Assembly: GCA_963829055.1 (NCBI GenBank)
Contig: CAWHHI010000016.1
Location: 416,001-480,000, forward strand
Length of the DNA stretch: 64,000 nucleotides
From: an uncultured Gemmatimonadaceae bacterium
GTDB taxonomy: Bacteria; Gemmatimonadota; Gemmatimonadetes; Gemmatimonadales; Gemmatimonadaceae
Direction: 5' to 3'
Shown: positions 1-64,000 of the stretch, in pieces
Position numbering within the stretch: the stretch's first letter is position 1
Layout of the letters: each line of letters begins with the position of its first letter
The notes under the pieces: model-generated
Databases searched by the model: none
What the model saw: only the letters and a program-made list of their open reading frames with translations
Told to the model about the DNA's origin: nothing
Program-made: the position numbers and the translations under genes

Positions 1-1140
1 GCGCATGTGCACTTCTCGCGCCCCGGCCGCGCGAACCATCGCGACGAGGCCGCGCGTCGTCGTGCCGCGCACGATCGAGTCGTCGACCATGACGACGCTC
101 TTGCCGTCGAGCACCTCGCGCACGGCGTTGTACTTCACCTTCACCTTCGCGTCGCGGCCGGCCTGCGTCGGCTGAATGAACGTGCGGCCGACGTAGTGAT
201 TGCGGATCAGCGCGAGCTCGAGCGGAAGGCCGCGACTCCTCGGCGAAGCCGAACGCGGCGGAGTTCGACGAGTCGGGAACGCTGAACACGAGCTCGGCGC
301 TCGGGGCAGGGCACTCCTGCGCGAGTCGACGGCCGAGCGCGCGCCGCGCGCGATCGACCGAGCCGCCGAACACGCGGCTGTCGGGACGCGCGAAGTACAC
401 GTACTCGAACACGCAGCTGCGCGAGTCCTTCGGCGCGCGAACGGCATGATCGACCGCATCCCGCTGCGCGTCGACCGCGACGATCTCACCCGGCTCGACT
501 TCGCGCATCGACCGTCGCGCCGACGATGTCGAGCGCGCACGTCTCGGACGCGACGACGTACGCGCCGTCCGACGTTCGCCCGATCACGAGCGGACGCCAG
601 CCGCGCGGATCGCGCGCGGCGAGCAGCGTGTTCGCCGATCAGCACGAGCAGATCGAGTACGCGCCTTCGACGCCCTGCAGCGCCTCGGCGAGCTTGCTCT
701 CCGGGCGTCTCGGCGGTCGACTTGCGCGAGGCGATGCACGAGGACCTCGGAGTCCATCGTCGACGTGAAGATCGATCCCTGGTCCTCGAGCTCGCGGCGC
801 AGCTCGGTCGCGTTGGTGAGGTTGCCGTTGTGCGCGAGCGCGATGTGGCCGCCACGGAAGCGCGCGAGCACCGGCTGCGCGTTCTCGATCGTCGACGAGC
901 CGGCCGTGCTGTAGCGCGTGTGGCCGATGGCCAGCGACGCCGTCGAGCGATCCGACGGTGTCGCCGTCGAAGCCGTCGGACACGAGGCCCATCTTGCGCG
1001 CTGACGCGCGCCGATCCCGTCGTCATCGATGGCGACGATGCCGGCCGATTCCTGTCCGCGATGCTGCAGCGAGTAGAGGCCGAGGTGCACGACCGACGCC
1101 GCCCGCGGCAGACCCCTGAACGCCGAAATATGCCGCACAT
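1..1140 (-). CDS. purF: amidophosphoribosyltransferase (runs off window start; frameshifted)
   Basis: Starts ATG TGC GGC ATA (M-C-G-I, Ntn Cys). Motifs [34 protein letters not shown] across frames. Confidence 0.93.
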
Positions 1141-1143
1141 AAA

Positions 1144-3521
1144 TCAGCTGCTCTCGGTCGAAGGAGCATCGCGTCGGCCAGTGGCGTCGTCCGCCACGGC
1201 CACGCGGGTCATGATGGACGGAATCGCGTCGTGGTAGGCGCTGCGCAATCTGCTGCGACCGGCGCAACGAGCTCGCCGCCGCTGTAGCTGGATGCGGAAC
1301 GGCCGATCGGCCGCGCTCGACGACACCGATGCGCGTCGCACCGGAACGCCGTGCGCCGCGGCAATTCGCTCGACGTCTGCCGGCGAATCCGTCGAGACGA
1401 CGACGCGTGCCCTGCGCCTCGCCGAAGAGCAGCGCGCGGCGATCGAGATCTCCGGCCCACGACGACGAGATCGACGGTGGCGCTGAGCGGTCGCTCGCGG
1501 TTCGCCATCGCGCACTCGGCGAGCGCGACGGCGAGCCCGCCGTCGCTGCAGTCGTGCGCCGATGACACCACGCCGGCCTGAATCGCCTCGAGCAGCGCGT
1601 CGATCAGCGCGCCGCTCGGCCTCGAGGTCGCACGCGCGGTGGCGCACCGGCGGTGACGCCGTGAATCGCGCGCCAGATACTCGCGACGCGCCAAGCTCGC
1701 GACGTCGGCTCGCCGAGCAGGACGATCGCGTCGCCCGCCGTGCGGAACGTCGCGCGCGTGACGTGGTCGACGTCATCGACGAGGCCCACCATGCCGATGA
1801 CGGGCGTCGGGATACACCGCGCCGTTCGGACTCTCGTTGTACAGCGAGACGTTGCCGCCCGTCACCGGCGTGCCTAACGCCACACACGCCTCCGCCATGC
1901 CGCCGACCGCCTCGCGGAACTGGAAGAACACTTCCGGCCGCTTCGGATTGCCGAAGTTGAGGCAGTTCGTGATCGCCATCGGCCGCGCGCCGGTGCACGC
2001 CACGTTGCGCGCCGCCTCGGCGACCGCGATGCGGCCACCGACGCGCGGGTCGAGGTAGACGTAGCGGCCGTTGCAGTCGGTCTTCACCGCGAGCGCCTTC
2101 CGCGTGCCGCGCAGGCGAAGGACGGCCGCGTCGCCGCCGGGTCCGATCACCGTGTTCGTGCGAACCGTCGTGTCGTACTGTCGGTAGACCCACGCCTTGC
2201 TCGCGATCGTCGGCGACGAGAGCAGCTCGCGCAGCGTCCACGCGGCGTCGCGCTCCTCCGGCACGCTCCGGCGATCGCGTTCGACGTCGCGACGCGCGAA
2301 GCGCCACGATCGCGTCGCTCTCTCGCGCCTCGGGGTGATAGACGGGACAGTCAGTGACGAGACGCGAGCCCGGGAACTCGGCGACGACGCGATCGCCTTC
2401 GGTCACGCGATACACCGGCTCGGCGATGACCTCGCCGATGACCTCGGCGGTGAGATCCCATTTCGCGAGGATCGCCTTGACCTGCCGCCTCGTGTCCGCG
2501 ATGCGCGACGACGAGCATGCGCTCCTGCGATTCGCTGAGCAGGATCTCGTACGGCGTCATGCCCTCTTCGCGCACCGGCACCTTCGTCACGTCGATCGTG
2601 ACGCCAACGTCGCCGCGCGCCGCCATCTCCGCCGACGACGACGTGAGGCCGGCCGCGCCCATGTCCTGAATCGCGACGATGTGGCCGCTCGGATCAGCTC
2701 GAGCGACGCCTCGAGCAGCAGCTTCTCGGTGAACGGATCGCCGACCTGCACGCGCGGGCGCTTCGCGTCGCTCTCGTGTGAGAGATCCTCGGACGCGAAC
2801 GACGCGCCGTGGATGCCGTCGCGTCCCGTGCGCGCGCCGACGGCGATGATCGGATTGCCGACGCCCTCGGCCTTCGCGCGAATGAGATCGCGCTCGTTCA
2901 TGACGCCGACGCACATCGCGTTGACGAGCGGGTTGCGTCTCGTACGCCGGATCGAAGACGACCTCGCCGCCGACCGTCGGAACGCCGACGCGAGTTGCCG
3001 TAGTCGCCGATGCCCTTCACGACGCCGGCGAACAGGTAGCGCACGCGCGGGTGATCGAGCGATCCGAAGCGCAGCGAGTCGAGCATCGCGATCGGACGCG
3101 CGCCCATCGTGAACACGTCGCGCAGAATGCCGCCGACGCCGGTCGCCGCGCCCTGATACGGCTCGACGGCGGACGGATGGTTGTGCGACTCGATCTTGAA
3201 CGCGACGGCGAGGCCATCGCCGATCGGAATGACGCCGGCGTTCTCGCCCGGGCCCTGCAGCACGTACGGTGCCTTCGTGGGAAGCGTCCGCAGCAGCGGG
3301 CGCGAATGCTTGTAGGAGCAGTGCTCGCTCCAGAGCGCGCTGACGATCCCGAGCTCGGTGAACGTCGGCGTGCGGCCGAGCATGTCGACCAGGCGTTGGT
3401 ACTCGTCAGGCGTTAGGCCGTGCTCGGCGACGAGCGCCGGGGTGATGACGGGATCGCCAGGGCGGGGAAGTGCCGTCACGCGTTCCGCTACGTTCCGACT
3501 CGGTCTTTCTTCCGTTGCCAT
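1144..3521 (-). CDS. purL: FGAM synthase subunit PurL (frameshifted)
   Basis: [54 protein letters not shown] motifs in successive frames. Confidence 0.95.
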
Positions 3522-3560
3522 TGGCGCGCGAAAAGTTGAAGATCGTCTGGTCGACTGCGC

Positions 3561-4256
3561 TCAGACACCGACCTGGGCGAGCAGCGACTCGAACAACGCG
3601 ACACCGTCCGCGGATCCGACGACTTGCCTCGGCGGCGCGCTCGGGGTGCGGCATCAGACCGAGCACGTTTCCGCGTTCGTTGACGATGCCGGCGATGCCG
3701 CGCATCGACCCGTTCGGATCGTGCGCGATGGGTCGACTTCGCCCGTCGCGTTCACGTACCGGAACACGACCTGTCCGTTCTGCTCGAGTCGGTCGAGCGT
3801 CGCATCGTCGGCGGTGTAGCGGCCGTCACCGTGCGCGATCGGCAGGCGCAGCATCTGGCCGGCGTCGTACTGATTCGTGAAGCGCGTCTCGGTGTTCTCG
3901 ACGCGCACGCGGCAGAGCTCGCTCACGAACTGCAGGCTCGCGTTGCGCAGCAGCGCGCCGGGAAGCAGGCCCGCCTCGCACGCGATCTGAAAGCCGTTAC
4001 AGATGCCGATCACCGGACCGCCGCGATCGGCGTGCGCGATCACCTCTCGCATGATCGGCGAGAAGCGCGCGATCGCACCGGCACGGAGGTAGTCGCCGTA
4101 GCTGAATCCGCCCGGCAGGATCACGACGTCCACACCGCGCAGGTCGTGGTCCTTGTGCCAGAGGTACACGCCTTCCTGGCCGAGCACGTCGGTCACGGCG
4201 AGAAACGCGTCCTCGTCGGAGTTCGAGCCGGGGAAGGTGATGATGCCGAATTTCAT
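3561..4256 (-). CDS. purQ: FGAM synthase glutaminase subunit PurQ (frameshifted)
   Basis: [29 protein letters not shown] motifs. Confidence 0.95.
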
Positions 4257-4510
4257 GCCTGCTCCACGTTGGCGATCTCGAAGTCTTCCGTCACCGGATT
4301 CGCGAGCAGCTTCGCGCACATGTCGCGGACGACGCGCTCCGCGGACTGCGCTTCGGGCGCGTCGGCGTCGATGACGAGATGGCGGCCGACACGCACGTCA
4401 CGCACGCCGTTGAATCCGAGCGAATGCAGCGCGTCGGCCACCGCCTTGCCCTGCGGGTCGAGCAGGCCGCGCCGGGGAACGATGTGAACGGCGACGCGAT
4501 ATCGACTCAT
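4253..4510 (-). CDS. purS: FGAM synthase subunit PurS
   Basis: LDPQGKAV...[10 protein letters not shown]; about 85 aa, overlapping purQ start. Confidence 0.93.
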
Positions 4511-5520
4511 GTTCGCGATCCTCGTGCTTGGGATTGGTGGGCAGGCGGATTCGGGACGATCGCCGCGGTGCCGGCGACGCCGACGCCGCCGTCGGTTCGT
4601 CGGCTCCTGACCGTCCGCTGCCTCTCCGTTGAGCGATGCGCCAGTCGGCAGCCCGCGGCCGCACTGCATCGCTCGTGTTCGGGGAGGTCGTCAGCGAGCG
4701 TTGGATCGACATCGGCTTCTTCCTCGAGGAATACCGACCGTCGGTCGGGAACATGATCGAGGAAGCCGAGAGCCGCCCACTTCACCGCACCGAACAGCAC
4801 GTAGGCTACCAATGCGGGAAAGATAAACTCGCGGGGAAGGAAGATGAGCCCGAGAATGCTGCCGACGACGATGCGACGTGCCCACGATCTGGCGCGTCGA
4901 CCGGTAGCCGATCGTCGGCACGGCCGGATACGGCACGTCGCTGATCATGAGGTACGCGAGGCCCACCATGAGCCAGCGCAGAATCGTGTGCCAGGGCAGC
5001 TCGGCGAGCGTGCGGTTGTCGGTGAAGAAGATGACGGTGTCGTTGTACAGCGACGTCTGGCTGAACCAGTAGTACGTCGCGAGCGTCATCCCGGCGGCGG
5101 GACTCGGCAGCCCGTGGAAGTGCGTCTTCGCCCGACCAGCCTGCTCGACGTTGAACCGCGCGAGACGAATCACCGCGCACGACGCGAAGATGAAGACGTA
5201 GATCCAGTCGTTGCCGTCGGTCTTGAGCGCGGCGAAGAACATGATGAGCGCCGGGCGCGAGCCCGAACGAGATGGCATCGACGAGGGAGTCGAGCTCCTC
5301 GCCGAACCGACTGCCGGTGCCCGTCGCACGCGCGATGCGACCGTCGAGCGAGTCGGCGACGCCGCCGAGCACGATGAAGAACGCCGCGGTGCCGAAGCGG
5401 CCACGCGACGCCAGCACCACGGCGTAGATACCGCAGAACAGATTGAACAGCGTGAAGCCGTTAGGCAGCAGCACGACCGCCCGCCGGACTTCGGGCCGGC
5501 GAAAGCGCGCGCGCGTTCAT
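4507..5520 (-). CDS. pssA: CDP-diacylglycerol--serine O-phosphatidyltransferase (frameshifted)
   Basis: LPNGFTLFNL, DSLDGRIAR...FGEELDSLVDAISFG (CDP-alcohol phosphotransferase motif), RLARFNV; adjacent to psd. Confidence 0.88.
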
Positions 5521-6172
5521 TTCGCTGGCAGCTCCGCGAGGACGGTTGTGCCGGCGACGGTGAGCTGTCGCCGACCTTGACGCGCACCTTGGACGCCGGC
5601 GGGACGAACACGTCGACGCGCGATCCGAACCGGATGATGCCCATCCGCTCGCCCTGCTCGACGCGTTCGCCCTCACGGCTGTAGGTGTGAATGCGCCGCG
5701 CGATGAGGCCGGCGATCTGACGCACGAGAATGCGCGCCCGCCCGCCTCGAGCCCGACCGACGTCTGCTCGTTCTCGAGACTCGATTCCTCGGCGGCGGCG
5801 TTGAGGAACTTGCCCGGGTTCCGGTGGACGTACTTCACGGTGCCCGACACCGGATACCGGTTCACGTGGACGTTGAAGACGTTCATGAAGATCGACACCC
5901 GCATCGCGCGACCGTGCACGAACGTCGGCTCGTCGACTTCCGTGATCATGACGACCTTGCCGTCGGCCGGCGCGATGATCAGCTGGTCGCCGCGCGCGCC
6001 GGTGCGCTCGGGGTCGCGGAAGAAGTACGCGACCCACAGCGCGACGAGCGTGAGCGACGAACGCGAGCAGCCACAGCGGCCACGAGCGGCGCGTGAGGGC
6101 AGCCGCGTACGCGGCCGCGGCGATCAGCGCCGCGACGATGATGAACGCGAGACCTTCGCGGGCGAAATTCAT
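5517..6172 (-). CDS. psd: phosphatidylserine decarboxylase (frameshifted)
   Basis: [33 protein letters not shown] self-cleavage motif. Confidence 0.92.
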
Positions 6173-7099
6173 GAGAGGTCAGCGATGTTCAGGTCGCTGC
6201 CCGTGATGCGCCGGAATGCGTCGAGATACCGCGTGCTCGTCGCGTTCACGACGGCCTCCGGCAGCGGTGGCGGCGGATAGTCTGCCCGACCACCGGCCGG
6301 CGACGTCGCTCGCGCGTCGAGGTAGTCGCGCAGCGGCTGCTTGTCGAAGCTCGGCTGCGACCGGCCCGGCGCGTACTCGTTCGCCGGCCAGAAGCGCGAG
6401 CTGTCCGGCGTGAGCACTTCGTCGACGATGATGATGCGCCCGTCGCGCACGCCGAACTCGAACTTCGTGTCGGCGATGATGATGCCGCGCGGCTCGGCAA
6501 TCACTCGGCCGCGCGCGTAGACCGTGCGGGTCAGCCGCTCGAGCTCGTCGGCGCCGCGTCCGCACCGACGATCGCCGCGCCATGCGCTCGATCGTGATGT
6601 TTTCGTCGTGCCCGGTCTCCGCCTTCGTCGCGGGGCTGAAGATCGGCGGCTCGAGCCGGTCGCTCTCCCGGAGGCCGGCCGGCAACGCCTCACCGGCCAG
6701 CGTGCCGTGCGCGCGGTATTCCTTCCACGCCGAGCCGGCGATGTAGCCGCGGATCACGCACTCGACGGGAAACACGTCGGCGCGCCACGCGAGCATCGCG
6801 CGGCCGCGCAGCAGGTCGCGGTGCACGTCGAGCGCCGGAACCTCCCGCACGATCTCGTCGACATCGGCCGAGATCATGTGGTGCGGCACGTCGGCTTCCA
6901 GCTGCCGAAGCCACCACGCCGTGAGCTGCGTGAGCACCGCACCTTTGTACGGAACCGTCTCGCGCATCACGACGTCGAACGCGCTCACGCGATCGGTCGC
7001 CACCACCAGCAGGCGATCCGCATCGACTTCATAGACGTCGCGGACCTTGCCGCGCCGCAGCACGCTGAGCGGGAGCGTGGTCGTCGCGACGCCGGTCAT
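6169..7099 (-). CDS. purC: SAICAR synthase (frameshifted)
   Basis: [39 protein letters not shown]. Confidence 0.95.
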
Positions 7100-8560
7100 A
7101 CGCGCACCTCGGCCACGTCCCGCAGGTCCACCGCGGGCGTGCCCGCGAGCAGCGGATCCACGATCTCGTCGAGGAACTCGTCGACCTGCTCGGCGGCGCG
7201 ACCGATGAACCGCGTCGGGTCCAGCGCGTCGCGCAGGTCGTCCGATCGGCACGCCGTACTCGGGGTCGCCGGCCAGGCGTTCGAGCATGTCGTTTCGCTT
7301 GTCCGTCGTCCTTCATGGCGCGGGCAGCCGCGACGCTGTGACGGCGAATCACTTCGTGTGCCGCCTGACGGTCGCCGCCCGCGCGCACCGCGCGCACGAT
7401 CAGGTCCTCCGTCGCCATGAACGGCAGCTCGTCGCGCGACGCGCTGGCGGATGCGCGCCGGATGCACCTCCAGGCCGCTCGCGATGTTCACCATGAGAAT
7501 CAGAATGGCGTCGGTCGGCGAGGAACGACTCGGGAATCACCAGCCGCCGGTTCGCGCTGTCGTCGAGCGTCCGCTCGAAGTACTGCACGCCGTGCGTCTG
7601 ATTGGCGTTAGGCTCGAGCGACCCGACGAACCGCGCGAGCGACGCGATGCGCTCGGCGCGCATCGGGTTGCGCTTGTACGCCATCGCCGACGATCCGATC
7701 TGCTCGGACTCGAACGGCTCCTCGATCTCGCCGAACGCCTGCAGCATGCGGATGTCGCTGCCGAACTTCGCCGCGCGACGCCGCGACGCCGGCGACGACG
7801 CCGAGCACCTGCGCGTCGAGCTTCCGCGTGTACGTCTGTCCGGTGACGGCGAGCGAGTGCGTGAAGTCCATCGCCGCGGTCACGCGACGGTCGAGCTCGC
7901 GGACCCGCTCGTGGTCGCCGTCGAACAGCTGGAGGAAGCTCGCCTGCGTCCCGGTCGTCCCCTTCACGCCGCGAAACGGCAGCGTCGCGCGGCGGTAGTC
8001 GAGGTCCATCGAGGTCGAGCACGAGATCCTGCATCCAGAGCGTCGCGCGCTTGCCGACGGTCGTGAGCTGCGCCGGCTGGAGATGCGTGTAGCCTAGCGT
8101 CGGCTCGTCCCGCCACTCGCGCGCGAACGCCGCGAGCGCGCGCAAGCGCGGTGATCAACCGCCCGCGCAGCAGATCGAGCCCGCGGCGCATGAGGATCAG
8201 GTCGGCGTTGTCGGTGACGAACGCGCTGGTCGCTCCGAGGTGGATGAACGGCTTCGCCGCCGGCGCCACGTCGCCGAACGCGTGGACGTGCGCCATGACG
8301 TCGTGACGGAACCGCCGCTCGTAGGCGGCGACCGCCGTCGAAGTCGATGTCGTCGAGATGCGCCCGCATCTGCGCGATCGCCTCGTCGGGAATCGGAACG
8401 CCGAGCGCCTGCTCGGATTCGGCGAGCGCGAGCCAGAGCTGGCGCCAGAGGCCGTAGCGCGTCGCGGCGGACCAGAGCCGTAGCATCTCGGCGCGACGCG
8501 TAACGCTCGGCGAGCGGGGAGCTGTATTGCGTGAGCCGTTGATCGATCGATGGTCGTCAC
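7096..8560 (-). CDS. purB: adenylosuccinate lyase (frameshifted)
   Basis: [46 protein letters not shown]. Confidence 0.93.
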
Positions 8561-9977
8561 TGAATCACGACGTCGTGTGTAGTAGACTGCGTCCGCCGCG
8601 CTCGTAGACGACGCGCATGGCCGAGCGGCCGGCGTACGTGTCGAGCGCGCTTCTGCACGTCGCCGGCGGACGCGATCGGCATACGGTTGATCTGCACGAT
8701 GACATCGCCCCGCTGAATCCCAATGTCGTTCGAGACGCGGTCGCTGACGTTGTAGACGACTGCGCCACTGCGGCGACCGAATGCCGCGTTCGGCGCGAAT
8801 GGCCGGTGTGAGCGTCACGAGCTCGAGCTCCTGCAGCACCGCGACCTTCGGCGCGCTCACCTCCGGCAGGTCCGCGACCTCGACGTTGACCGTCTGATTC
8901 TCGGCCACCGCGGCGGATGACCATCGGCACGCGATCGCCGACCCGGAGGTCGAGTCGTTCCGCTTCCCAATCGAATGCGTTCTTGAGCGTGCGCGTTCCG
9001 GCTCGCACGAGTCTGATCTCCCGGCTGAATGCCGGCACGCGCCGCAGGCGATCCAGGCACGACCGCGCTGACGATGACACCGGCGTTCAGCGCATCGCGC
9101 GGATTGTTCGCCGCTAGGCGGCTGCGACCTTGATGCCGATCCACGGCTGTCGCAGCCGCCCGTGCGCGACGAGATCCTCGGTCACGCGCTTCGCGCGATT
9201 GATCGGGATCGCGAACCCGAGACCCGACCGAGCCGCCGCTCGGTGAGTAGATCGATGCGTTGACGCCGATGACGACGCCGTCGGCGTTCACCAGCGGCCC
9301 GCCCGAGTTGCCCGGGTTGATCGACGCGTCCGTCTGGATCATGTCGACGTACGCGCCGCCGCCCTCGGCCTGGCCGATCAGGTTGCGCCCGGTCGCGCTG
9401 ATCACGCCGGCGGTCACGCTCGGCTCGGTGTTGCCAAGCAGGAACCCGTACGGGTTGCCGATCGCGATCGCCCACTCGCCGATGATGATGTCGTCCGAGT
9501 TGCCGAGCGGAGCGACGGGCAGGTTGCTTCGCGTCGATCTTCAGCACGGCGAGGTCGTTCTGCTCGTCGACGCCGAGCACCTTGGCCGGGAACGTCTTGC
9601 CGTCGCGCATGGCGACCGAGACTCGCGTCGCGCCGGCCACGACGTGCGCGTTCGTGACGATCGTTCCGTTTGGGTCCGTAATGAAACCCGATCCGAGTCC
9701 CGCACCGACGCGTTCACCCGACTGACGCCCGTGATCCAGTCGAACGGATCGACGGGGACTCGCTCGACGACCTCGGTCTGAACGGTGACGACGGCCGGTG
9801 CGACGCGAGCGACCGCTTCGGTGATCGCGGTTCGGCGTGACGCGGAAACGGACTGCGGCGCGGTCGCCGGTGACTTCGGGATCGTTGCGCGAGCTGAATC
9901 GGCCGGGCTCGCTCCTCGCACATCCAGTCGACAACGCGGCGGCGAGCGCCAGCGACGGTGAAGTGCTTCGCGAACAT
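8557..9977 (-). CDS. HtrA/DegP-family serine protease with PDZ domain(s) (frameshifted)
   Basis: [39 protein letters not shown]-like [10 protein letters not shown]. Confidence 0.88.
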
Positions 9978-10641
9978 TACTTGACTCTCGTGCGATGAGT
10001 TCGGCTGAGATCGGTGAGGAACTGATCGAGTCCCTCGATCTGTCAGCGGATGCAAGAGCAGGGCGCGCAGCACGTCACTCGACACGGCGATGGCGTCAGC
10101 ACCGGCGAGTGCACAGCCGGTGAACTGCGCCGCGTTGCGCGGCAGCGCGGCGAGTACGTCGCACTCCACGCCGTGCATCTCGAACACCTGATGGATCTCG
10201 GCGATCGTGTTCGACGCCGTCCTGACCCTGCGCGTCGATCTGATCGAGGTGGACGCACACCATGCCGGCACCCGCCTTCGCGGCGAGCATCGCCTGCGCC
10301 GCGTTGAACACGAGCGTCGCCGCGACGCGCACGCCCTCGGAGCGCAGCCGCTTCATCGCGTCGATCGCGTCTTCGACGAACGGGATCTGCACGATCACCG
10401 AATCGGACAGCTTCGCGAGCTCGCGCGCGTCGCGGTAGATGTCGTTCGCATTCACCGCGCCGACCGTCACGGCGACGGGGAACGTCGCCACGCGGCAGAT
10501 GTCGGCGAGCAGGTCGTTCGCGCCCGCGGGGTGAACCTGTGCCGTCAGCAATGACGGCGTCGTGAGGACGCCGTCAACGAGTCCGTGGCTGTGGGCCCAC
10601 CGAATGTCGTCGAGCTTTGCGGTCGCGATGAAGATTCTCAT
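9976..10641 (-). CDS. transaldolase/FSA-fold protein with degenerate active site
   Basis: Follows the TalC/FSA pattern throughout (DGVLTTPSL, VIVQIP, TLVFNAAQAMLAAKAGA, HPLTDRG) but catalytic residues are replaced. Confidence 0.8.
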
Positions 10642-11417
10642 TCGGCTGGCAGATACAGGTCGGGAGGGTACGTCACGCGATCGAGAAAGAGGCCGTGCGG
10701 CGGCGCGGGCGGTGACACGTCGTCGTTCGCGCCTGCGGCGAGGAGCCGATTCGACGACATCCTGCTCACGACGACCCGAGCTGACCTCGAGCAGCGTGCC
10801 AACGAGAAAGCGCACCATGTGGTGAAGAAAGCGATTCGCCTCGATCTCGAAGACGAGGCCGCCCGCGCGGTCTCGCCAGTTGGCCGAATGCACGATGCAG
10901 CGATGGTCATCGCGTGTCCGGCGCGGTGCCGCGGACCGCGAACGCGACGAAGCAATGGTCGCCGACGATGATACGCGTCGCGCGATCGAGCAGGGCGCGG
11001 TCGAGCGCGCGTGAGTACGGCCACTCGATGTGGCGGCGAAACGGCGAGCGGGCCTCTTCGTCAGTTCCAACGTAGTAGCTGTATCGGCGGGCGAGGGCGC
11101 TGTAGCGCGCGTGGAATTCGGGCCGCATGTCGTGCGCCGCGGCGACCCAAATGTCGCGCGGCAACAGTGCGTTCAGTGCGCGTCTCAAGTTCGCGGCGGA
11201 CCATCGTTCGCTCACCCGAACACCGACTGCCTGGCCGCGTGCGTGCACGCCCGGCATCGGTCCGACCCGCACCAAGAGCCGCGACGTGACCGCCTGTGAG
11301 GCGCGTCAACACCCGCTCCAGCTCGCCCTGCACGGTGCGCTCGTTCGGCTGACGCTGCCAACCCGCGAAGGCAGAGCCGTCGTAGTGCAGCACGAGCTGC
11401 ACGGTGCGCACTGTCAT
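10638..11417 (-). CDS. truA: tRNA pseudouridine(38-40) synthase (frameshifted)
   Basis: YDGSAFAGWQRQ, AGRTDAG, FHARYSA, NRFLHHMVR, APPHGLFL. Confidence 0.93.
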
Positions 11418-11424
11418 CGCTCGG

Positions 11425-11452
11425 AAACTAGCCCGACCCACCCCTCTGTCAA
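11425..11452 (-). promoter_or_regulatory. sigma70-like promoter for truA (TTGACA-16-TAGTTT)
   Basis: Perfect -35, -10-like hexamer 7 nt before the ATG. Confidence 0.55.
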
Positions 11453-11568
11453 GCAAATGGACGGGCGTCGAGCCGAAGGGCGGAAGCGATTGACTTTGCG
11501 AGACGTACGCCTCAACATTCGCGTCGCCGATCGAAGCGAATTCGCGCCCGCCGACGGCCTCCCACTTC

Positions 11569-12885
11569 ATGTCTTCGCGGAACCTTCCCTCGCTCGCGCA
11601 CGCCCTGAGCGTCGCGCCCGACTACGATGCTGCCCTGGTCGCACTCGGCGAAGGTCTCGCCGACGTCGACCGCACCGCACACCTCGGGCTGCTTCGCTAC
11701 GACGCGCGCCGGGAGATGCTGCGCGAGCGCCTGACGCCGCAACGGCGGGCGAGTCACGAAGACGCCAGTCGAGACGACGTTCGACCATCTGCCGGCGACC
11801 GATCCGCATGCAGGTCGCAGCCGGCGGGCAGTTCGTCGACCTCGGCGACCGATCGGCGGAGTACGCGCGCATGTTCAGCTTTCCGCCGTTCCCCGACGGC
11901 GGGATTCTGTCGCTGCGCGGCGTCCACGTCGACGGCTGTCTCGCGGCGGTCGTCGCGCTGTACGAGCAGAAGAAGATGTTCGGCACGCGGTCCGTCGAAC
12001 GCTTCGCGCCATTCGTCGCGTTGTTCGAGCTCGGGTACGCGCGGCTGGCCGAGCGCGAGGCGCGCGACGAGGCGGTGCGCACGCTCGAGGACGTCACGCA
12101 GCGCGTCCACGGCGAGTACGTGCGTCGGCTCGCGGAGCTCGAGCACGAGCTCATTCGCGCAAGGGACGAAGCCCGAGCGCCGACGAGCGATGAGGTGTCC
12201 GCTCGCATCGTCGCGCTCGAGCGCGAGGTCGCGAAGGCGAACGAGCAGGCGCGCAAGGCGAAGCGCCACTCCGATGAGATCGAAGGACACGTCACCGCCG
12301 CCGTGAGCCAGCTCGAGCAGGCGCACGTCGAGCTGCATCGACGCAGCGAGTCGCTTCGCCAGCGGACGCGAACGCTCTATCTCATCGAGCGCGTGCTCAA
12401 GCTCGACGCGACCGTCGCGGACCCCAGGCAGCTCGTCGACGGTCTGCTCGCACTCGTCGGCGACGACATGCAGGCGCAGCGCTGCTCGCTCATGCTCGTC
12501 GCCCCGGAGCCCGGGTACATCTTCCTGGCTGCGTCGCGCGGCCTCGCGCCGTTCATCGCCGAGGGCTCACGGATCAGGATCGGGCAGGGCGTCGCCGGCC
12601 GCGTCGCGCAGGCGCGCGAGCCGCTGCTCGTGCAGGACGTCAGGCAGGCGACGTCGCACCCGCTGCTGCTCGACCAGCATTTCACGACCGGCTCGTTCAT
12701 CAGCTTTCCGCTGGTCTATCAGGGTGAGCTGGTCGGCGTCGTGAACCTGACGAATCGCGCGCAGTACGGCGTGTTCGTGGACGAGGACCTCGAGCGTGTG
12801 CAGGCTCCTGGCGCTCGTCATCGCGCTCGTCGCCACGAACGCGTCGCTCGCGACGCGGCTCGTCGAGTCGATCGGCGCGCGTTAG
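11569..12885 (+). CDS. GAF-domain / coiled-coil protein (frameshifted)
   Basis: Long heptad coiled-coil, then a C-terminal GAF (GQGVAGRVAQAREPLLVQDV, SFISFPL, VGVVNL). Confidence 0.7.
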
Positions 12886-12896
12886 GCGTACGCCGA

Positions 12897-13961
12897 GTGA
12901 CCGGCCCTGCCGCATCCGCACTCGCGACCGCGCTCCAGGCGGCGATCAAGCGCATCGCGTTCGGCGATTCGCTCGACGCGGAGCTGGCGACCGAGGCGTT
13001 CGGTATCATCATGCGCGGCGAGGCGACCGCCGCGCAGATCGCCGCGCTGCTCATCGGCCTTCGCGTGAAGGGCGAGACAGCCGACGAGGTCACCGGGCGC
13101 AGCCCGCGCCCTGCGCGGGGCCATGGTTCGTCTGCCGGTGGCGACGACGGACGATCTCGTCGATACGTGCGGTACCGGTGGCGGCGCCGTGCCGACGTTC
13201 AACATCTCGACCGCAGCGGCGCTGCTCGCGGCCGGCGCCGGCGTTCGGATCGCGAAGCATGGCAATCGGTCGTTCACGACCCAGTGCGGCAGCGCGGACG
13301 TTCTGGAGCAGCTCGGGGTGACGCTCGAGGCGCCGCGTGGAAGTCGCGGCACGCGCGCTCGACGAAGCCGGGCATCACGTTCATGTTCGCGCCCGCGATG
13401 CACCCGGCCATGCGACACGTCGGGCCCAGTCCGTCGTGAGCTTGGGATTCCAACCGTGATGAACATTGTCGGACCGCTGGCGAATCCCGCGGGCGCGGCC
13501 CGCCAGGTCGTCGGCGTGGCCGAGCGGGGCAGGATGCCGCTGCTCGCCGGCGCGCTCGCGGCGCTAGGCGCGGCACACGCGCTCGTCGTGCACGGCGAGC
13601 CCGGGATGGACGAGATCTCGCCGATCGGCCCAACGCACGTCGCCGAGGTGCGCGACGGCGCGGTGACGGAGTGGACGATCGACCCGGCGGACTACGGGTT
13701 CTCCGAGATTCGCGCGTCGCGAGCTGGCGGCGGCAGGTCCGGCGGACAACGCGCGCACGATCATCGATGTGCTGGCAGGGAAAGGGACACGCCGGCAGCG
13801 CAGGGCGGCGGTGGTGCTCAACGCGGCCGGCGCGCTCTACGTCGCGCCGGGAAGTCGCTCGTTCGCCGAGTGCGTCGCCGCGGCGACGCGAGGCGCTCGC
13901 GAGCGGGGCGGGGACGGCGGCGCTCGACCGGATGCGCGCGCGCGCTACATCGACCCGCTGA
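12897..13961 (+). CDS. trpD: anthranilate phosphoribosyltransferase (frameshifted)
   Basis: DTCGTGG, FNIST, AKHGNRS, GSADVLE, GPLANP, VLNAAGAL. Confidence 0.94.
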
Positions 13962-13975
13962 TCGGCAGCGGAGCT

Positions 13976-14587
13976 CTAGTACCGCCGCAGCACGCCGACG
14001 ACGACGCCCTGAATGCTGATGTCGTTCTCGTGGACGTAGATCGGCGCCATGGTCTCGTTCGCCGGCTGCAGGCGAATCCGCCCATCCCGCTCGCGGTAGA
14101 ATTTCTTCACCGTGGCCGAATTCCCGCTGCAGCATCGCGATGACCATCTCGCCGTTGTCGGCTCGCTGACGCTCGTTCACGACGACGAAGTCGCCGTCGC
14201 GGATCTGCTCGTCGATCATCGAGTTTCCGCGCACGCGCAGCACGTAGTGGTTGCCCGTGCGCCGCACGAAATCGTCCGGCACCGCCACGCTCTCGTTCGC
14301 CGTCATCGCCTCGATCGGGATAGCCCGCGGCGACGCATGCCGAGCAGCGGCAGCTCGACCGCGCGCTGGAAAATCTCCGAGGGCAGGATCTCGATCGCGC
14401 GGCTCTCGTTGTAGCTCCGCTTGATGTAGCCCTTTCGCTCGAGGTTGCTCAGGTGCTCGTGCACCGTCGCGAGCGAGTTATAGTTGAAGTGCGACGCGAT
14501 CTCCTCGAAGCTGGGCGCGTAGCCACGCTCCTCGGCGTACGACGACAGGTAGTTCAGGATTTCGCGTTGACGTTTGGTGAGCGGCAT
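13976..14587 (-). CDS. lexA: SOS repressor LexA (one frameshift)
   Basis: LTKRQREIL...[10 protein letters not shown]...LERKGYI wHTH; VRGNSM Ser and ATVKK Lys of the S24 domain. Confidence 0.93.
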
Positions 14588-14624
14588 AGTGGTTCCCCGC
14601 AGGTTGAGCCGACGGCCGCTGTTC

Positions 14625-14669
14625 CCGAACAACAGCCGAAGAGTACGATATCCGAACAAGGGCCCGAAG
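14625..14669. promoter_or_regulatory. candidate LexA operator: two CCGAAC-N5/6-CCGAAG direct-repeat pairs
   Basis: Four CCGAA(C/G) units in the 81-bp lexA/trpC intergenic region. Confidence 0.5.
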
Positions 14670-15498
14670 TGCAAGCAAATCGTTCGTGGACCCCTCCGAT
14701 CGGTCCGCTTGGCCGGCTTTCGGCCGCCGCCGCCGTCCGCGCCGCGGCCCTGGACGCTCGAGACGGTCGGCGAGCTGGAACCGCTGGCGCAGGACGTTCC
14801 CGCCGGCAGCGGCTTCGCGGCTGCGCTCCGCGCGCTGACGTCGCGGTCATCGCCGAGGTGAAGCGTCGGTCGCCGTCCAAGGGCGTGATCAACGCGTCGA
14901 TCGACGCGGCGGCACAGGCCTCGGCGTATGCGCGTGGCGGGGCCGCGGCGCTCTCGATCCTCACCGAGCCAGACGGAATTCGGCGGATCGCGTCAGGACC
15001 TTGCGCGACGCGCGAGCGGCCACGACGCTGCCGACGCTCAAGAAGGACTTTCACGTCCACCCGATGCAGGTGCTCGAAGCCCGCGCGGCCGGCGCGTCGG
15101 CGCTGCTGCTCATCGCGCGCGCGCTTCCGCCGGACGACCTCCGCGACGATGGCCGACCGGGCATCGGAGCTGGGGCTCGAGGTGCTCGTCGAAGTGCGGA
15201 GCGAGGCGGAGCTCGAGGACGCGCTCGCGATCGACGACGCGGTCATCGGCGTGAACAGCCGAGATCTCGAGACGCTCGTCATCGATCCCGCCGTGACGAC
15301 GCGTCTCATCGCGCTGATCCCGCGCCGATCGGATCGCGATCGCGGAGAGCGGCGTGAGCACGCGGCTGGACGTCGAGCGCGTGGCGCAGCGCCGGTGCCG
15401 ACGCCGTGCTCGTCGGCTCGAGCATCTCGGCCTCGCCCGACCCGACGGCGGCCGTCGCGGCACTGACCGGCGTGACGCGGAGACGCCGTGGCGGTTGA
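14669..15498 (+). CDS. trpC: indole-3-glycerol phosphate synthase (frameshifted)
   Basis: IAEVKRRSPSKG, ALSILTE, KKDF, IGVNSRDL, AESG. Confidence 0.92.
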
Positions 15499-16151
15499 GA
15501 TCAAGTTCTGCGGGCTGACGCGCGCAGACGGACGCGGCAGTTCGCCGCGTCGTTAGGCGCCGTCTACGTCGGCGTCATTTTCGCCGAGAGTCCGCGCCGC
15601 GTCGACCCGGGGCACGCGACCGCGGTGCTCGCCCGGCGTCGCGAGAGCGGGCAAGCACCGTCGGCGTGTTCGGTCCGGCGACCGTCGAGACCGATCGCGA
15701 CGATCGCCGCCGAGGCGGCACTCGACGTCGTGCAGCTTCACGGCGACCCGTCGCCGGGCGATCGTGGAGCGCATGCGACCGTTCTTCGGCGGCGAGGTCT
15801 GGGCCGTGGTCCGCATCGCCGGCGCGGAGCTGCCGGACGGACGCCGCGCGCGCTCCTCGCCGTGGCCGACGCCGTCGTGCTCGATGCGAAGGTGGCCGGG
15901 CGCAGCTCGGCGGCACGGGCACGGCGTTCGACTGGGACGGCGATCGCGCGAACACTCGACCGCGCAACGCGTTCGCGCGCGCGTCGTGCTCGCGGGCGGG
16001 TTGAATCCGGAGAACGTCGCACACGCCGTACGCATCGTCGCTCCCGACGTCGTCGATGTATCATCCGGCGTCGAGAGCGCACCCGGAATCAAGGACCACG
16101 CACGGATGCGCGCCTTCCGCGACGCCGTGCGACGACGAGGAGAGACGCTGA

Positions 16152-16159
<8 letters not shown>
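15488..16159 (+). CDS. trpF: phosphoribosylanthranilate isomerase (frameshifted)
   Basis: [33 protein letters not shown]. Confidence 0.9.
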
Positions 16160-17382
<1,223 letters not shown>

Positions 17383-17386
<4 letters not shown>

Positions 17387-19099
17387 CGCTTTCTTCCGTT
17401 CCGACTCCCGCCCAGGAGTCGGGTCGGCCCGAACCGCCGTTTTCGAGCACTCTCGTCGAGGAGATGCTCAAGAGTTCTCGTGAAGGCGGCCCGGGCCCAC
17501 CAGCTCTATCTGCACAACAATCCCACGTACCTGCGCGCGCTCGATATCGCCCGCGCGGCGTTCGCGCCCATCTGGGAAGTGACGGACGAGCTGGTGTTCG
17601 ACGTCACCGAGACGGAACTCCGGTGGCACGGCGAGGCGGTGCTGCGACGAGCCGGAGAAGGCGACCGACAACATCCCGTGGATGATGTACAAGGACGGGA
17701 TTCGCGAGCTGCGCCTGCTCAAGGAGTTCGAGCGCGACGAGCTCGTCCCGCTGCTCGACATCCTCCAGCGCGTCGCGCAAGGTCTCGCCGGAAGAGGACG
17801 ACCTGCTGACGATGCTCTGGGAGCAGGAGTTCTCGTATCTCCGCTATCGCTACATCGATCTCTCGACCGATCAGGCCGCGCCGATCGACAAGGCGGGGTT
17901 CCGCGGTGGCGAGGCCGGCGCGCAGGCGACTCCAGGAATCCGCGCCGCCGATCGACTCGACGGTCGTCGTCCGTCGTCAACCTCGAGGACTTCGACTCCA
18001 CGCTGTACTTCCTCGAGGAGAGCGAGGTCGAGTACCTCCGCGAAGAGGTGCGCAAGGAGTACGAGATCGACATGCGACGAAACGTCGTCGCGATGCTGCT
18101 CGACACGTACGAGACGCAGGGCGATCGCGGCGTGCGCGAGGAGATCGCCGGCGCTGCTCGACACGCTGATGCTGCACATTCTCTCGTCGGGCGAGTTCAA
18201 GACCGCGGCGTTCCTGCTCCGCGAGACCGCGCAGACGTGCCGAGCGCGCGCCGGGGATCACGCCGGAGCAGAAGGAGCAGCTGCTCCGCATTCGCGAATC
18301 GGCTCGAGCGAGCCCGAGGTGCTCGCGCAGCTCCTGCAGTCGCTCGACGAGGCGTCGCAGCTGCCCGACCAGGAGGACCTGAACGAGCTGTTCGACCAGT
18401 TGCGCGTCAGCGCGCTCGCGACGGTGTTCTCGTGGCTCACGAAGGCGCAGACGCCGCGGCTTCGCGTGCTGCTCGAGAACGCGGCGGCGCGCCTCGCCAT
18501 GGCGAACACCGCGGAGCTCGTGCGGCTCATCGGCTCGAGCGACCGCGACGTCGCGCGCGAGGCGATCCGCCGCGCCGGCGCCGTCACGCGCGACGGCCGC
18601 GGTCGCCGCGCTGGCGAAGCTGACGACCGATCCCGACGTGCAGATGCGCCTCGCCGGCGGTGCAGGCGTTAGGCGAGATCGCGTCGCCCGGCGCGCTGCA
18701 GTTTCTCGAGCGGACCATCGACGACGCGCATCGCGACGTCCGGGTCGCGACCGCGCGCGCGATCGCGGCGCGCGCGCATCGCCCGGCGCTGGCCGAAGAT
18801 CGAGGCCGCCATCAAGGGCAAGCTCGCCAGCGACGCCGACCTCACGGAGAAGATGGCGTTCTTCGAGGCATTCGGGACGCTCTGCGGCGACGGCGGCGTC
18901 AAGCTGCTCGACGGCATGCTCAACGCGCGCGGGCTGTTCGGCAAGAAGGAGGACCCGGAGCTGCGCGCCTGCGCCGCCATGGCGTTAGGCCGCAGTCGGC
19001 AGCGAAGCGGCCATCGCGACGCTGCGGCGCGCCGCCAACGAGAAGGAGGTGCTCGTCCGGAACGCCGTGAACCGCGCGCTGCGCGGAGGCACGGCATGA
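17383..19099 (+). CDS. HEAT-repeat protein (frameshifted)
   Basis: Helical repeats (VQALGEI, DVRVATARAI, LRACAAMALG, VRNAVNRAL) at the C-terminus. Confidence 0.7.
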
Positions 19100-20593
19100 C
19101 CGCGGTCCCGGACCGTACGCCGCTCGATCGCAGCACCGCGAACGCCTCGTCGAGCGACATCGGCTGGCGACCCGTACATCCGCCGCGATGGGCCGGTCGT
19201 TCATCATCGCGCTGCACGGCGCCACGCGCGCGATCCGCCTGTACCCGGTCGAGAACGAGGCGGTCAAGAAGGCGCTCGACGACCTGACCGCCGTCACGAC
19301 GGAGATCCTCACGCGCGAAGGCGAGTTCGAGCTGCGCGTCACGAGCGAGTTCATCTTCATCAACCAGACGCGACTCCGACTCGACCTCGACAACTACGCG
19401 AGCTTCACGCAGATCCTGTCGCTGTTCCGCGCGGCGGGCGTCGGCGTCGCGCGCGTGCATGCCCGGCGTCACGCCGCGCGATTGGCTCGTCTTCCTCTCG
19501 CTGCTGCAGGCGCCGTCGTCGGGCGAGGCGGAGGATCGCTTCGTCGACGTGATGGAGCGGCTCGCAGGCCGGCGGCGTGACGCTGATCGAGGTCGGCCCG
19601 CCGTCCGGCGTCGACGAGGACGGCGACTTCCGCGAGCGCGCGAAGGAAGCGGCGAAGCGCACGTACAGCCAGTCGGTCGCCGCCACGAAGGACGTCATCA
19701 ACTCGGTCCGCATGGGCCGAGGCGCGAACCTCAAGAAGATCAAGCGCGTGGTGCAGGGCATCGTCGACCAGATCCTCAACGAGGAGACGTCGCTGCTCGG
19801 CCTGACGACGATTCGCGACTACGACGAGTACACGTTCACGCACAGCGTGAACGTCTGCATCTTCTCCGTCGCGCTCGGCCGGCGACTCGGGCTTCGGCAA
19901 GCGCCAGCTGTACGATCTCGGGCTCGCGGCGCTGTTCCACGACATCGGCAAGTCGCGCGTGCCGCTCGAGGTGCTCAACAAGGTCGAGCAGCTGACCGAC
20001 AACGACTGGCGCTTCATCGCCGCGCATCCGTGGCTGGGGCTCCTCACGCTCTTCCAGCTGCGCGGGCAGCAGGAGCTGCCGTATCGCGCGATGACGGTCG
20101 CGTACGAGCACCACATGAAGTGCGATCTCACGGGCTATCCGAAGAACGTCCGGCCGCGCACGCTGAGCATCTTCAGCAAGATCGTCGCGGTCGCCGACGG
20201 CTTCGACGCCGCGACGTCGCGGCGCGTCGTACCAGACCGATGCCGCTGTCGCCGGCCGCGGTGCTCGCCGGAGATGCGCGACAACCCGCGGCGCGGCTTC
20301 GACTCCGTCGTCGTGAAGGCGTTCATCAACCTGCTCGGGATCTATCCGGTCGGCACGCTCGTGGTGCTCGATACGTTCGAGCTCGGCGATCGTGCACTCG
20401 GCGAATCCGAACCCCGAGGCCGTGTCGCGACCGATCGTGCGCATCGTCAGCGACGAGCACGGCAACGTCGCGTACCCGGGGCGCAACGTCGATCTGGCCG
20501 AGCAGAACGCGGACGGCGCGTATCGTCCGCACGATCATCAAGACCGAGAATCCCGACCGTTATGGCATCAACGTCGGCGACTACTTCGTCTGA
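19096..20593 (+). CDS. HD-GYP domain phosphodiesterase (frameshifted)
   Basis: [34 protein letters not shown] motifs. Confidence 0.85.
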
Positions 20594-21374
20594 CGCGCTG
20601 ACCCAGCGCTTCGCGCGCGCTGCGCGAGCAGGGCGCCGCGCGCTCGTCTGCTACGTCACCGCCGGCCATCCCGACCCGGCGCGATCCGTCGCGCTCCTCC
20701 GCGGCATCGAGGCCGCCGGCGCGGACGTCATCGAGCTCGGCGTCCCGTTCTCCGATCCGATGGCCGACGGCCCGATCATCCAGGCGAGCTCGCAGCACGC
20801 GCTCGAGCACGGGCATGACGCTCGCGCGGCACGCTCGATCTGATCGCGCGAGCGCGCGCTCGCGCACGCCGGTCGTGCTGTTCACGCTATCTCAATCCGC
20901 TCCTCGCCGCCGGCACCGGACGTGCTGGATCGCGCGGCGGCCGCCGGGCGCGCACGGCGTGCTGGTCACCGATCTGCCGGTCGGCGCTGATCCCGTGCGC
21001 GAGGCAGTGGTTCGGCAACGGGCCGCTCGGCGTTCGTCCGCCTCGTCGCGCCGACGACGCCGCTCGCGCGCATGCGCGAGATCGCGGCGCACGGCAGCGG
21101 CTTCGTCTATCTCATCAGCCGGCGCGGCGTGACCGGGGCTCAGGACCGACGTGCCGGCGGAGCTGCCGGCGACGATCGCGCGCCTGCGCGCAGGCGACGA
21201 CGCTGCCGGTGTGCGTCGGCTTCGGCATCTCGACCGCCGAGCAGGCGCAGGCGGTCGGCCGCGCTCGCCGACGGCATCGTCGTCGGCAGCGCGATCGTGC
21301 AGGCGGCCGGCACGTCGGTGGACGCCGCGATCGATCTCGTGTCCACGCTCCGTCGCGCGCTGGACGAGATCTGA
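20562..21374 (+). CDS. trpA: tryptophan synthase alpha chain (frameshifted)
   Basis: [50 protein letters not shown]. Confidence 0.94.
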
Positions 21375-21430
21375 GCATGCGACGCGGCTCATCGACTCGT
21401 ACGCGTCCGACGCTCGCGACGGGCACTCGG

Positions 21431-23539
21431 ATGAATCGCTTCCTCTCGCTGTACGCGCGGCTCGTCGCGAGCCTCGGCACGGTGCTGCTGCTCGTGGCGC
21501 TCGTCGTCGACCCGCGGTGGATCGCGCGGCCGCTCGCGGTCGCGGCGATGATCGGCGTCGTCGCTCCTGCTGCGCACGTTCCAGATCCCGCTCACCAAGT
21601 ACTCGGCGCTCAACCTCCTCGGCATGGTGGCCGCGGGCGGTGCGGTCATCATCGGCGCGCCCGCGACCGCGTTAGGCCTGTACCTCGGCGTCTTCGTCGC
21701 CGACTGGTGGCTGCTGCGGAAAGCACCGCGCGGCGAGCGCGATCAACGCGGGCCGCGAGGCGCTCGCGCTGTTCGCGGCGTTCGGGTTCTACGCCTGGTT
21801 CGTCGGCGCTGAACGGCGGCGACGGACGTCGGCCGCATCACGACGGACATCGGTCCCTGCCGTCGCGCTGCTGCTCGCCGCGCACTTCCTGTTCAGCCGC
21901 GGGCTGCTCTACTGCACGCTGCTCATTCGCGACAAGCTGTTCGCCGACGAGCGGTCACTGATCCTGCGCTACGAGGTCATTGCGTTCGGCGCCGGCACGA
22001 TCGCGGTGCTCGTCGTCGCTCGTCACGATCGCCAGCGTCGGCTGGACCGGCTGGGTGGTCGTCGCGTTCGTGCTCGTCTTCGCCGGGCTGCTGCTCAAGC
22101 GCATCCTCGAGGAGGCCGTCGCGGCCGAGGAGCTGAACAAGATCCACGCGATGGAGCAGGTCGTGTCGTCGGACGCGAACCTCGCCGAGTCGCTGCACGC
22201 AGATCGAGCGCCTCGCGAACCGACTCGTCGACTGGAACGGCTTCCGCATCTGGCGACTGAGCAACGGGTCGCTTCGGCTCATCTACCAGGCGGGTGAAGG
22301 GCTGCTCGCCGAGCCGCGAGAGAACGGCGTGTTCGGCGGCCGGCTCCGCGACACGGCGATGAGCACCGGCGAGTCCACTCGTGATCGTCCGACGCCGCGC
22401 GCGACGCACGCGCCGAGGGCATCGGATCCGTCCGCCGTGAGTCTGGCGGTCGTTCCGCTGCGGTTCGGCGATCGCGCGATCGGGCTCGTCGAGCTCGATC
22501 ATCACAAGCGCGGCACGTACGGCGCCAAGGAGATCACGCTCGTCGCGCGCTTCGCGAACCAGCTCGCGACGGCGCTGCACATTCAGGATCTGCGACAGCC
22601 ACTGCTCGCGGCGCTCACTCGCGTCGAGACGCAGCTCGACACGCTCAACGACTCCGCGCGCGCACTGCGCGGCGGTGCCGAAGTCGTCGCCCGGAACACC
22701 GCGGAGATCACGCGCGGCATCGGCGAGGAGAGCGAGCAGGCGGACCGGAGCCTCGACGTCGCGCGCTCGTTCCACGACAAGACGTCCACGATCGTGCGCG
22801 ACGGCGGCGACGCGGCCAGCGCGAGCGAGCGCGCCACGCGCATCGCGACCGAGCATCGCGACACGATCGGCATGGCCATCGAGCGTCTCGTGAACGCGAA
22901 GCGGTTCGTCGGCGAGAGCGCGACGCAGATCGGCGGTCTCTCCAAGAGCACGCGGCGCATCACGGACTTCATCGCCGTGATCAAGGAGCTGGCCGACCAG
23001 ACCAACCTGCTCGCGCTGAACGCGGCGATCGAGGCTGCACGTGCTGGCGAGCAGGGGCAGGGCTTCGCCGTCGTGGCCAACGAGGTCCGAAAGCTCGCGG
23101 AGCAGAGCGCGCGCGCGTCGGAGGACGCCGGCGACATCGTGACCGGGTTCGAGGATCAGATGCGACAGGTCGCGTCGCAGGTCGGTCGCGGCCAGACGAT
23201 GATGAGCGACGTCGAGTCGCTCTCGGAATCGGCGCGCACCGCGCTCGACGAGATCGTCGAAGCGACCGCGCGCGCAGTCTGACGTGGGGCCAGCGCATCG
23301 CGGACACGTCGCGCGTGCAGGAGTCGGAGGTCGGGCGTCTCAGCGAGCGCGTCGCGCGCATCGCGGAGATCTCGCGCCGCAATCGTGAAGGGGCGGAGAA
23401 CGTCACGCGATCGGCGGCCGATCAGGCGCGAGCGCTCCGCGAGCTCGAAGGCGCTGCGCACGAGCTCCGCGAGGTCGCGGCGTCCCTGAGCGATCTTACG
23501 CGCCGAATCGCGCGCGTCGCGTCGCATTCGGCGAACTGA
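21431..23539 (+). CDS. multi-TM, GAF-containing methyl-accepting chemotaxis protein (frameshifted)
   Basis: Hydrophobic N-terminus, GAF-like segment, MCP signature [35 protein letters not shown]. Confidence 0.88.
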
Positions 23540-23565
23540 TCCGCGGCTCGACGCGTCCGGATGAA

Positions 23566-23595
23566 TTGACACCGCTCGGCGGCGCTTTCTACGTT
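23566..23595 (+). promoter_or_regulatory. sigma70-like promoter for folK (TTGACA-18-TACGTT)
   Basis: Perfect -35, -10-like hexamer 7 nt before the GTG start. Confidence 0.5.
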
Positions 23596-23602
23596 CCGCG
23601 CC

Positions 23603-24034
23603 GTGAGCGAGATCGCGTACATCGCGCTCGGATCGAACCTGGGCGATCGTCACGCGTATCTGGCGCGCGCGCGAGACGCCATCGCCGCCATTCCGGAGTG
23701 TCGCGTGATCGCTGCGTCCGCAGGTCGAGGAGACGGCGCCACTCGGCGGCCTCACGCAACCGCGCCTATCTCGAATCAGATGCTCGCCGTCGAAACGACG
23801 CTCGAACCCGCCACCCTGCTCGCGCGGCTGCAGCGATCGAGGCCGATGCGGGCCGCGATCGCTCGGACCGCTGGGACGTCGCGAACTCTCGATCTGGACA
23901 TCGTGCTCTTCGACGATCGCGTCGTGAGCACCGCGGACCTGATCGTTCCACATCCCGGCCTCGCGCATCGCGCGTTCTGGCAGCGCGAGCTCGCCGAGCT
24001 GCGAGCAGGCGATGGGATCGGCGACGCGCAATGA
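23603..24034 (+). CDS. folK: HPPK (frameshifted)
   Basis: AYIALGSNLG, RTLDLDIVLF, VPHP, RAF. Confidence 0.92.
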   Translation: MSEIAYIALGSNLGDRHAYLARARDAIAAIPECRVIAASAGRGDGATRRPHATAPISNQMLAVETTLEPATLLARLQRSRPMRAAIARTAGTSRTLDLDIVLFDDRVVSTADLIVPHPGLAHRAFWQRELAELRAGDGIGDAQ

Positions 24035-24855
24035 GTAGCGGAGGCGCGCGACGGTCCGCGCATCACGGTGCGCGAGGTGCTGGCGAAGAAGCAGCGCGGC
24101 GAGCGACTCGTTATGGTCGTCGGCGTACGACGCGCTGTTCGCGCGACTCTCCGAGGAGGGAGGCGCCGATCTCATTCTCGTCGGCGACTCGACTGGCCAA
24201 CGTCATTCTCGGGCTCGATTCGACGGTGCCGGTCACGCTGGAGCAGATGATCCACCACGGCGCGGCCGTGCGCCGCGGCGCGACGCGCGCGCTGGTCGTC
24301 GTCGACATGCCGTTCATGAGCTATCAGGTCAGCACCGAGGACGCGCTGCGCAACGCCGGCCGGATCATGAAGGAAACGAACGCGCACGCGGTGAAGGTCG
24401 AAGGTGGAGAGACGACGATCGCGGCGACGGTTCACGCGATGACGCGGGCGGGAATCCCTGTGATGGGACACATTGGCTTCACGCCGCAGTCGGTGAACAC
24501 ACTCGGCGGGTTTCGCGTGCAGGGCCGTGGCCCAGGAGACCAGGAGCGGCTGGTCGAGGAAGCGCGTCACGATCGAAGCCGCGGGCGCGTTCTCTGTCGT
24601 GCTGGAGCTCGTGCCCACGGCGGTCGCGAAGGCGGTCACGGCGGCCGTCCAGATTCCGACGATCGGGATCGGCGCCGGTGTCGAGTGCGATGGCCAGGTG
24701 CTCGTGCTCCACGACTGCTCGGTCTCAACGATCGATTCCGGCCGAAGTTTCTGCGACGGTATGCGGAGCTTCGCGGCGACGTGCGCTCCGCGGTGACGCG
24801 ATTCGCGGACGACGTCCGCGCCGGTCGCTATCCGGACTCCGAGCACAGCTTCTGA
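24031..24855 (+). CDS. panB: 3-methyl-2-oxobutanoate hydroxymethyltransferase (frameshifted)
   Basis: [39 protein letters not shown]. Confidence 0.94.
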
Positions 24856-24858
24856 CTC

Positions 24859-25713
24859 GTGGAGCAGATCGAGCACTATCGCCAGGCGTCCGCGCGGCGG
24901 TCGCGGCGGCGCGCGCGCGCGGCGAGCGCATCGGATTCGTGCCGACAATGGGGTTTCTGCACGAGGGCCATCTGCGACTCGTCGACGAAGCGAAACGGCG
25001 CGCGGGTTGCGTGGTGATGAGCCTCTTCGTCAACCCGACGCAGTTCGGCCCGAACGAGGACTTCTCGCGCTACCCTCGGGACCTGAGCGGCGACATGGCG
25101 AAGGCCGAAGGTCGAGGCGTCGACCTGTTGTTCGTGCCGGACGTCGCCGAGATGTATCCGACGCCGCCCGCACTCCACGTGATGGCCGATGACTTGCCGA
25201 CGCGATGGGAAGGCGAGGTTCGGCCCGGCCACTTCGGCGGCGTGCTGACGGTCGTGGCAAAGCTGTTCAACATCGTCGCGCCGGACGTCGCGATATTCGG
25301 ACGAAAGGATTTCCAGCAGGCGACTCTCATTCGGCGCATGGTGCGCGAGCTGAACTTCCCGATCGAGTCGTCGTCGCGCCGACGGTGCGCGAGCACGACG
25401 GCCTCGCGCTGTCGAGCCGCAACACCTATCTCGACGCATCGGCGCGCGCGAGCGCGTCTGGCGCTGGTCGAGAGCCTACGCGCGGCGCGAGCGCGCGTTC
25501 GCGGCCGGCGAGCGCGACGGTGAGCGGCTGACCGCGATCGGCCGCGAGTCGCTCGCCACGCATCCCGAGGTCGGCGTCGATTACTTCGCGGTCGTCGATC
25601 CGACCGAGATGCAACCAGTCGAGAAAGCGACGAGCGACAGCGTCGCCATCGTCGCGGCGCGCGTCGGTCCGACGCGTCTCATCGACAACATGATCCTCGG
25701 CGAAGGGACATGA
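24859..25713 (+). CDS. panC: pantoate--beta-alanine ligase (frameshifted)
   Basis: [47 protein letters not shown]. Confidence 0.95.
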
Positions 25714-26284
25714 GTGGCGATCATGTCGCCGCCGACGGTCACGGCCTCGGAGCATCGGGCTGCCGGCATGGGCGCAGGTCACGGAGAAGCGGCGCGCGCA
25801 CATTGCGCGCGTCACCGCCTGCTGGATCAGTGGGCCGGCATCGCTCGGCCTTGCCGCCGGACGAGCGGCAGGCGTGGCACGACGTCGGCGTGCTTCACGA
25901 CGCGCTTCGCGACGCCGCGGAGGAGGAGCTCCGGCGTCTGACGGGTGACACGCGATCGCCCAATGCACATCCTGCACGGGCCCGCTGTGGCCGAGCGCCT
26001 CGACGCGGGAAGGGGAGGCGCGGCCGGACGTGCTCGAGGCGATCCGCTGGCACACGTTAGGCAGCGCACACTGGGCGCGCACCGGGAAGGCGCTCTACAT
26101 GGCCGACTTTCTCGAGCCCGGCCGTCCGTTCTCGCGCGCTGACCGCGCGTTTCTCGCCGCGCACGTGACGACCGACTTCGACGGCGTGTTCCGGCAGGTG
26201 GTGCGGACGCGCATCGAATGGACGGTGCGGGAAGGGAAGATGCTGTTTCCCGAAACCGCCGATCTCTGGAACACCGTCCGATGA
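25710..26284 (+). CDS. HD-domain hydrolase, YqeK-like (frameshifted)
   Basis: LHDA, ILHG, IRWHT, YMADFLEPGR motifs. Confidence 0.7.
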
Positions 26285-26728
26285 AGCCACGCGCTCGATG
26301 GTTGATCGCCGCGCATCATCGTGCTCGCGGCCGGTGGTGGCGTCGCCGCCGTTGCCTGGCGTCGCCCGCTCCCGGTTCGTTCGACACGCGCTCGGTCGTC
26401 TCGTCACTCCAAGGCGCACGGCGCCGCGCGAACACGCGCGTGCGCGTCGAGATCATCAACGCGACGCGGACACGCGGCCTCGCTCGTCGCGCGACCCGTT
26501 TGCTGCGGGACCGCGGGTTCGACGTGGTGACGTTCGGGAACAGCGACACGACGCAGGACTCGACGGTCGTGCTCGACCGCACGAATCACGCGGAGTGGGC
26601 GCAGGCTGGTCGGCAAGGCGTTAGGCGGGGCGCGCGTCGAGGCGCGCCCGGACACGTCACGCTACGTGGACGTCACCGTGGTGCTCGGCGCCGCGTGGCG
26701 GCCGCCGCCGCAGCCGTTCAGCCCGTAG
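26281..26728 (+). CDS. LytR C-terminal domain protein (frameshifted)
   Basis: VRVEIINAT...GLARR...LRDRGFDVVTFGN...DVTVVLG. Confidence 0.75.
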
Positions 26729-27737
26729 CTGGCCGCAGGCCGCGGCGATGTCCATCCCGCGGCTCTTTCGCACCGCGACCTCGACGCCCTCGCGCCGGAG
26801 CCACGCCGCGAATCGGCGAATGTCCTCGGCGGTCGTCGGCGTGAAGTTGCCCGCGCCGCCCGGGTGAAGCGGAATCAGGTTCACGAACGCCCGGCACTGC
26901 CGCGCCAGCTCCGCGAGCTCGCTGCGCGTGTTCGAGGCCGTCGTTCACGCCGCCGAGCATGACGTACTCGAACGTCACCCGCCGGTCGAACTCCTCGGCG
27001 GCCGCGATGACGTCCGCGAGCGGGTACTTCGTGTTGATCGGCATGAGCGTGTGCCGCAGCGCGTCGTTCGGCGCGTGAATCGAGATCGCGAGCCGGAACT
27101 GCTCCGGACGCGCCGCGAGCGCGACGATGCCCGGCAGCACGCCGACGGTCGAGACCGTGATGTGCCGCGCGCCGATGCCGAAGCCGTGCGCGTCGTTGAG
27201 AATCGTGAGGACGCTGTCGACGCGCCGTCCAGTTCAGCAGCGGCTCGCCCATGCCCATGAAAACGATGTTCGTCGCGTGAAGCGGCGGGTCGAGCAGCGC
27301 GAGCTCGCGCACCTGGCCCGCGATCTCGTACGGCTCGAGGTTGCGCGCGAACCCCATCAGGCCCGTCGCGCAGAACGCGCACCGGAGCGCGCAGCCTGCC
27401 TGCGACGACACGCAGAACGTCAGTCGATCGCCCTTCGGGAATCGCCACGGTCTCGATGTGCTGTCCGTCGTGCAGGCGGAACAGGAACTTCTCGGTGCCG
27501 TCCGCCGACGTCTGTCGCGACGCGATCTCGAGACGCGGGATGTCGAACTGTTCGGCGAGTGCGCTACGAAACGACTTCGGTAGCTCGGTCATCTCCGTCG
27601 AAGCTCGCGACCGGCGAATGCCACAGGTGCCGAACGACCTGGCCGCCGCGGAACGCGCGCTCACCACGAGCAACCGCGAAGTCGCGCACGGCCGACAACG
27701 CGGCTGCTGGATCGAGGTTCAGGAGATTGATAGTCAC
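26657..27737 (-). CDS. rlmN: dual-specificity RNA methyltransferase RlmN (frameshifted)
   Basis: [39 protein letters not shown]. Confidence 0.94.
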
Positions 27738-28649
27738 CGAAATACGCCACTCAGCACGAACTGATACGTCGGGTCGAACCCGCCAGCGCTGTCTTCTCGA
27801 GACAACCCAACGGTGTAGCGCGCATAGCGCAGGCCGAGGGCGAGGCGCAACGTGGTGTCGGTGTTGCCGTACGCGTCGGTGCGCGCGATACCGGCGCGAC
27901 CGATCCACCGTGAGTATCGCCCTGATGATGAAAACGTAATGGCCGGCGGCGGCCCCGTCGCCGAACGTGTACGAGTAGCCGACCCGCGCCTGGTGCGTCG
28001 AGTCCGCCCCGATGACCCTGGCATCGAACGCCGTGTGGAGCGACGCGTCGTCGCCCTCTCCGGCGCCCGGGCCCCAGAGGAAGCTCGACACACCGACGCG
28101 CGCATCATAGCCGAACAGGTGTTCCGCGATCACGCCACCGTCGAGCCCGAACGCTGACCCTCTCGTACGGCCGATTTCGCCCGTGCGATAGCGAACGGCA
28201 ATGCCGGACGTGATGTGCTTCAGCGAACGCCGAGCACCCGAGAGCGATAGCACGAGCGTGTTGTATGGGATTTCGCGGCCGATCGGCGCTGGGTCATTCA
28301 GCGGTCGGAGCGATGCCATTGATGGACGGCATGAACGGCTGAGAAGCCGACGGTAATGTCGTCCGGAACCGAAACGGCGATGGCGATCGAGCTGCGCGCC
28401 GACACCGCGATCCGTGCCCGTGTTCAGCGCGACGGCGGTTCCGCGAATCCGGGTACGCTCGGAAGCCGAGATGGCCGCAGGGTTCTGGAAGCCATCACCG
28501 GTATCGAGCGCGAGCGACGGCGCTTCAGCCAGCGTACCGATCGGGTAGTACAGGAGATCGCGGCCGGGAACGCGTTGCGCTTCGCTCGGGGCCGCCAGGA
28601 CGAAGGCCGCGACAGCGGCGAAGTTCAAGCAACGCATTGACTTGAGCAT
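27734..28649 (-). CDS. exported hypothetical protein, probable outer-membrane beta-barrel (frameshifted)
   Basis: Signal peptide (AAPSEA-Q), NPAAI motif, alternating beta-strand pattern, C-terminal VFR. Confidence 0.55.
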
Positions 28650-29044
28650 ACCAGTGCGGACTCTGCCGGTCAAGACGGCTCCTACCGACTGCGGCCGTGC
28701 CGCGTGTACATTTTGCGACGCGTATGCCACTACCACGCTGTCGCTTACGTTCGACTCGCCGCACCGCCAACCGGTGCGCGCCAAGGAGCACGCCTCGCGT
28801 CACGCCGCCCGGAAGCGCGGGCGACTGTCCGATTGCGCAGGCTCCTTCAGCGCTGGTGCCCGGCGCTAGACCGGGTCACGCTCATTCCCATCGACATCTC
28901 CGCACGCGCCATCGCCACGCCCGCGTCGCTTCGTTCGGTAAGCGCGCAGTGGTACGCGCTCGGCTCGTCGCGTAGCTCCGCGGTTGACGGAGCATCCGTC
29001 GCTCTCGCATTTCAAACGGCGCCCTGTCGCCGGGAGCCCGCTTC

Positions 29045-30869
29045 GTGAGTTCCACCTCGCCGTTCAAAACCGCTCTTCGCGATGTGCTCTGCGGCTCGCT
29101 CACGCAGCGAGCACGTCGGCACTCAGGTTCGCCTCGGTGGCTGGGTTCATCGCCGCCGCGACCTCGGTGGCCTCGTGTTCATCGACCTTCGCGATCGCGC
29201 CGGCATCGTGCAGGTGTCGTTCGATCCGGCGTACGCGTCGCGCCGAATCGCTGCGATGTCGCGCGCTCGCTCGGGACCGAGAGCGTCGTGCTCATCGACG
29301 GGCGAGGTCGTGGCGCGGCCGCCAGAGATGCGGAACGCCGAGCTCGCGACCGGCGACGTCGAGGTGCGCGGCGAAGTCGCTGCGCATCGTCGGTCCGGCG
29401 GAGACGCCGGTCATTCCCGTCGCGCGCAATCGCGGCGAGCCTCTCGCCGCGGAGGAGCTTCGCCTTCGCCACCGGCACCTCGACCTGCGCCGCCCGGAGC
29501 TGCAGCGACAACATCATGCTGCGCCACCGGCTGATGCAGGCGACGCGCGCGTTTCTCAGCGGCGAGGGCTTCTTCGAGATCGAGACGCCGATCCTCACGA
29601 AGCCGACGCCGGAGGGCGCGCGCGACTACCTCGTGCCGAGCCGCGTGCACCCGGGCGAGTTCTACGCGCTGCCGCAGTCGCCGCAGCTCTACAAGCAGCT
29701 GCTCATGGTCTCCGGCTTCGATCGCTACTTCCAGATCGCGCGCTGCTTCCGCGACGAGGACCTGCGCGCGGACCGTCAGCCGGAGTTCACGCAGATCGAC
29801 ATCGAGGCGTCGTTCGTCACGCGCGAGGACATCATGGCCGTCGCCGAAGGGCTGATCTGCGCGCTCTGGGCGAGCCGGCGGCACGACGGTGCCGGCCCCA
29901 TTCCGCCGCATGACGTACGCGGACGCGATGGAGCGCTACGGCAGCGACCGCCCGGACCTGCGCTACGGCCTCGAGATCAGCGACGTCGACCGACGTCTTT
30001 CGCGGCGTCGGACTTCGTCGTTACGCGAAGCAGGCGCTCGAGAGCGGCGGCCGCGTGCGCGGCATTCGCGTCCCCGGCGGCGCGTCGCTGTCGCGCAAGC
30101 AGACCGACGAGCTCGAGGCGGTGGCGAAGATCGGCCGGCGCCGGCGGGCTGCATCGCGCTCAAGCGCGTCAACGGCGCGGCTCGAAGGGCCAGGGCGCGA
30201 AGTTCCTCGCCGGAAGGCACGGCCGACCGGCTCGGCCTCGCTCGAGGGCGACCTCGGCCTGTTCGTCGCCGCGACCGGACGCCGTGTCGTCGAGCCCAGC
30301 GCTCGACCGCGTGCGGCAGGACGTGGCGCAGCGGCTGAACCTGGTTCGCCGGAGCGAGCTCGCGTTCGTCTGGGTCATCGACTTCCCGATGTTCGAGCGC
30401 GACGCGGCGACGGGCGCGCGTGGCGCCGGTCCACCACCCATTCACGGCGCCGCATCCCGACGACGTCGCGCTGCTCGCCACCGAGCCCGGCAAGGCGCGC
30501 GCGCTCGCGTACGACCTCGTGCTCAACGGCACGGAGCTCGGCGGCGGCAGCATCCGCATCAGCGATCCCGCCGATGCAGTCGCGCGTGTTCTCGGCTTGC
30601 TCGGCATCGACGACGCGACGGCGCAGGCGCGCTTCGGCTTCCTGCTCGAAGGGCTGCGCGCCGGCGCGCCGCCGCACGGCGGCATCGCGTTCGGCTTCGA
30701 CCGCATCGCGATGCTGCTCGCCGGCGCGACGTCGCTGCGCGACGTCATCGCGTTCCCGAAGACGACCGCCGCGCGCGCGCTGTTCGAAGGCGCGCCGACG
30801 CCGGTGCCGAGCGAGGACCTCGACGACCTGCACATCGCCATCGCTGAGACTGACGGAGCAACGCGTTGA
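29045..30869 (+). CDS. aspS: aspartate--tRNA ligase (frameshifted)
   Basis: [66 protein letters not shown]. Confidence 0.96.
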
Positions 30870-31833
30870 CCGACGAACAAACCACGCACCGGTTGACCAC
30901 CGAAGGCGCCGACCTGCTGACGCTGGCCGGCGTGAACGACGCCAATCTGATCGAGCTGTCGCGGCAGACGGGCACGCACGTCGCGCTGCGCGGCGACACG
31001 CTGACGCTCGTCGGGCCCGGCGGAGCGCGGTCGAGCGCGCCAGCGAGCATCGCGCAGCGCATGATCGACGCGGCGCAAGCAGCGGCATGGTGCTCGACGC
31101 CGGATGACGTCCTGCGCATGAGCGACGCGACGGCGCGCGCGACCCCGGCGAGCGGCGCGCGACGACGACGCGCATCGCGCTGCCCGGCGTCCGCACGCGT
31201 CATCCAGCCGAAGACGCCGGGCCAGGCGGAGTACCTCGGGCAGATCGCCGGACAACGACATCGTCGTCGGCATCGGGCCCGCCGGAACGGGCAAGACGTA
31301 TCTCGCCGTCGCCGCGGCCGTCGACGCGCTGACGCGAAAGCGCGTGCGCCGCATCGTGCTCGCGCGTCCCGCGGTCGAAGCGGGCGAGAGCCTCGGCTTC
31401 CTGCCCGGCGACATGCAGGCGAAGGTCGATCCGTATCTGCGTCCGCTGTACGACGCGCTCGACGACATGATGCCCGTCGAGCGCATGCAGAAGGCGCTCG
31501 AGACGCGCACCATCGAGATCGCGCCGCTCGCGTTCATGCGCGGCCGCACGCTCGGCGACGCGTTCGTGATCCTCGACGAGGCGCAGAACGCCACGGCCGT
31601 GCAGATGAAGATGTTTCTGACGCGTCTCGGCGTGAATTCGAAGATGGTGATCACCGGCGACAAGACGCAGATCGACTTGCCGAAGCGCGAGGAATCCGGC
31701 CTGATGCAGGTCGAGCGCATCCTCACCGGGCATCGACGGCATCGCGTTCCACTACTTCAACGAGACGGACGTCGTGCGTCACCGGCTCGTGCGCGACATC
31801 ATCAAGGCGTACGCCGAGGACGGCGGCGATTGA
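30866..31833 (+). CDS. phoH: PhoH-family ATPase (frameshifted)
   Basis: [43 protein letters not shown]. Confidence 0.92.
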
Positions 31834-34117
31834 GTACGTCGGTCGGGTGGTTAGGCGGCGGCGACGCCGACGATGGAAGTCCGCGCAGGTCGCGCGCTTC
31901 GCTTCCATGGCGCGCGCGCACTCATCGCGCTTGGCGTCGCCGCTGTCACGTATCTCGTCTTTCCCGCGTCACCGGCCGTCGATTCGCCGGTGCTGGAAGT
32001 CGGGTCGGTCGCGCCGGACAACGTCATCGCGCCGTTCGCCTACTCGCGTCCTCAAATCGCCCGACGAGCTCGCGAAGGAACAGAACGACATTGCGCGGTC
32101 GGTCGAGCCGATCTTCACGTCTCGTTCCCGCGGCGCTCGACACGTCCCGGGCGCTCGTCGAGCAGTTCGCTTCCGGATTGCGACGCATCAGCGGCAACAC
32201 CGACGGCCAACGCGCGGCGGCTGTCCAGGCAGCTCGGGCAACAGCTCGGCGTGCAACTCACGATGTCGGAAGCTGCGGTAGGTCGCCGTGCCCGAGCACG
32301 GGCGAAGCGGTGACGGACGCGGTGCGCCGCGCGTACGATCGCTGGCTGGCCGCAGGCGTCGCCTCTAGCGGCGTGCTCGACGCCATCCAGGGCGCGGTGA
32401 CGCTGCAAGCGCGACGGGACCGAAAGGTCCGTCAACGCGGACAGCATCGCGACGTTCGCGTCGCTGCTCATGCGCGCGCGGCTCCTGCATCCCGATCCGC
32501 GGTCGCCCGACGGCGGACGCCGCGTTCCGAAAGCTGCTCGCCGCGTTCTTCCGGCCGACCGATCGTGTACGACCGCGTGGCCACCGAGCGCGCGCGCCAG
32601 GACCTGCGCCGCTCGGTGCCTAACGTCAAGTACACGCTTGCGGCTCGGCGAGAAGATCGTCGGCGCGCACGAGGTCGTGGGACGCGAGGAGCAGCGCGAA
32701 GATGCGCGCCCTGCAGGACGAGCTCGCGCGCCGTGGCGACAGCCGCCGCAACGTCAGCCGGATCGTCGGGGCGGTGCTGTTCAACACGCTGGTCCTGACG
32801 ATCTTCGGGCTGACGCTGCTTCCTGTTCCGGCCGCAGCTGTACGCGTCCATCCGCGCCGTCCTGCTGTTCGCGATCGTCTTTCTGCATCGTGATCGTCAC
32901 GTCGTCGCTGATCGCGCATCTGCCGGCGCGGCTGCATCCCGAGCTCATTCCCGTCGCGTTCGCCGCCGTCATCGCGAGCATGCTGTTCGACCCGCGCATC
33001 GGCATGATCGCGGCGATGGTCCTCGCCGTGCTCATCGGCGGGCAGAGCGAGTTTCGCGGGACGAACGCGCTCTTCCTCAACCTCATCGGCGGCACGGCCG
33101 CGGCGTTCACGATGCGCGATCGTGCGTAATCGGAACCAGACGCAGTGGGCGGTGTTCGCGATCGCGTGCGCGTACCTCGCCGCGGCGCTCGCCATCGGCC
33201 TCACGCTCGACTTGCCGATGACGCGAGATCGCGCGCAGTGCGGGCTGGGGCGCGCTCAACGCGGTCGCGTCGCGTCGCGATCGCGATGCTCCTCCTGCCA
33301 GGTGCGGAGCAGTTCGCGGGCGTCGACACGGACCTCACGCTGCTCGAGTGGTCGGATCTCAACCGTCCGCTGCTGCAGCGGCTGAGTCTCGAGGCGCCGG
33401 GCACGTACGCGCACACGATCGCGATCGCGAACCTCGCCGAGAGCGCGTGCCACGCGATCGGCGCGAACGGATTGCTCGCGCGCGTCGGCGCGCTACTACC
33501 ACGACATCGGCAAGCTCGAAGAAGCCGCAGTACTTCGTGGAGAATCAGGCGAAGGGGCGCAACCCGCACGACAAGCTCAAGCCGAACACGAGCGCCGCGA
33601 TCATTCGGAATCACGTGCGCGAGGGGCTCGAGCTCGCGGAGGAGCACAAACTGCCGCGCGGCGTGCGCGCGTTCATCCGCGAGCATCACGGCACCGGGCC
33701 GATCTCGTACTTCCTCGAGAAAGCGAAGGAGCGGGACGGGGTACCGGCCAACTCCGCGGAGTTCGCGTATCCTGGCCCGTCGCCACAGAGCATCGAGACG
33801 GCGATCGTGATGCTCGCCGACGGCGCCGAAGCTGCCGCACGCGTGCTCAACGACCCGACGCCGCAGAAGATCCGCGAGGTGATCGATCGCATCGTGCGGC
33901 AGCGGCTCGATCAGGGACAGCTTCGCGACGCGCCGCATCACGCTGCGCGCAGCTCGAGCAGGTGAAGGAGCAGTTCACGCGCGTGCTCGCCGGGATGTAT
34001 CACTCGCGCATCGACTACCCGGCGTCGAGCGGCGGCATCACGGCGGAGTTCGGGACGCCGGAGGCTCGCGGCGCCCGAAGCGCGGCCGCCCGAACCCCGC
34101 ACCGGGCAATCCGGTAG
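31830..34117 (+). CDS. 7TM-HDIG phosphohydrolase, PgpH/YqfF-like (frameshifted; start approximate)
   Basis: Extracellular domain, TM block, [34 protein letters not shown]. Confidence 0.85.
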
Positions 34118-34153
34118 GGGCCGGCGGGCAAGCCAAGTCGTGACGTCCGCATC

Positions 34154-34629
34154 GTGAGTCTCATCGTCGACGTCACCGCGGACGGCGTTCGCACGCCGCT
34201 CGCGCGCGCGCGCGTCAGCGACCTCGCGCTCGGCGTGCTGCGCGCCGAGCGCGTGCGCGACGCCCTCGTGTCGATCGCGTTCGTCTCGCGCGCGCACATC
34301 GCGCGCTCAACCGCGCGCACCTCGGCCACTCGGGTCCGACCGACGTCATCTCGTTCGCTTCGACGAACCCACCGGGCGCCTCCGCGCGATCCGGTGATCG
34401 TCGGCGACATCTACATCGCGCCGGACGTCGCGCGCGCGAACGCCGCGCGGCTGCGGCGGAAGCGTTAGGCGAGGAGCTCGCGCGGCTCGTCGTGCACGGC
34501 ACGCTGCACGTGCTCGGACACGACCATCCCGACGGCGACGAGCGCACGAGCTCCGCCATGTGGCGCCGGCAGGAGCGGCTGCTCGCGAAGCTCCTCGACG
34601 GCTCGACGCCAGGCAAGCGCGCCAGATGA
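34154..34629 (+). CDS. ybeY: rRNA maturation endoribonuclease YbeY (frameshifted)
   Basis: [24 protein letters not shown]. Confidence 0.9.
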
Positions 34630-35884
34630 CCACGTTCATCGCGGTCATCGTCTCGATCGTCGCGTCGGCGTTCGCCGCGCATCTTCGCCGCGGCGGACGG
34701 TGCGCTGCTCGCCGTCGACCCGGGCGACTCGCGTGTCAGCCAGCACGTCCGCACGCTCGCCGATCGACGCGAGCGCCCGCATCGCGCGCTCGCGCTCGCG
34801 CGCATCCTGTCGCACCTCGTCGCCGGGTGCGCCGTCGCGGCCGCGCTGCGCTTCTCGGACCGGTCGCTCGCCGCATCGCTCGCGATCGCTGTTCCTGTCG
34901 CGCTGGTCGCCGTACTGCTCTCCGAGAGTGTCGCGCGGAGCGTCGGCGACGCCATGGGCGCGCGGGCCCTCGATCGCCTCGCGCCGCTGGTGCGCGCCGT
35001 CGAACTCGTGCTGTCGCCCGTCGTCCTCGTCGGCGCGTGGCTCGACAACGTGCTCCAGGCGCTCATCCCACCGTCGCGCGGTCGAAGAAGACCGCGAAGC
35101 GACGACCGAGCAGTTCCGCCAGGTCGTCGCCGCCGAGGCGGACGTCACCGACGCGGAGGAGACGATTCTGCACGGCGTGTTCTCGCTCGGCGACACGGCG
35201 GTGCACGAGATCATGGTGCCGCGCGTGGACATCGTCGGCATCGACCGCGACGACGCCGTGGTCGCGAGGTGCTCGACCGCGTGCGCAGCTCCGAGCACGC
35301 GCGCTTTCCCGTGTATCGACGACACGCTCGACGACATCACCGGCATTCTGTACGCGAAGGACCTGCTGCCCGTCGTCATCGCCGACGACGAGCCGATGCG
35401 CGGCTGGCACGACGCTCGTGCGGCCGGCCGCGTTCATTCCCGATCTCGCAAGACGCATCGACGTGCAGCTGCGCGACTTCCAGGCGAGCCGCACGCACAT
35501 CGCGATCGTCAGCGACGAGTACGGCGGCACCGCCGGCCTCGTGACGATCGAGGACATTCTCGAGGAGATCGTCGGCGAGATCCACGACGAGTACGACGTC
35601 GAGGAGCCGGCGGTCGAGCAGGAGGACGGGCGGCGCTTCTGGGTCACCGGGCGCGCTGACGATCGACGAGCTGTCCGAGCTGCTCGGCGCAGGACTTTCG
35701 CGCGCGACGACGTGACGACCGTCGGCGGACTCGTCTACGAGCTGTTCGGTCGCGTGCCGCGAGGCCGGCGAGTCGTTGCACGATCGGGGCTTCCGCATCG
35801 TCGTCGAGCGCGTGCGTCGGCGCCGCATCGAGCGCGTGTACTTCGAGCGCGCTGCAGCCGGCGACTGCGGAGCGTCGGTCATGA
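34626..35884 (+). CDS. hemolysin/CorC-family CNNM-CBS protein (frameshifted)
   Basis: TM N-terminus, [29 protein letters not shown], CorC C-terminal domain. Confidence 0.85.
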
Positions 35885-36894
35885 CGCTCTCAGCGTCCTG
35901 CTCATCGTCTGCGCTCGTCATCGTCGCCTGCCTCACGGCCGGCGGCGATGGCGATGCGCTCGGTGAGCCGCATCTGGCTGCGCCACTGGGTCGAGCAGCA
36001 GCTTGCGCGGGGCGCCGCAGCGCCGCGCTCTACCTCGAGCGGCCGCAGCGCTTGCTGCTCGCCGCCGCGACCGGCATCGCCGTCACCGTGCTCGTCGCCG
36101 GCGCGCTGATCGGCGCGGTCGGCGGCGCGCGCCTGCCGCATCGTCGCTCGGCGACTCGCCGTGTTCGCCGTCGTCGTGCTCGTCATCGGTCAGCTCCTGC
36201 CGCGCGCGATCGCGCGCCGCTGGCCGCCCGCCGTGCTGCCGCTCCTGCTCGCCGGTGCTGCGGGCGGCCGCGATCGTCGCTGGCGCCGTTCGTCGTCGTC
36301 GCGCGCCGCGTGTCGCGCGATCGTTCGCGCGCGAGCGCGCCGAGCGCCGGCGCACGCCGACCGCGACGACCATCCAGGATCTCCTGCGCGAGGGCGAGCT
36401 CGAGGGCGTCGGCGAGCGCGAGGAGATGGCGATCATCAGCGGCGTCGTGCAGTTCGGCGAACAAGATCGTGCGCGAGGTGATGACGCCGCGCGCCGAGAT
36501 CTTCGCCATCGACGAGCGCGATTCGCGGTCCCGAGCTCGCCGCTGCAGATCGCGCAGTCGCGCTACAGCCGCGTGCCGGTCTATCGACGACACGCTCGAC
36601 AACGTCATCGGGATGATCCACGCGTTCGACGTGCTCAAGGACACGCGGCGAGCGACGACGCCAGCGCTCCGGCCCGTCGCCGACGCGCCGGTCGACGGCA
36701 CGCCGTGCAACGAGCTGCTCTTCCGCATGCTGCGCGAGCAGCCAGCACCTCGCGATCGTGCGCGACGACGACCGGCGCAGCTCGTCGGGCTCGTGACGCT
36801 CGAGGATCTGCTCGAGGAGCTCGTCGGCGACATCCGCGACGAGCACGACGAGCCGGCACCACCGAGCCGATCGGTTCCGACGCCCGCAGCGTGA
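35881..36894 (+). CDS. second CNNM-CBS protein lacking the CorC C-terminal domain (frameshifted)
   Basis: [34 protein letters not shown], then stop. Confidence 0.8.
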
Positions 36895-36931
36895 CCTGCG
36901 ACCGGCATCCAACGGCACCAGACGCCGACTC

Positions 36932-38027
36932 GTGACGACTCCGCGTCGCCGAAGCAAACTCATCGCCGACTTCGAGGCACGCCGCCCGGCCGCGCTCGCG
37001 CGCGCGATCAGCATCGTCGAGAACCATCGCGCCGGGCTTCGACGCGCTGCTCGGCGCGCTGCACCCGCGACATCGGCCGCGCGCGGCGCATCGGCATCAC
37101 CGGGCCGCCGGGCGCCGGGAAGAGCACGATCACGACCGCAGCTCGCGCGCGGCGTACCGCGACGCGGGGCTGACGGTCGGCATCGTCGCGCGTCGATCCG
37201 ACGTCGCCGTTCACCGGCGGCGCGCTGCTCGGCGATCGCATCCGCATGGAGGAGCGTCGCGCTCGATCCCGGCGTGTACATCCGCTCGCTCGCGACGCGC
37301 GGCTCGCTCGGCGGACTCGTCGTCCGCGACGCGCGAGGTGTGCCGACGTGCTCGATGCGTTCGGCTTCGATCGCATCCTCATCGAGACGGTCGGCGTCGG
37401 GCAGAGCGAGCTCGATGTCGCGCGCACGGCGGACACGACGCTCGTCGTGCTCGTGCCCGAGTCGGGCGATTCGATTCAGACGCTCAAGGCCGGCCTGATG
37501 GAGATCGCCGACATCTTCGTCGTGAACAAGGCGGATCGGCCCGGCGCCGACCGGCTGCGCACCGAGATCGAGCTGATGCTCGGCATGCGCACCGGCGCGA
37601 CGATGCGCAACGTGCCGGCGCATCACGGCGTCGATCTGTCACGCAGATCATGAACCTGGCGCGGCATGGCTGCGCGAGGCCGCGGCGGCGCGACGACCGG
37701 ATCGTGGACGCCGCCCGTGCTGCGCACGGTCGCGGCGAAGGGCGAGGGAATCGCCGAGCTGATCGACCGCGCTCGACCGGCACTTCCGCTATCTTGAGGC
37801 GAGCGGCGCGCTTCGCGCCGGCGCCGCGCAGCGGCTGCGCGAGCGCGTCGTCGACGTGGTCGAGCGACACGACTGCGACAGCCGCCTCTGGACGCGACGC
37901 GGCGACGAACGCCTGGCTCGACGAGCGGCTGCCGGCGACTCGAAGTCGGGCACGGCGACGCCATTCGCGGTCGCCGACGCGCTGCTGGCGCGCAGCGCGG
38001 ACCTTCTGACGCGGACGACGATCATGA
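36932..38027 (+). CDS. meaB: MeaB/ArgK GTPase chaperone of B12 mutases (frameshifted)
   Basis: [33 protein letters not shown]. Confidence 0.9.
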
Positions 38028-39747
38028 CGTCGATGCGAGATCTCGACGCAACGCGGACGACGCGACGAGCGCGACGAGACCGACGCGCCGAGCTCGAACG
38101 ACTGCGCGCCGAGGTCGCCGCGTGGCGGCAGCGCCTACGAGAAGGGCGAGAAGCGCGAGATCGCGCTTCACCAACTCGCGAGCGCGAGGTCGAGCCGCTG
38201 TACACGGCGCTCGACGTCGCCGGGACGACACGGCGCGCCTCGGCGCTGCCCGGCGCGTACCCGTACACGCGCGGCATCCATCCCACGGGCTATCGCGGCA
38301 AGCTGTGGACGATGCGGCAGTTCGCCGGCTTCGGCAGCGCGACGCGACACGAACGAGCGCTTCAAGTTCCTGCTCGCGCACGGGCAGACGGGACTCTCGA
38401 CCGCGTTCGATTTCCCGACGCTGATGGGCTACGACTCCGACCATCCGCGCTCGGAGGGCGAGGTCGGCAAGACCGGCGTCGCGATCTCGAGCCTCGCCGA
38501 CATGGAGGTGCTGTTCGACGGCATCCCGCTCGACCAGGTCTCGACGTCGATGACGATCAACGGGCCGGCGATCATCCTCTGGGCGTTCTACATCGCCGCC
38601 GCGGAGAAGCAGGGCGTGTCGAGCGACGAAGCTGCGCGGCACGATCCAGAACGACATCCTGAAGGAGTACATGGCGCAGCACGCGTGGTGCTTCCCGATC
38701 GAGCCCGCGCTGCGCCTCATCGTCGACTGCTTCGAGTGGGGCGCGACGCACGCGCCGCAGTGGAATACGGTTTCGATCTCCGGCTACCACATCCGCGAGG
38801 CCGGGTCGACCGCCGCGCAGGAGCTCGCGTTCACGCTCGCCGACGGCTTCACGTACGTCGAGCGCGGCATCGCGCGCGGGCTCGACGTCGACGACTTCGC
38901 GCCGCGCCTGTCGTTCTTCTGGGACATCCACAACGATTTCTTCGAGGAGATCGCCAAGCTGCGCGCCGCACGCCGCATCTGGGCGCGTCACATGCGCGAG
39001 CGCTACGGCGCGAAGAACCCGCGCTCGCTGGCTGATGCGCTTCCACTCGCAGACGGCCGGCGTGACGCTCACCGCGCAGCAGCCGATGAACAACGTCGTG
39101 CGCGTCGCCTATCAGGCGCTGGCCGCGGTGCTCGGCGGCACGCAGTCGCTGCACACCAACTCGATGGACGAGACGCTCGCGCTGCCGACGGAGGACGCGG
39201 TGCAGGTCGCGCTGCGCACGCAGCAGGTGCTCGCGTACGAGACGGGCGTGCCGAACGTGATCGATCCGCTCGGCGGCTCGTACTACGTCGAGGCGCTCAC
39301 CGACCAGCTCGAGCGCGAGGCCGAGGCGCTGTTCGCCGAGATCGAGAGATCGGCGGCGTGGTGCGCGGGCTCGAGGCAGGGCTGGTTCCAGCGCAAGATC
39401 GCCGAGTCCGCGGCGCGCCAGCAGTGGGAGATCGAGCAGCATCGCCGCGTGATCGTCGGCGTGAACGAGTTCGTCACCGACGAGCCAGAGCTCGACGATT
39501 CCGACTGCTCAAGATCGGCGAGGACGTCGACCGCGAGCAGCGCGAGCGGCTGGCGAAGATGCGCGCCGAGCGCGACCAGGCGCTCGTGCGACGCAGCGGC
39601 TCGACGAGCTGCGCAGCGGCCGCGCGCGGCACGCGAGAACGTGTTTCCGCACATCCTCGACTGCGCGCGCGCGTACTGCACGCTGTACGAGATCCGCGCG
39701 CGCTGGAAGACGTGTTCGGCGCGTACCGCGAGCCGGTGTTCTTCTGA
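38024..39747 (+). CDS. icmA: B12-dependent acyl-CoA mutase large subunit, isobutyryl-CoA mutase-type (frameshifted)
   Basis: [16 protein letters not shown] (Phe), [11 protein letters not shown] (Gln), [20 protein letters not shown]; no B12 domain. Confidence 0.75.
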
Positions 39748-39749
39748 GC

Positions 39750-40548
39750 CCCGCGCGACGCAAGACGGCACGCGGAGTGGTGGGCGTCGTACTTCGACGC
39801 CCACTATCTGCTCGAGTACGAGCCGATCTTCGACCTCGCGCGCGATCGCCGCGAGGTCGCGCGCCTGATCGAGCTGCTCGCGCTCCCGTCCGGCGCGCGC
39901 ATGCTCGACGTGCCCTGCGGCCAGGGACGCCACGCGCACCTGCTCGCCGAGGCGGGCTTCGACGTCGACGGGCTCGACTACTCGACGCACCTGCTCGCGC
40001 GCGCGCGCGAGCGCGGCACCGGGCCGACGCTGCGCTACACCCGCGGCGACATGCGCGCGCTGCCGGCGCGCTGGACCGGACGCTTCGACGCCGTGCGTCA
40101 ACCTGTTCACGTCGTTCGGCTTCTTCACCGATCCCGCGCGACGACGCGCGCGTCGATCGCCGAGTTCGCGCGCGTGCTCAAGCCGGGCGGCATGCTCGTC
40201 TGGCACGGCGGCAGCCGCGACGGCGTGATGGCGCGCTTCCTCGCCCGCGACTGGTGGAAGTCGCGACGACGGCACGATGATCGGCCACGAGCGGTCGCTT
40301 CGATCCGCTGTCCGGCGTGCTCACGATCGACACCGACGTGGGAAGGTCCGTCGCGGACGCGGGCAGCGCGCAGCACCGCATCCGCCTCTACACGGCGACG
40401 CGATCTGGCCGAGCTCTGCCTCGACGCCGGCCTCGTCGTCGAGGAGGCGTACGACGGCTGGCACGACCGCCCGCTGCGCCGGCGGTCGGGCGAGATGCTG
40501 CTCGTCGCGCGCAAGCGCGAGTTGCCGCGCCGTCGCCGCGGCGGCTAG
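39750..40548 (+). CDS. class I SAM-dependent methyltransferase (frameshifted; start uncertain)
   Basis: [19 protein letters not shown] motifs. Confidence 0.8.
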
Positions 40549-40622
40549 CTTTCCGCCCTGACGAGCGTCGCCGTCGCCGATCGTCGCTGCGGCCGGCCGC
40601 CGACGTCCCTCTTCCGGATTCT

Positions 40623-41034
40623 ATGCGTCCCATTCGTGTTCTGGTCGCCAAGCCCGGCCTCGACGGTCACGACCGCGGCGCCAAGGTCGTCGCCGCCGCG
40701 CTGCGCGACGCCGGCATGGAGGTCATCTACACCGGCCTCCACCAGACGCCCGAGATGATCGCCACCGCCGCCGTCCAGGAGGACGTCGACGTCGTCGGCC
40801 TGTCGATCCTGAGCGGCGCGCACATGACGCTCTTTCCGCGCGTGCTCGAGCTGCTGCGCGCCGAGGGTCGCGACGACATCCTCATCACCGGCGGCGGCAT
40901 CATCCCGAGGGAGGACATGGACGCGCTGCAGGCGCATGGGCACGGGCAAGCTGTTCGGCCCCGGCACGCCGACGTCCGATCTCGTCGACTACATCAAGGC
41001 GTGGTTCGCCGAGCGGTCGACGCAGGAAGCGTGA
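40623..41034 (+). CDS. cobalamin-binding small subunit of acyl-CoA mutase (frameshifted)
   Basis: [28 protein letters not shown]. Confidence 0.92.
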
Positions 41035-42667
41035 CCGCCCGTGACACAGCCGGCTCCGCGAGCTGAGCGCCGAGCTCCGCGCGCTCGAGGCGCGCCTGCG
41101 CCAGGGCGGCGGCGCCGACAAGATCGCGCAGCAGCACACGCAGGGAAAGCTGACGGCGCGCGAGCGCATCGCGCGGCTCTGCGACGCCGGCGCGCGCTTC
41201 ATCGAGATCGGCCTGCTCGTCGCGTACGACCAGTACGACGGCCAGGCGCCCGCCGCCGGCGTCGTCACCGGCATCGGCATCGTGCACGGCCGCGCCGGTC
41301 GTCGTCGTCGCGAACGACGCGACGGTGAAGGCCGGCTCGTGGTGGCCGGAGACGATCAGGAAGATCCTGCGCGCGCAGGAGATCGCGATGCGCTGCCGCA
41401 TCCCGATCATCTATCTCGTCGACTCGGCCGGCGTGAACCTGCCGTATCAGGGCGGCGTGTTCCCCGGGCAGTACGGCGCGAGCCGCATCTTCTACTACAA
41501 CTCGATCATGCGGCGGTACCTGCGCGTGCCGCAGCTCGCCGCCGTGATGGGACCGTGCATCGCCGGCGGCGCGTATCTGCCCGGCGCTCTCCGACCTCAT
41601 CGTGATGGTGAAGGGCACGTCGTTCATGGGACTCGGCGGACCGAATCTCGTGAAGGGCGCCACCGGCCAGACGATCGACGGCGAGACGCTCGGCGGCGCC
41701 GTGACGCACACGGAGATCAGCGGCGTCGCGCACTACGCGGTGGACGACGACGACGCGTGCCTCGCGCAAGCTGCGCGATCTCGTGCGCGCAGCTGCCGCG
41801 CAGCCGCAGCGTCGCGGCGCCGCGTCCGCAGTCCGCGCGAGTCCGCGGCGCCGCAGACGCGCTCTACGATCTGCTGCCGGCCGACCACCGCATGTCGTAC
41901 GACATGCACGCAGATCCTGCGCGCCATCGTCGACGACGGCAAGCTCGACGAGTTCCAGGAGCATCTCGCGCGCGAGATGATCTGCGGCGACGCGCGCATC
42001 GACGGCATCGCCGTCGGCGTCATCGCGAACCAGCGCGGACTGATCAAGGGACGCGCCGGGCGAGAAGCCGCGCTTCGGCGGCATCGTCTACGCCGAGAGC
42101 GCGGAGAAGGTCGCGTTCTTCATCGACCGCTGCGACCGGCAGGGCATTCCGCTGCTGTTCGTGCAGGACGTCTCCGGCTTCATGGTCGGCCCCGAGGCCG
42201 AGCACGAAGGAATCATTCGCGCCGGCGCGCGCTTCGTCGAGGCGATGGCGACGGCGCGCGTGCCGAAGATCGTGCTCACGGTGAACCACGCGTCGGGCGC
42301 CGGCTACTACGCGATGGCGGGCCAGGGCTTCGATCCCGATTTCATCTTCTCGCTGGCCGACGGGACGCATGGCCGTGATGGAAGGCGAGGCCGCGGTCCA
42401 GGCGGTGCACGGCCCGGCGCTCGAGCGGCGCGAAGCAGAGCAAGCAGCCGCTCGACGCCGAGACGTCAGCGCGTCCGTCGACGAGATGCGCGCCGACTAC
42501 GAGCACCAGCTCGACGCGCGCTACGCGGCGGCGCGCGGCTTCGTCGACGCGATCGTCTATCCCGAGGAGACGCGCGACGTGCTCGCGCTCGCGCTCCGCG
42601 CCGCGCTGCACAATCCCGGGCCCGCACCTCGGCCCCTTCGTGCTTCCACCGCACTCCCGACGCATGA
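41031..42667 (+). CDS. acyl-CoA carboxylase carboxyltransferase (beta) subunit (frameshifted)
   Basis: [44 protein letters not shown]. Confidence 0.9.
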
Positions 42668-44054
42668 GTCAGCATCCGTGACAGAATCGCATCGTTCGCG
42701 TCGCCGCGGGGCAGGGCTTCTGGGGCGACTGGCTCGACGCGCCGCGCCGGCAGGTCGAAGGCGGGCCGGTCGACTACCTGATGCTCGACTATCTCGCCGA
42801 AGTCACGATGTCCATTCTGCAGAAGCAGAAGGAGCGCGACCCGAGCATGGGCTACGCGCGCGACTTCGTCGGCGCGATGGAGAGCGTGCTGCCGGCCGTC
42901 GTCGAGCGCGGCGTGCGCGTCATCGCCAACGCCGGCGGCGTGAACCCGCGTCGCGTGCGCCGAGGCGGTGCGCGACGTCGCGACGAAGCGCGGGCGCGGC
43001 GGGCAAGGTGCGGATCGGCGTCGTCACCGGCGACGACCTGCTGCCGCGCCTCGACGAGCTGATCGCCGCCGGCCACCCGCTCGCGAACATGGAGACCGGC
43101 GAGCCGCTCGTCCACCGTGCGCGATCGCGTGCTGTCGGCCAACGCGTACATCGGCTCGACGCCGATCGTCGAGGCGCTCGCGCAGCGGCGCGAACGTCGT
43201 CATCACCGGTCGCTCGACCGACACGGCGCTCACGATGGCGCCGCTGCGCCACGAGTTCGGCTGGGGCGCCGACGACTGGGACCGGCTCGCCGCCGGCATC
43301 ATCGCCGGCCACATCATCGAGTGCGGCGCGCAGTGCTCCGGCGGCAACTGCCTCTACGACTGGCGCAACATCCCCGATCTCGCGAACGTCGGCTATCCGA
43401 TCGTCGAGGCGCGCGCCGACGGCACGTTCGTCGTCACGAAGCATCCGGGCACCGGCGGGCGCATCTCCGTGCCGTCGGTCACCGAGCAGCTCGTGTACGA
43501 GATGGGCGATCCGCACGCGTACATCACGCCGGACGTCGTCGCCGACTTCACGACGATCCAGCTCGCGGCCGACGGCGACGAACCGCGTGCGCGTCTTCGG
43601 CATCAAGGGCCGCCCGGCGACGGACAAGCTGAAGGTGTCGATCGCCTATCGCGCCGGCTTCAAGGCGGTCGGCACGCTCGTCTACTCGTGGCCCGACGCG
43701 CTCGAGAAGGCGCAGCTCGCCGACCGCGTGCTGCGCGAGCGGCTCGACAACCTCGGCCTTCGCTTCGACCAGATCCTCACCGAGTTCGTCGGCGTGTCCG
43801 CGACGCACGGCCCGCTCGCCGGCCACGCCGGCCGACGCGCCGGAAGTGCAGCTTCGCATCGGCGTGCGCTCGGCCGGATCGCAAGCGGCGGTCGAGCGCT
43901 TCACGCGCGAGATCGCGCCGCTCGTGCTCAACGGACCGCCGAGCGTCACGGGCTTCGCCGGCGGCCGCCCGAAGGTCGAGGAGATCGTCGCCTACTGGCC
44001 CGCGCTCGTCGACAAGACGCGTCGTCCAGACGCAGCGTCGAGGTGCTCGCATGA
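42664..44054 (+). CDS. AtuA-family (acyclic terpene utilisation) protein (frameshifted)
   Basis: [49 protein letters not shown]. Confidence 0.87.
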
Positions 44055-44406
44055 AGGTCCGCCTCGTGGACATCGCGCACGCGCGCTCGGGCGACAAGGG
44101 CGACACCGCGAACGTCGGCGTCATCGCGCTCGAGCCGCGAGTGGTATCGCGTTGCTCGTCGCAGTACGCTCACGCGCGAGCGCGTCGCCGCAGCACTTCC
44201 GCGGCGTCATCACCGGCGACGTCGAGCGCTTCGAGCTGCCGAACCTCAACGCGCTCAACTTCCTGCTGCACGGCGCGCTCGACGGCGGCGGAACGCTGTC
44301 GCTCAAGACGGACGCGCAGGGCAAGGTGTTCTCGACCGCGATGCTTCGCATGGTGCTCGACGTCCCCGACGCCGAAGCAAGCTCGCTCGGCCTCCCATCG
44401 GCGTGA
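44051..44406 (+). CDS. AtuA-associated small protein (AtuA C-terminal-like; frameshifted)
   Basis: [29 protein letters not shown]. Confidence 0.82.
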
Positions 44407-44437
44407 CGGCGAGCCACACCGTCAGGAGGATGGTGAC

Positions 44438-44602
44438 ATGGATCGCTTGGCGGTGCTCAAGATCGCGTTCGCGCTCGCCGGCGTCGGGATCTTTGGCTAC
44501 GGCGTGCAGAGTCGAGGACGCGGTGGTGCGATGGGTGCGGCATTGCACTGCGTCGTCGCCGCGTTCCTGCTGCGCTTCGTGAAGAAGCGTCCGGTCGAAT
44601 AG
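44438..44602 (+). CDS. small two-TM hypothetical protein
   Basis: AGGAGG RBS upstream; hydrophobic helices ending RFVKKRPVE. Confidence 0.55.
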
Positions 44603-44648
44603 TCGAGCCGAGCCACGGCTCGGGCGAGGCGCGCTATCTTTCGAGGCG

Positions 44649-47190
44649 ATGCGTCCCGCCCGCCGTACCCCGAGCTGCTCGCTCCCGCCGGCTCACTCGA
44701 CGCCGTCCGCGCCGCTGTCGCGAACGGTGCGGACGCCGTGTACCTCGGCGCCGAGCGGTTCAACGCGCGCGACGAGGGCGCGCAGCTCACGCTCGACGAG
44801 CTCGAGCGCGCGTGCCGCTCGCGCACGCGCGGGCGTTCGCATCTACCTCACGCTCAACATCCTCATCAAGCCCGACGAGCTCGCCGACGCGCTCGATGTT
44901 CCTCGGCGACGCGATCGATCGCGGCATCGACGCGGCCATCGTGCAGGACATCGGGCTCGTGCGGCTCATCCAGCGCGGTCTATCCCGGGCTTCGAGATCC
45001 ACGGCTCGACGCAGATGACGGTGCACGACGCCAGCGGCGCGCGCGGTCATGCGCGAGCTCGGCGTCGACCGCGTCGTGCTCGCGCGCGAGAACACGCTCG
45101 ACGACATCCGGGCGATCCGCGCCGCCGTGCCCGACCTCGGACTCGAGACGTTCGTGCACGGCGCGCTCTGCATCTCGTACTCCGGCCAGTGCTACATGTC
45201 GGGGATGATCTCCGAGCGCAGCGCGAATCGCGGCTCGTGCGCGCAGTCGTGCCGCAAGGACTACGTACTCACCGACGCCGCGACCGGGCAGGAGCTCGAT
45301 CGCGGCTTCCTCATCTCGGCGAAGGACCTCGGCGCGCTCACGATCACCTCGCGGAGATCGCGGAGGCCGGCATCGGCTGCCTCAAGGTCGAAGGGCGGAA
45401 GAAGAAGCCCGAGTACGTCGCGACGGTCACGCATGGCTATCGCGAGTTTCTCGACCGCCTGGAGCAGGGCGATCCGTGGCGCCGCCGTCGTCCGAGGACG
45501 TGCAGCCGCTCGTCCAGATCTACAGCCGCGGCTTCACGCGGCGGCATGTACGGCGGTCGAGCGGGCCGCGACTACATCACGCGCACGCAGCCCGACAATC
45601 ACGGCGTCGTGATCGGCGAAGTCGTTGGACGTGAGGGCGGCGAGCTCCTCGTCGACGTCACGACGCCCATCGACGTCGGCGATGGCCTCGGCTTCGAGGC
45701 TCCCGAGGGGACGAAGGCGCCCACGTTAGGCTTCGCGGTGTCCGCCGTGCGGACCGTGCGTGAGCACGCGGCGGCGAACGCGTCAGGCGATCGCGACGCA
45801 GAACCACCGTGCCCGCCGGCTGGACCGTGCTGCGGACGTCGCACGCCGCGCTGCTCGAGCGCGCGCGCGCGAGCTTCGCCGAGCTGCCGGCGCCGGTGCG
45901 CACGCGGCGCGCGCGGCTGGACGTGCGGCTGTTCGGCGCCGCCGGCGCACCGCTCAAGGTCGTCGTCGAGTGCGGACGGCGAACAGGTCACCGTGCGCGG
46001 CGAGGTGCCGCTGTCGCCCGCGCGCGCCCACGCTCTCGATGTATCGAGGCTTCGCGAGCAGTTCGGCCGCCTCGGCGAGACGCCGTTCGCGCTCGGCGAG
46101 CTCGACATCGCAGGACTGCGCCAGCGGGCTGTTTCTGCCGATGAGCGAGCTGAATCACCTGCGGCAACAGATCGTGGACGAGCTGTTGCTGCGTCGCGAC
46201 TGGGCTGCGTCCACGCGTGCTGCAGATCGCGCAGCAACGATCGCCGCCGCGATAGCCAACGTGCCGGTGGCTGGCCCGCCCGCGATGCATCCGTCGTTCC
46301 CGGCATCACGGTAACCGCGCCGAGCCACACGGAGTTCGTGCTCAGCGCGGAGGTGTATCGCGTCGAAGACGCCCGCGCCGCGGCGGATGCCGGCGCCACC
46401 GAAGTCACGTTCGATCCGTTTCTGCGTCACCCCGCTCCTCCCGCTGCCCGCGTTAGGGCGCTGGCAGAGGAGCTCTCGGCCCGCGGCGTCTCGCTTCGCT
46501 TGCGCACGCCGACGATCGTTCGGCCCGAGGACCGGCGCTCGCTCGAGAAGTGGCTCGCGCTCGAGATGCCGATTCTCTCGGGCCATCTTGGGTCTCGTCG
46601 CCGAGTTGTCGCGCGCCGGTCGCGACGTGATCGCGGACTACGCGGTGAACTGCTTCAACCAGCACACCGCGGCGGAGGTATTCCGGCTCGGTGCTCGGCG
46701 CATCGTCATGTCGATCGAGCTCACGACGGGCGAGCTCGCCGCCGTCGTTGCGCCGTGGAGCGGCCGTGGGTTCGACGTCCTCGTGTACGGCCGGCCCGAG
46801 GGCATGACGATCGAGCACTGCGTGTTGTCCGCGGCGTTCGACCGCGAGCCGACGACGTGCCGCGACCTGTGCGTGCAGAAGCACCCGATCGTCGAGCTCA
46901 CGGATCCGGCGGGCTACACGTTCGCCGTCGCGACCGATTCGGCGTGTCGCAATCGGCTGCTGCACTCGAGACCCATCGAAGCGTCCGAGTATCTGCCGCG
47001 GCTCTGGCAGTCGGGCATTCGCGGATTCCGCACCGTGTTCAACGTGCCCGGCGATCCGATCCGCGATGTGGTCGCGGGCTATCGCTCTGCGCTCGACGCG
47101 TTGGCGTCAGGATCGACGGTACAGGCGTCCGCGGTTCGCGAGCTCGTCGGTGCGAGGTTCACGCGCGGCCACTTCGCTCGCGCGGTTTGA
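44649..47190 (+). CDS. U32-family Fe-S protein, RlhA-like (frameshifted)
   Basis: PELLAPAG, GADAVYLG, HGALCISYSGQC...NRGSCAQSCR, LKVEGRKK, C-terminal TRGHF. Confidence 0.85.
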
Positions 47191-47197
47191 GCGCGTT

Positions 47198-47330
47198 GTC
47201 ATTCCGAGCGACGCCGGTCATTCGAGCAAGGCGACAGCGAGTCGAGGAATCGCGATCCTGCTCGGTAGAGGGCTCTCTGCCAGCGCATGAGTCGCGATTC
47301 CTCGACTGCGCTTCGCTCGCTCGGAATGAC
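47198..47330. repeat. REP/MITE-like nested palindrome
   Basis: Terminal IR GTCATTCCGAGCGA / TCGCTCGGAATGAC plus a perfect inner 16-bp IR (47240-47255 / 47292-47307). Confidence 0.85.
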
Positions 47331-47417
47331 GCGCGTCCTCGTCGCAACACGACGATGATGGTCCACGTCAGAGCAGCTGGTTATTGTTCGACGTGACCAC
47401 CGATGTAGAGCCCGAGA

Positions 47418-49496
47418 TGTTGATGGAGAAGGCCCGCGCCACGTTGCGCGAGTCGTTCGGCTACCCGGGATTCCGCCCCGGACAGGAGCGCGCGATCGCC
47501 TCCGTCCTCGGCGGCCGAGACACGCTCGTCGTGCTGCCTACCGGCGGTGGGAAGTCGCTGTGCTACCAGGTGCCCGCGCTGATGCTGCCGGGACTCACCG
47601 TCGTCGTGTCGCCGCTGATCTCGCTCATGAAGGATCAGGTCGACGCGCTGAACGCACGCGGTCTCGCCGCGACATTCATCAACAGCACGCTCACGAGCTC
47701 ACAGGTCTCCGATCGCCTCGCGCGCGCCGGGCGTGGTGACCTCAAGCTGCTGTACGTCGCGCCGGAGCGCTTCGACGTCGGCACTACGGCCGAGCGGCTG
47801 CGAGCCATGGGCGTGTCGCTACTGGCCGTGGACGAGGCCCACTGCATCAGCGAGTGGGGCCACGACTTCCGGCCGAGCTATCTGCGCATGCGCGACGTGC
47901 GCGAGCGGCTCGGCGCGCCGCCCACTATCGCGCTGACGGCGACGGCGACGCCCGAGGTCCGCAAGGACATTGCGCTGCAGCTCGCACTGCGAAATCCCGA
48001 GCATCATCGTCACGGGCTTCGATCGCACGAACCTGCACTATCACGTGCTGCCCACGCGCAACGAGCAGGAGAAGGACGACGCGCTGGTGCAGACCCTGAA
48101 GGACCACGAGGGCGTCGCCGTCATCTACGCGTCGACGCGACGCAACGTCGAACGGATCGCCGGAGTTCTGGAGCGCGCGCGCATGTCGGCGACGGCATAT
48201 CACGCGGGACTCGATGACGCACACCGGCACGACGTGCAGGAAAGCTTCATGAACGAGCGCGTCCGCGCGATCGTCGCCACGAACGCGTTCGGCATGGGCA
48301 TCGACAAGCCTAACGTGCGACTCGTGGTGCATCACGCGATGCCGGGCACGCTCGAGGCGTACTACCAGGAGGCCGGTCGTGCCGGCCGCGATGGGCAGCA
48401 CTCCGAGTGCGTGCTGCTTCACTCGTTCCCGGACCGGTTCACGCACGAGTTCTTCATCAAGGGTGCGTACCCCGAGCGCGCGCTCGTGGAGTCGGTCTAC
48501 AACGCGCTGCGCCGAGTCGTGGATGGTTCGGGCATGACCGACCTCGGCTCCGCGGAGATTGCGAGGCTGGTTCCCGGCAAGGTCGGCGACCGCGAAGTCG
48601 ACTCCGTGCTTCGTATTCTGATGAAGGCCGACGCCGTACGCCGCGAGTCCGAGTCGGGATCGTCCGTGCTCATTCGACTGCTGGCTACGCCAGAGCGCAT
48701 CAAGCGCGAACTGCCCGATCCGCACAACCCGGAGCTTGGATTGCTGCGCGCGCTCTGGCGTGCCGTCGGCGCCCGCCTCCATGACGGCGCCGTTGTGAGC
48801 CTGGACGGGCTTCCACCCGGGTTCAGCGGGGCGAGTACCGCCATTCCCCTGCTGTCCTCACTGCAGTCACGGCAGTTCCTGACCTGGGAGCGCATTGGCG
48901 GCGGCACTCGCCTCACGAACCCGAGCGCACCCTTGTCGTCCTTCGACGTGGAGTGGGCAGTGCTCGATCGGCGACGCCGTGCTGATCTCGCAAAGCTCGA
49001 TGCCATGCAGAAATACGCGTACACGACCGGTTGCCGCCGCGCCTTTGTTCTTCGATATTTCGGTGACGAAGCCGGTCGGGGAACCTGCGGCGGTTGCGAT
49101 AACTGCCTTGGCGTCCACGTCGGCAAGGAGCGTCAGCAGCCGGCACCAGCCCGAACGCGTCGTGAGAAGGCGGCGCCGGTAGCGGGCAGCCGAGGTTCGG
49201 CTCGACCGCGAAGTGCGCAGGCCGATCCGGAGCCTGGAACGGACCTGGTGCTGGACGGTGCGGACGCGAGGCTGTTTGCCACGCTGAAGTCCCTTCGAAG
49301 CTCGATCGCGCGCGAGGAGAAGGTCCCGGCATACGTGGTGTTCTCCGACCGTACGCTGGCCGAGTTGGCTGCACGAAAGCCGCGATCGACAGCGTCACTG
49401 CTCGAGGTGCGCGGTGTAGGACAGGCGAAGTTGGACAAATACGGCGAGCGATTCCTCGCCGCCATCAAGGGCGCAGACGAAACCGAAGCCGCGTAA
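47418..49496 (+). CDS. recQ: RecQ-family DNA helicase (one frameshift near 48.0 kb; start approximate)
   Basis: PTGGGKSLCYQ, DEAHCISEWGHDFRP, QEAGRAGRDG, CRR...CGGCDNC, C-terminal HRDC. Confidence 0.92.
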
Positions 49497-49549
49497 TGAC
49501 GGGACGGAACCGCGTCGACCCATTCAAGCCGTAACGGCCGGCCGCACCT

Positions 49550-50767
49550 ATGGACGATTCTCTGTATTTCAGCGAGCAACACCTGGCGGTTCGCGAGATG
49601 GTTCGCGGCTTCGCCCAGGACGAGGTGGCTCCTGTCGCGTCGCAGCTGGACGAGCGCGCCGAGTTTCCCTGGGAAAACATCAAGAAGATGGGCGAGCTCG
49701 GACTCCTCGGCGTGCCGTGGTCCGAGGAGCTCGGTGGCGCGGGTCTCGACTACATCGCCTACATGATGGCGATCCACGAGATGGCGAAGGTCGACGCTTC
49801 GCACGCCATCACCATCTCGGCCCACACGACACTGGGCACGTCGCCCATCGTCCACTTCGGAACGCCTGCGCAGCGCGAGCGCTACGTGCCGTTGCTGGCC
49901 TCGGGCAAGGTGCTCGGTGGGTTCGGTCTCACAGAGGAAAGCGCGGGCAGCGACGCTGGCGGCACGCGGACGATGGCCGTGCGGAAGAACGGCCACTACG
50001 TCCTGAACGGATCGAAGCGCTTCATCACGCACGGCGGTGTCGGTGAGATCTTCGTCGTTACGGCCGTCACCGACCCGAAGAAAGGAACGAAGGGCATCTC
50101 CTCGTTCATCATGACGAAGCCGACGTCCGACCTGCAGAAGGCTGCGGCGGTCGGGGTCGGGCACGACGCCTCGCTTCCGGCCATGGCTGGATTCAGATCG
50201 GGGAAGAAGGAAGACAAGCTCGGATGGCGTGCGTCGGACACGTGCGAGCTGATCTTCGAGGACGTCGAAGTACCGGTCGAGAACCTGCTCGGCAAAGAGG
50301 GGCAGGGGTTCATCAACTTCATGCGGACGCTCGACGCCGGCCGCATCGGCCTCGCGGCACTCTCGTTAGGCCTGGCCGAGGGCGCGTTCGAGCAGGCCAT
50401 GCGGTATGCGACCGTTCGCCGTCAGTTCGGCAAGCCCATCTTCGAATTTCAGGGCCTGCAGTTCCAGCTGTCGGACATGGCCACGGAGATCGAAGCGGGG
50501 AAGCACCTCATGTATCACGCGGCCTGGCTTGCGCAGCATGGCAAGCCGTTCACGAAGCAGGCGGCCATGGCGAAGCTGTTCTGCTCCGAGGTCGCGATGC
50601 GGACCACGCTCAAGGCCATTCAGGTGCACGGCGGGTACGGATACACGCGCGACTACCCGGTCGAGCGGATGATGCGCGATGCAAAGATCTGCGAGATCGG
50701 CGAGGGAACGTCGGAGATCCAACGCCTCGTGATCGCGCGGAGTCTCCTGCGGGAGATGGCTGATTGA
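49550..50767 (+). CDS. acyl-CoA dehydrogenase (short/branched-chain type)
   Basis: [43 protein letters not shown]. Confidence 0.93.
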
Positions 50768-51321
50768 CCTTCGAGCAAGCCGCGAGGCGACTGCGATTAC
50801 CGCTCGGCTTTCTTCTGGCGGCGTTGTATCTCGCGTTCGGGCCTCGGCCCACACCGATCACGCTGGCGGTGGGCGGTGGCTTGGCACTCGTTGGGCTGTT
50901 GATTCGCGCGTGGGCGGCTGGGCACATCGTCAAGAACGACCGGTTGGCCACGACCGGCCCGTACGCCCACACCCGCAATCCGCTGTACTTCGGCAGCTTC
51001 CTGATCGCTGCCGGCTTTGCCGTCGCGGCGCACTGGTCGCTGTTGTTGATCGTCATCGCGTTCTTTGCGCTTGTGTACGGCCCGACGATTGAGAAAGAGC
51101 GCTCGAAGATCAGCGCACGGTTCCCCGACGCATACGCCCGCTGGGAACAGAACGTCCCTGCGTTCGTGCCGCGGCCAATGCCATGGCGTGACCCTATGGC
51201 CGCGGAGTCCGAACGGTTCAGTCCGTCGCTCTACATGCGTCATGGTGAATGGCGGGCGGGGCTGGGATTTATCCTCGCTCTCGTATGGCTCGTCCTGCGA
51301 ATGAGAGGCGATCTATGGTGA
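50764..51321 (+). CDS. isoprenylcysteine carboxylmethyltransferase/PEMT-family membrane protein
   Basis: [17 protein letters not shown] motif with TM helices. Confidence 0.82.
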
Positions 51322-51784
51322 CCGCTCATTCCGCTCCAAAGCTTTTTGCACGGTCGGTCGTGATCGACGCCCTGGGCGTGATCGCGCGGCTCTGTGCACT
51401 CGTTGGTTCCCCCGTTTGGCGCGCCGTGCGACTCGCGGCGCGTCTTGCGTTGCCGCCGCGGTTCCGGCGCCCCGAGCGGGCGTCGGTGGATCGCGGCTCT
51501 TCTGCCCGGTACGGCGCCGTCACGGCGATCAGCGATCGCACGCAACACCGTTCACTGCGGGTTTCGACCGAGCGCGTTTCACCGCCTCTGGCGGTGCACG
51601 ACGCGCGATCGAGTCGAACACCTGCCGGACGTTGCGTGGCCGATCACGTACCGACAGCTGAAGACACGACACATCGGGACGCATTGCCCGCCCACGCGGC
51701 GTGCAGGTGCGTCCACCCTCACTCTTTCCCATGGCCGTACAACCGCCGAGGAGTCGCCTCGGTGGAGATTGTCGGCCGAGCCAC

Positions 51785-53344
51785 ATGAAGCGAGAAATTC
51801 TCATCAATGCGAATCCGCGCGAAACGCGGGTCGCGATCATCGAGGACGACCAGCTGGTCGAATTGCTCGTCGACCGTCCCGAAGCCCGGCGGATGGTTGG
51901 CGACATTTACCTCGGTAAAGTCGAAGCGGTTCTCCCGGGCATCCAGGCGGCGTTCGTGGACATCGGCACTGAAAAGAGTGCCTTTCTCCATGCGTCCGAC
52001 CTCGTCTTCGACGAGGACGGGGATGATGACGACGACGAAGAAGAAGAGGGCGGAGAAGCCGACGAGGCAGACACGCCGGCCCGAGGCCGTCGCGCGAAAG
52101 CACCTGCGATTCAGGATGTTCTGAAGCGTGGCCAGGAGATCCTGGTGCAGATCTCCAAGGAACCGATCTCCACGAAGGGCCCACGCGTCACCGCGCAGAT
52201 ATCGATGGCCGGCCGGTTCCTCGTGTACATGCCGTTCGCGAGTCGAGTCGGCGTCAGTCGAAAGATCGGCGAGCGCGCGGAACGGCAGCGGCTCCGCGAA
52301 CAGGTGCAGAGCGTGCTCCCGCCTGATTCAGGTGGTGTCATCGTCCGCACGGTCGGCGAGGACGTCACGCAGGAGACGTTCAGCCGCGAACTGAACACGC
52401 TCATCACGCAGTGGAAGCGGATCAAGAAGAAGACCCATTTCCTCCGCTCTCCCGCACTGGTACACCGCGAGACGAGCCTCACGCGCGGCATCATCCGCGA
52501 CCTGTTCAGCACGAAGATCGAGGGACTGACGGTCGACTCGAAGCAGGTCTACAACGAAATCGTCGAGTACCTGAAGGGCATCGCGCCCGAGCTCGTCGAC
52601 CGGATCAAGCTCCATGAAGAGCCCGTCCCGTTGTTCGACAAGGCTGAGATCGAAACGGAGATCCGTGACCTGTTCAAACGTCGGTGTGATCTGCCGTCTG
52701 GCGGCTACCTGATCATCGAGCCGACGGAGGCGCTGGTCTCGATCGACATCAACTCGGGGCGCTACACGGGCAAGAAGGATCCCGAGAAGACGATTCTGAA
52801 AACGAACGTCGAGGCGGCACGCGAGGTCGCTCGCCAGCTGCGCCTTCGAGACGTCGGTGGCATCATCGTGTGCGACTTCATCGACATGGAGTCGAAGCAG
52901 AATCGCGACCGGGTCCTTCAGGAGCTGCGAACCCACCTCGGACGTGACCGGGCGCGGACGAAGGCGTTCGCGGTCAGCGACCTGGGTCTGATCGAGATGA
53001 CACGGCAACGCGTGCGGCAGAGCCATCTGCAGAGCATGACGGAGCCGTGTCAGACGTGCCACGGCACCGGTCGGGTGTTCACGCCGGAAACGATCATCCG
53101 CCGGATGGAGCGTTCGGTGAAGCGCATGGCGGTGGAGGGCCGCCGCGATCACCTCGTGATCCGGCTGCACCCGGACGTCGCCATGTATGTGCTGGAGCAG
53201 GAGCCGGACATCATGAAGAAGCTCGAAAAAGCTGCCGGCTTCTCGCTGGAAGTCCGTGATGACCCGCTACTTCGTCCCGACGAGTTCAAGCTGGTGGTGA
53301 AGGGCGCAGGTCGAGACGTTACGCAGCAGTACGCCGTCGCCTAG
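51785..53344 (+). CDS. rng: Rne/Rng family ribonuclease
   Basis: GDIYLGKV, AAFVDIG, KEPISTKG, IDINSG, RLRDVGGIIVCDFIDM, CQTCHGTG; about 520 aa with no long CTD. Confidence 0.9.
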   Translation: MKREILINANPRETRVAIIEDDQLVELLVDRPEARRMVGDIYLGKVEAVLPGIQAAFVDIGTEKSAFLHASDLVFDEDGDDDDDEEEEGGEADEADTPARGRRAKAPAIQDVLKRGQEILVQISKEPISTKGPRVTAQISMAGRFLVYMPFASRVGVSRKIGERAERQRLREQVQSVLPPDSGGVIVRTVGEDVTQETFSRELNTLITQWKRIKKKTHFLRSPALVHRETSLTRGIIRDLFSTKIEGLTVDSKQVYNEIVEYLKGIAPELVDRIKLHEEPVPLFDKAEIETEIRDLFKRRCDLPSGGYLIIEPTEALVSIDINSGRYTGKKDPEKTILKTNVEAAREVARQLRLRDVGGIIVCDFIDMESKQNRDRVLQELRTHLGRDRARTKAFAVSDLGLIEMTRQRVRQSHLQSMTEPCQTCHGTGRVFTPETIIRRMERSVKRMAVEGRRDHLVIRLHPDVAMYVLEQEPDIMKKLEKAAGFSLEVRDDPLLRPDEFKLVVKGAGRDVTQQYAVA

Positions 53345-53352
53345 ACAACGGC

Positions 53353-53457
53353 GCTGGTTGCTGGGTGGTCGTGCTTGGTGCTGGGTGACGCTGGGTGCCA
53401 GCTGGTTGCACCCACTCAGCGTCACCCAGCCACCAGCAGCCGCACCCAGCAACCAGC
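53353..53457. repeat. intergenic hairpin built from GCTGGGT-type short repeats
   Basis: Perfect 15-bp terminal IR GCTGGTTGCTGGGTG / CACCCAGCAACCAGC with internal repeats. Confidence 0.8.
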
Positions 53458-53469
53458 CTGCAGTTATAG

Positions 53470-53498
53470 TTGACAGCTAAGTGCCTGCGGAATATGTT
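53470..53498 (+). promoter_or_regulatory. sigma70 promoter of rplU-rpmA (TTGACA-17-TATGTT)
   Basis: Consensus -35, 17-bp spacer, near-consensus -10, upstream of rplU. Confidence 0.75.
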
Positions 53499-53536
53499 GC
53501 TAGGCTCTACATCCACCCTGCGTTTCAGAAATTCTT

Positions 53537-53851
53537 ATGTCTTACGCGATCATTCGCACCGGCGGGAAGCAGTTCCGCGTCGAGCCGGGCATGACGCTCC
53601 GGCTGCCGACGCTCGTCGGTGATGCTGGCGCTTCAATCGAGTTCAACGACGTCCTGCTTGGCTCCGATGGGAACACGGTGCACACCGGTGTCCCGTCGAT
53701 CTCCGGTGCCAAGGTGACCGGTGAGATCGTCAAGCACGGTCGCGGCGACAAGATCGTCGTCTTCAAGTTCCGACGCCGGAAGAACTACGCCCGCAAGCAG
53801 GGGCACCGGCAGGGCTTCACCGAAGTCCGCATCAAAGACATCACGCTCTAA
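53537..53851 (+). CDS. rplU: 50S ribosomal protein L21
   Basis: YAIIRTGGKQFRV...KFRRRKNY...GHRQ. Confidence 0.98.
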   Translation: MSYAIIRTGGKQFRVEPGMTLRLPTLVGDAGASIEFNDVLLGSDGNTVHTGVPSISGAKVTGEIVKHGRGDKIVVFKFRRRKNYARKQGHRQGFTEVRIKDITL

Positions 53852-53863
53852 GGCCGAGGCGAT

Positions 53864-54145
53864 ATGGCTCATAAAAAAGGCGTCGGCTCGTCCCGCAACG
53901 GGCGCGACAGCAATCCGAAATTCCGCGGCATCAAGAAATACGGTGGTGAGCGCGTGATCGCCGGGAACATCATCCTGCGCCAGTGCGGCACCAAATGGCA
54001 CCCGGGTCGTAACGTCGGCATCGGGACGGACTACACGATCTATTCGCTCATCGACGGCGTCGTGAAGTTCGAGCACAAGAGCAAGACGCGCTTCAAGGTC
54101 AGCGTCTATCCGGCGCAGGGTGACGAGGCCGTCACGGCTGCCTGA
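53864..54145 (+). CDS. rpmA: 50S ribosomal protein L27
   Basis: [16 protein letters not shown]. Confidence 0.98.
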
Positions 54146-54167
54146 TCGACGCGCAAGGCGAGAACCG

Positions 54168-54199
54168 AGGCTCCGCGATTAGCGGAGCCTTTTTCTTTT
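54168..54199 (+). terminator. rho-independent terminator after rpmA
   Basis: AGGCTCCGC-gatta-GCGGAGCCT followed by a T-rich tract. Confidence 0.85.
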
Positions 54200-54304
54200 C
54201 TAGCACCTGCATTGCCGCACAGCTCCCCTCGCTTGGGCACTCGCCGTGCAACATCGTACGGCGTGTCGTCGTAATTGGACGCGACACATTCAACGGTGAG
54301 ACCC

Positions 54305-54691
54305 ATGGCGATTTGGGACAAGCTCAAGACCGAGCTCGATCGCGCCGGCAAAGCGGCGCAGAACGCTCTTGATGAAGGGAAAGTCCGACTCGAGGCTTTC
54401 AGAACGCGTCAACTGGCAGACAAGGCGGCGCAAGCACTGGGCTACGCCGTGTACCGCGCGAAGCAGTCGGGCAGCGAGCTCGATGCCGAGACGTCCGCGC
54501 GTCTGCTGGCCACGCTGACGACACACGAAGCGGAAGCGGCACGACTCGAGCAGCAGCTCCACGACATTGGGGCGTCGAGACCCGACGCGCCATCCGCCGA
54601 GGCCTCGTCGGCACCTCCACCGCCGTCTTCACCGCCACCGCCACCATCGGCGGCAGACGCACCACCGGCACCGGAAGCGCCAGTGATTTAA
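54305..54691 (+). CDS. hypothetical coiled-coil protein with Pro-rich tail
   Basis: Clean ORF MAIWDKLKTELDRAG..., helical, low-complexity C-terminus. Confidence 0.7.
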   Translation: MAIWDKLKTELDRAGKAAQNALDEGKVRLEAFRTRQLADKAAQALGYAVYRAKQSGSELDAETSARLLATLTTHEAEAARLEQQLHDIGASRPDAPSAEASSAPPPPSSPPPPPSAADAPPAPEAPVI

Positions 54692-54694
54692 CAG

Positions 54695-54820
54695 GCTATC
54701 AGCCATCAGCCATCGGCCATCAGCTCAAACAGCGAACCCTCGCGATGCTTCTCTCGCGAGAGAAACGTCGCGAGGGTTCTCGCTTTTTGAGCTGATGGCT
54801 GATGGCTGATGGCTGATAGC
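54695..54820. repeat. long hairpin with heptamer repeats (CCATCAG)n / (CTGATGG)n between convergent genes
   Basis: About 35-bp near-perfect outer arms plus an inner GAACCCTCGCGA / TCGCGAGGGTTC stem. Confidence 0.88.
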
Positions 54821-54826
54821 TTATCG

Positions 54827-56173
54827 CTACGGCTTGCGATAAGCAGGAGGATAGGTCTTATACCGCTGCATCAACTCGTCCTGACGCGACGGTTGCGCGA
54901 CTTCACGGCCACGAATGAGAACGTGCTCCACCTTGGTCGTGAACTCGAACGGGTCGCCGCTCCACACCACGATGTTCGCGTCACGACCAGGCTGCAGGGA
55001 CCCAATGCGGTTCGCCACACCGAGCATCTCCGCCGGCGAGAGCGTGATCGAGCGCAGCGCAGCATCCCACGGAAGCCCGTAGGCGACCGCGACACCGGCG
55101 TCGTACTTCAGGTTGCGGACGTTGAACCCTTCCTCTCCGCTGCCATTCCCGATCAGCACCACCTTTGCGCCCGCGCGCTGCAGCAGCGCCGCGGCATCCT
55201 GCCGGTTGCCTAACGTCGAGAAGCTCTGCGGAAGGTTGTCCATCGACCCCACGATCACCGGGATCCCCGCCGCTGCCAGCCGGTCAGCCAGCTTCCACGA
55301 CTCTGCAGCCCCGACGATGATGAGCTTGACGTTCATCTCCTTGGCGAGCCGCATGATGGCGTCGATGTCACTCGACTGATCGACGTTCACCATGAGCGGC
55401 AGCCTTCCCTCGACGACGGGAATCAGCGCCTCCAGATCCGCCCGCCGCGCCGCGAATGCGCGCGTTTGTGCCCGCTCGAATTCCGAGCGGCGGCGGGCGT
55501 AAATGCGCGCGTCCTCGAGGACCTCCTTGAGTCGCACGTACTGCTCGCCGCGCGCGTTCGATCCCGCCGACCGCGGGTCGCCGAACTGTGCGACCATCGC
55601 GACCGGCGCCTTGTCGAGCATGTCCGAGAGCGTGCCTGGTACGAGATCGATGAGTGCCGCCTGTCCGGCAATGAGACCGCCGGTCGGCACGACGACCACG
55701 GACGTGACCCCGTCGTTCCGCGCCGGGGCGAACATCGTCGACGCGGGGTTGATGCCTTCCCACACCGGGAACGACGCCGCGATGCCGCTGTCTCCGCGCG
55801 CGCTGCGATCGACCGTGGCCTGAACCGCGTTGATTTCGGCCACGCCGAGGGAGGTGAGCGAATTGATGAGTCCCGGCGTAACCCACTTGCCCGTCGCGTC
55901 GATGCGAGTGGCGCCGTTAGGCACCGTGACGTTCGCGCCGACGGCGACGATCTTCCCATCGCGTACGAGAACCGTCCCGTTCTCGATCACCGGCCCGCTC
56001 ACCGGGTGAACCTTCCCGCCGGTGATGGCGATCGTCTGCGCGCCGGCACGCTCGGCGGTCGAGAGCAAGAGCGCGGCGACGGCAGCCAGCGCCGCGGTTC
56101 CGACCACGATTCTCGCGATTGCCGATTTCTGCCGCCCGCCGGCGGCGGGCACCCGCCCGATTCGCGTCGTCAT
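54827..56173 (-). CDS. exported amidohydrolase-family protein (degenerate metal site)
   Basis: Signal peptide, IDATGKWVTPGLI, GSLQPGRDANIVVWSGDP; HxH replaced by SLTS. Confidence 0.85.
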   Translation of the reverse strand: MTTRIGRVPAAGGRQKSAIARIVVGTAALAAVAALLLSTAERAGAQTIAITGGKVHPVSGPVIENGTVLVRDGKIVAVGANVTVPNGATRIDATGKWVTPGLINSLTSLGVAEINAVQATVDRSARGDSGIAASFPVWEGINPASTMFAPARNDGVTSVVVVPTGGLIAGQAALIDLVPGTLSDMLDKAPVAMVAQFGDPRSAGSNARGEQYVRLKEVLEDARIYARRRSEFERAQTRAFAARRADLEALIPVVEGRLPLMVNVDQSSDIDAIMRLAKEMNVKLIIVGAAESWKLADRLAAAGIPVIVGSMDNLPQSFSTLGNRQDAAALLQRAGAKVVLIGNGSGEEGFNVRNLKYDAGVAVAYGLPWDAALRSITLSPAEMLGVANRIGSLQPGRDANIVVWSGDPFEFTTKVEHVLIRGREVAQPSRQDELMQRYKTYPPAYRKP

Positions 56174-57630
56174 CGTGCACCCCCGTTAGGCAGCGGAACG
56201 TTCCCGAGCTCGAAGTCCGTACGCCACCAGGACGCCGGGTTTGCGCGATCGTACGCCGCCGCGCCATCGAGCCACACCCGATCGACGCGTGAGTACACGC
56301 TGAACGGGTTGCCGGACCACAGCACAACGTCCGCGTTCTTGCCCACCTCGATGGATCCGATCTTGTCGTCGAGACCGAGCGCCCACGCCGGGTTGATCGT
56401 GAGCCACTTGATCGCTTCGTCCTCCGTCGTGTGGATCCCGATCTGTTCACCCGCGGCCATGGCCTTCGCCGCATCCTGGTTCAGACGCTGCATCCCGGAC
56501 GGATCATCGGAGTGCACGATCGCGCGGGCACCTGCCGCGCTCACCATGGCGAGGTTCGCGCGCACGCCATCCATCGCCTCCATCTTGAACCCGCCCCAGT
56601 CCGACCAGAGCGACGCGGAGATCCCTTCCTTCGCCAGGCGATCGGCGACCTTGTACGCCTCCACGCCATGGTGGAACGAGCGAATCTTGTAGCCGAACTC
56701 CTTGGCGATGTCGATCATCTGCACCATCTCGTCGGCGCGGTAGCAGTGGTTGTGCACCAGGATGTTGCCGCGCAGGACTTCCGCGAGCGTCTCGAGCCCG
56801 AGATCGCGCTGCGGAGGATCGCCCTGATGGTCGGCGTTCCACTTGTCCCACCGACGGCGATAGCCTTCCGCCTGGATCCATGCGGCGCGATATCCCGCCA
56901 CGTTCCCCATGCGCGTCGACGGCCCGCGTTGCGCGTACACGCGCTTCGGATTCTCGCCGCACGCCATCTTCAGGCCGTATTTCGCGCCCGGGAATTTCAT
57001 TCCCTGGACCGAGGCGGACGGGACCACCTTCAGCACCACGCTCCGTCCGCCGATCAGATTCCCCGACCCTGGAAGGATCTGAACGGTCGTCACGCCGCTC
57101 GCGAGCGCTCGCGGGAACTGCGGATCCTGCGGCCACACCGAGTGCTCGGCCCACACGTTCGCCGTCACAGGGTTGGTGAGCTCGTTTCCGTCGGACAACG
57201 CGTCGCCACCGGGGGCTGCGTACACGCCCAGGTGTGAGTGGTCGTCGATGACGCCGGGAGTGAGAAACTTGCCGCGACCGTCGATGACGTCTGCATCCGG
57301 GGGAGCGCTCACAGTCGTCCCGACCGCGGCGATCTTGCCATCGCGGAGCAACACACTGCCGTTCCGAATCGTCGGCCCGGCGGCCGTCATGATGGTCACG
57401 TCGCGAATCAGCGTTGCTCGTGATTGCGGAATGGCGTACGTGCTCGGGAATGGATCGGCGTTAGGCGCCGAGATCGCCCCGGCACCGGGGGCCGGGCGAC
57501 CCGTGTCTGCGCGGGCTCCAGCGGGTGCGGCCGGGCGTGGTTGCGTCGAAGGCGCGGTCTGCGCAGGAGCGCATCCCTCGAGAGCGACGACTACAGCCGC
57601 CGCGAGAGCGACGGCACGTTGAATTCGCAT
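56170..57630 (-). CDS. amidohydrolase-family lipoprotein
   Basis: Lipobox-like LEGC, PGVIDDHSH, KMACGENP, HNHCY, HHG, HSDD. Confidence 0.88.
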   Translation of the reverse strand: MRIQRAVALAAAVVVALEGCAPAQTAPSTQPRPAAPAGARADTGRPAPGAGAISAPNADPFPSTYAIPQSRATLIRDVTIMTAAGPTIRNGSVLLRDGKIAAVGTTVSAPPDADVIDGRGKFLTPGVIDDHSHLGVYAAPGGDALSDGNELTNPVTANVWAEHSVWPQDPQFPRALASGVTTVQILPGSGNLIGGRSVVLKVVPSASVQGMKFPGAKYGLKMACGENPKRVYAQRGPSTRMGNVAGYRAAWIQAEGYRRRWDKWNADHQGDPPQRDLGLETLAEVLRGNILVHNHCYRADEMVQMIDIAKEFGYKIRSFHHGVEAYKVADRLAKEGISASLWSDWGGFKMEAMDGVRANLAMVSAAGARAIVHSDDPSGMQRLNQDAAKAMAAGEQIGIHTTEDEAIKWLTINPAWALGLDDKIGSIEVGKNADVVLWSGNPFSVYSRVDRVWLDGAAAYDRANPASWWRTDFELGNVPLPNGGAR

Positions 57631-57695
57631 GAGTCGGTGGATTCGAGCTGGGGTTTGTGGTTCGATTCGCCCTCTAGCTGGAGAGCCCTGCGAAG

Positions 57696-58451
57696 CTAGG
57701 GCAGGCGACTTCCGCCCGCGAGGTCGCCGACGAGCGCGCGCATCGCCCCGGGGATATCGCTGCAGATGCCATCGACGCCCCAGTCGAGCAGACGCCGGGC
57801 GACGTCGGGACTGTTGACGGTCCATGCAATGATGCGCCGAGCGTCGCCGTGTACGAGGCGGACAAGCGCCTCGTCGATCAACTCCCATTGCTGCCACAGG
57901 TCGCGTGCTCCGGCGTCGTACATGGCGCGGAGCGGGTCGACCGGATAGCTCGTCTGCAGGACGCCGACGGGGATCTCGGGCGCAATGTCATGGACGCGCC
58001 GGGCAACGCGGTGGTCGAAGCTGTGGACGGCACAGGCGCGGCCGCTCGCCCGAATGACAGCAACGACCTCGGCCTCGATCCGCGGCGCCTTGACCTCCAC
58101 ATACACCGTCGAATCTCGCGGAACTGTTTCGAGCAGCGACTCGAGCGTAGGAATGCGCTCGGTGCCTCCAGTACCTCCCGAACCGACGGCTATCGACTGG
58201 ATCGCATCGAGCATCGACTCGGCGATGACGGCGACGGTACCCGAGTCGCCAGGCCGCGAGTTCGTCGCCGCGTCGTGGTGTACGACGATGACGCCATCCC
58301 GCGTTGCGTGGACGTCGAGCTCGACGGAGTCGGCGCCGTCCGCGAATGCTCGGCGGAACGAAGCGATCGTGTTTTCGCGGTGTTCGCGGGGTGAGCCGCG
58401 ATGACCGATGATCTCTACCGTCGGGGGTCGCCCTTCGCTTGCGTAAGCCAT
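57696..58451 (-). CDS. glycerophosphodiester phosphodiesterase
   Basis: IGHRG, RENT, ELDVH, HHD, EVK, AWTVN, GVDGICSD. Confidence 0.92.
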   Translation of the reverse strand: MAYASEGRPPTVEIIGHRGSPREHRENTIASFRRAFADGADSVELDVHATRDGVIVVHHDAATNSRPGDSGTVAVIAESMLDAIQSIAVGSGGTGGTERIPTLESLLETVPRDSTVYVEVKAPRIEAEVVAVIRASGRACAVHSFDHRVARRVHDIAPEIPVGVLQTSYPVDPLRAMYDAGARDLWQQWELIDEALVRLVHGDARRIIAWTVNSPDVARRLLDWGVDGICSDIPGAMRALVGDLAGGSRLP

Positions 58452-58529
58452 TGGATGGCGCGAACCTAGAAGCGGCCCGCCGCACTGTCAACGGCCCCTT
58501 AACGTCGTGCGCTGGCGGGCGTCTCACGA

Positions 58530-59093
58530 ATGAACCGCATGGTCCAGGACAATGAGCCCAACGAGAATTCCACCGATCTGGAGCTCATAGCCCGGTGGAG
58601 CGCCGGCGACGAGCGAGCTGCCACGCGTCTGGTGGAGCGGCATGCGCCGGCGCTCGCTCGCTTTGCCGCCAGCCTGGGCCAGCGGGTCGATATCGAGGAG
58701 ATCGTTCAGGACACGTTCGTGCGGGCGTTCGGATCGATCGACTCATTTCGAGCGGACAGCTCGCTGCGGACGTGGCTGTTCACGATCGAGCGGAGGCTGA
58801 TACTCGACAGGCGGCGCGCCGAACGCCGACGGAAAGAAGACGGCACGGTGGATGACGCGGATGCGGCCACCGAGTTCGACGCGTTGGATGAGATCGTCGC
58901 CGAGGAGGCAGAGGCGCGGGTTCGGAGCGCTGTCGAACGGTTGTCGCGGCTGCAGCGAGAGGTGTTTCTGCTACGGGTGAATGAAGGATTGTCGTACAAG
59001 GAGATCGCCGAGGTCGTCGGTAGCACGGAGGGCGCGGCGCGGGTGCACTACCACAACGCCATGCGGGCCGTGAAGGAGCTGCTCTATGTTTGA
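58530..59093 (+). CDS. ECF RNA polymerase sigma factor
   Basis: EEIVQDTFVRAF, SLRTWLFTI, LSYKEIAEVVG (regions 2 and 4). Confidence 0.93.
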   Translation: MNRMVQDNEPNENSTDLELIARWSAGDERAATRLVERHAPALARFAASLGQRVDIEEIVQDTFVRAFGSIDSFRADSSLRTWLFTIERRLILDRRRAERRRKEDGTVDDADAATEFDALDEIVAEEAEARVRSAVERLSRLQREVFLLRVNEGLSYKEIAEVVGSTEGAARVHYHNAMRAVKELLYV

Positions 59094-59778
59094 TTGCGCG
59101 AACGTCGAGATGCGTGAGCTGCTTCCCGAGCTGGTCGCGGGAACGCTGGACGCGACGACGCGTGCGCGCGTCGAGGAGCACGTCGCTGCATGTCCGGAGT
59201 GTGCCTCGGAGCTGGAGACACTTCGGCTCGTGCGCGCGGCATTCGCGCGCGCGCCGAAGATCGACGCGAGTCACGTCGTCGCGTCGCTGCCGAGGCCTCG
59301 TGCTGTCGTCGCAGCGCCGCAGCGTAATGCGAAGGTGATCCGCTGGCTCGACTGGCGCATCGCCGCCGCCCTCACGACGATCACGGTTGGCGGTCTGTCG
59401 CTCGCCGTAAGCCAGCGTATGCGTGATGTGACCGCGGTGCTCCCATCCGATTCCGCTTCCGCGCAGGTCCAATCGCCCTTGGCGACGGACCCTAACGCGG
59501 CAGGAGGTGGCTTGGCGCTGCCTAACAAGCCCGTCCCGAGCGATCGCCAGACGTCGTCGACAGGCACGCGTTCGAGTGCGCCGGAACCGGTGTCGGCAGC
59601 TGTCACATCGCCGGCCAAACCACAACTATCCGTGGGCGGCGGGATGGGTGATCTCGACGATGCGTCGCTTCAATCGTTGCTTGGCGCGCTCGAGGAGATC
59701 GACCGTGCACCGGTGGCGCCGTCGGCGGAGCCGGATCGATCACCCGTGCTGCCCGTCATCAAGGCGGGTGATCGATGA
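59086..59778 (+). CDS. zf-HC2 (ZAS) anti-sigma factor
   Basis: HVAACPEC (HxxxCxxC) followed by one TM helix; overlaps the sigma stop. Confidence 0.88.
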   Translation: MFDCANVEMRELLPELVAGTLDATTRARVEEHVAACPECASELETLRLVRAAFARAPKIDASHVVASLPRPRAVVAAPQRNAKVIRWLDWRIAAALTTITVGGLSLAVSQRMRDVTAVLPSDSASAQVQSPLATDPNAAGGGLALPNKPVPSDRQTSSTGTRSSAPEPVSAAVTSPAKPQLSVGGGMGDLDDASLQSLLGALEEIDRAPVAPSAEPDRSPVLPVIKAGDR

Positions 59779-60347
59779 ATCGACGCGCGTCGCGGCTCGC
59801 GTGCGTCTGTGCGCTGATGCTGCCCCTCCTCGTCGCCTGCGTTTCGTCGCAGGCGGTGGGGCAGCAAGTCGACCGCGCACCGGCGCGAGCTGGCGCACCG
59901 GCACAGGGGCGCGTCGGGCTCGAGCGTCAATTTCGGGAAAGGCTCGCTGAGGTGGTGCGACGCCGACTGAATCTCGACGAAGCCCAGATGCGGGAGCTCG
60001 GGCAGGTGAACGAGCGGTTCGAACGCGAACGGATGCTGCTGCTCCGGGACGATCGGCAGGTGCGCCAGTCGCTCCGCGCCGAAGTGCTGCTTGGTGATTC
60101 GGCGAATCAGGGCAGGGTGGCCACCCTGCTCGACCAAGCGCTCGAGATCCAGCGGCGCCGACTCGATCTGACCGCCCGCGAGCAGCACGATCTCGCGGCC
60201 TTCATGACCCCGGTGCAGCGCGCGAAGTACTTCGGCATCCAGGACGAGCTGCGCCGACGGATGGAGGACATTCGTCAGAACAGGCAGGAGCGGCAGCGAA
60301 GGGGCGGGGGACCGGGATCGGGCGCGCAACGTCAACCGCCGCCGTAG
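59775..60347 (+). CDS. Spy/CpxP-like periplasmic helical protein
   Basis: Signal peptide, LNLDEAQ and MTPVQ LTxxQ-like motifs. Confidence 0.7.
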   Translation: MNRRASRLACVCALMLPLLVACVSSQAVGQQVDRAPARAGAPAQGRVGLERQFRERLAEVVRRRLNLDEAQMRELGQVNERFERERMLLLRDDRQVRQSLRAEVLLGDSANQGRVATLLDQALEIQRRRLDLTAREQHDLAAFMTPVQRAKYFGIQDELRRRMEDIRQNRQERQRRGGGPGSGAQRQPPP

Positions 60348-60451
60348 CGCCTCTGTCGCACACACGCCACCAGGCAAGACTCGCGATATGACCTGTAACG
60401 CGGGATCTACCGCGTTGAGCGCCGCGCGCGGGCCGACTACATTGCGTCAGC

Positions 60452-60535
60452 GCCCGGGTGGCGGAATTGGTAGACGCAGGGGACTCAAAATCCCCCGACC
60501 TTCGGGTCTTACGAGTTCGAGTCTCGTCCCGGGTA
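60452..60535 (+). tRNA. tRNA-Leu (CAA)
   Basis: GCCCGGG acceptor stem, GGGGA-CT-CAA-AA-TCCCC anticodon arm, long variable arm, GTTCGA T-loop; CCA not encoded. Confidence 0.96.
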
Positions 60536-60554
60536 TTGATCACTTCGTTGTTCG

Positions 60555-60586
60555 CGGGCGCCTGCTTCGGTAGGCGCCCGTTTTTT
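60555..60586 (+). terminator. rho-independent terminator after tRNA-Leu
   Basis: CGGGCGCCTGC-TTCG-GTAGGCGCCCG followed by T6. Confidence 0.9.
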
Positions 60587-60894
60587 CGTTCCTCTGCGGT
60601 CCTAACGAGCGCGATAGGAAGTCCCTGGTCAGCCTGCTTGTTGCCGGCAGAGGCGCGGCGATGCCGCGCCGGAGCCTGGAACTACATACCACTGGTCGGC
60701 AGGGTATGATACCTCCAAGGAGGTATGTTACCCCATCCATCTCCTGCAAGCACCAGCACACCTAACAACCACGCCAACCAGAAGCGATGGCGCAGGAACG
60801 TTCTTCGTTGTACTTTCGGGTCAGGCGGCACCGGACCTGAGTCGTTAGGACACGTTAGGTCCCGGCCAACGGCCGCCGAAGGCAGGTGCCTCGG

Positions 60895-61473
60895 ATGGAA
60901 TCGACGTCAGCAGTATTCGACCGCGATCAGACCGGCGGGAGCATTCCGCCGCCTCCGTCGCGCGATCGGGATGGCCTCAGCGCCCTCGAGCGGAAGGCGC
61001 TCTACCGAGTCCACACGGAGCTGCCGGCGATGCCGGCCTCACTCGTCGTCCAGATCCTTCTCTGGCCTGAGAAGATGACCGACTGGGCGCGTGATGAGAG
61101 CGTGACCCCGGCTCTCGTGTACAACATGCTCGGCGGCTTCAAGCCATATCACGGCCTTCGCGAGCGCCTGGCGCAGCGACTCGGCGTCACGAAGGCCGCG
61201 GTCGACCATCTCATCGACGCGCGGCGCCAGCAGCCGTCCACACGACGCATTCCGGAACCGCCACCAGACTTCGTGCCCGACGACGTGTCGCTCGCAACGG
61301 GCTCTCGTCCGCAGGCCGCAGCGCGGACTCCAATTGGTGGGAACCCCAACGGTTTCGACCCACAGGAGAACGAGCCGTCGTCACCTGAGGCCGCGTCGCA
61401 ACAGACAGACGAGCCACCCGCCAGCGAGGCGCCTCCCGAGCAATCCGGACAGCAAATCACGTTCGAGCTCTGA
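60895..61473 (+). CDS. hypothetical protein with possible XRE/Ner-like HTH and disordered acidic tail
   Basis: MTDWARDESVTPALVYNMLGG...RERLAQRLGV resembles a Cro/XRE-type HTH; AGGT RBS-like upstream. Confidence 0.55.
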   Translation: MESTSAVFDRDQTGGSIPPPPSRDRDGLSALERKALYRVHTELPAMPASLVVQILLWPEKMTDWARDESVTPALVYNMLGGFKPYHGLRERLAQRLGVTKAAVDHLIDARRQQPSTRRIPEPPPDFVPDDVSLATGSRPQAAARTPIGGNPNGFDPQENEPSSPEAASQQTDEPPASEAPPEQSGQQITFEL

Positions 61474-61644
61474 GCCTGGAACCTGCGTCGACCAATTACC
61501 GCCTGTTAAGGTTGACACCGTCATTATGCGGGATGTGCTCACGGCGCGTGCCTGTGGCGGGGAGTGTGCAGTGGCACACCACTCGTCTACCGCCACGTGC
61601 GCAGCTATCCGACTTCGAGCGTCCGCGTTTCGGGCCGCACCGCC

Positions 61645-62763
61645 ATGCACCAACTCCGAATCGCCCAAGTCACCGAGTATTACTACCCGCACCTCGGCGG
61701 CATCTGCGAGCACGTCCATTTCCTGGCGCGTGAGGCGGCGCTCCGGGGTCATCACGTCGACATCATCACGTCGAACCTCGACGGTGCGCGCGACACGCCG
61801 AATGTGATCCGCGTCGGCCAGAGCGTACCGGTCTACAGCAACGGGTCACTCGCGCGCATCACCGTCGGGCGCGGACTGCGCCGCCAGGTCAGAGAAGTGC
61901 TCTCGCGCGGGCAGTACGACATCGTTCACGTGCATGCACCGCTCGCTCCGTCGCTCCCACTGCTAGCGGTAGATGAGGCCGAGTGCCCCGTCGTTGGGAC
62001 GTTTCATACGTATTTCGACTACTCGGTAGGCTATACTCTCGGCCGTCGCTACTTTCAGCGACGGCTGTCTCGTCTCGCCGCCGCGGTGGCCGTGTCACCG
62101 ACCGTCGTCGAAGCGCACGAGCGTTACTTCTCGACTGACTGGACCCATATCCCGAACGGCGTGGACACGCACTTCTTCTCGCCTGACGCGCCGCGTCCGC
62201 TCGCGATCCGACCCGACGTGCCCTCGATCCTGTTCCTCGGGCGCTTCGATCCGCGCAATGGGCTCGCCTCACTCATGGATGCGTTCAAACGCATTCGTGG
62301 CCCAAGCCGGCCGGCGCAGCTCGTGGTGGTAGGCGATGGCCCCCTTCGAGCGCACTACCGGCGTCTCGCGGCCGGCGACCCGGACATCACGTTCGTCGGG
62401 TCGGTGCTGGGTGAGCGTCCCGACTTCTACGCGAACTGTTCGATCTACGCCTGCCCAACGACCAAGGCGTCCTTCGGTATTACGCTGCTCGAGTCGATGG
62501 CGTGCGGCACGCCGATCGTGTGCTCCGACATCAACGGCTTTCGCAACGTGGTGGCGCACGACCGCGAAGCGTTGCTCGTTCCGTGCGGCGACACAGGCGC
62601 CCTCGCCGATACGTTGGCGGCGCTCCTGGATGACGACGCATCGCGCGCACGCCTCGGAGCGGCTGGCCGGCAGCGCGCGCTGGCGTACGGCTGGCCGCGC
62701 GTGAGCGACACGATTCTGGGCCTCTACGCCCAGATCCTCGGCGTGAACCGTCTGGCCGCGTGA
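61645..62763 (+). CDS. GT4 glycosyltransferase (PimA-like)
   Basis: YYPHLGG, DIVHVH, IPNGVD, FLGRFDPRNG, SFGITLLESMACG. Confidence 0.9.
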   Translation: MHQLRIAQVTEYYYPHLGGICEHVHFLAREAALRGHHVDIITSNLDGARDTPNVIRVGQSVPVYSNGSLARITVGRGLRRQVREVLSRGQYDIVHVHAPLAPSLPLLAVDEAECPVVGTFHTYFDYSVGYTLGRRYFQRRLSRLAAAVAVSPTVVEAHERYFSTDWTHIPNGVDTHFFSPDAPRPLAIRPDVPSILFLGRFDPRNGLASLMDAFKRIRGPSRPAQLVVVGDGPLRAHYRRLAAGDPDITFVGSVLGERPDFYANCSIYACPTTKASFGITLLESMACGTPIVCSDINGFRNVVAHDREALLVPCGDTGALADTLAALLDDDASRARLGAAGRQRALAYGWPRVSDTILGLYAQILGVNRLAA

Positions 62764-62779
62764 GCACAACGGGAGACCG

Positions 62780-63472
62780 GTGATCGGCGCCATCGCTTCG
62801 GTCACGGCGCTGTCCGCGGGCGCGCTCGCGTGGGGGGCTTACGAGCGAAATAGCCCGCTGTTCGGTCGCGTCCAGCACCGACTCGCCACGACGGACGCCG
62901 TCATCAGCCTGACGTTCGACGATGGGCCGAACTCGCGAGCCACACCGGCAATCCTCGACGCGTTAGGCGCCGAAGGCGTGTGCGCGACGTTCTTCGTGCT
63001 CGGCCGGCATGCGGATCGGTGGCCTGAGCTCGTCGACCGTGCCGCGCGCGAAGGGCATCGCATCGGCAATCACGGGTACTACCATCGGAAGCTCACCTGG
63101 AAAGCTCCGAGCTACGTCCGTGACGATATCTCTCGTGGCGCCGAGGCGATCGAGAGAGCGGGTGCTGCGCGTCCGGGGTTGTTCCGCGCACCACACGGAC
63201 AACGGAACCCGTGGGTGACTCCAATCGCGCGAACGCTCGGCCAGCGAACGATCGGCTGGACGCTCGGCGTGTGGGACACGGCGCGGCCTGGCTCGGACGT
63301 CATCGCGGATCGTGTCATTCGCGGTGCGGATCGCGGGTCGATCGTCTTGCTGCACGACGGCGACGGCTACGATGCCGACGGCGACCGCATGCAGACGGCG
63401 GACGCGCTCCCACGCATCATTCGTGGGCTCCGAGCGAGAGGGTTTACATTCGCGACGCTCGCGGCGACGTGA
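62780..63472 (+). CDS. polysaccharide deacetylase (NodB/CE4)
   Basis: LTFDDGP, ATFFVLG, IGNHGYYH, FRAPHG, IVLLHD. Confidence 0.92.
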   Translation: MIGAIASVTALSAGALAWGAYERNSPLFGRVQHRLATTDAVISLTFDDGPNSRATPAILDALGAEGVCATFFVLGRHADRWPELVDRAAREGHRIGNHGYYHRKLTWKAPSYVRDDISRGAEAIERAGAARPGLFRAPHGQRNPWVTPIARTLGQRTIGWTLGVWDTARPGSDVIADRVIRGADRGSIVLLHDGDGYDADGDRMQTADALPRIIRGLRARGFTFATLAAT

Positions 63473-64000
63473 GCGACAGCGAACGCCCGCAGCGCCGGTG
63501 GGTCCGGTGGCTTCTGCCCGTTGTCACGTTATCGCTGCTCGCCCTCTTCGCGCGCAGCATCGATTGGGGCCGCGCATGGAGCGCGATCGTACGCGCCGAT
63601 CCAACGCTGCTGTTGGTAGCGACGCTCGCCAACCTCGCGTCCATCGGCGTCAAGGGCGTGCGATGGTCGCTGTTCCTCACGGCCGCCGGCGTACCAGGCG
63701 TGGAACAGGCCGTTCGCGCGACGCTGGCGGGCGCCGCACTGAACAACGTGCTGATCGCGAACGGTGGGGACGCAGCGCGCGTTGCCGCCATGGCCCGTCG
63801 TGGCAACGTCTCGAGCGCGGCGGTCCTCGCGACTCTCGCCGTCGACCGGTTCTGCGACCTGGTCTCGTATGGAGCGATGTTCGCGTGTGCGGCCTTCGTG
63901 CTTCCGCTTCCACCGGAGTTGGCGCGGTGGAGAGTCCCTGGCTTCGTCGCGTTAGGTGCGTTGGCTGCCGTCGCGATCATCGTTGTGTGGAGAGCGTCGG
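63469..64000 (+). CDS. lysylphosphatidylglycerol-synthase-TM / flippase-like membrane protein (truncated by window end)
   Basis: Not in the ORF track. GTG overlaps the deacetylase stop; TM helices, RW, LNNVL...GGD, VDRFCD pattern. Confidence 0.75.
   Translation, partial: MSDSERPQRRWVRWLLPVVTLSLLALFARSIDWGRAWSAIVRADPTLLLVATLANLASIGVKGVRWSLFLTAAGVPGVEQAVRATLAGAALNNVLIANGGDAARVAAMARRGNVSSAAVLATLAVDRFCDLVSYGAMFACAAFVLPLPPELARWRVPGFVALGALAAVAIIVVWRAS

What the first reader, a model, noticed from the sequence alone, without database searches (positions are those of the whole stretch)
1872..62968. Strand-polarised, highly iterated octamer CGTTAGGC written into coding sequence: candidate Chi/KOPS/matS/uptake-type chromosomal signal
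Seen (manual count, may be incomplete): at least 17 exact CGTTAGGC on the + strand (3411, 5459, 7606, 12880, 15551, 18667, 18983, 21670, 26055, 26619, 34463, 45724, 50364, 55915, 56184, 57459, 62961) versus 4 in reverse as GCCTAACG (1872, 32618, 48308, 55208). One-mismatch copies lie at 31849, 46451, 59490, 59520, 60600, 60843, 60853 and 63950. A crude mononucleotide estimate assuming about 70% GC gives only about 2 copies over both strands. Most TTAG/CTAA tetramers I noticed sit in this motif. Polarity ignores gene direction: in + genes it reads as the rare codon pair TTA-GGC (Leu-Gly), in - genes as CCT-AAC (Pro-Asn) or CTA-ACG. Rare synonymous codons are thus used to spell it, which points to DNA-level selection. 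Known analogues are Chi, KOPS, matS/SBS/NBS, DNA uptake sequences and HIP1. I know of no such motif described for this lineage (inference).
Basis: partly seen in the sequence, partly recalled or inferred. Interest (0 to 1): 0.85.

Follow-up and report, generated by a model that had tools for sequence, protein, structure and literature searches.

The report
Hyper-abundant genome word in Gemmatimonadaceae
This soil bacterium has written the eight-letter word CGTTAGGC about 5,000 times into its genome, on both strands alike and against its own codon habits, much like the DNA "self tags" of Neisseria and Haemophilus, but what reads the word is unknown.

Summary
The counts are right. The window holds 17 + and 4 - exact CGTTAGGC (shuffles give 0.73). 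The strand polarity is a chance tail. The genome (a Gemmatimonadaceae MAG, 7.78 Mb) has 2547 forward and 2457 reverse copies. Orientation does not follow GC skew (51.6%). Of 212 windows of 64 kb, 2 are this skewed and 2.1 are expected.

The word itself is real and remarkable:
- It is the top over-represented octamer: 5004 copies against 100-300 expected.
- It has no conserved flanks and avoids the stop-codon frames.
- It takes 45% of Leu codons in xCG-Leu-GGC against 0.9% elsewhere.
- It is kept at orthologous sites in six congeners: 50% against 15% for control words.
- It stands in short-read contigs of four other studies.
- Copies repel each other. Permissive sites within 100 bp of a copy are filled at 14%, those at 400-1600 bp at 64-67%.
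- About 55 of 201 Gemmatimonadaceae are rich in it, and none of 92 genomes from other families of the phylum.
- Relatives show dialects, CGTTTGGC and CGTTATGC.

The best fit is a DNA-uptake-type self tag, with an unproven reader. Chi, KOPS and Vsr-type repair fit poorly. The word equals the integron attC core, but IntI does not track it. This scan noted the same word before in other genomes.

The parts
1872..1879 (-). exact word; reads GCG TTA GGC (A-L-G) in a - strand ORF
3411..3418 (+). exact word; antisense reading GGC CTA ACG in a - ORF
5459..5466 (+). exact word; GCC GTT AGG CAG in a + ORF (frame call weak)
7606..7613 (+). exact word; GCG TTA GGC
12880..12887 (+). exact word; GCG TTA GGC in the GAF / glycosyl-transferase-3 ORF
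15551..15558 (+). exact word; CGC CTA ACG in a - ORF (frame call weak)
18667..18674 (+). exact word; coding frame uncertain
18983..18990 (+). exact word; GGC CTA ACG in a - ORF (frame call weak)
21670..21677 (+). exact word; GCG TTA GGC
26055..26062 (+). exact word; ACG TTA GGC
26619..26626 (+). exact word; CCG CCT AAC GCC in a - ORF
32618..32625 (-). exact word; TGC CTA ACG in a + ORF
34463..34470 (+). exact word; an 11.3-kb gap without the word follows
45724..45731 (+). exact word in the peptidase U32 ORF; not kept in the 2 congeners aligned there
48308..48315 (-). exact word; AAG CCT AAC GTG; kept in 6 of 6 congeners
50364..50371 (+). exact word in the acyl-CoA dehydrogenase gene: TCG TTA GGC = S-L-G. 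Kept in 5 of 6 congeners. 73 of 80 related species encode S-L-G here, nearly all with CTC or CTG.
55208..55215 (-). exact word; ACG TTA GGC in the - amidohydrolase ORF; kept in 3 of 4 congeners
55915..55922 (+). exact word; GTG CCT AAC GGC in the - amidohydrolase ORF; kept in 3 of 4 congeners
56184..56191 (+). exact word; CTG CCT AAC GGG; kept in 0 of 4 congeners (two have CGTTCGGC)
57459..57466 (+). exact word; GCG CCT AAC GCC; kept in 4 of 4 congeners
62961..62968 (+). exact word; GCG TTA GGC

Best explanation
CGTTAGGC is a strand-neutral, lineage-specific genome word of part of the Gemmatimonadaceae. A DNA-level force keeps about one copy per few hundred to 1,500 bp. It acts on double-stranded DNA segments, not on RNA, protein or the replication fork.

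The mechanism I think most likely is that of DNA uptake sequences (DUS and USS). A component of the competence machinery (type IV pilus or periplasmic DNA receptor) binds the word. Fragments that carry it are then taken up and recombined more often. The word therefore spreads by molecular drive into every place where proteins tolerate it, mostly through synonymous changes, until each fragment-sized segment has one.

Shown here: abundance, strand neutrality, synonymous writing, conservation at orthologous sites, mutual repulsion of copies, dialects in relatives, absence from a foreign segment, and presence of the competence genes. Inferred: that uptake is the reading step, and which protein reads the word.
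For: 1. Abundance. 5004 copies against 102-297 expected under order 0-3 Markov models, and the top octamer under both order-2 and order-3 nulls. Flanks are not conserved.
2. Strand neutrality. 2547 forward to 2457 reverse. Sense to antisense in called genes is 1610:1406. 51.6% point to the G-rich strand.
3. Coding respected. Flanks with concordant strong GC3 phase number 845 and 304 in the two open phases and 24 in the stop phase.
4. Synonymous writing. TTA is 1157 of 2551 Leu codons in xCG-Leu-GGC, against 1415 of 155,230 elsewhere. CCT-AAC is 832 of 1118 in xxG-Pro-Asn-Gxx. Dipeptide frequencies equal those of the word-poor G008. The acyl-CoA dehydrogenase S-L-G site is TCG TTA GGC only in word-bearing lineages.
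5. Maintenance. At 78.5% DNA identity, 65 of 131 sites are exact in congeners, against 714 of 4602 phase-matched control octamers.
6. Segment-wise saturation. Short gaps are depleted: 30 against 160 expected below 50 bp. Occupancy of permissive sites rises from 36 of 251 within 100 bp of another copy to 604 of 900 at 800-1600 bp.
7. Dialects. G010 has CGTTTGGC 925 times (control 110) and CGTTAGGC 605 times. G030 has CGTTATGC 315 times (control 30).
8. Foreign DNA lacks it. A 49.6-kb stretch of C6 has none. It holds a second trp operon that is only about 70% like anything in 30 relatives.
9. Competence kit. ComEC in 31 of 31 genomes; PilQ secretin, PilM, DprA and a ComEA-type HHH domain in 5 of 5.
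Against: No uptake experiment exists, and no member of this group is known to be transformable. My search listing gave no such paper.

The competence genes are equally present in word-poor relatives, so they do not discriminate. No receptor was found. One candidate pilin has orthologues only within the genus and not in the word-rich G014.

The word has no flanking consensus, unlike USS. It forms no inverted terminator pairs, unlike many DUS: among pairs within 100 bp, FF 18, RR 23, FR 16, RF 14.

Mutual repulsion and conservation would fit equally well with any reader that needs one site per segment. Counts across relatives are not independent.
Confidence: 0.4

Rival explanations
1. The word is the binding site of an unknown chromosomal dsDNA-binding protein. 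This could be a nucleoid organiser, a repair loading site or a self marker that restrains a defence nuclease. Such a reader needs roughly one site per few hundred bp and works in either orientation.
For: Strand neutrality, mutual repulsion of copies, conservation at orthologous sites, tolerated variants at positions 1, 6 and 8, and a patchy distribution among genera that suggests a reader gained and lost.
Against: No candidate protein was found. Known nucleoid and segregation sites are longer, fewer, regional or palindromic (recalled). Density is about the same in called genes (0.57 per kb) and in the rest (0.79 per kb), so it shows no link to promoters.
Confidence: 0.25
2. The word is a neutral by-product of a context-specific mutation or repair bias, as proposed for HIP1 and for Vsr-type very-short-patch repair. 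It piles up without any reader that uses it.
For: Abundance, synonymous writing, and the depletion of some synonymous neighbours: CGCTAGGC is 104 against about 255 expected, CGTTGGGC 254 against about 434.
Against: A bias acting base by base should fill sites independently. Instead, occupancy falls to 14% next to an existing copy. Vsr (PF03852) was found in 0 of 9 word-rich or intermediate genomes and in 3 of 22 word-poor ones. The C-to-T variants TGTTAGGC and CGTTAGGT are enriched 15-17 fold rather than depleted. The word is not a palindrome.
Confidence: 0.1
3. The word is a Chi-like recombination hotspot. It tells RecBCD or AddAB to stop degrading DNA and load RecA, and so marks self DNA.
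For: Chi sites are short, over-represented, lineage-specific words written into genes (recalled). A foreign segment lacks the word.
Against: All known Chi sites are co-oriented with replication (recalled). Here orientation is 51.6%, and no contig is skewed. The density, one per 1.5 kb, and the 17-49-fold enrichment are far above what Chi shows (recalled). RecBCD and AddAB were not examined.
Confidence: 0.07
4. The word is linked to integrons. It is spelled exactly like the conserved 3' end of attC sites (the R' core GTTAGGC plus the preceding C). It may act as decoy or landing sites for the integron integrase. Or the uptake reader may have evolved to grab cassette DNA.
For: Cassette arrays in word-poor relatives and in G000 itself end each attC with ..CGTTAGGC. 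IntI can insert cassettes at genomic GWT sites (bioRxiv 10.1101/2022.09.11.507474, passages read).
Against: IntI above its cut-off occurs in 18 of 31 relatives, both word-rich and word-poor, and was not found in the word-bearing G002, G004 and G010. Genome-wide copies lack any attC flank. The tolerated variants (T at position 6; T or G at position 8) do not follow GTTRRRY, while variants that do follow it (CGTTAAGC, CGTTAGAC, CGTTGGGC) are not enriched.
Confidence: 0.05
5. The word is a polar chromosome signal (KOPS or SRS type), or an assembly or base-calling artefact.
For: Only the 17:4 split in this window. The assembly does carry frameshift-like errors.
Against: There is no polarity genome-wide. 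The word is present in six congeners assembled into 260-1170 contigs. Contigs from four independent studies cover five of the six copies between 48001 and 58000 in the listed pieces. None of the 40 listed differences falls in a copy; 252 further differences were not shown. The stop-codon frames are avoided.
Confidence: 0.02

Closest known systems
DNA uptake sequences: DUS of Neisseriaceae and USS of Pasteurellaceae (together DUES)
   Same: A short non-palindromic word at about one copy per kb, equal on both strands. It is written into genes where proteins allow, spaced more evenly than chance, shared at orthologous sites by related species, and shows lineage dialects. Foreign DNA lacks it and competence genes are present. 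The paper on DUS dialects is PMC3630211 (search listing and abstract start only).
   Different: The phylum is different (Gemmatimonadota). The word is only 8 bp, without the flanking consensus of USS. There is no excess of inverted terminator pairs, unlike DUS. No receptor has been identified and uptake has never been tested. Enrichment is 17-49 fold, against the hundreds-fold I recall for DUS and USS.
HIP1 (GCGATCGC) of cyanobacteria
   Same: A hyper-abundant octamer inside genes in all open frames, conserved among relatives, of unknown function (recalled).
   Different: HIP1 is a palindrome and has been tied to methyltransferases (recalled). This word is asymmetric, and no Vsr partner was found.
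Chi and KOPS
   Same: Short, over-represented, lineage-specific words written into coding sequence.
   Different: Both are strongly co-oriented with replication (recalled). This word is not.
Integron attC R' core (GTTRRRY; attC ends ..CGTTAGSC, recalled)
   Same: Identical spelling. Real attC arrays in this order end in CGTTAGGC.
   Different: The 5004 copies are isolated octamers at synonymous sites of ordinary conserved genes, without attC structure. IntI presence does not track them.

Membership tests
DNA uptake sequences (DUS/USS) | Short word hugely over-represented genome-wide, on both strands alike | tested here: met
   5004 copies against 102-297 expected; 2547 forward to 2457 reverse
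DNA uptake sequences (DUS/USS) | DNA carrying the word is taken up preferentially by competent cells | not testable with these tools
   Needs an uptake or transformation assay
DNA uptake sequences (DUS/USS) | Competence machinery encoded (ComEC, DprA, ComEA, type IV pilus) | tested here: met
   ComEC in 31 of 31 genomes; PilQ, PilM, DprA and HHH_3 in 5 of 5. They are equally present in word-poor genomes.
DNA uptake sequences (DUS/USS) | Cognate receptor (a minor pilin such as ComP) | tested here: inconclusive
   Five pilin-like ORFs were found. The one tested has orthologues only in the genus and not in the word-rich G014.
DNA uptake sequences (DUS/USS) | Spacing more even than chance; dialects in related lineages | tested here: met
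   spacing; CGTTTGGC in G010, CGTTATGC in G030
DNA uptake sequences (DUS/USS) | Frequent inverted pairs acting as terminators (a DUS trait) | tested here: not met
   Pairs within 100 bp: FF 18, RR 23, FR 16, RF 14
Chi | Co-orientation with replication | tested here: not met
   1627 of 3153 (51.6%) point to the G-rich strand
Chi | Recognition by RecBCD or AddAB | not tested
   No search made; an enzyme assay is needed
KOPS / FtsK-orienting sequences | Strong skew that switches at ori and dif | tested here: not met
   Across the GC-skew switch on C16 near 550 kb: 158:111 before, 187:209 after. Every contig is near 50:50.
HIP1-type iterated palindromes | Palindromic word | tested here: not met
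   CGTTAGGC differs from its reverse complement GCCTAACG
HIP1-type / very-short-patch repair drive | Partner methyltransferase and Vsr-type endonuclease | tested here: not met
   Vsr in 0 of 9 word-rich or intermediate genomes. Methyltransferases were not tested.
Integron attC / attI sites | R' core embedded in an attC (R'', L'', L' boxes, hairpin), arrayed in one orientation beside intI | tested here: not met
   True for the arrays in L093-L098 and at G000 C20:200,400-207,200. Not true for the genome-wide copies.
Integron attC / attI sites | Co-occurrence with the integron integrase | tested here: not met
   IntI above its cut-off in 18 of 31 genomes, regardless of word richness

The most novel reading that the evidence does not exclude
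Part of the Gemmatimonadaceae runs a third, independently evolved DNA-uptake self-tag system, outside the Proteobacteria. Its tag is spelled exactly like the universal 3' core of integron attC sites. If so, every gene cassette in the environment would be pre-tagged for uptake by these soil bacteria. That would couple natural transformation to cassette capture, while the same reader drives the word into their own genes.
Probability: 0.06. Interest if true: 0.92.

Novelty: new variant of a known kind. Interest (0 to 1): 0.72.

Why it matters
Self-tag words that steer DNA uptake are known from only two proteobacterial families, and the function of HIP1 is still open after decades. Here a whole block of an abundant, mostly uncultured soil family carries an equally strong signal. 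About 55 of 201 sampled genomes have it, up to one copy per 0.8 kb.

The signal has measurable rules. Half to three quarters of the synonymous opportunities are filled. Copies repel each other below about 400 bp. Relatives show dialects, and close relatives differ sharply: G124 has 66 copies, and three congeners have 3,479-4,141.

It also gives a way to ask whether transformation with self-preference shapes soil bacterial populations. In practice the word marks native against foreign or mis-binned DNA in these MAGs, and it inflates rare-codon counts.

Tried and rejected
- **Polarity.** Rejected by contig totals, the neighbour test, the GC-skew test and the window distribution.
- **Apparent all-plus runs in other genera.** The listing suggested them. 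The fetched stretches were mixed, 25:20, 27:23, 23:34 and 19:24, so it was a listing effect.
- **Maximal-order Markov ranking.** It is blind to a saturated word. Low-order models were used instead.
- **Dense same-strand runs in G021, G019 and G029.** They are not repeat genes but integron cassette arrays.
No phyletic link and a different tolerance pattern.
- **Vsr drive.** Vsr was not found in word-rich genomes.
- **A pilin as shared receptor.** Its orthologues are confined to the genus.
- **Another word in word-poor genomes.** A 400-kb sample of G008 showed no hyper-abundant 8-mer or 10-mer.
- **Local clusters that might flag a regulator.** At most 8 copies in any 3 kb.
- **Literature.** A search for the word itself found only primers and the like. 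'Gemmatimonadetes' plus 'DNA uptake sequence' gave 0 papers. Listings for Gemmatimonad plus transformation and for uptake sequences showed nothing on this word.
- **Technical.** timed out and was redone with numpy.

Full report
**Observation.** Dinucleotide shuffles give a mean of 0.73 and at most 5. The eight cited one-mismatch copies exist among 57 such hits. 21 of the 33 TTAG/CTAA tetramers in the window lie in the word. The window is G000:C16:416001-480000 of a 7.78-Mb, 20-contig genome with 66-67% GC. Relatives found with the window's acyl-CoA dehydrogenase are all Gemmatimonadaceae or Gemmatimonadales MAGs. Many ORFs match only parts of Pfam domains, so the assembly probably carries indel errors.

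**Genome-wide abundance.** There are 2547 forward and 2457 reverse copies, or 5004 in all, about one per 1.56 kb. Markov models of order 0 to 3 expect 297, 131, 102 and 258. The word ranks first among all octamers under both order-2 and order-3 nulls. Positions outside the eight letters show only codon periodicity and a mild G preference on either side. These are therefore isolated octamers, not pieces of a longer repeat. 5004 of the 8933 TTAG/CTAA tetramers in the genome are in the word.

**Polarity is not real.** Every contig is close to 50:50. Adjacent copies share a strand in 2589 of 4984 cases. Orientation towards the locally G-rich strand is 1627 of 3153, or 51.6%. On C16 the GC skew changes sign near 550 kb; the counts are 158:111 before it and 187:209 after it. 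Among 212 overlapping 64-kb windows, 2 reach binomial p<0.01 (2.1 expected) and 12 reach p<0.05 (10.6 expected). This window (p=0.0072) is the second most skewed. It is also poor in copies, with 21 against a mean of 40.9. The listing seemed to show long all-plus runs in other genera, but the fetched DNA was mixed: 25:20, 27:23, 23:34 and 19:24.

**Not an artefact.** The six other genomes of the genus, assembled into 260-1170 contigs, carry 2,501-5,112 copies each. The stretch 48001-58000 is held by runs of 16 studies. Contigs from four of them cover five of its six copies in the listed pieces. None of the 40 listed differences lies in any of the six copies; 252 further differences were not shown. 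The stop-containing reading phase is almost empty. Flanks with concordant strong GC3 phase number 845 and 304 for the two open phases and 24 for the stop phase. With my crude ORF/GC3 gene calls (5115 ORFs covering 67.6% of the genome), the frames are xCG-TTA-GGC 1145, CCT-AAC-G 824, xGC-CTA-ACG 564, GTT-AGG-C 454 and stop frames 29. A further 1988 copies lie outside called ORFs.

**Written against codon habit, mostly synonymously.**
- In the context xCG-Leu-GGC, TTA is 1157 of 2551 Leu codons (45%), against 1415 of 155,230 (0.9%) elsewhere.
- In xxG-Pro-Asn-Gxx, CCT-AAC is 832 of 1118 (74%).
- 1157 of the 2584 TTA codons in called genes lie in the word.
- Frequencies of the dipeptides L-G, P-N, L-T and V-R equal those in a 400-kb sample of the word-poor relative G008.
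- At window position 50364 the acyl-CoA dehydrogenase reads TCG TTA GGC. 73 of 80 related species encode S-L-G there, mostly as TCG CTC GGC or GGG. Only L013, L029 and L035 share TTA GGC.

**Maintenance.** In 339 kb of pairwise alignment with six congeners (78.5% identity), 65 of 131 G000 sites are exact in the relative. Phase-matched flanking octamers are exact in 714 of 4602 cases. In the other direction the figures are 65 of 119 against 608 of 4135. The pairs are not independent. Within the window, sites 48308 (6 of 6), 50364 (5 of 6) and 57459 (4 of 4) are kept, while 56184 (0 of 4) and 45724 (0 of 2) are not.

**Copies repel each other.** Gaps below 50 bp number 30 (160 expected), 50-100 bp 41 (155) and 100-200 bp 144 (296). 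Gaps of 400-1600 bp are in excess. The direct test looks at sites where the word could be written synonymously:

| Distance to nearest other copy | Sites carrying the word |
|---|---|
| under 100 bp | 36 of 251 |
| 100-200 bp | 114 of 329 |
| 200-400 bp | 365 of 707 |
| 400-800 bp | 689 of 1082 |
| 800-1600 bp | 604 of 900 |
| 1600-3200 bp | 161 of 315 |
| over 3200 bp | 20 of 85 |

. A base-by-base mutation or repair bias would not know about neighbours. A reader that needs one word per segment would. Close pairs show no preferred relative orientation.

**Foreign DNA lacks it.** The largest gap is C6:5440-55037, 49.6 kb at 69.9% GC. It holds a second tryptophan operon and other housekeeping genes. 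It matches the 30 relatives only at about 70% identity and only over single genes. The native trpB copy, syntenic with the congeners, lies inside this window at about 16218-17269. The segment is either acquired or mis-joined.

**Distribution.** In 201 sampled Gemmatimonadaceae genomes, about 55 have at least three times the reversed-word control, by my hand count from the table. The highest are 7821 copies in 6.1 Mb (G205) and 6360 in 5.1 Mb (G014). Most of the others are depleted, for example 6 against 107. Within genus g56, G124 has 66 copies and three congeners have 3,479-4,141. None of 92 genomes from 11 other families of the phylum exceeds its control. G030, from another family, does, with 345 against 147. 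These tallies include genomes flagged as unpublished: G013, G051, G052 and G150, and G255 and G282. None of them is singled out by any claim here. 70 of 80 related species loci around the dehydrogenase gene hold no copy.

**Dialects.**

| Genome | CGTTAGGC | CGTTTGGC (control) | CGTTATGC (control) |
|---|---|---|---|
| G000 | 5004 | 156 (203) | 583 (142) |
| G010 | 605 | 925 (110) | 236 (110) |
| G030 | 345 | 36 (93) | 315 (30) |

. In G000 the enriched one-letter variants are CGTTAGGT (827), CGTTATGC (583), TGTTAGGC (435) and CGTTAGGG (428).

**Candidate readers.**
- ComEC is in 31 of 31 relatives. The PilQ secretin, PilM, DprA and a ComEA-type domain are in 5 of 5 genomes tested, word-rich and word-poor alike.
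- One small pilin (C11:105384-105806) has orthologues only within the genus.
- Vsr was found in none of the nine word-bearing genomes of the relatives set.

**Integron link.** In word-poor relatives nearly all copies sit in same-strand runs spaced 500-650 bp. Each copy ends a conserved element..GCGCCGCAGCTTAAGCGC(N5)CGTTAGGC. There are no long ORFs and no tandem repeat, so these are cassette arrays. G000 has its own intI (C20:208041-208958) and an array at about C20:200,400-207,200. The word is thus spelled like the attC 3' core; that this core is GTTRRRY is recalled. However, IntI occurs in 18 of 31 relatives irrespective of word richness, the genome-wide copies have no attC flanks, and the tolerated variants differ from GTTRRRY. 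IntI can insert cassettes at genomic GWT sites (bioRxiv 10.1101/2022.09.11.507474, passages read). The link stays a curiosity with a small chance of meaning.

**Literature and earlier notes.** I found nothing in print on this word (listings only). Uptake sequences are described there for Neisseriaceae and Pasteurellaceae only. Three earlier notes of this scan report the same word in other Gemmatimonadaceae genomes, with DUS and USS as the closest known kind. One of them also notes the integron spelling. They were leads; every figure here is my own.

**Verdict.** The word is a real, strong, DNA-level, segment-wise signal. A DUS/USS-type uptake self tag is the best-supported mechanism (0.4). An unknown chromosomal binding protein is next (0.25). 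Repair bias, Chi and integron readings are weaker.

Noticed in passing
G000 C20:200,400-209,000 (outside the window): A chromosomal integron. intI (TIGR02249, 265.7 bits, at the cut-off) lies at C20:208041-208958 on the - strand. About 5-7 cassettes lie downstream on the same strand, with attC ends such as ..CTGCAGCTGAACTCATGCGTTAGGC. intI and the cassettes are co-oriented.
   Followed up: partly
L093/L094 (G021:C95:1-24000), L095 (G019:C3), L096 (G029:C1), L097, L098: Integron cassette arrays in word-poor Gemmatimonadales. Copies of ..GCGCCGCAGCTTAAGCGC(N5)CGTTAGGC are spaced 500-650 bp, all on one strand, with no ORF of 400 aa or more in the first 20 kb. Same-strand runs in the listing (G265, G268, G299) look alike.
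   Followed up: partly
window 47197-47330, 53344-53465, 54695-54821: Three intergenic long-hairpin repeats, MITE- or REP-like (fold energies -86 to -111 kcal/mol). The first family (TGTCATTCCGAGCG...CGCTCGGAATGAC) lies at 181 places in the genome, the others at 19 and 8. None holds the word. They explain the other top k-mers (ATTCCGAG, TCGGAATGA).
   Followed up: partly
G000 C6:5440-55037: A 49.6-kb stretch without the word (about 32 copies expected), at 69.9% GC. It holds a second trp operon and a BamD-like gene and is only about 70% like any of 30 relatives. It is either a large acquired island or a chimeric join in the MAG.
   Followed up: partly
window 38671-39747, 42369-44054, 4691-6172 and others: ORFs match only parts of Pfam domains (for example MM_CoA_mutase 168-287 of 512) and run on in other frames. 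Contigs from other studies show single-base indels against the window (51607, 53438/53442, 55903/55909). Frameshift errors or strain differences are likely.
   Followed up: no
G124 against G066, G166 and G198 (genus g56): One species has 66 copies of the word, and three congeners have 3,479-4,141.
   Followed up: no
window 16218-17269: The native trpB copy lies in the window. It is 72% identical to the copy in the word-free C6 segment.
   Followed up: no
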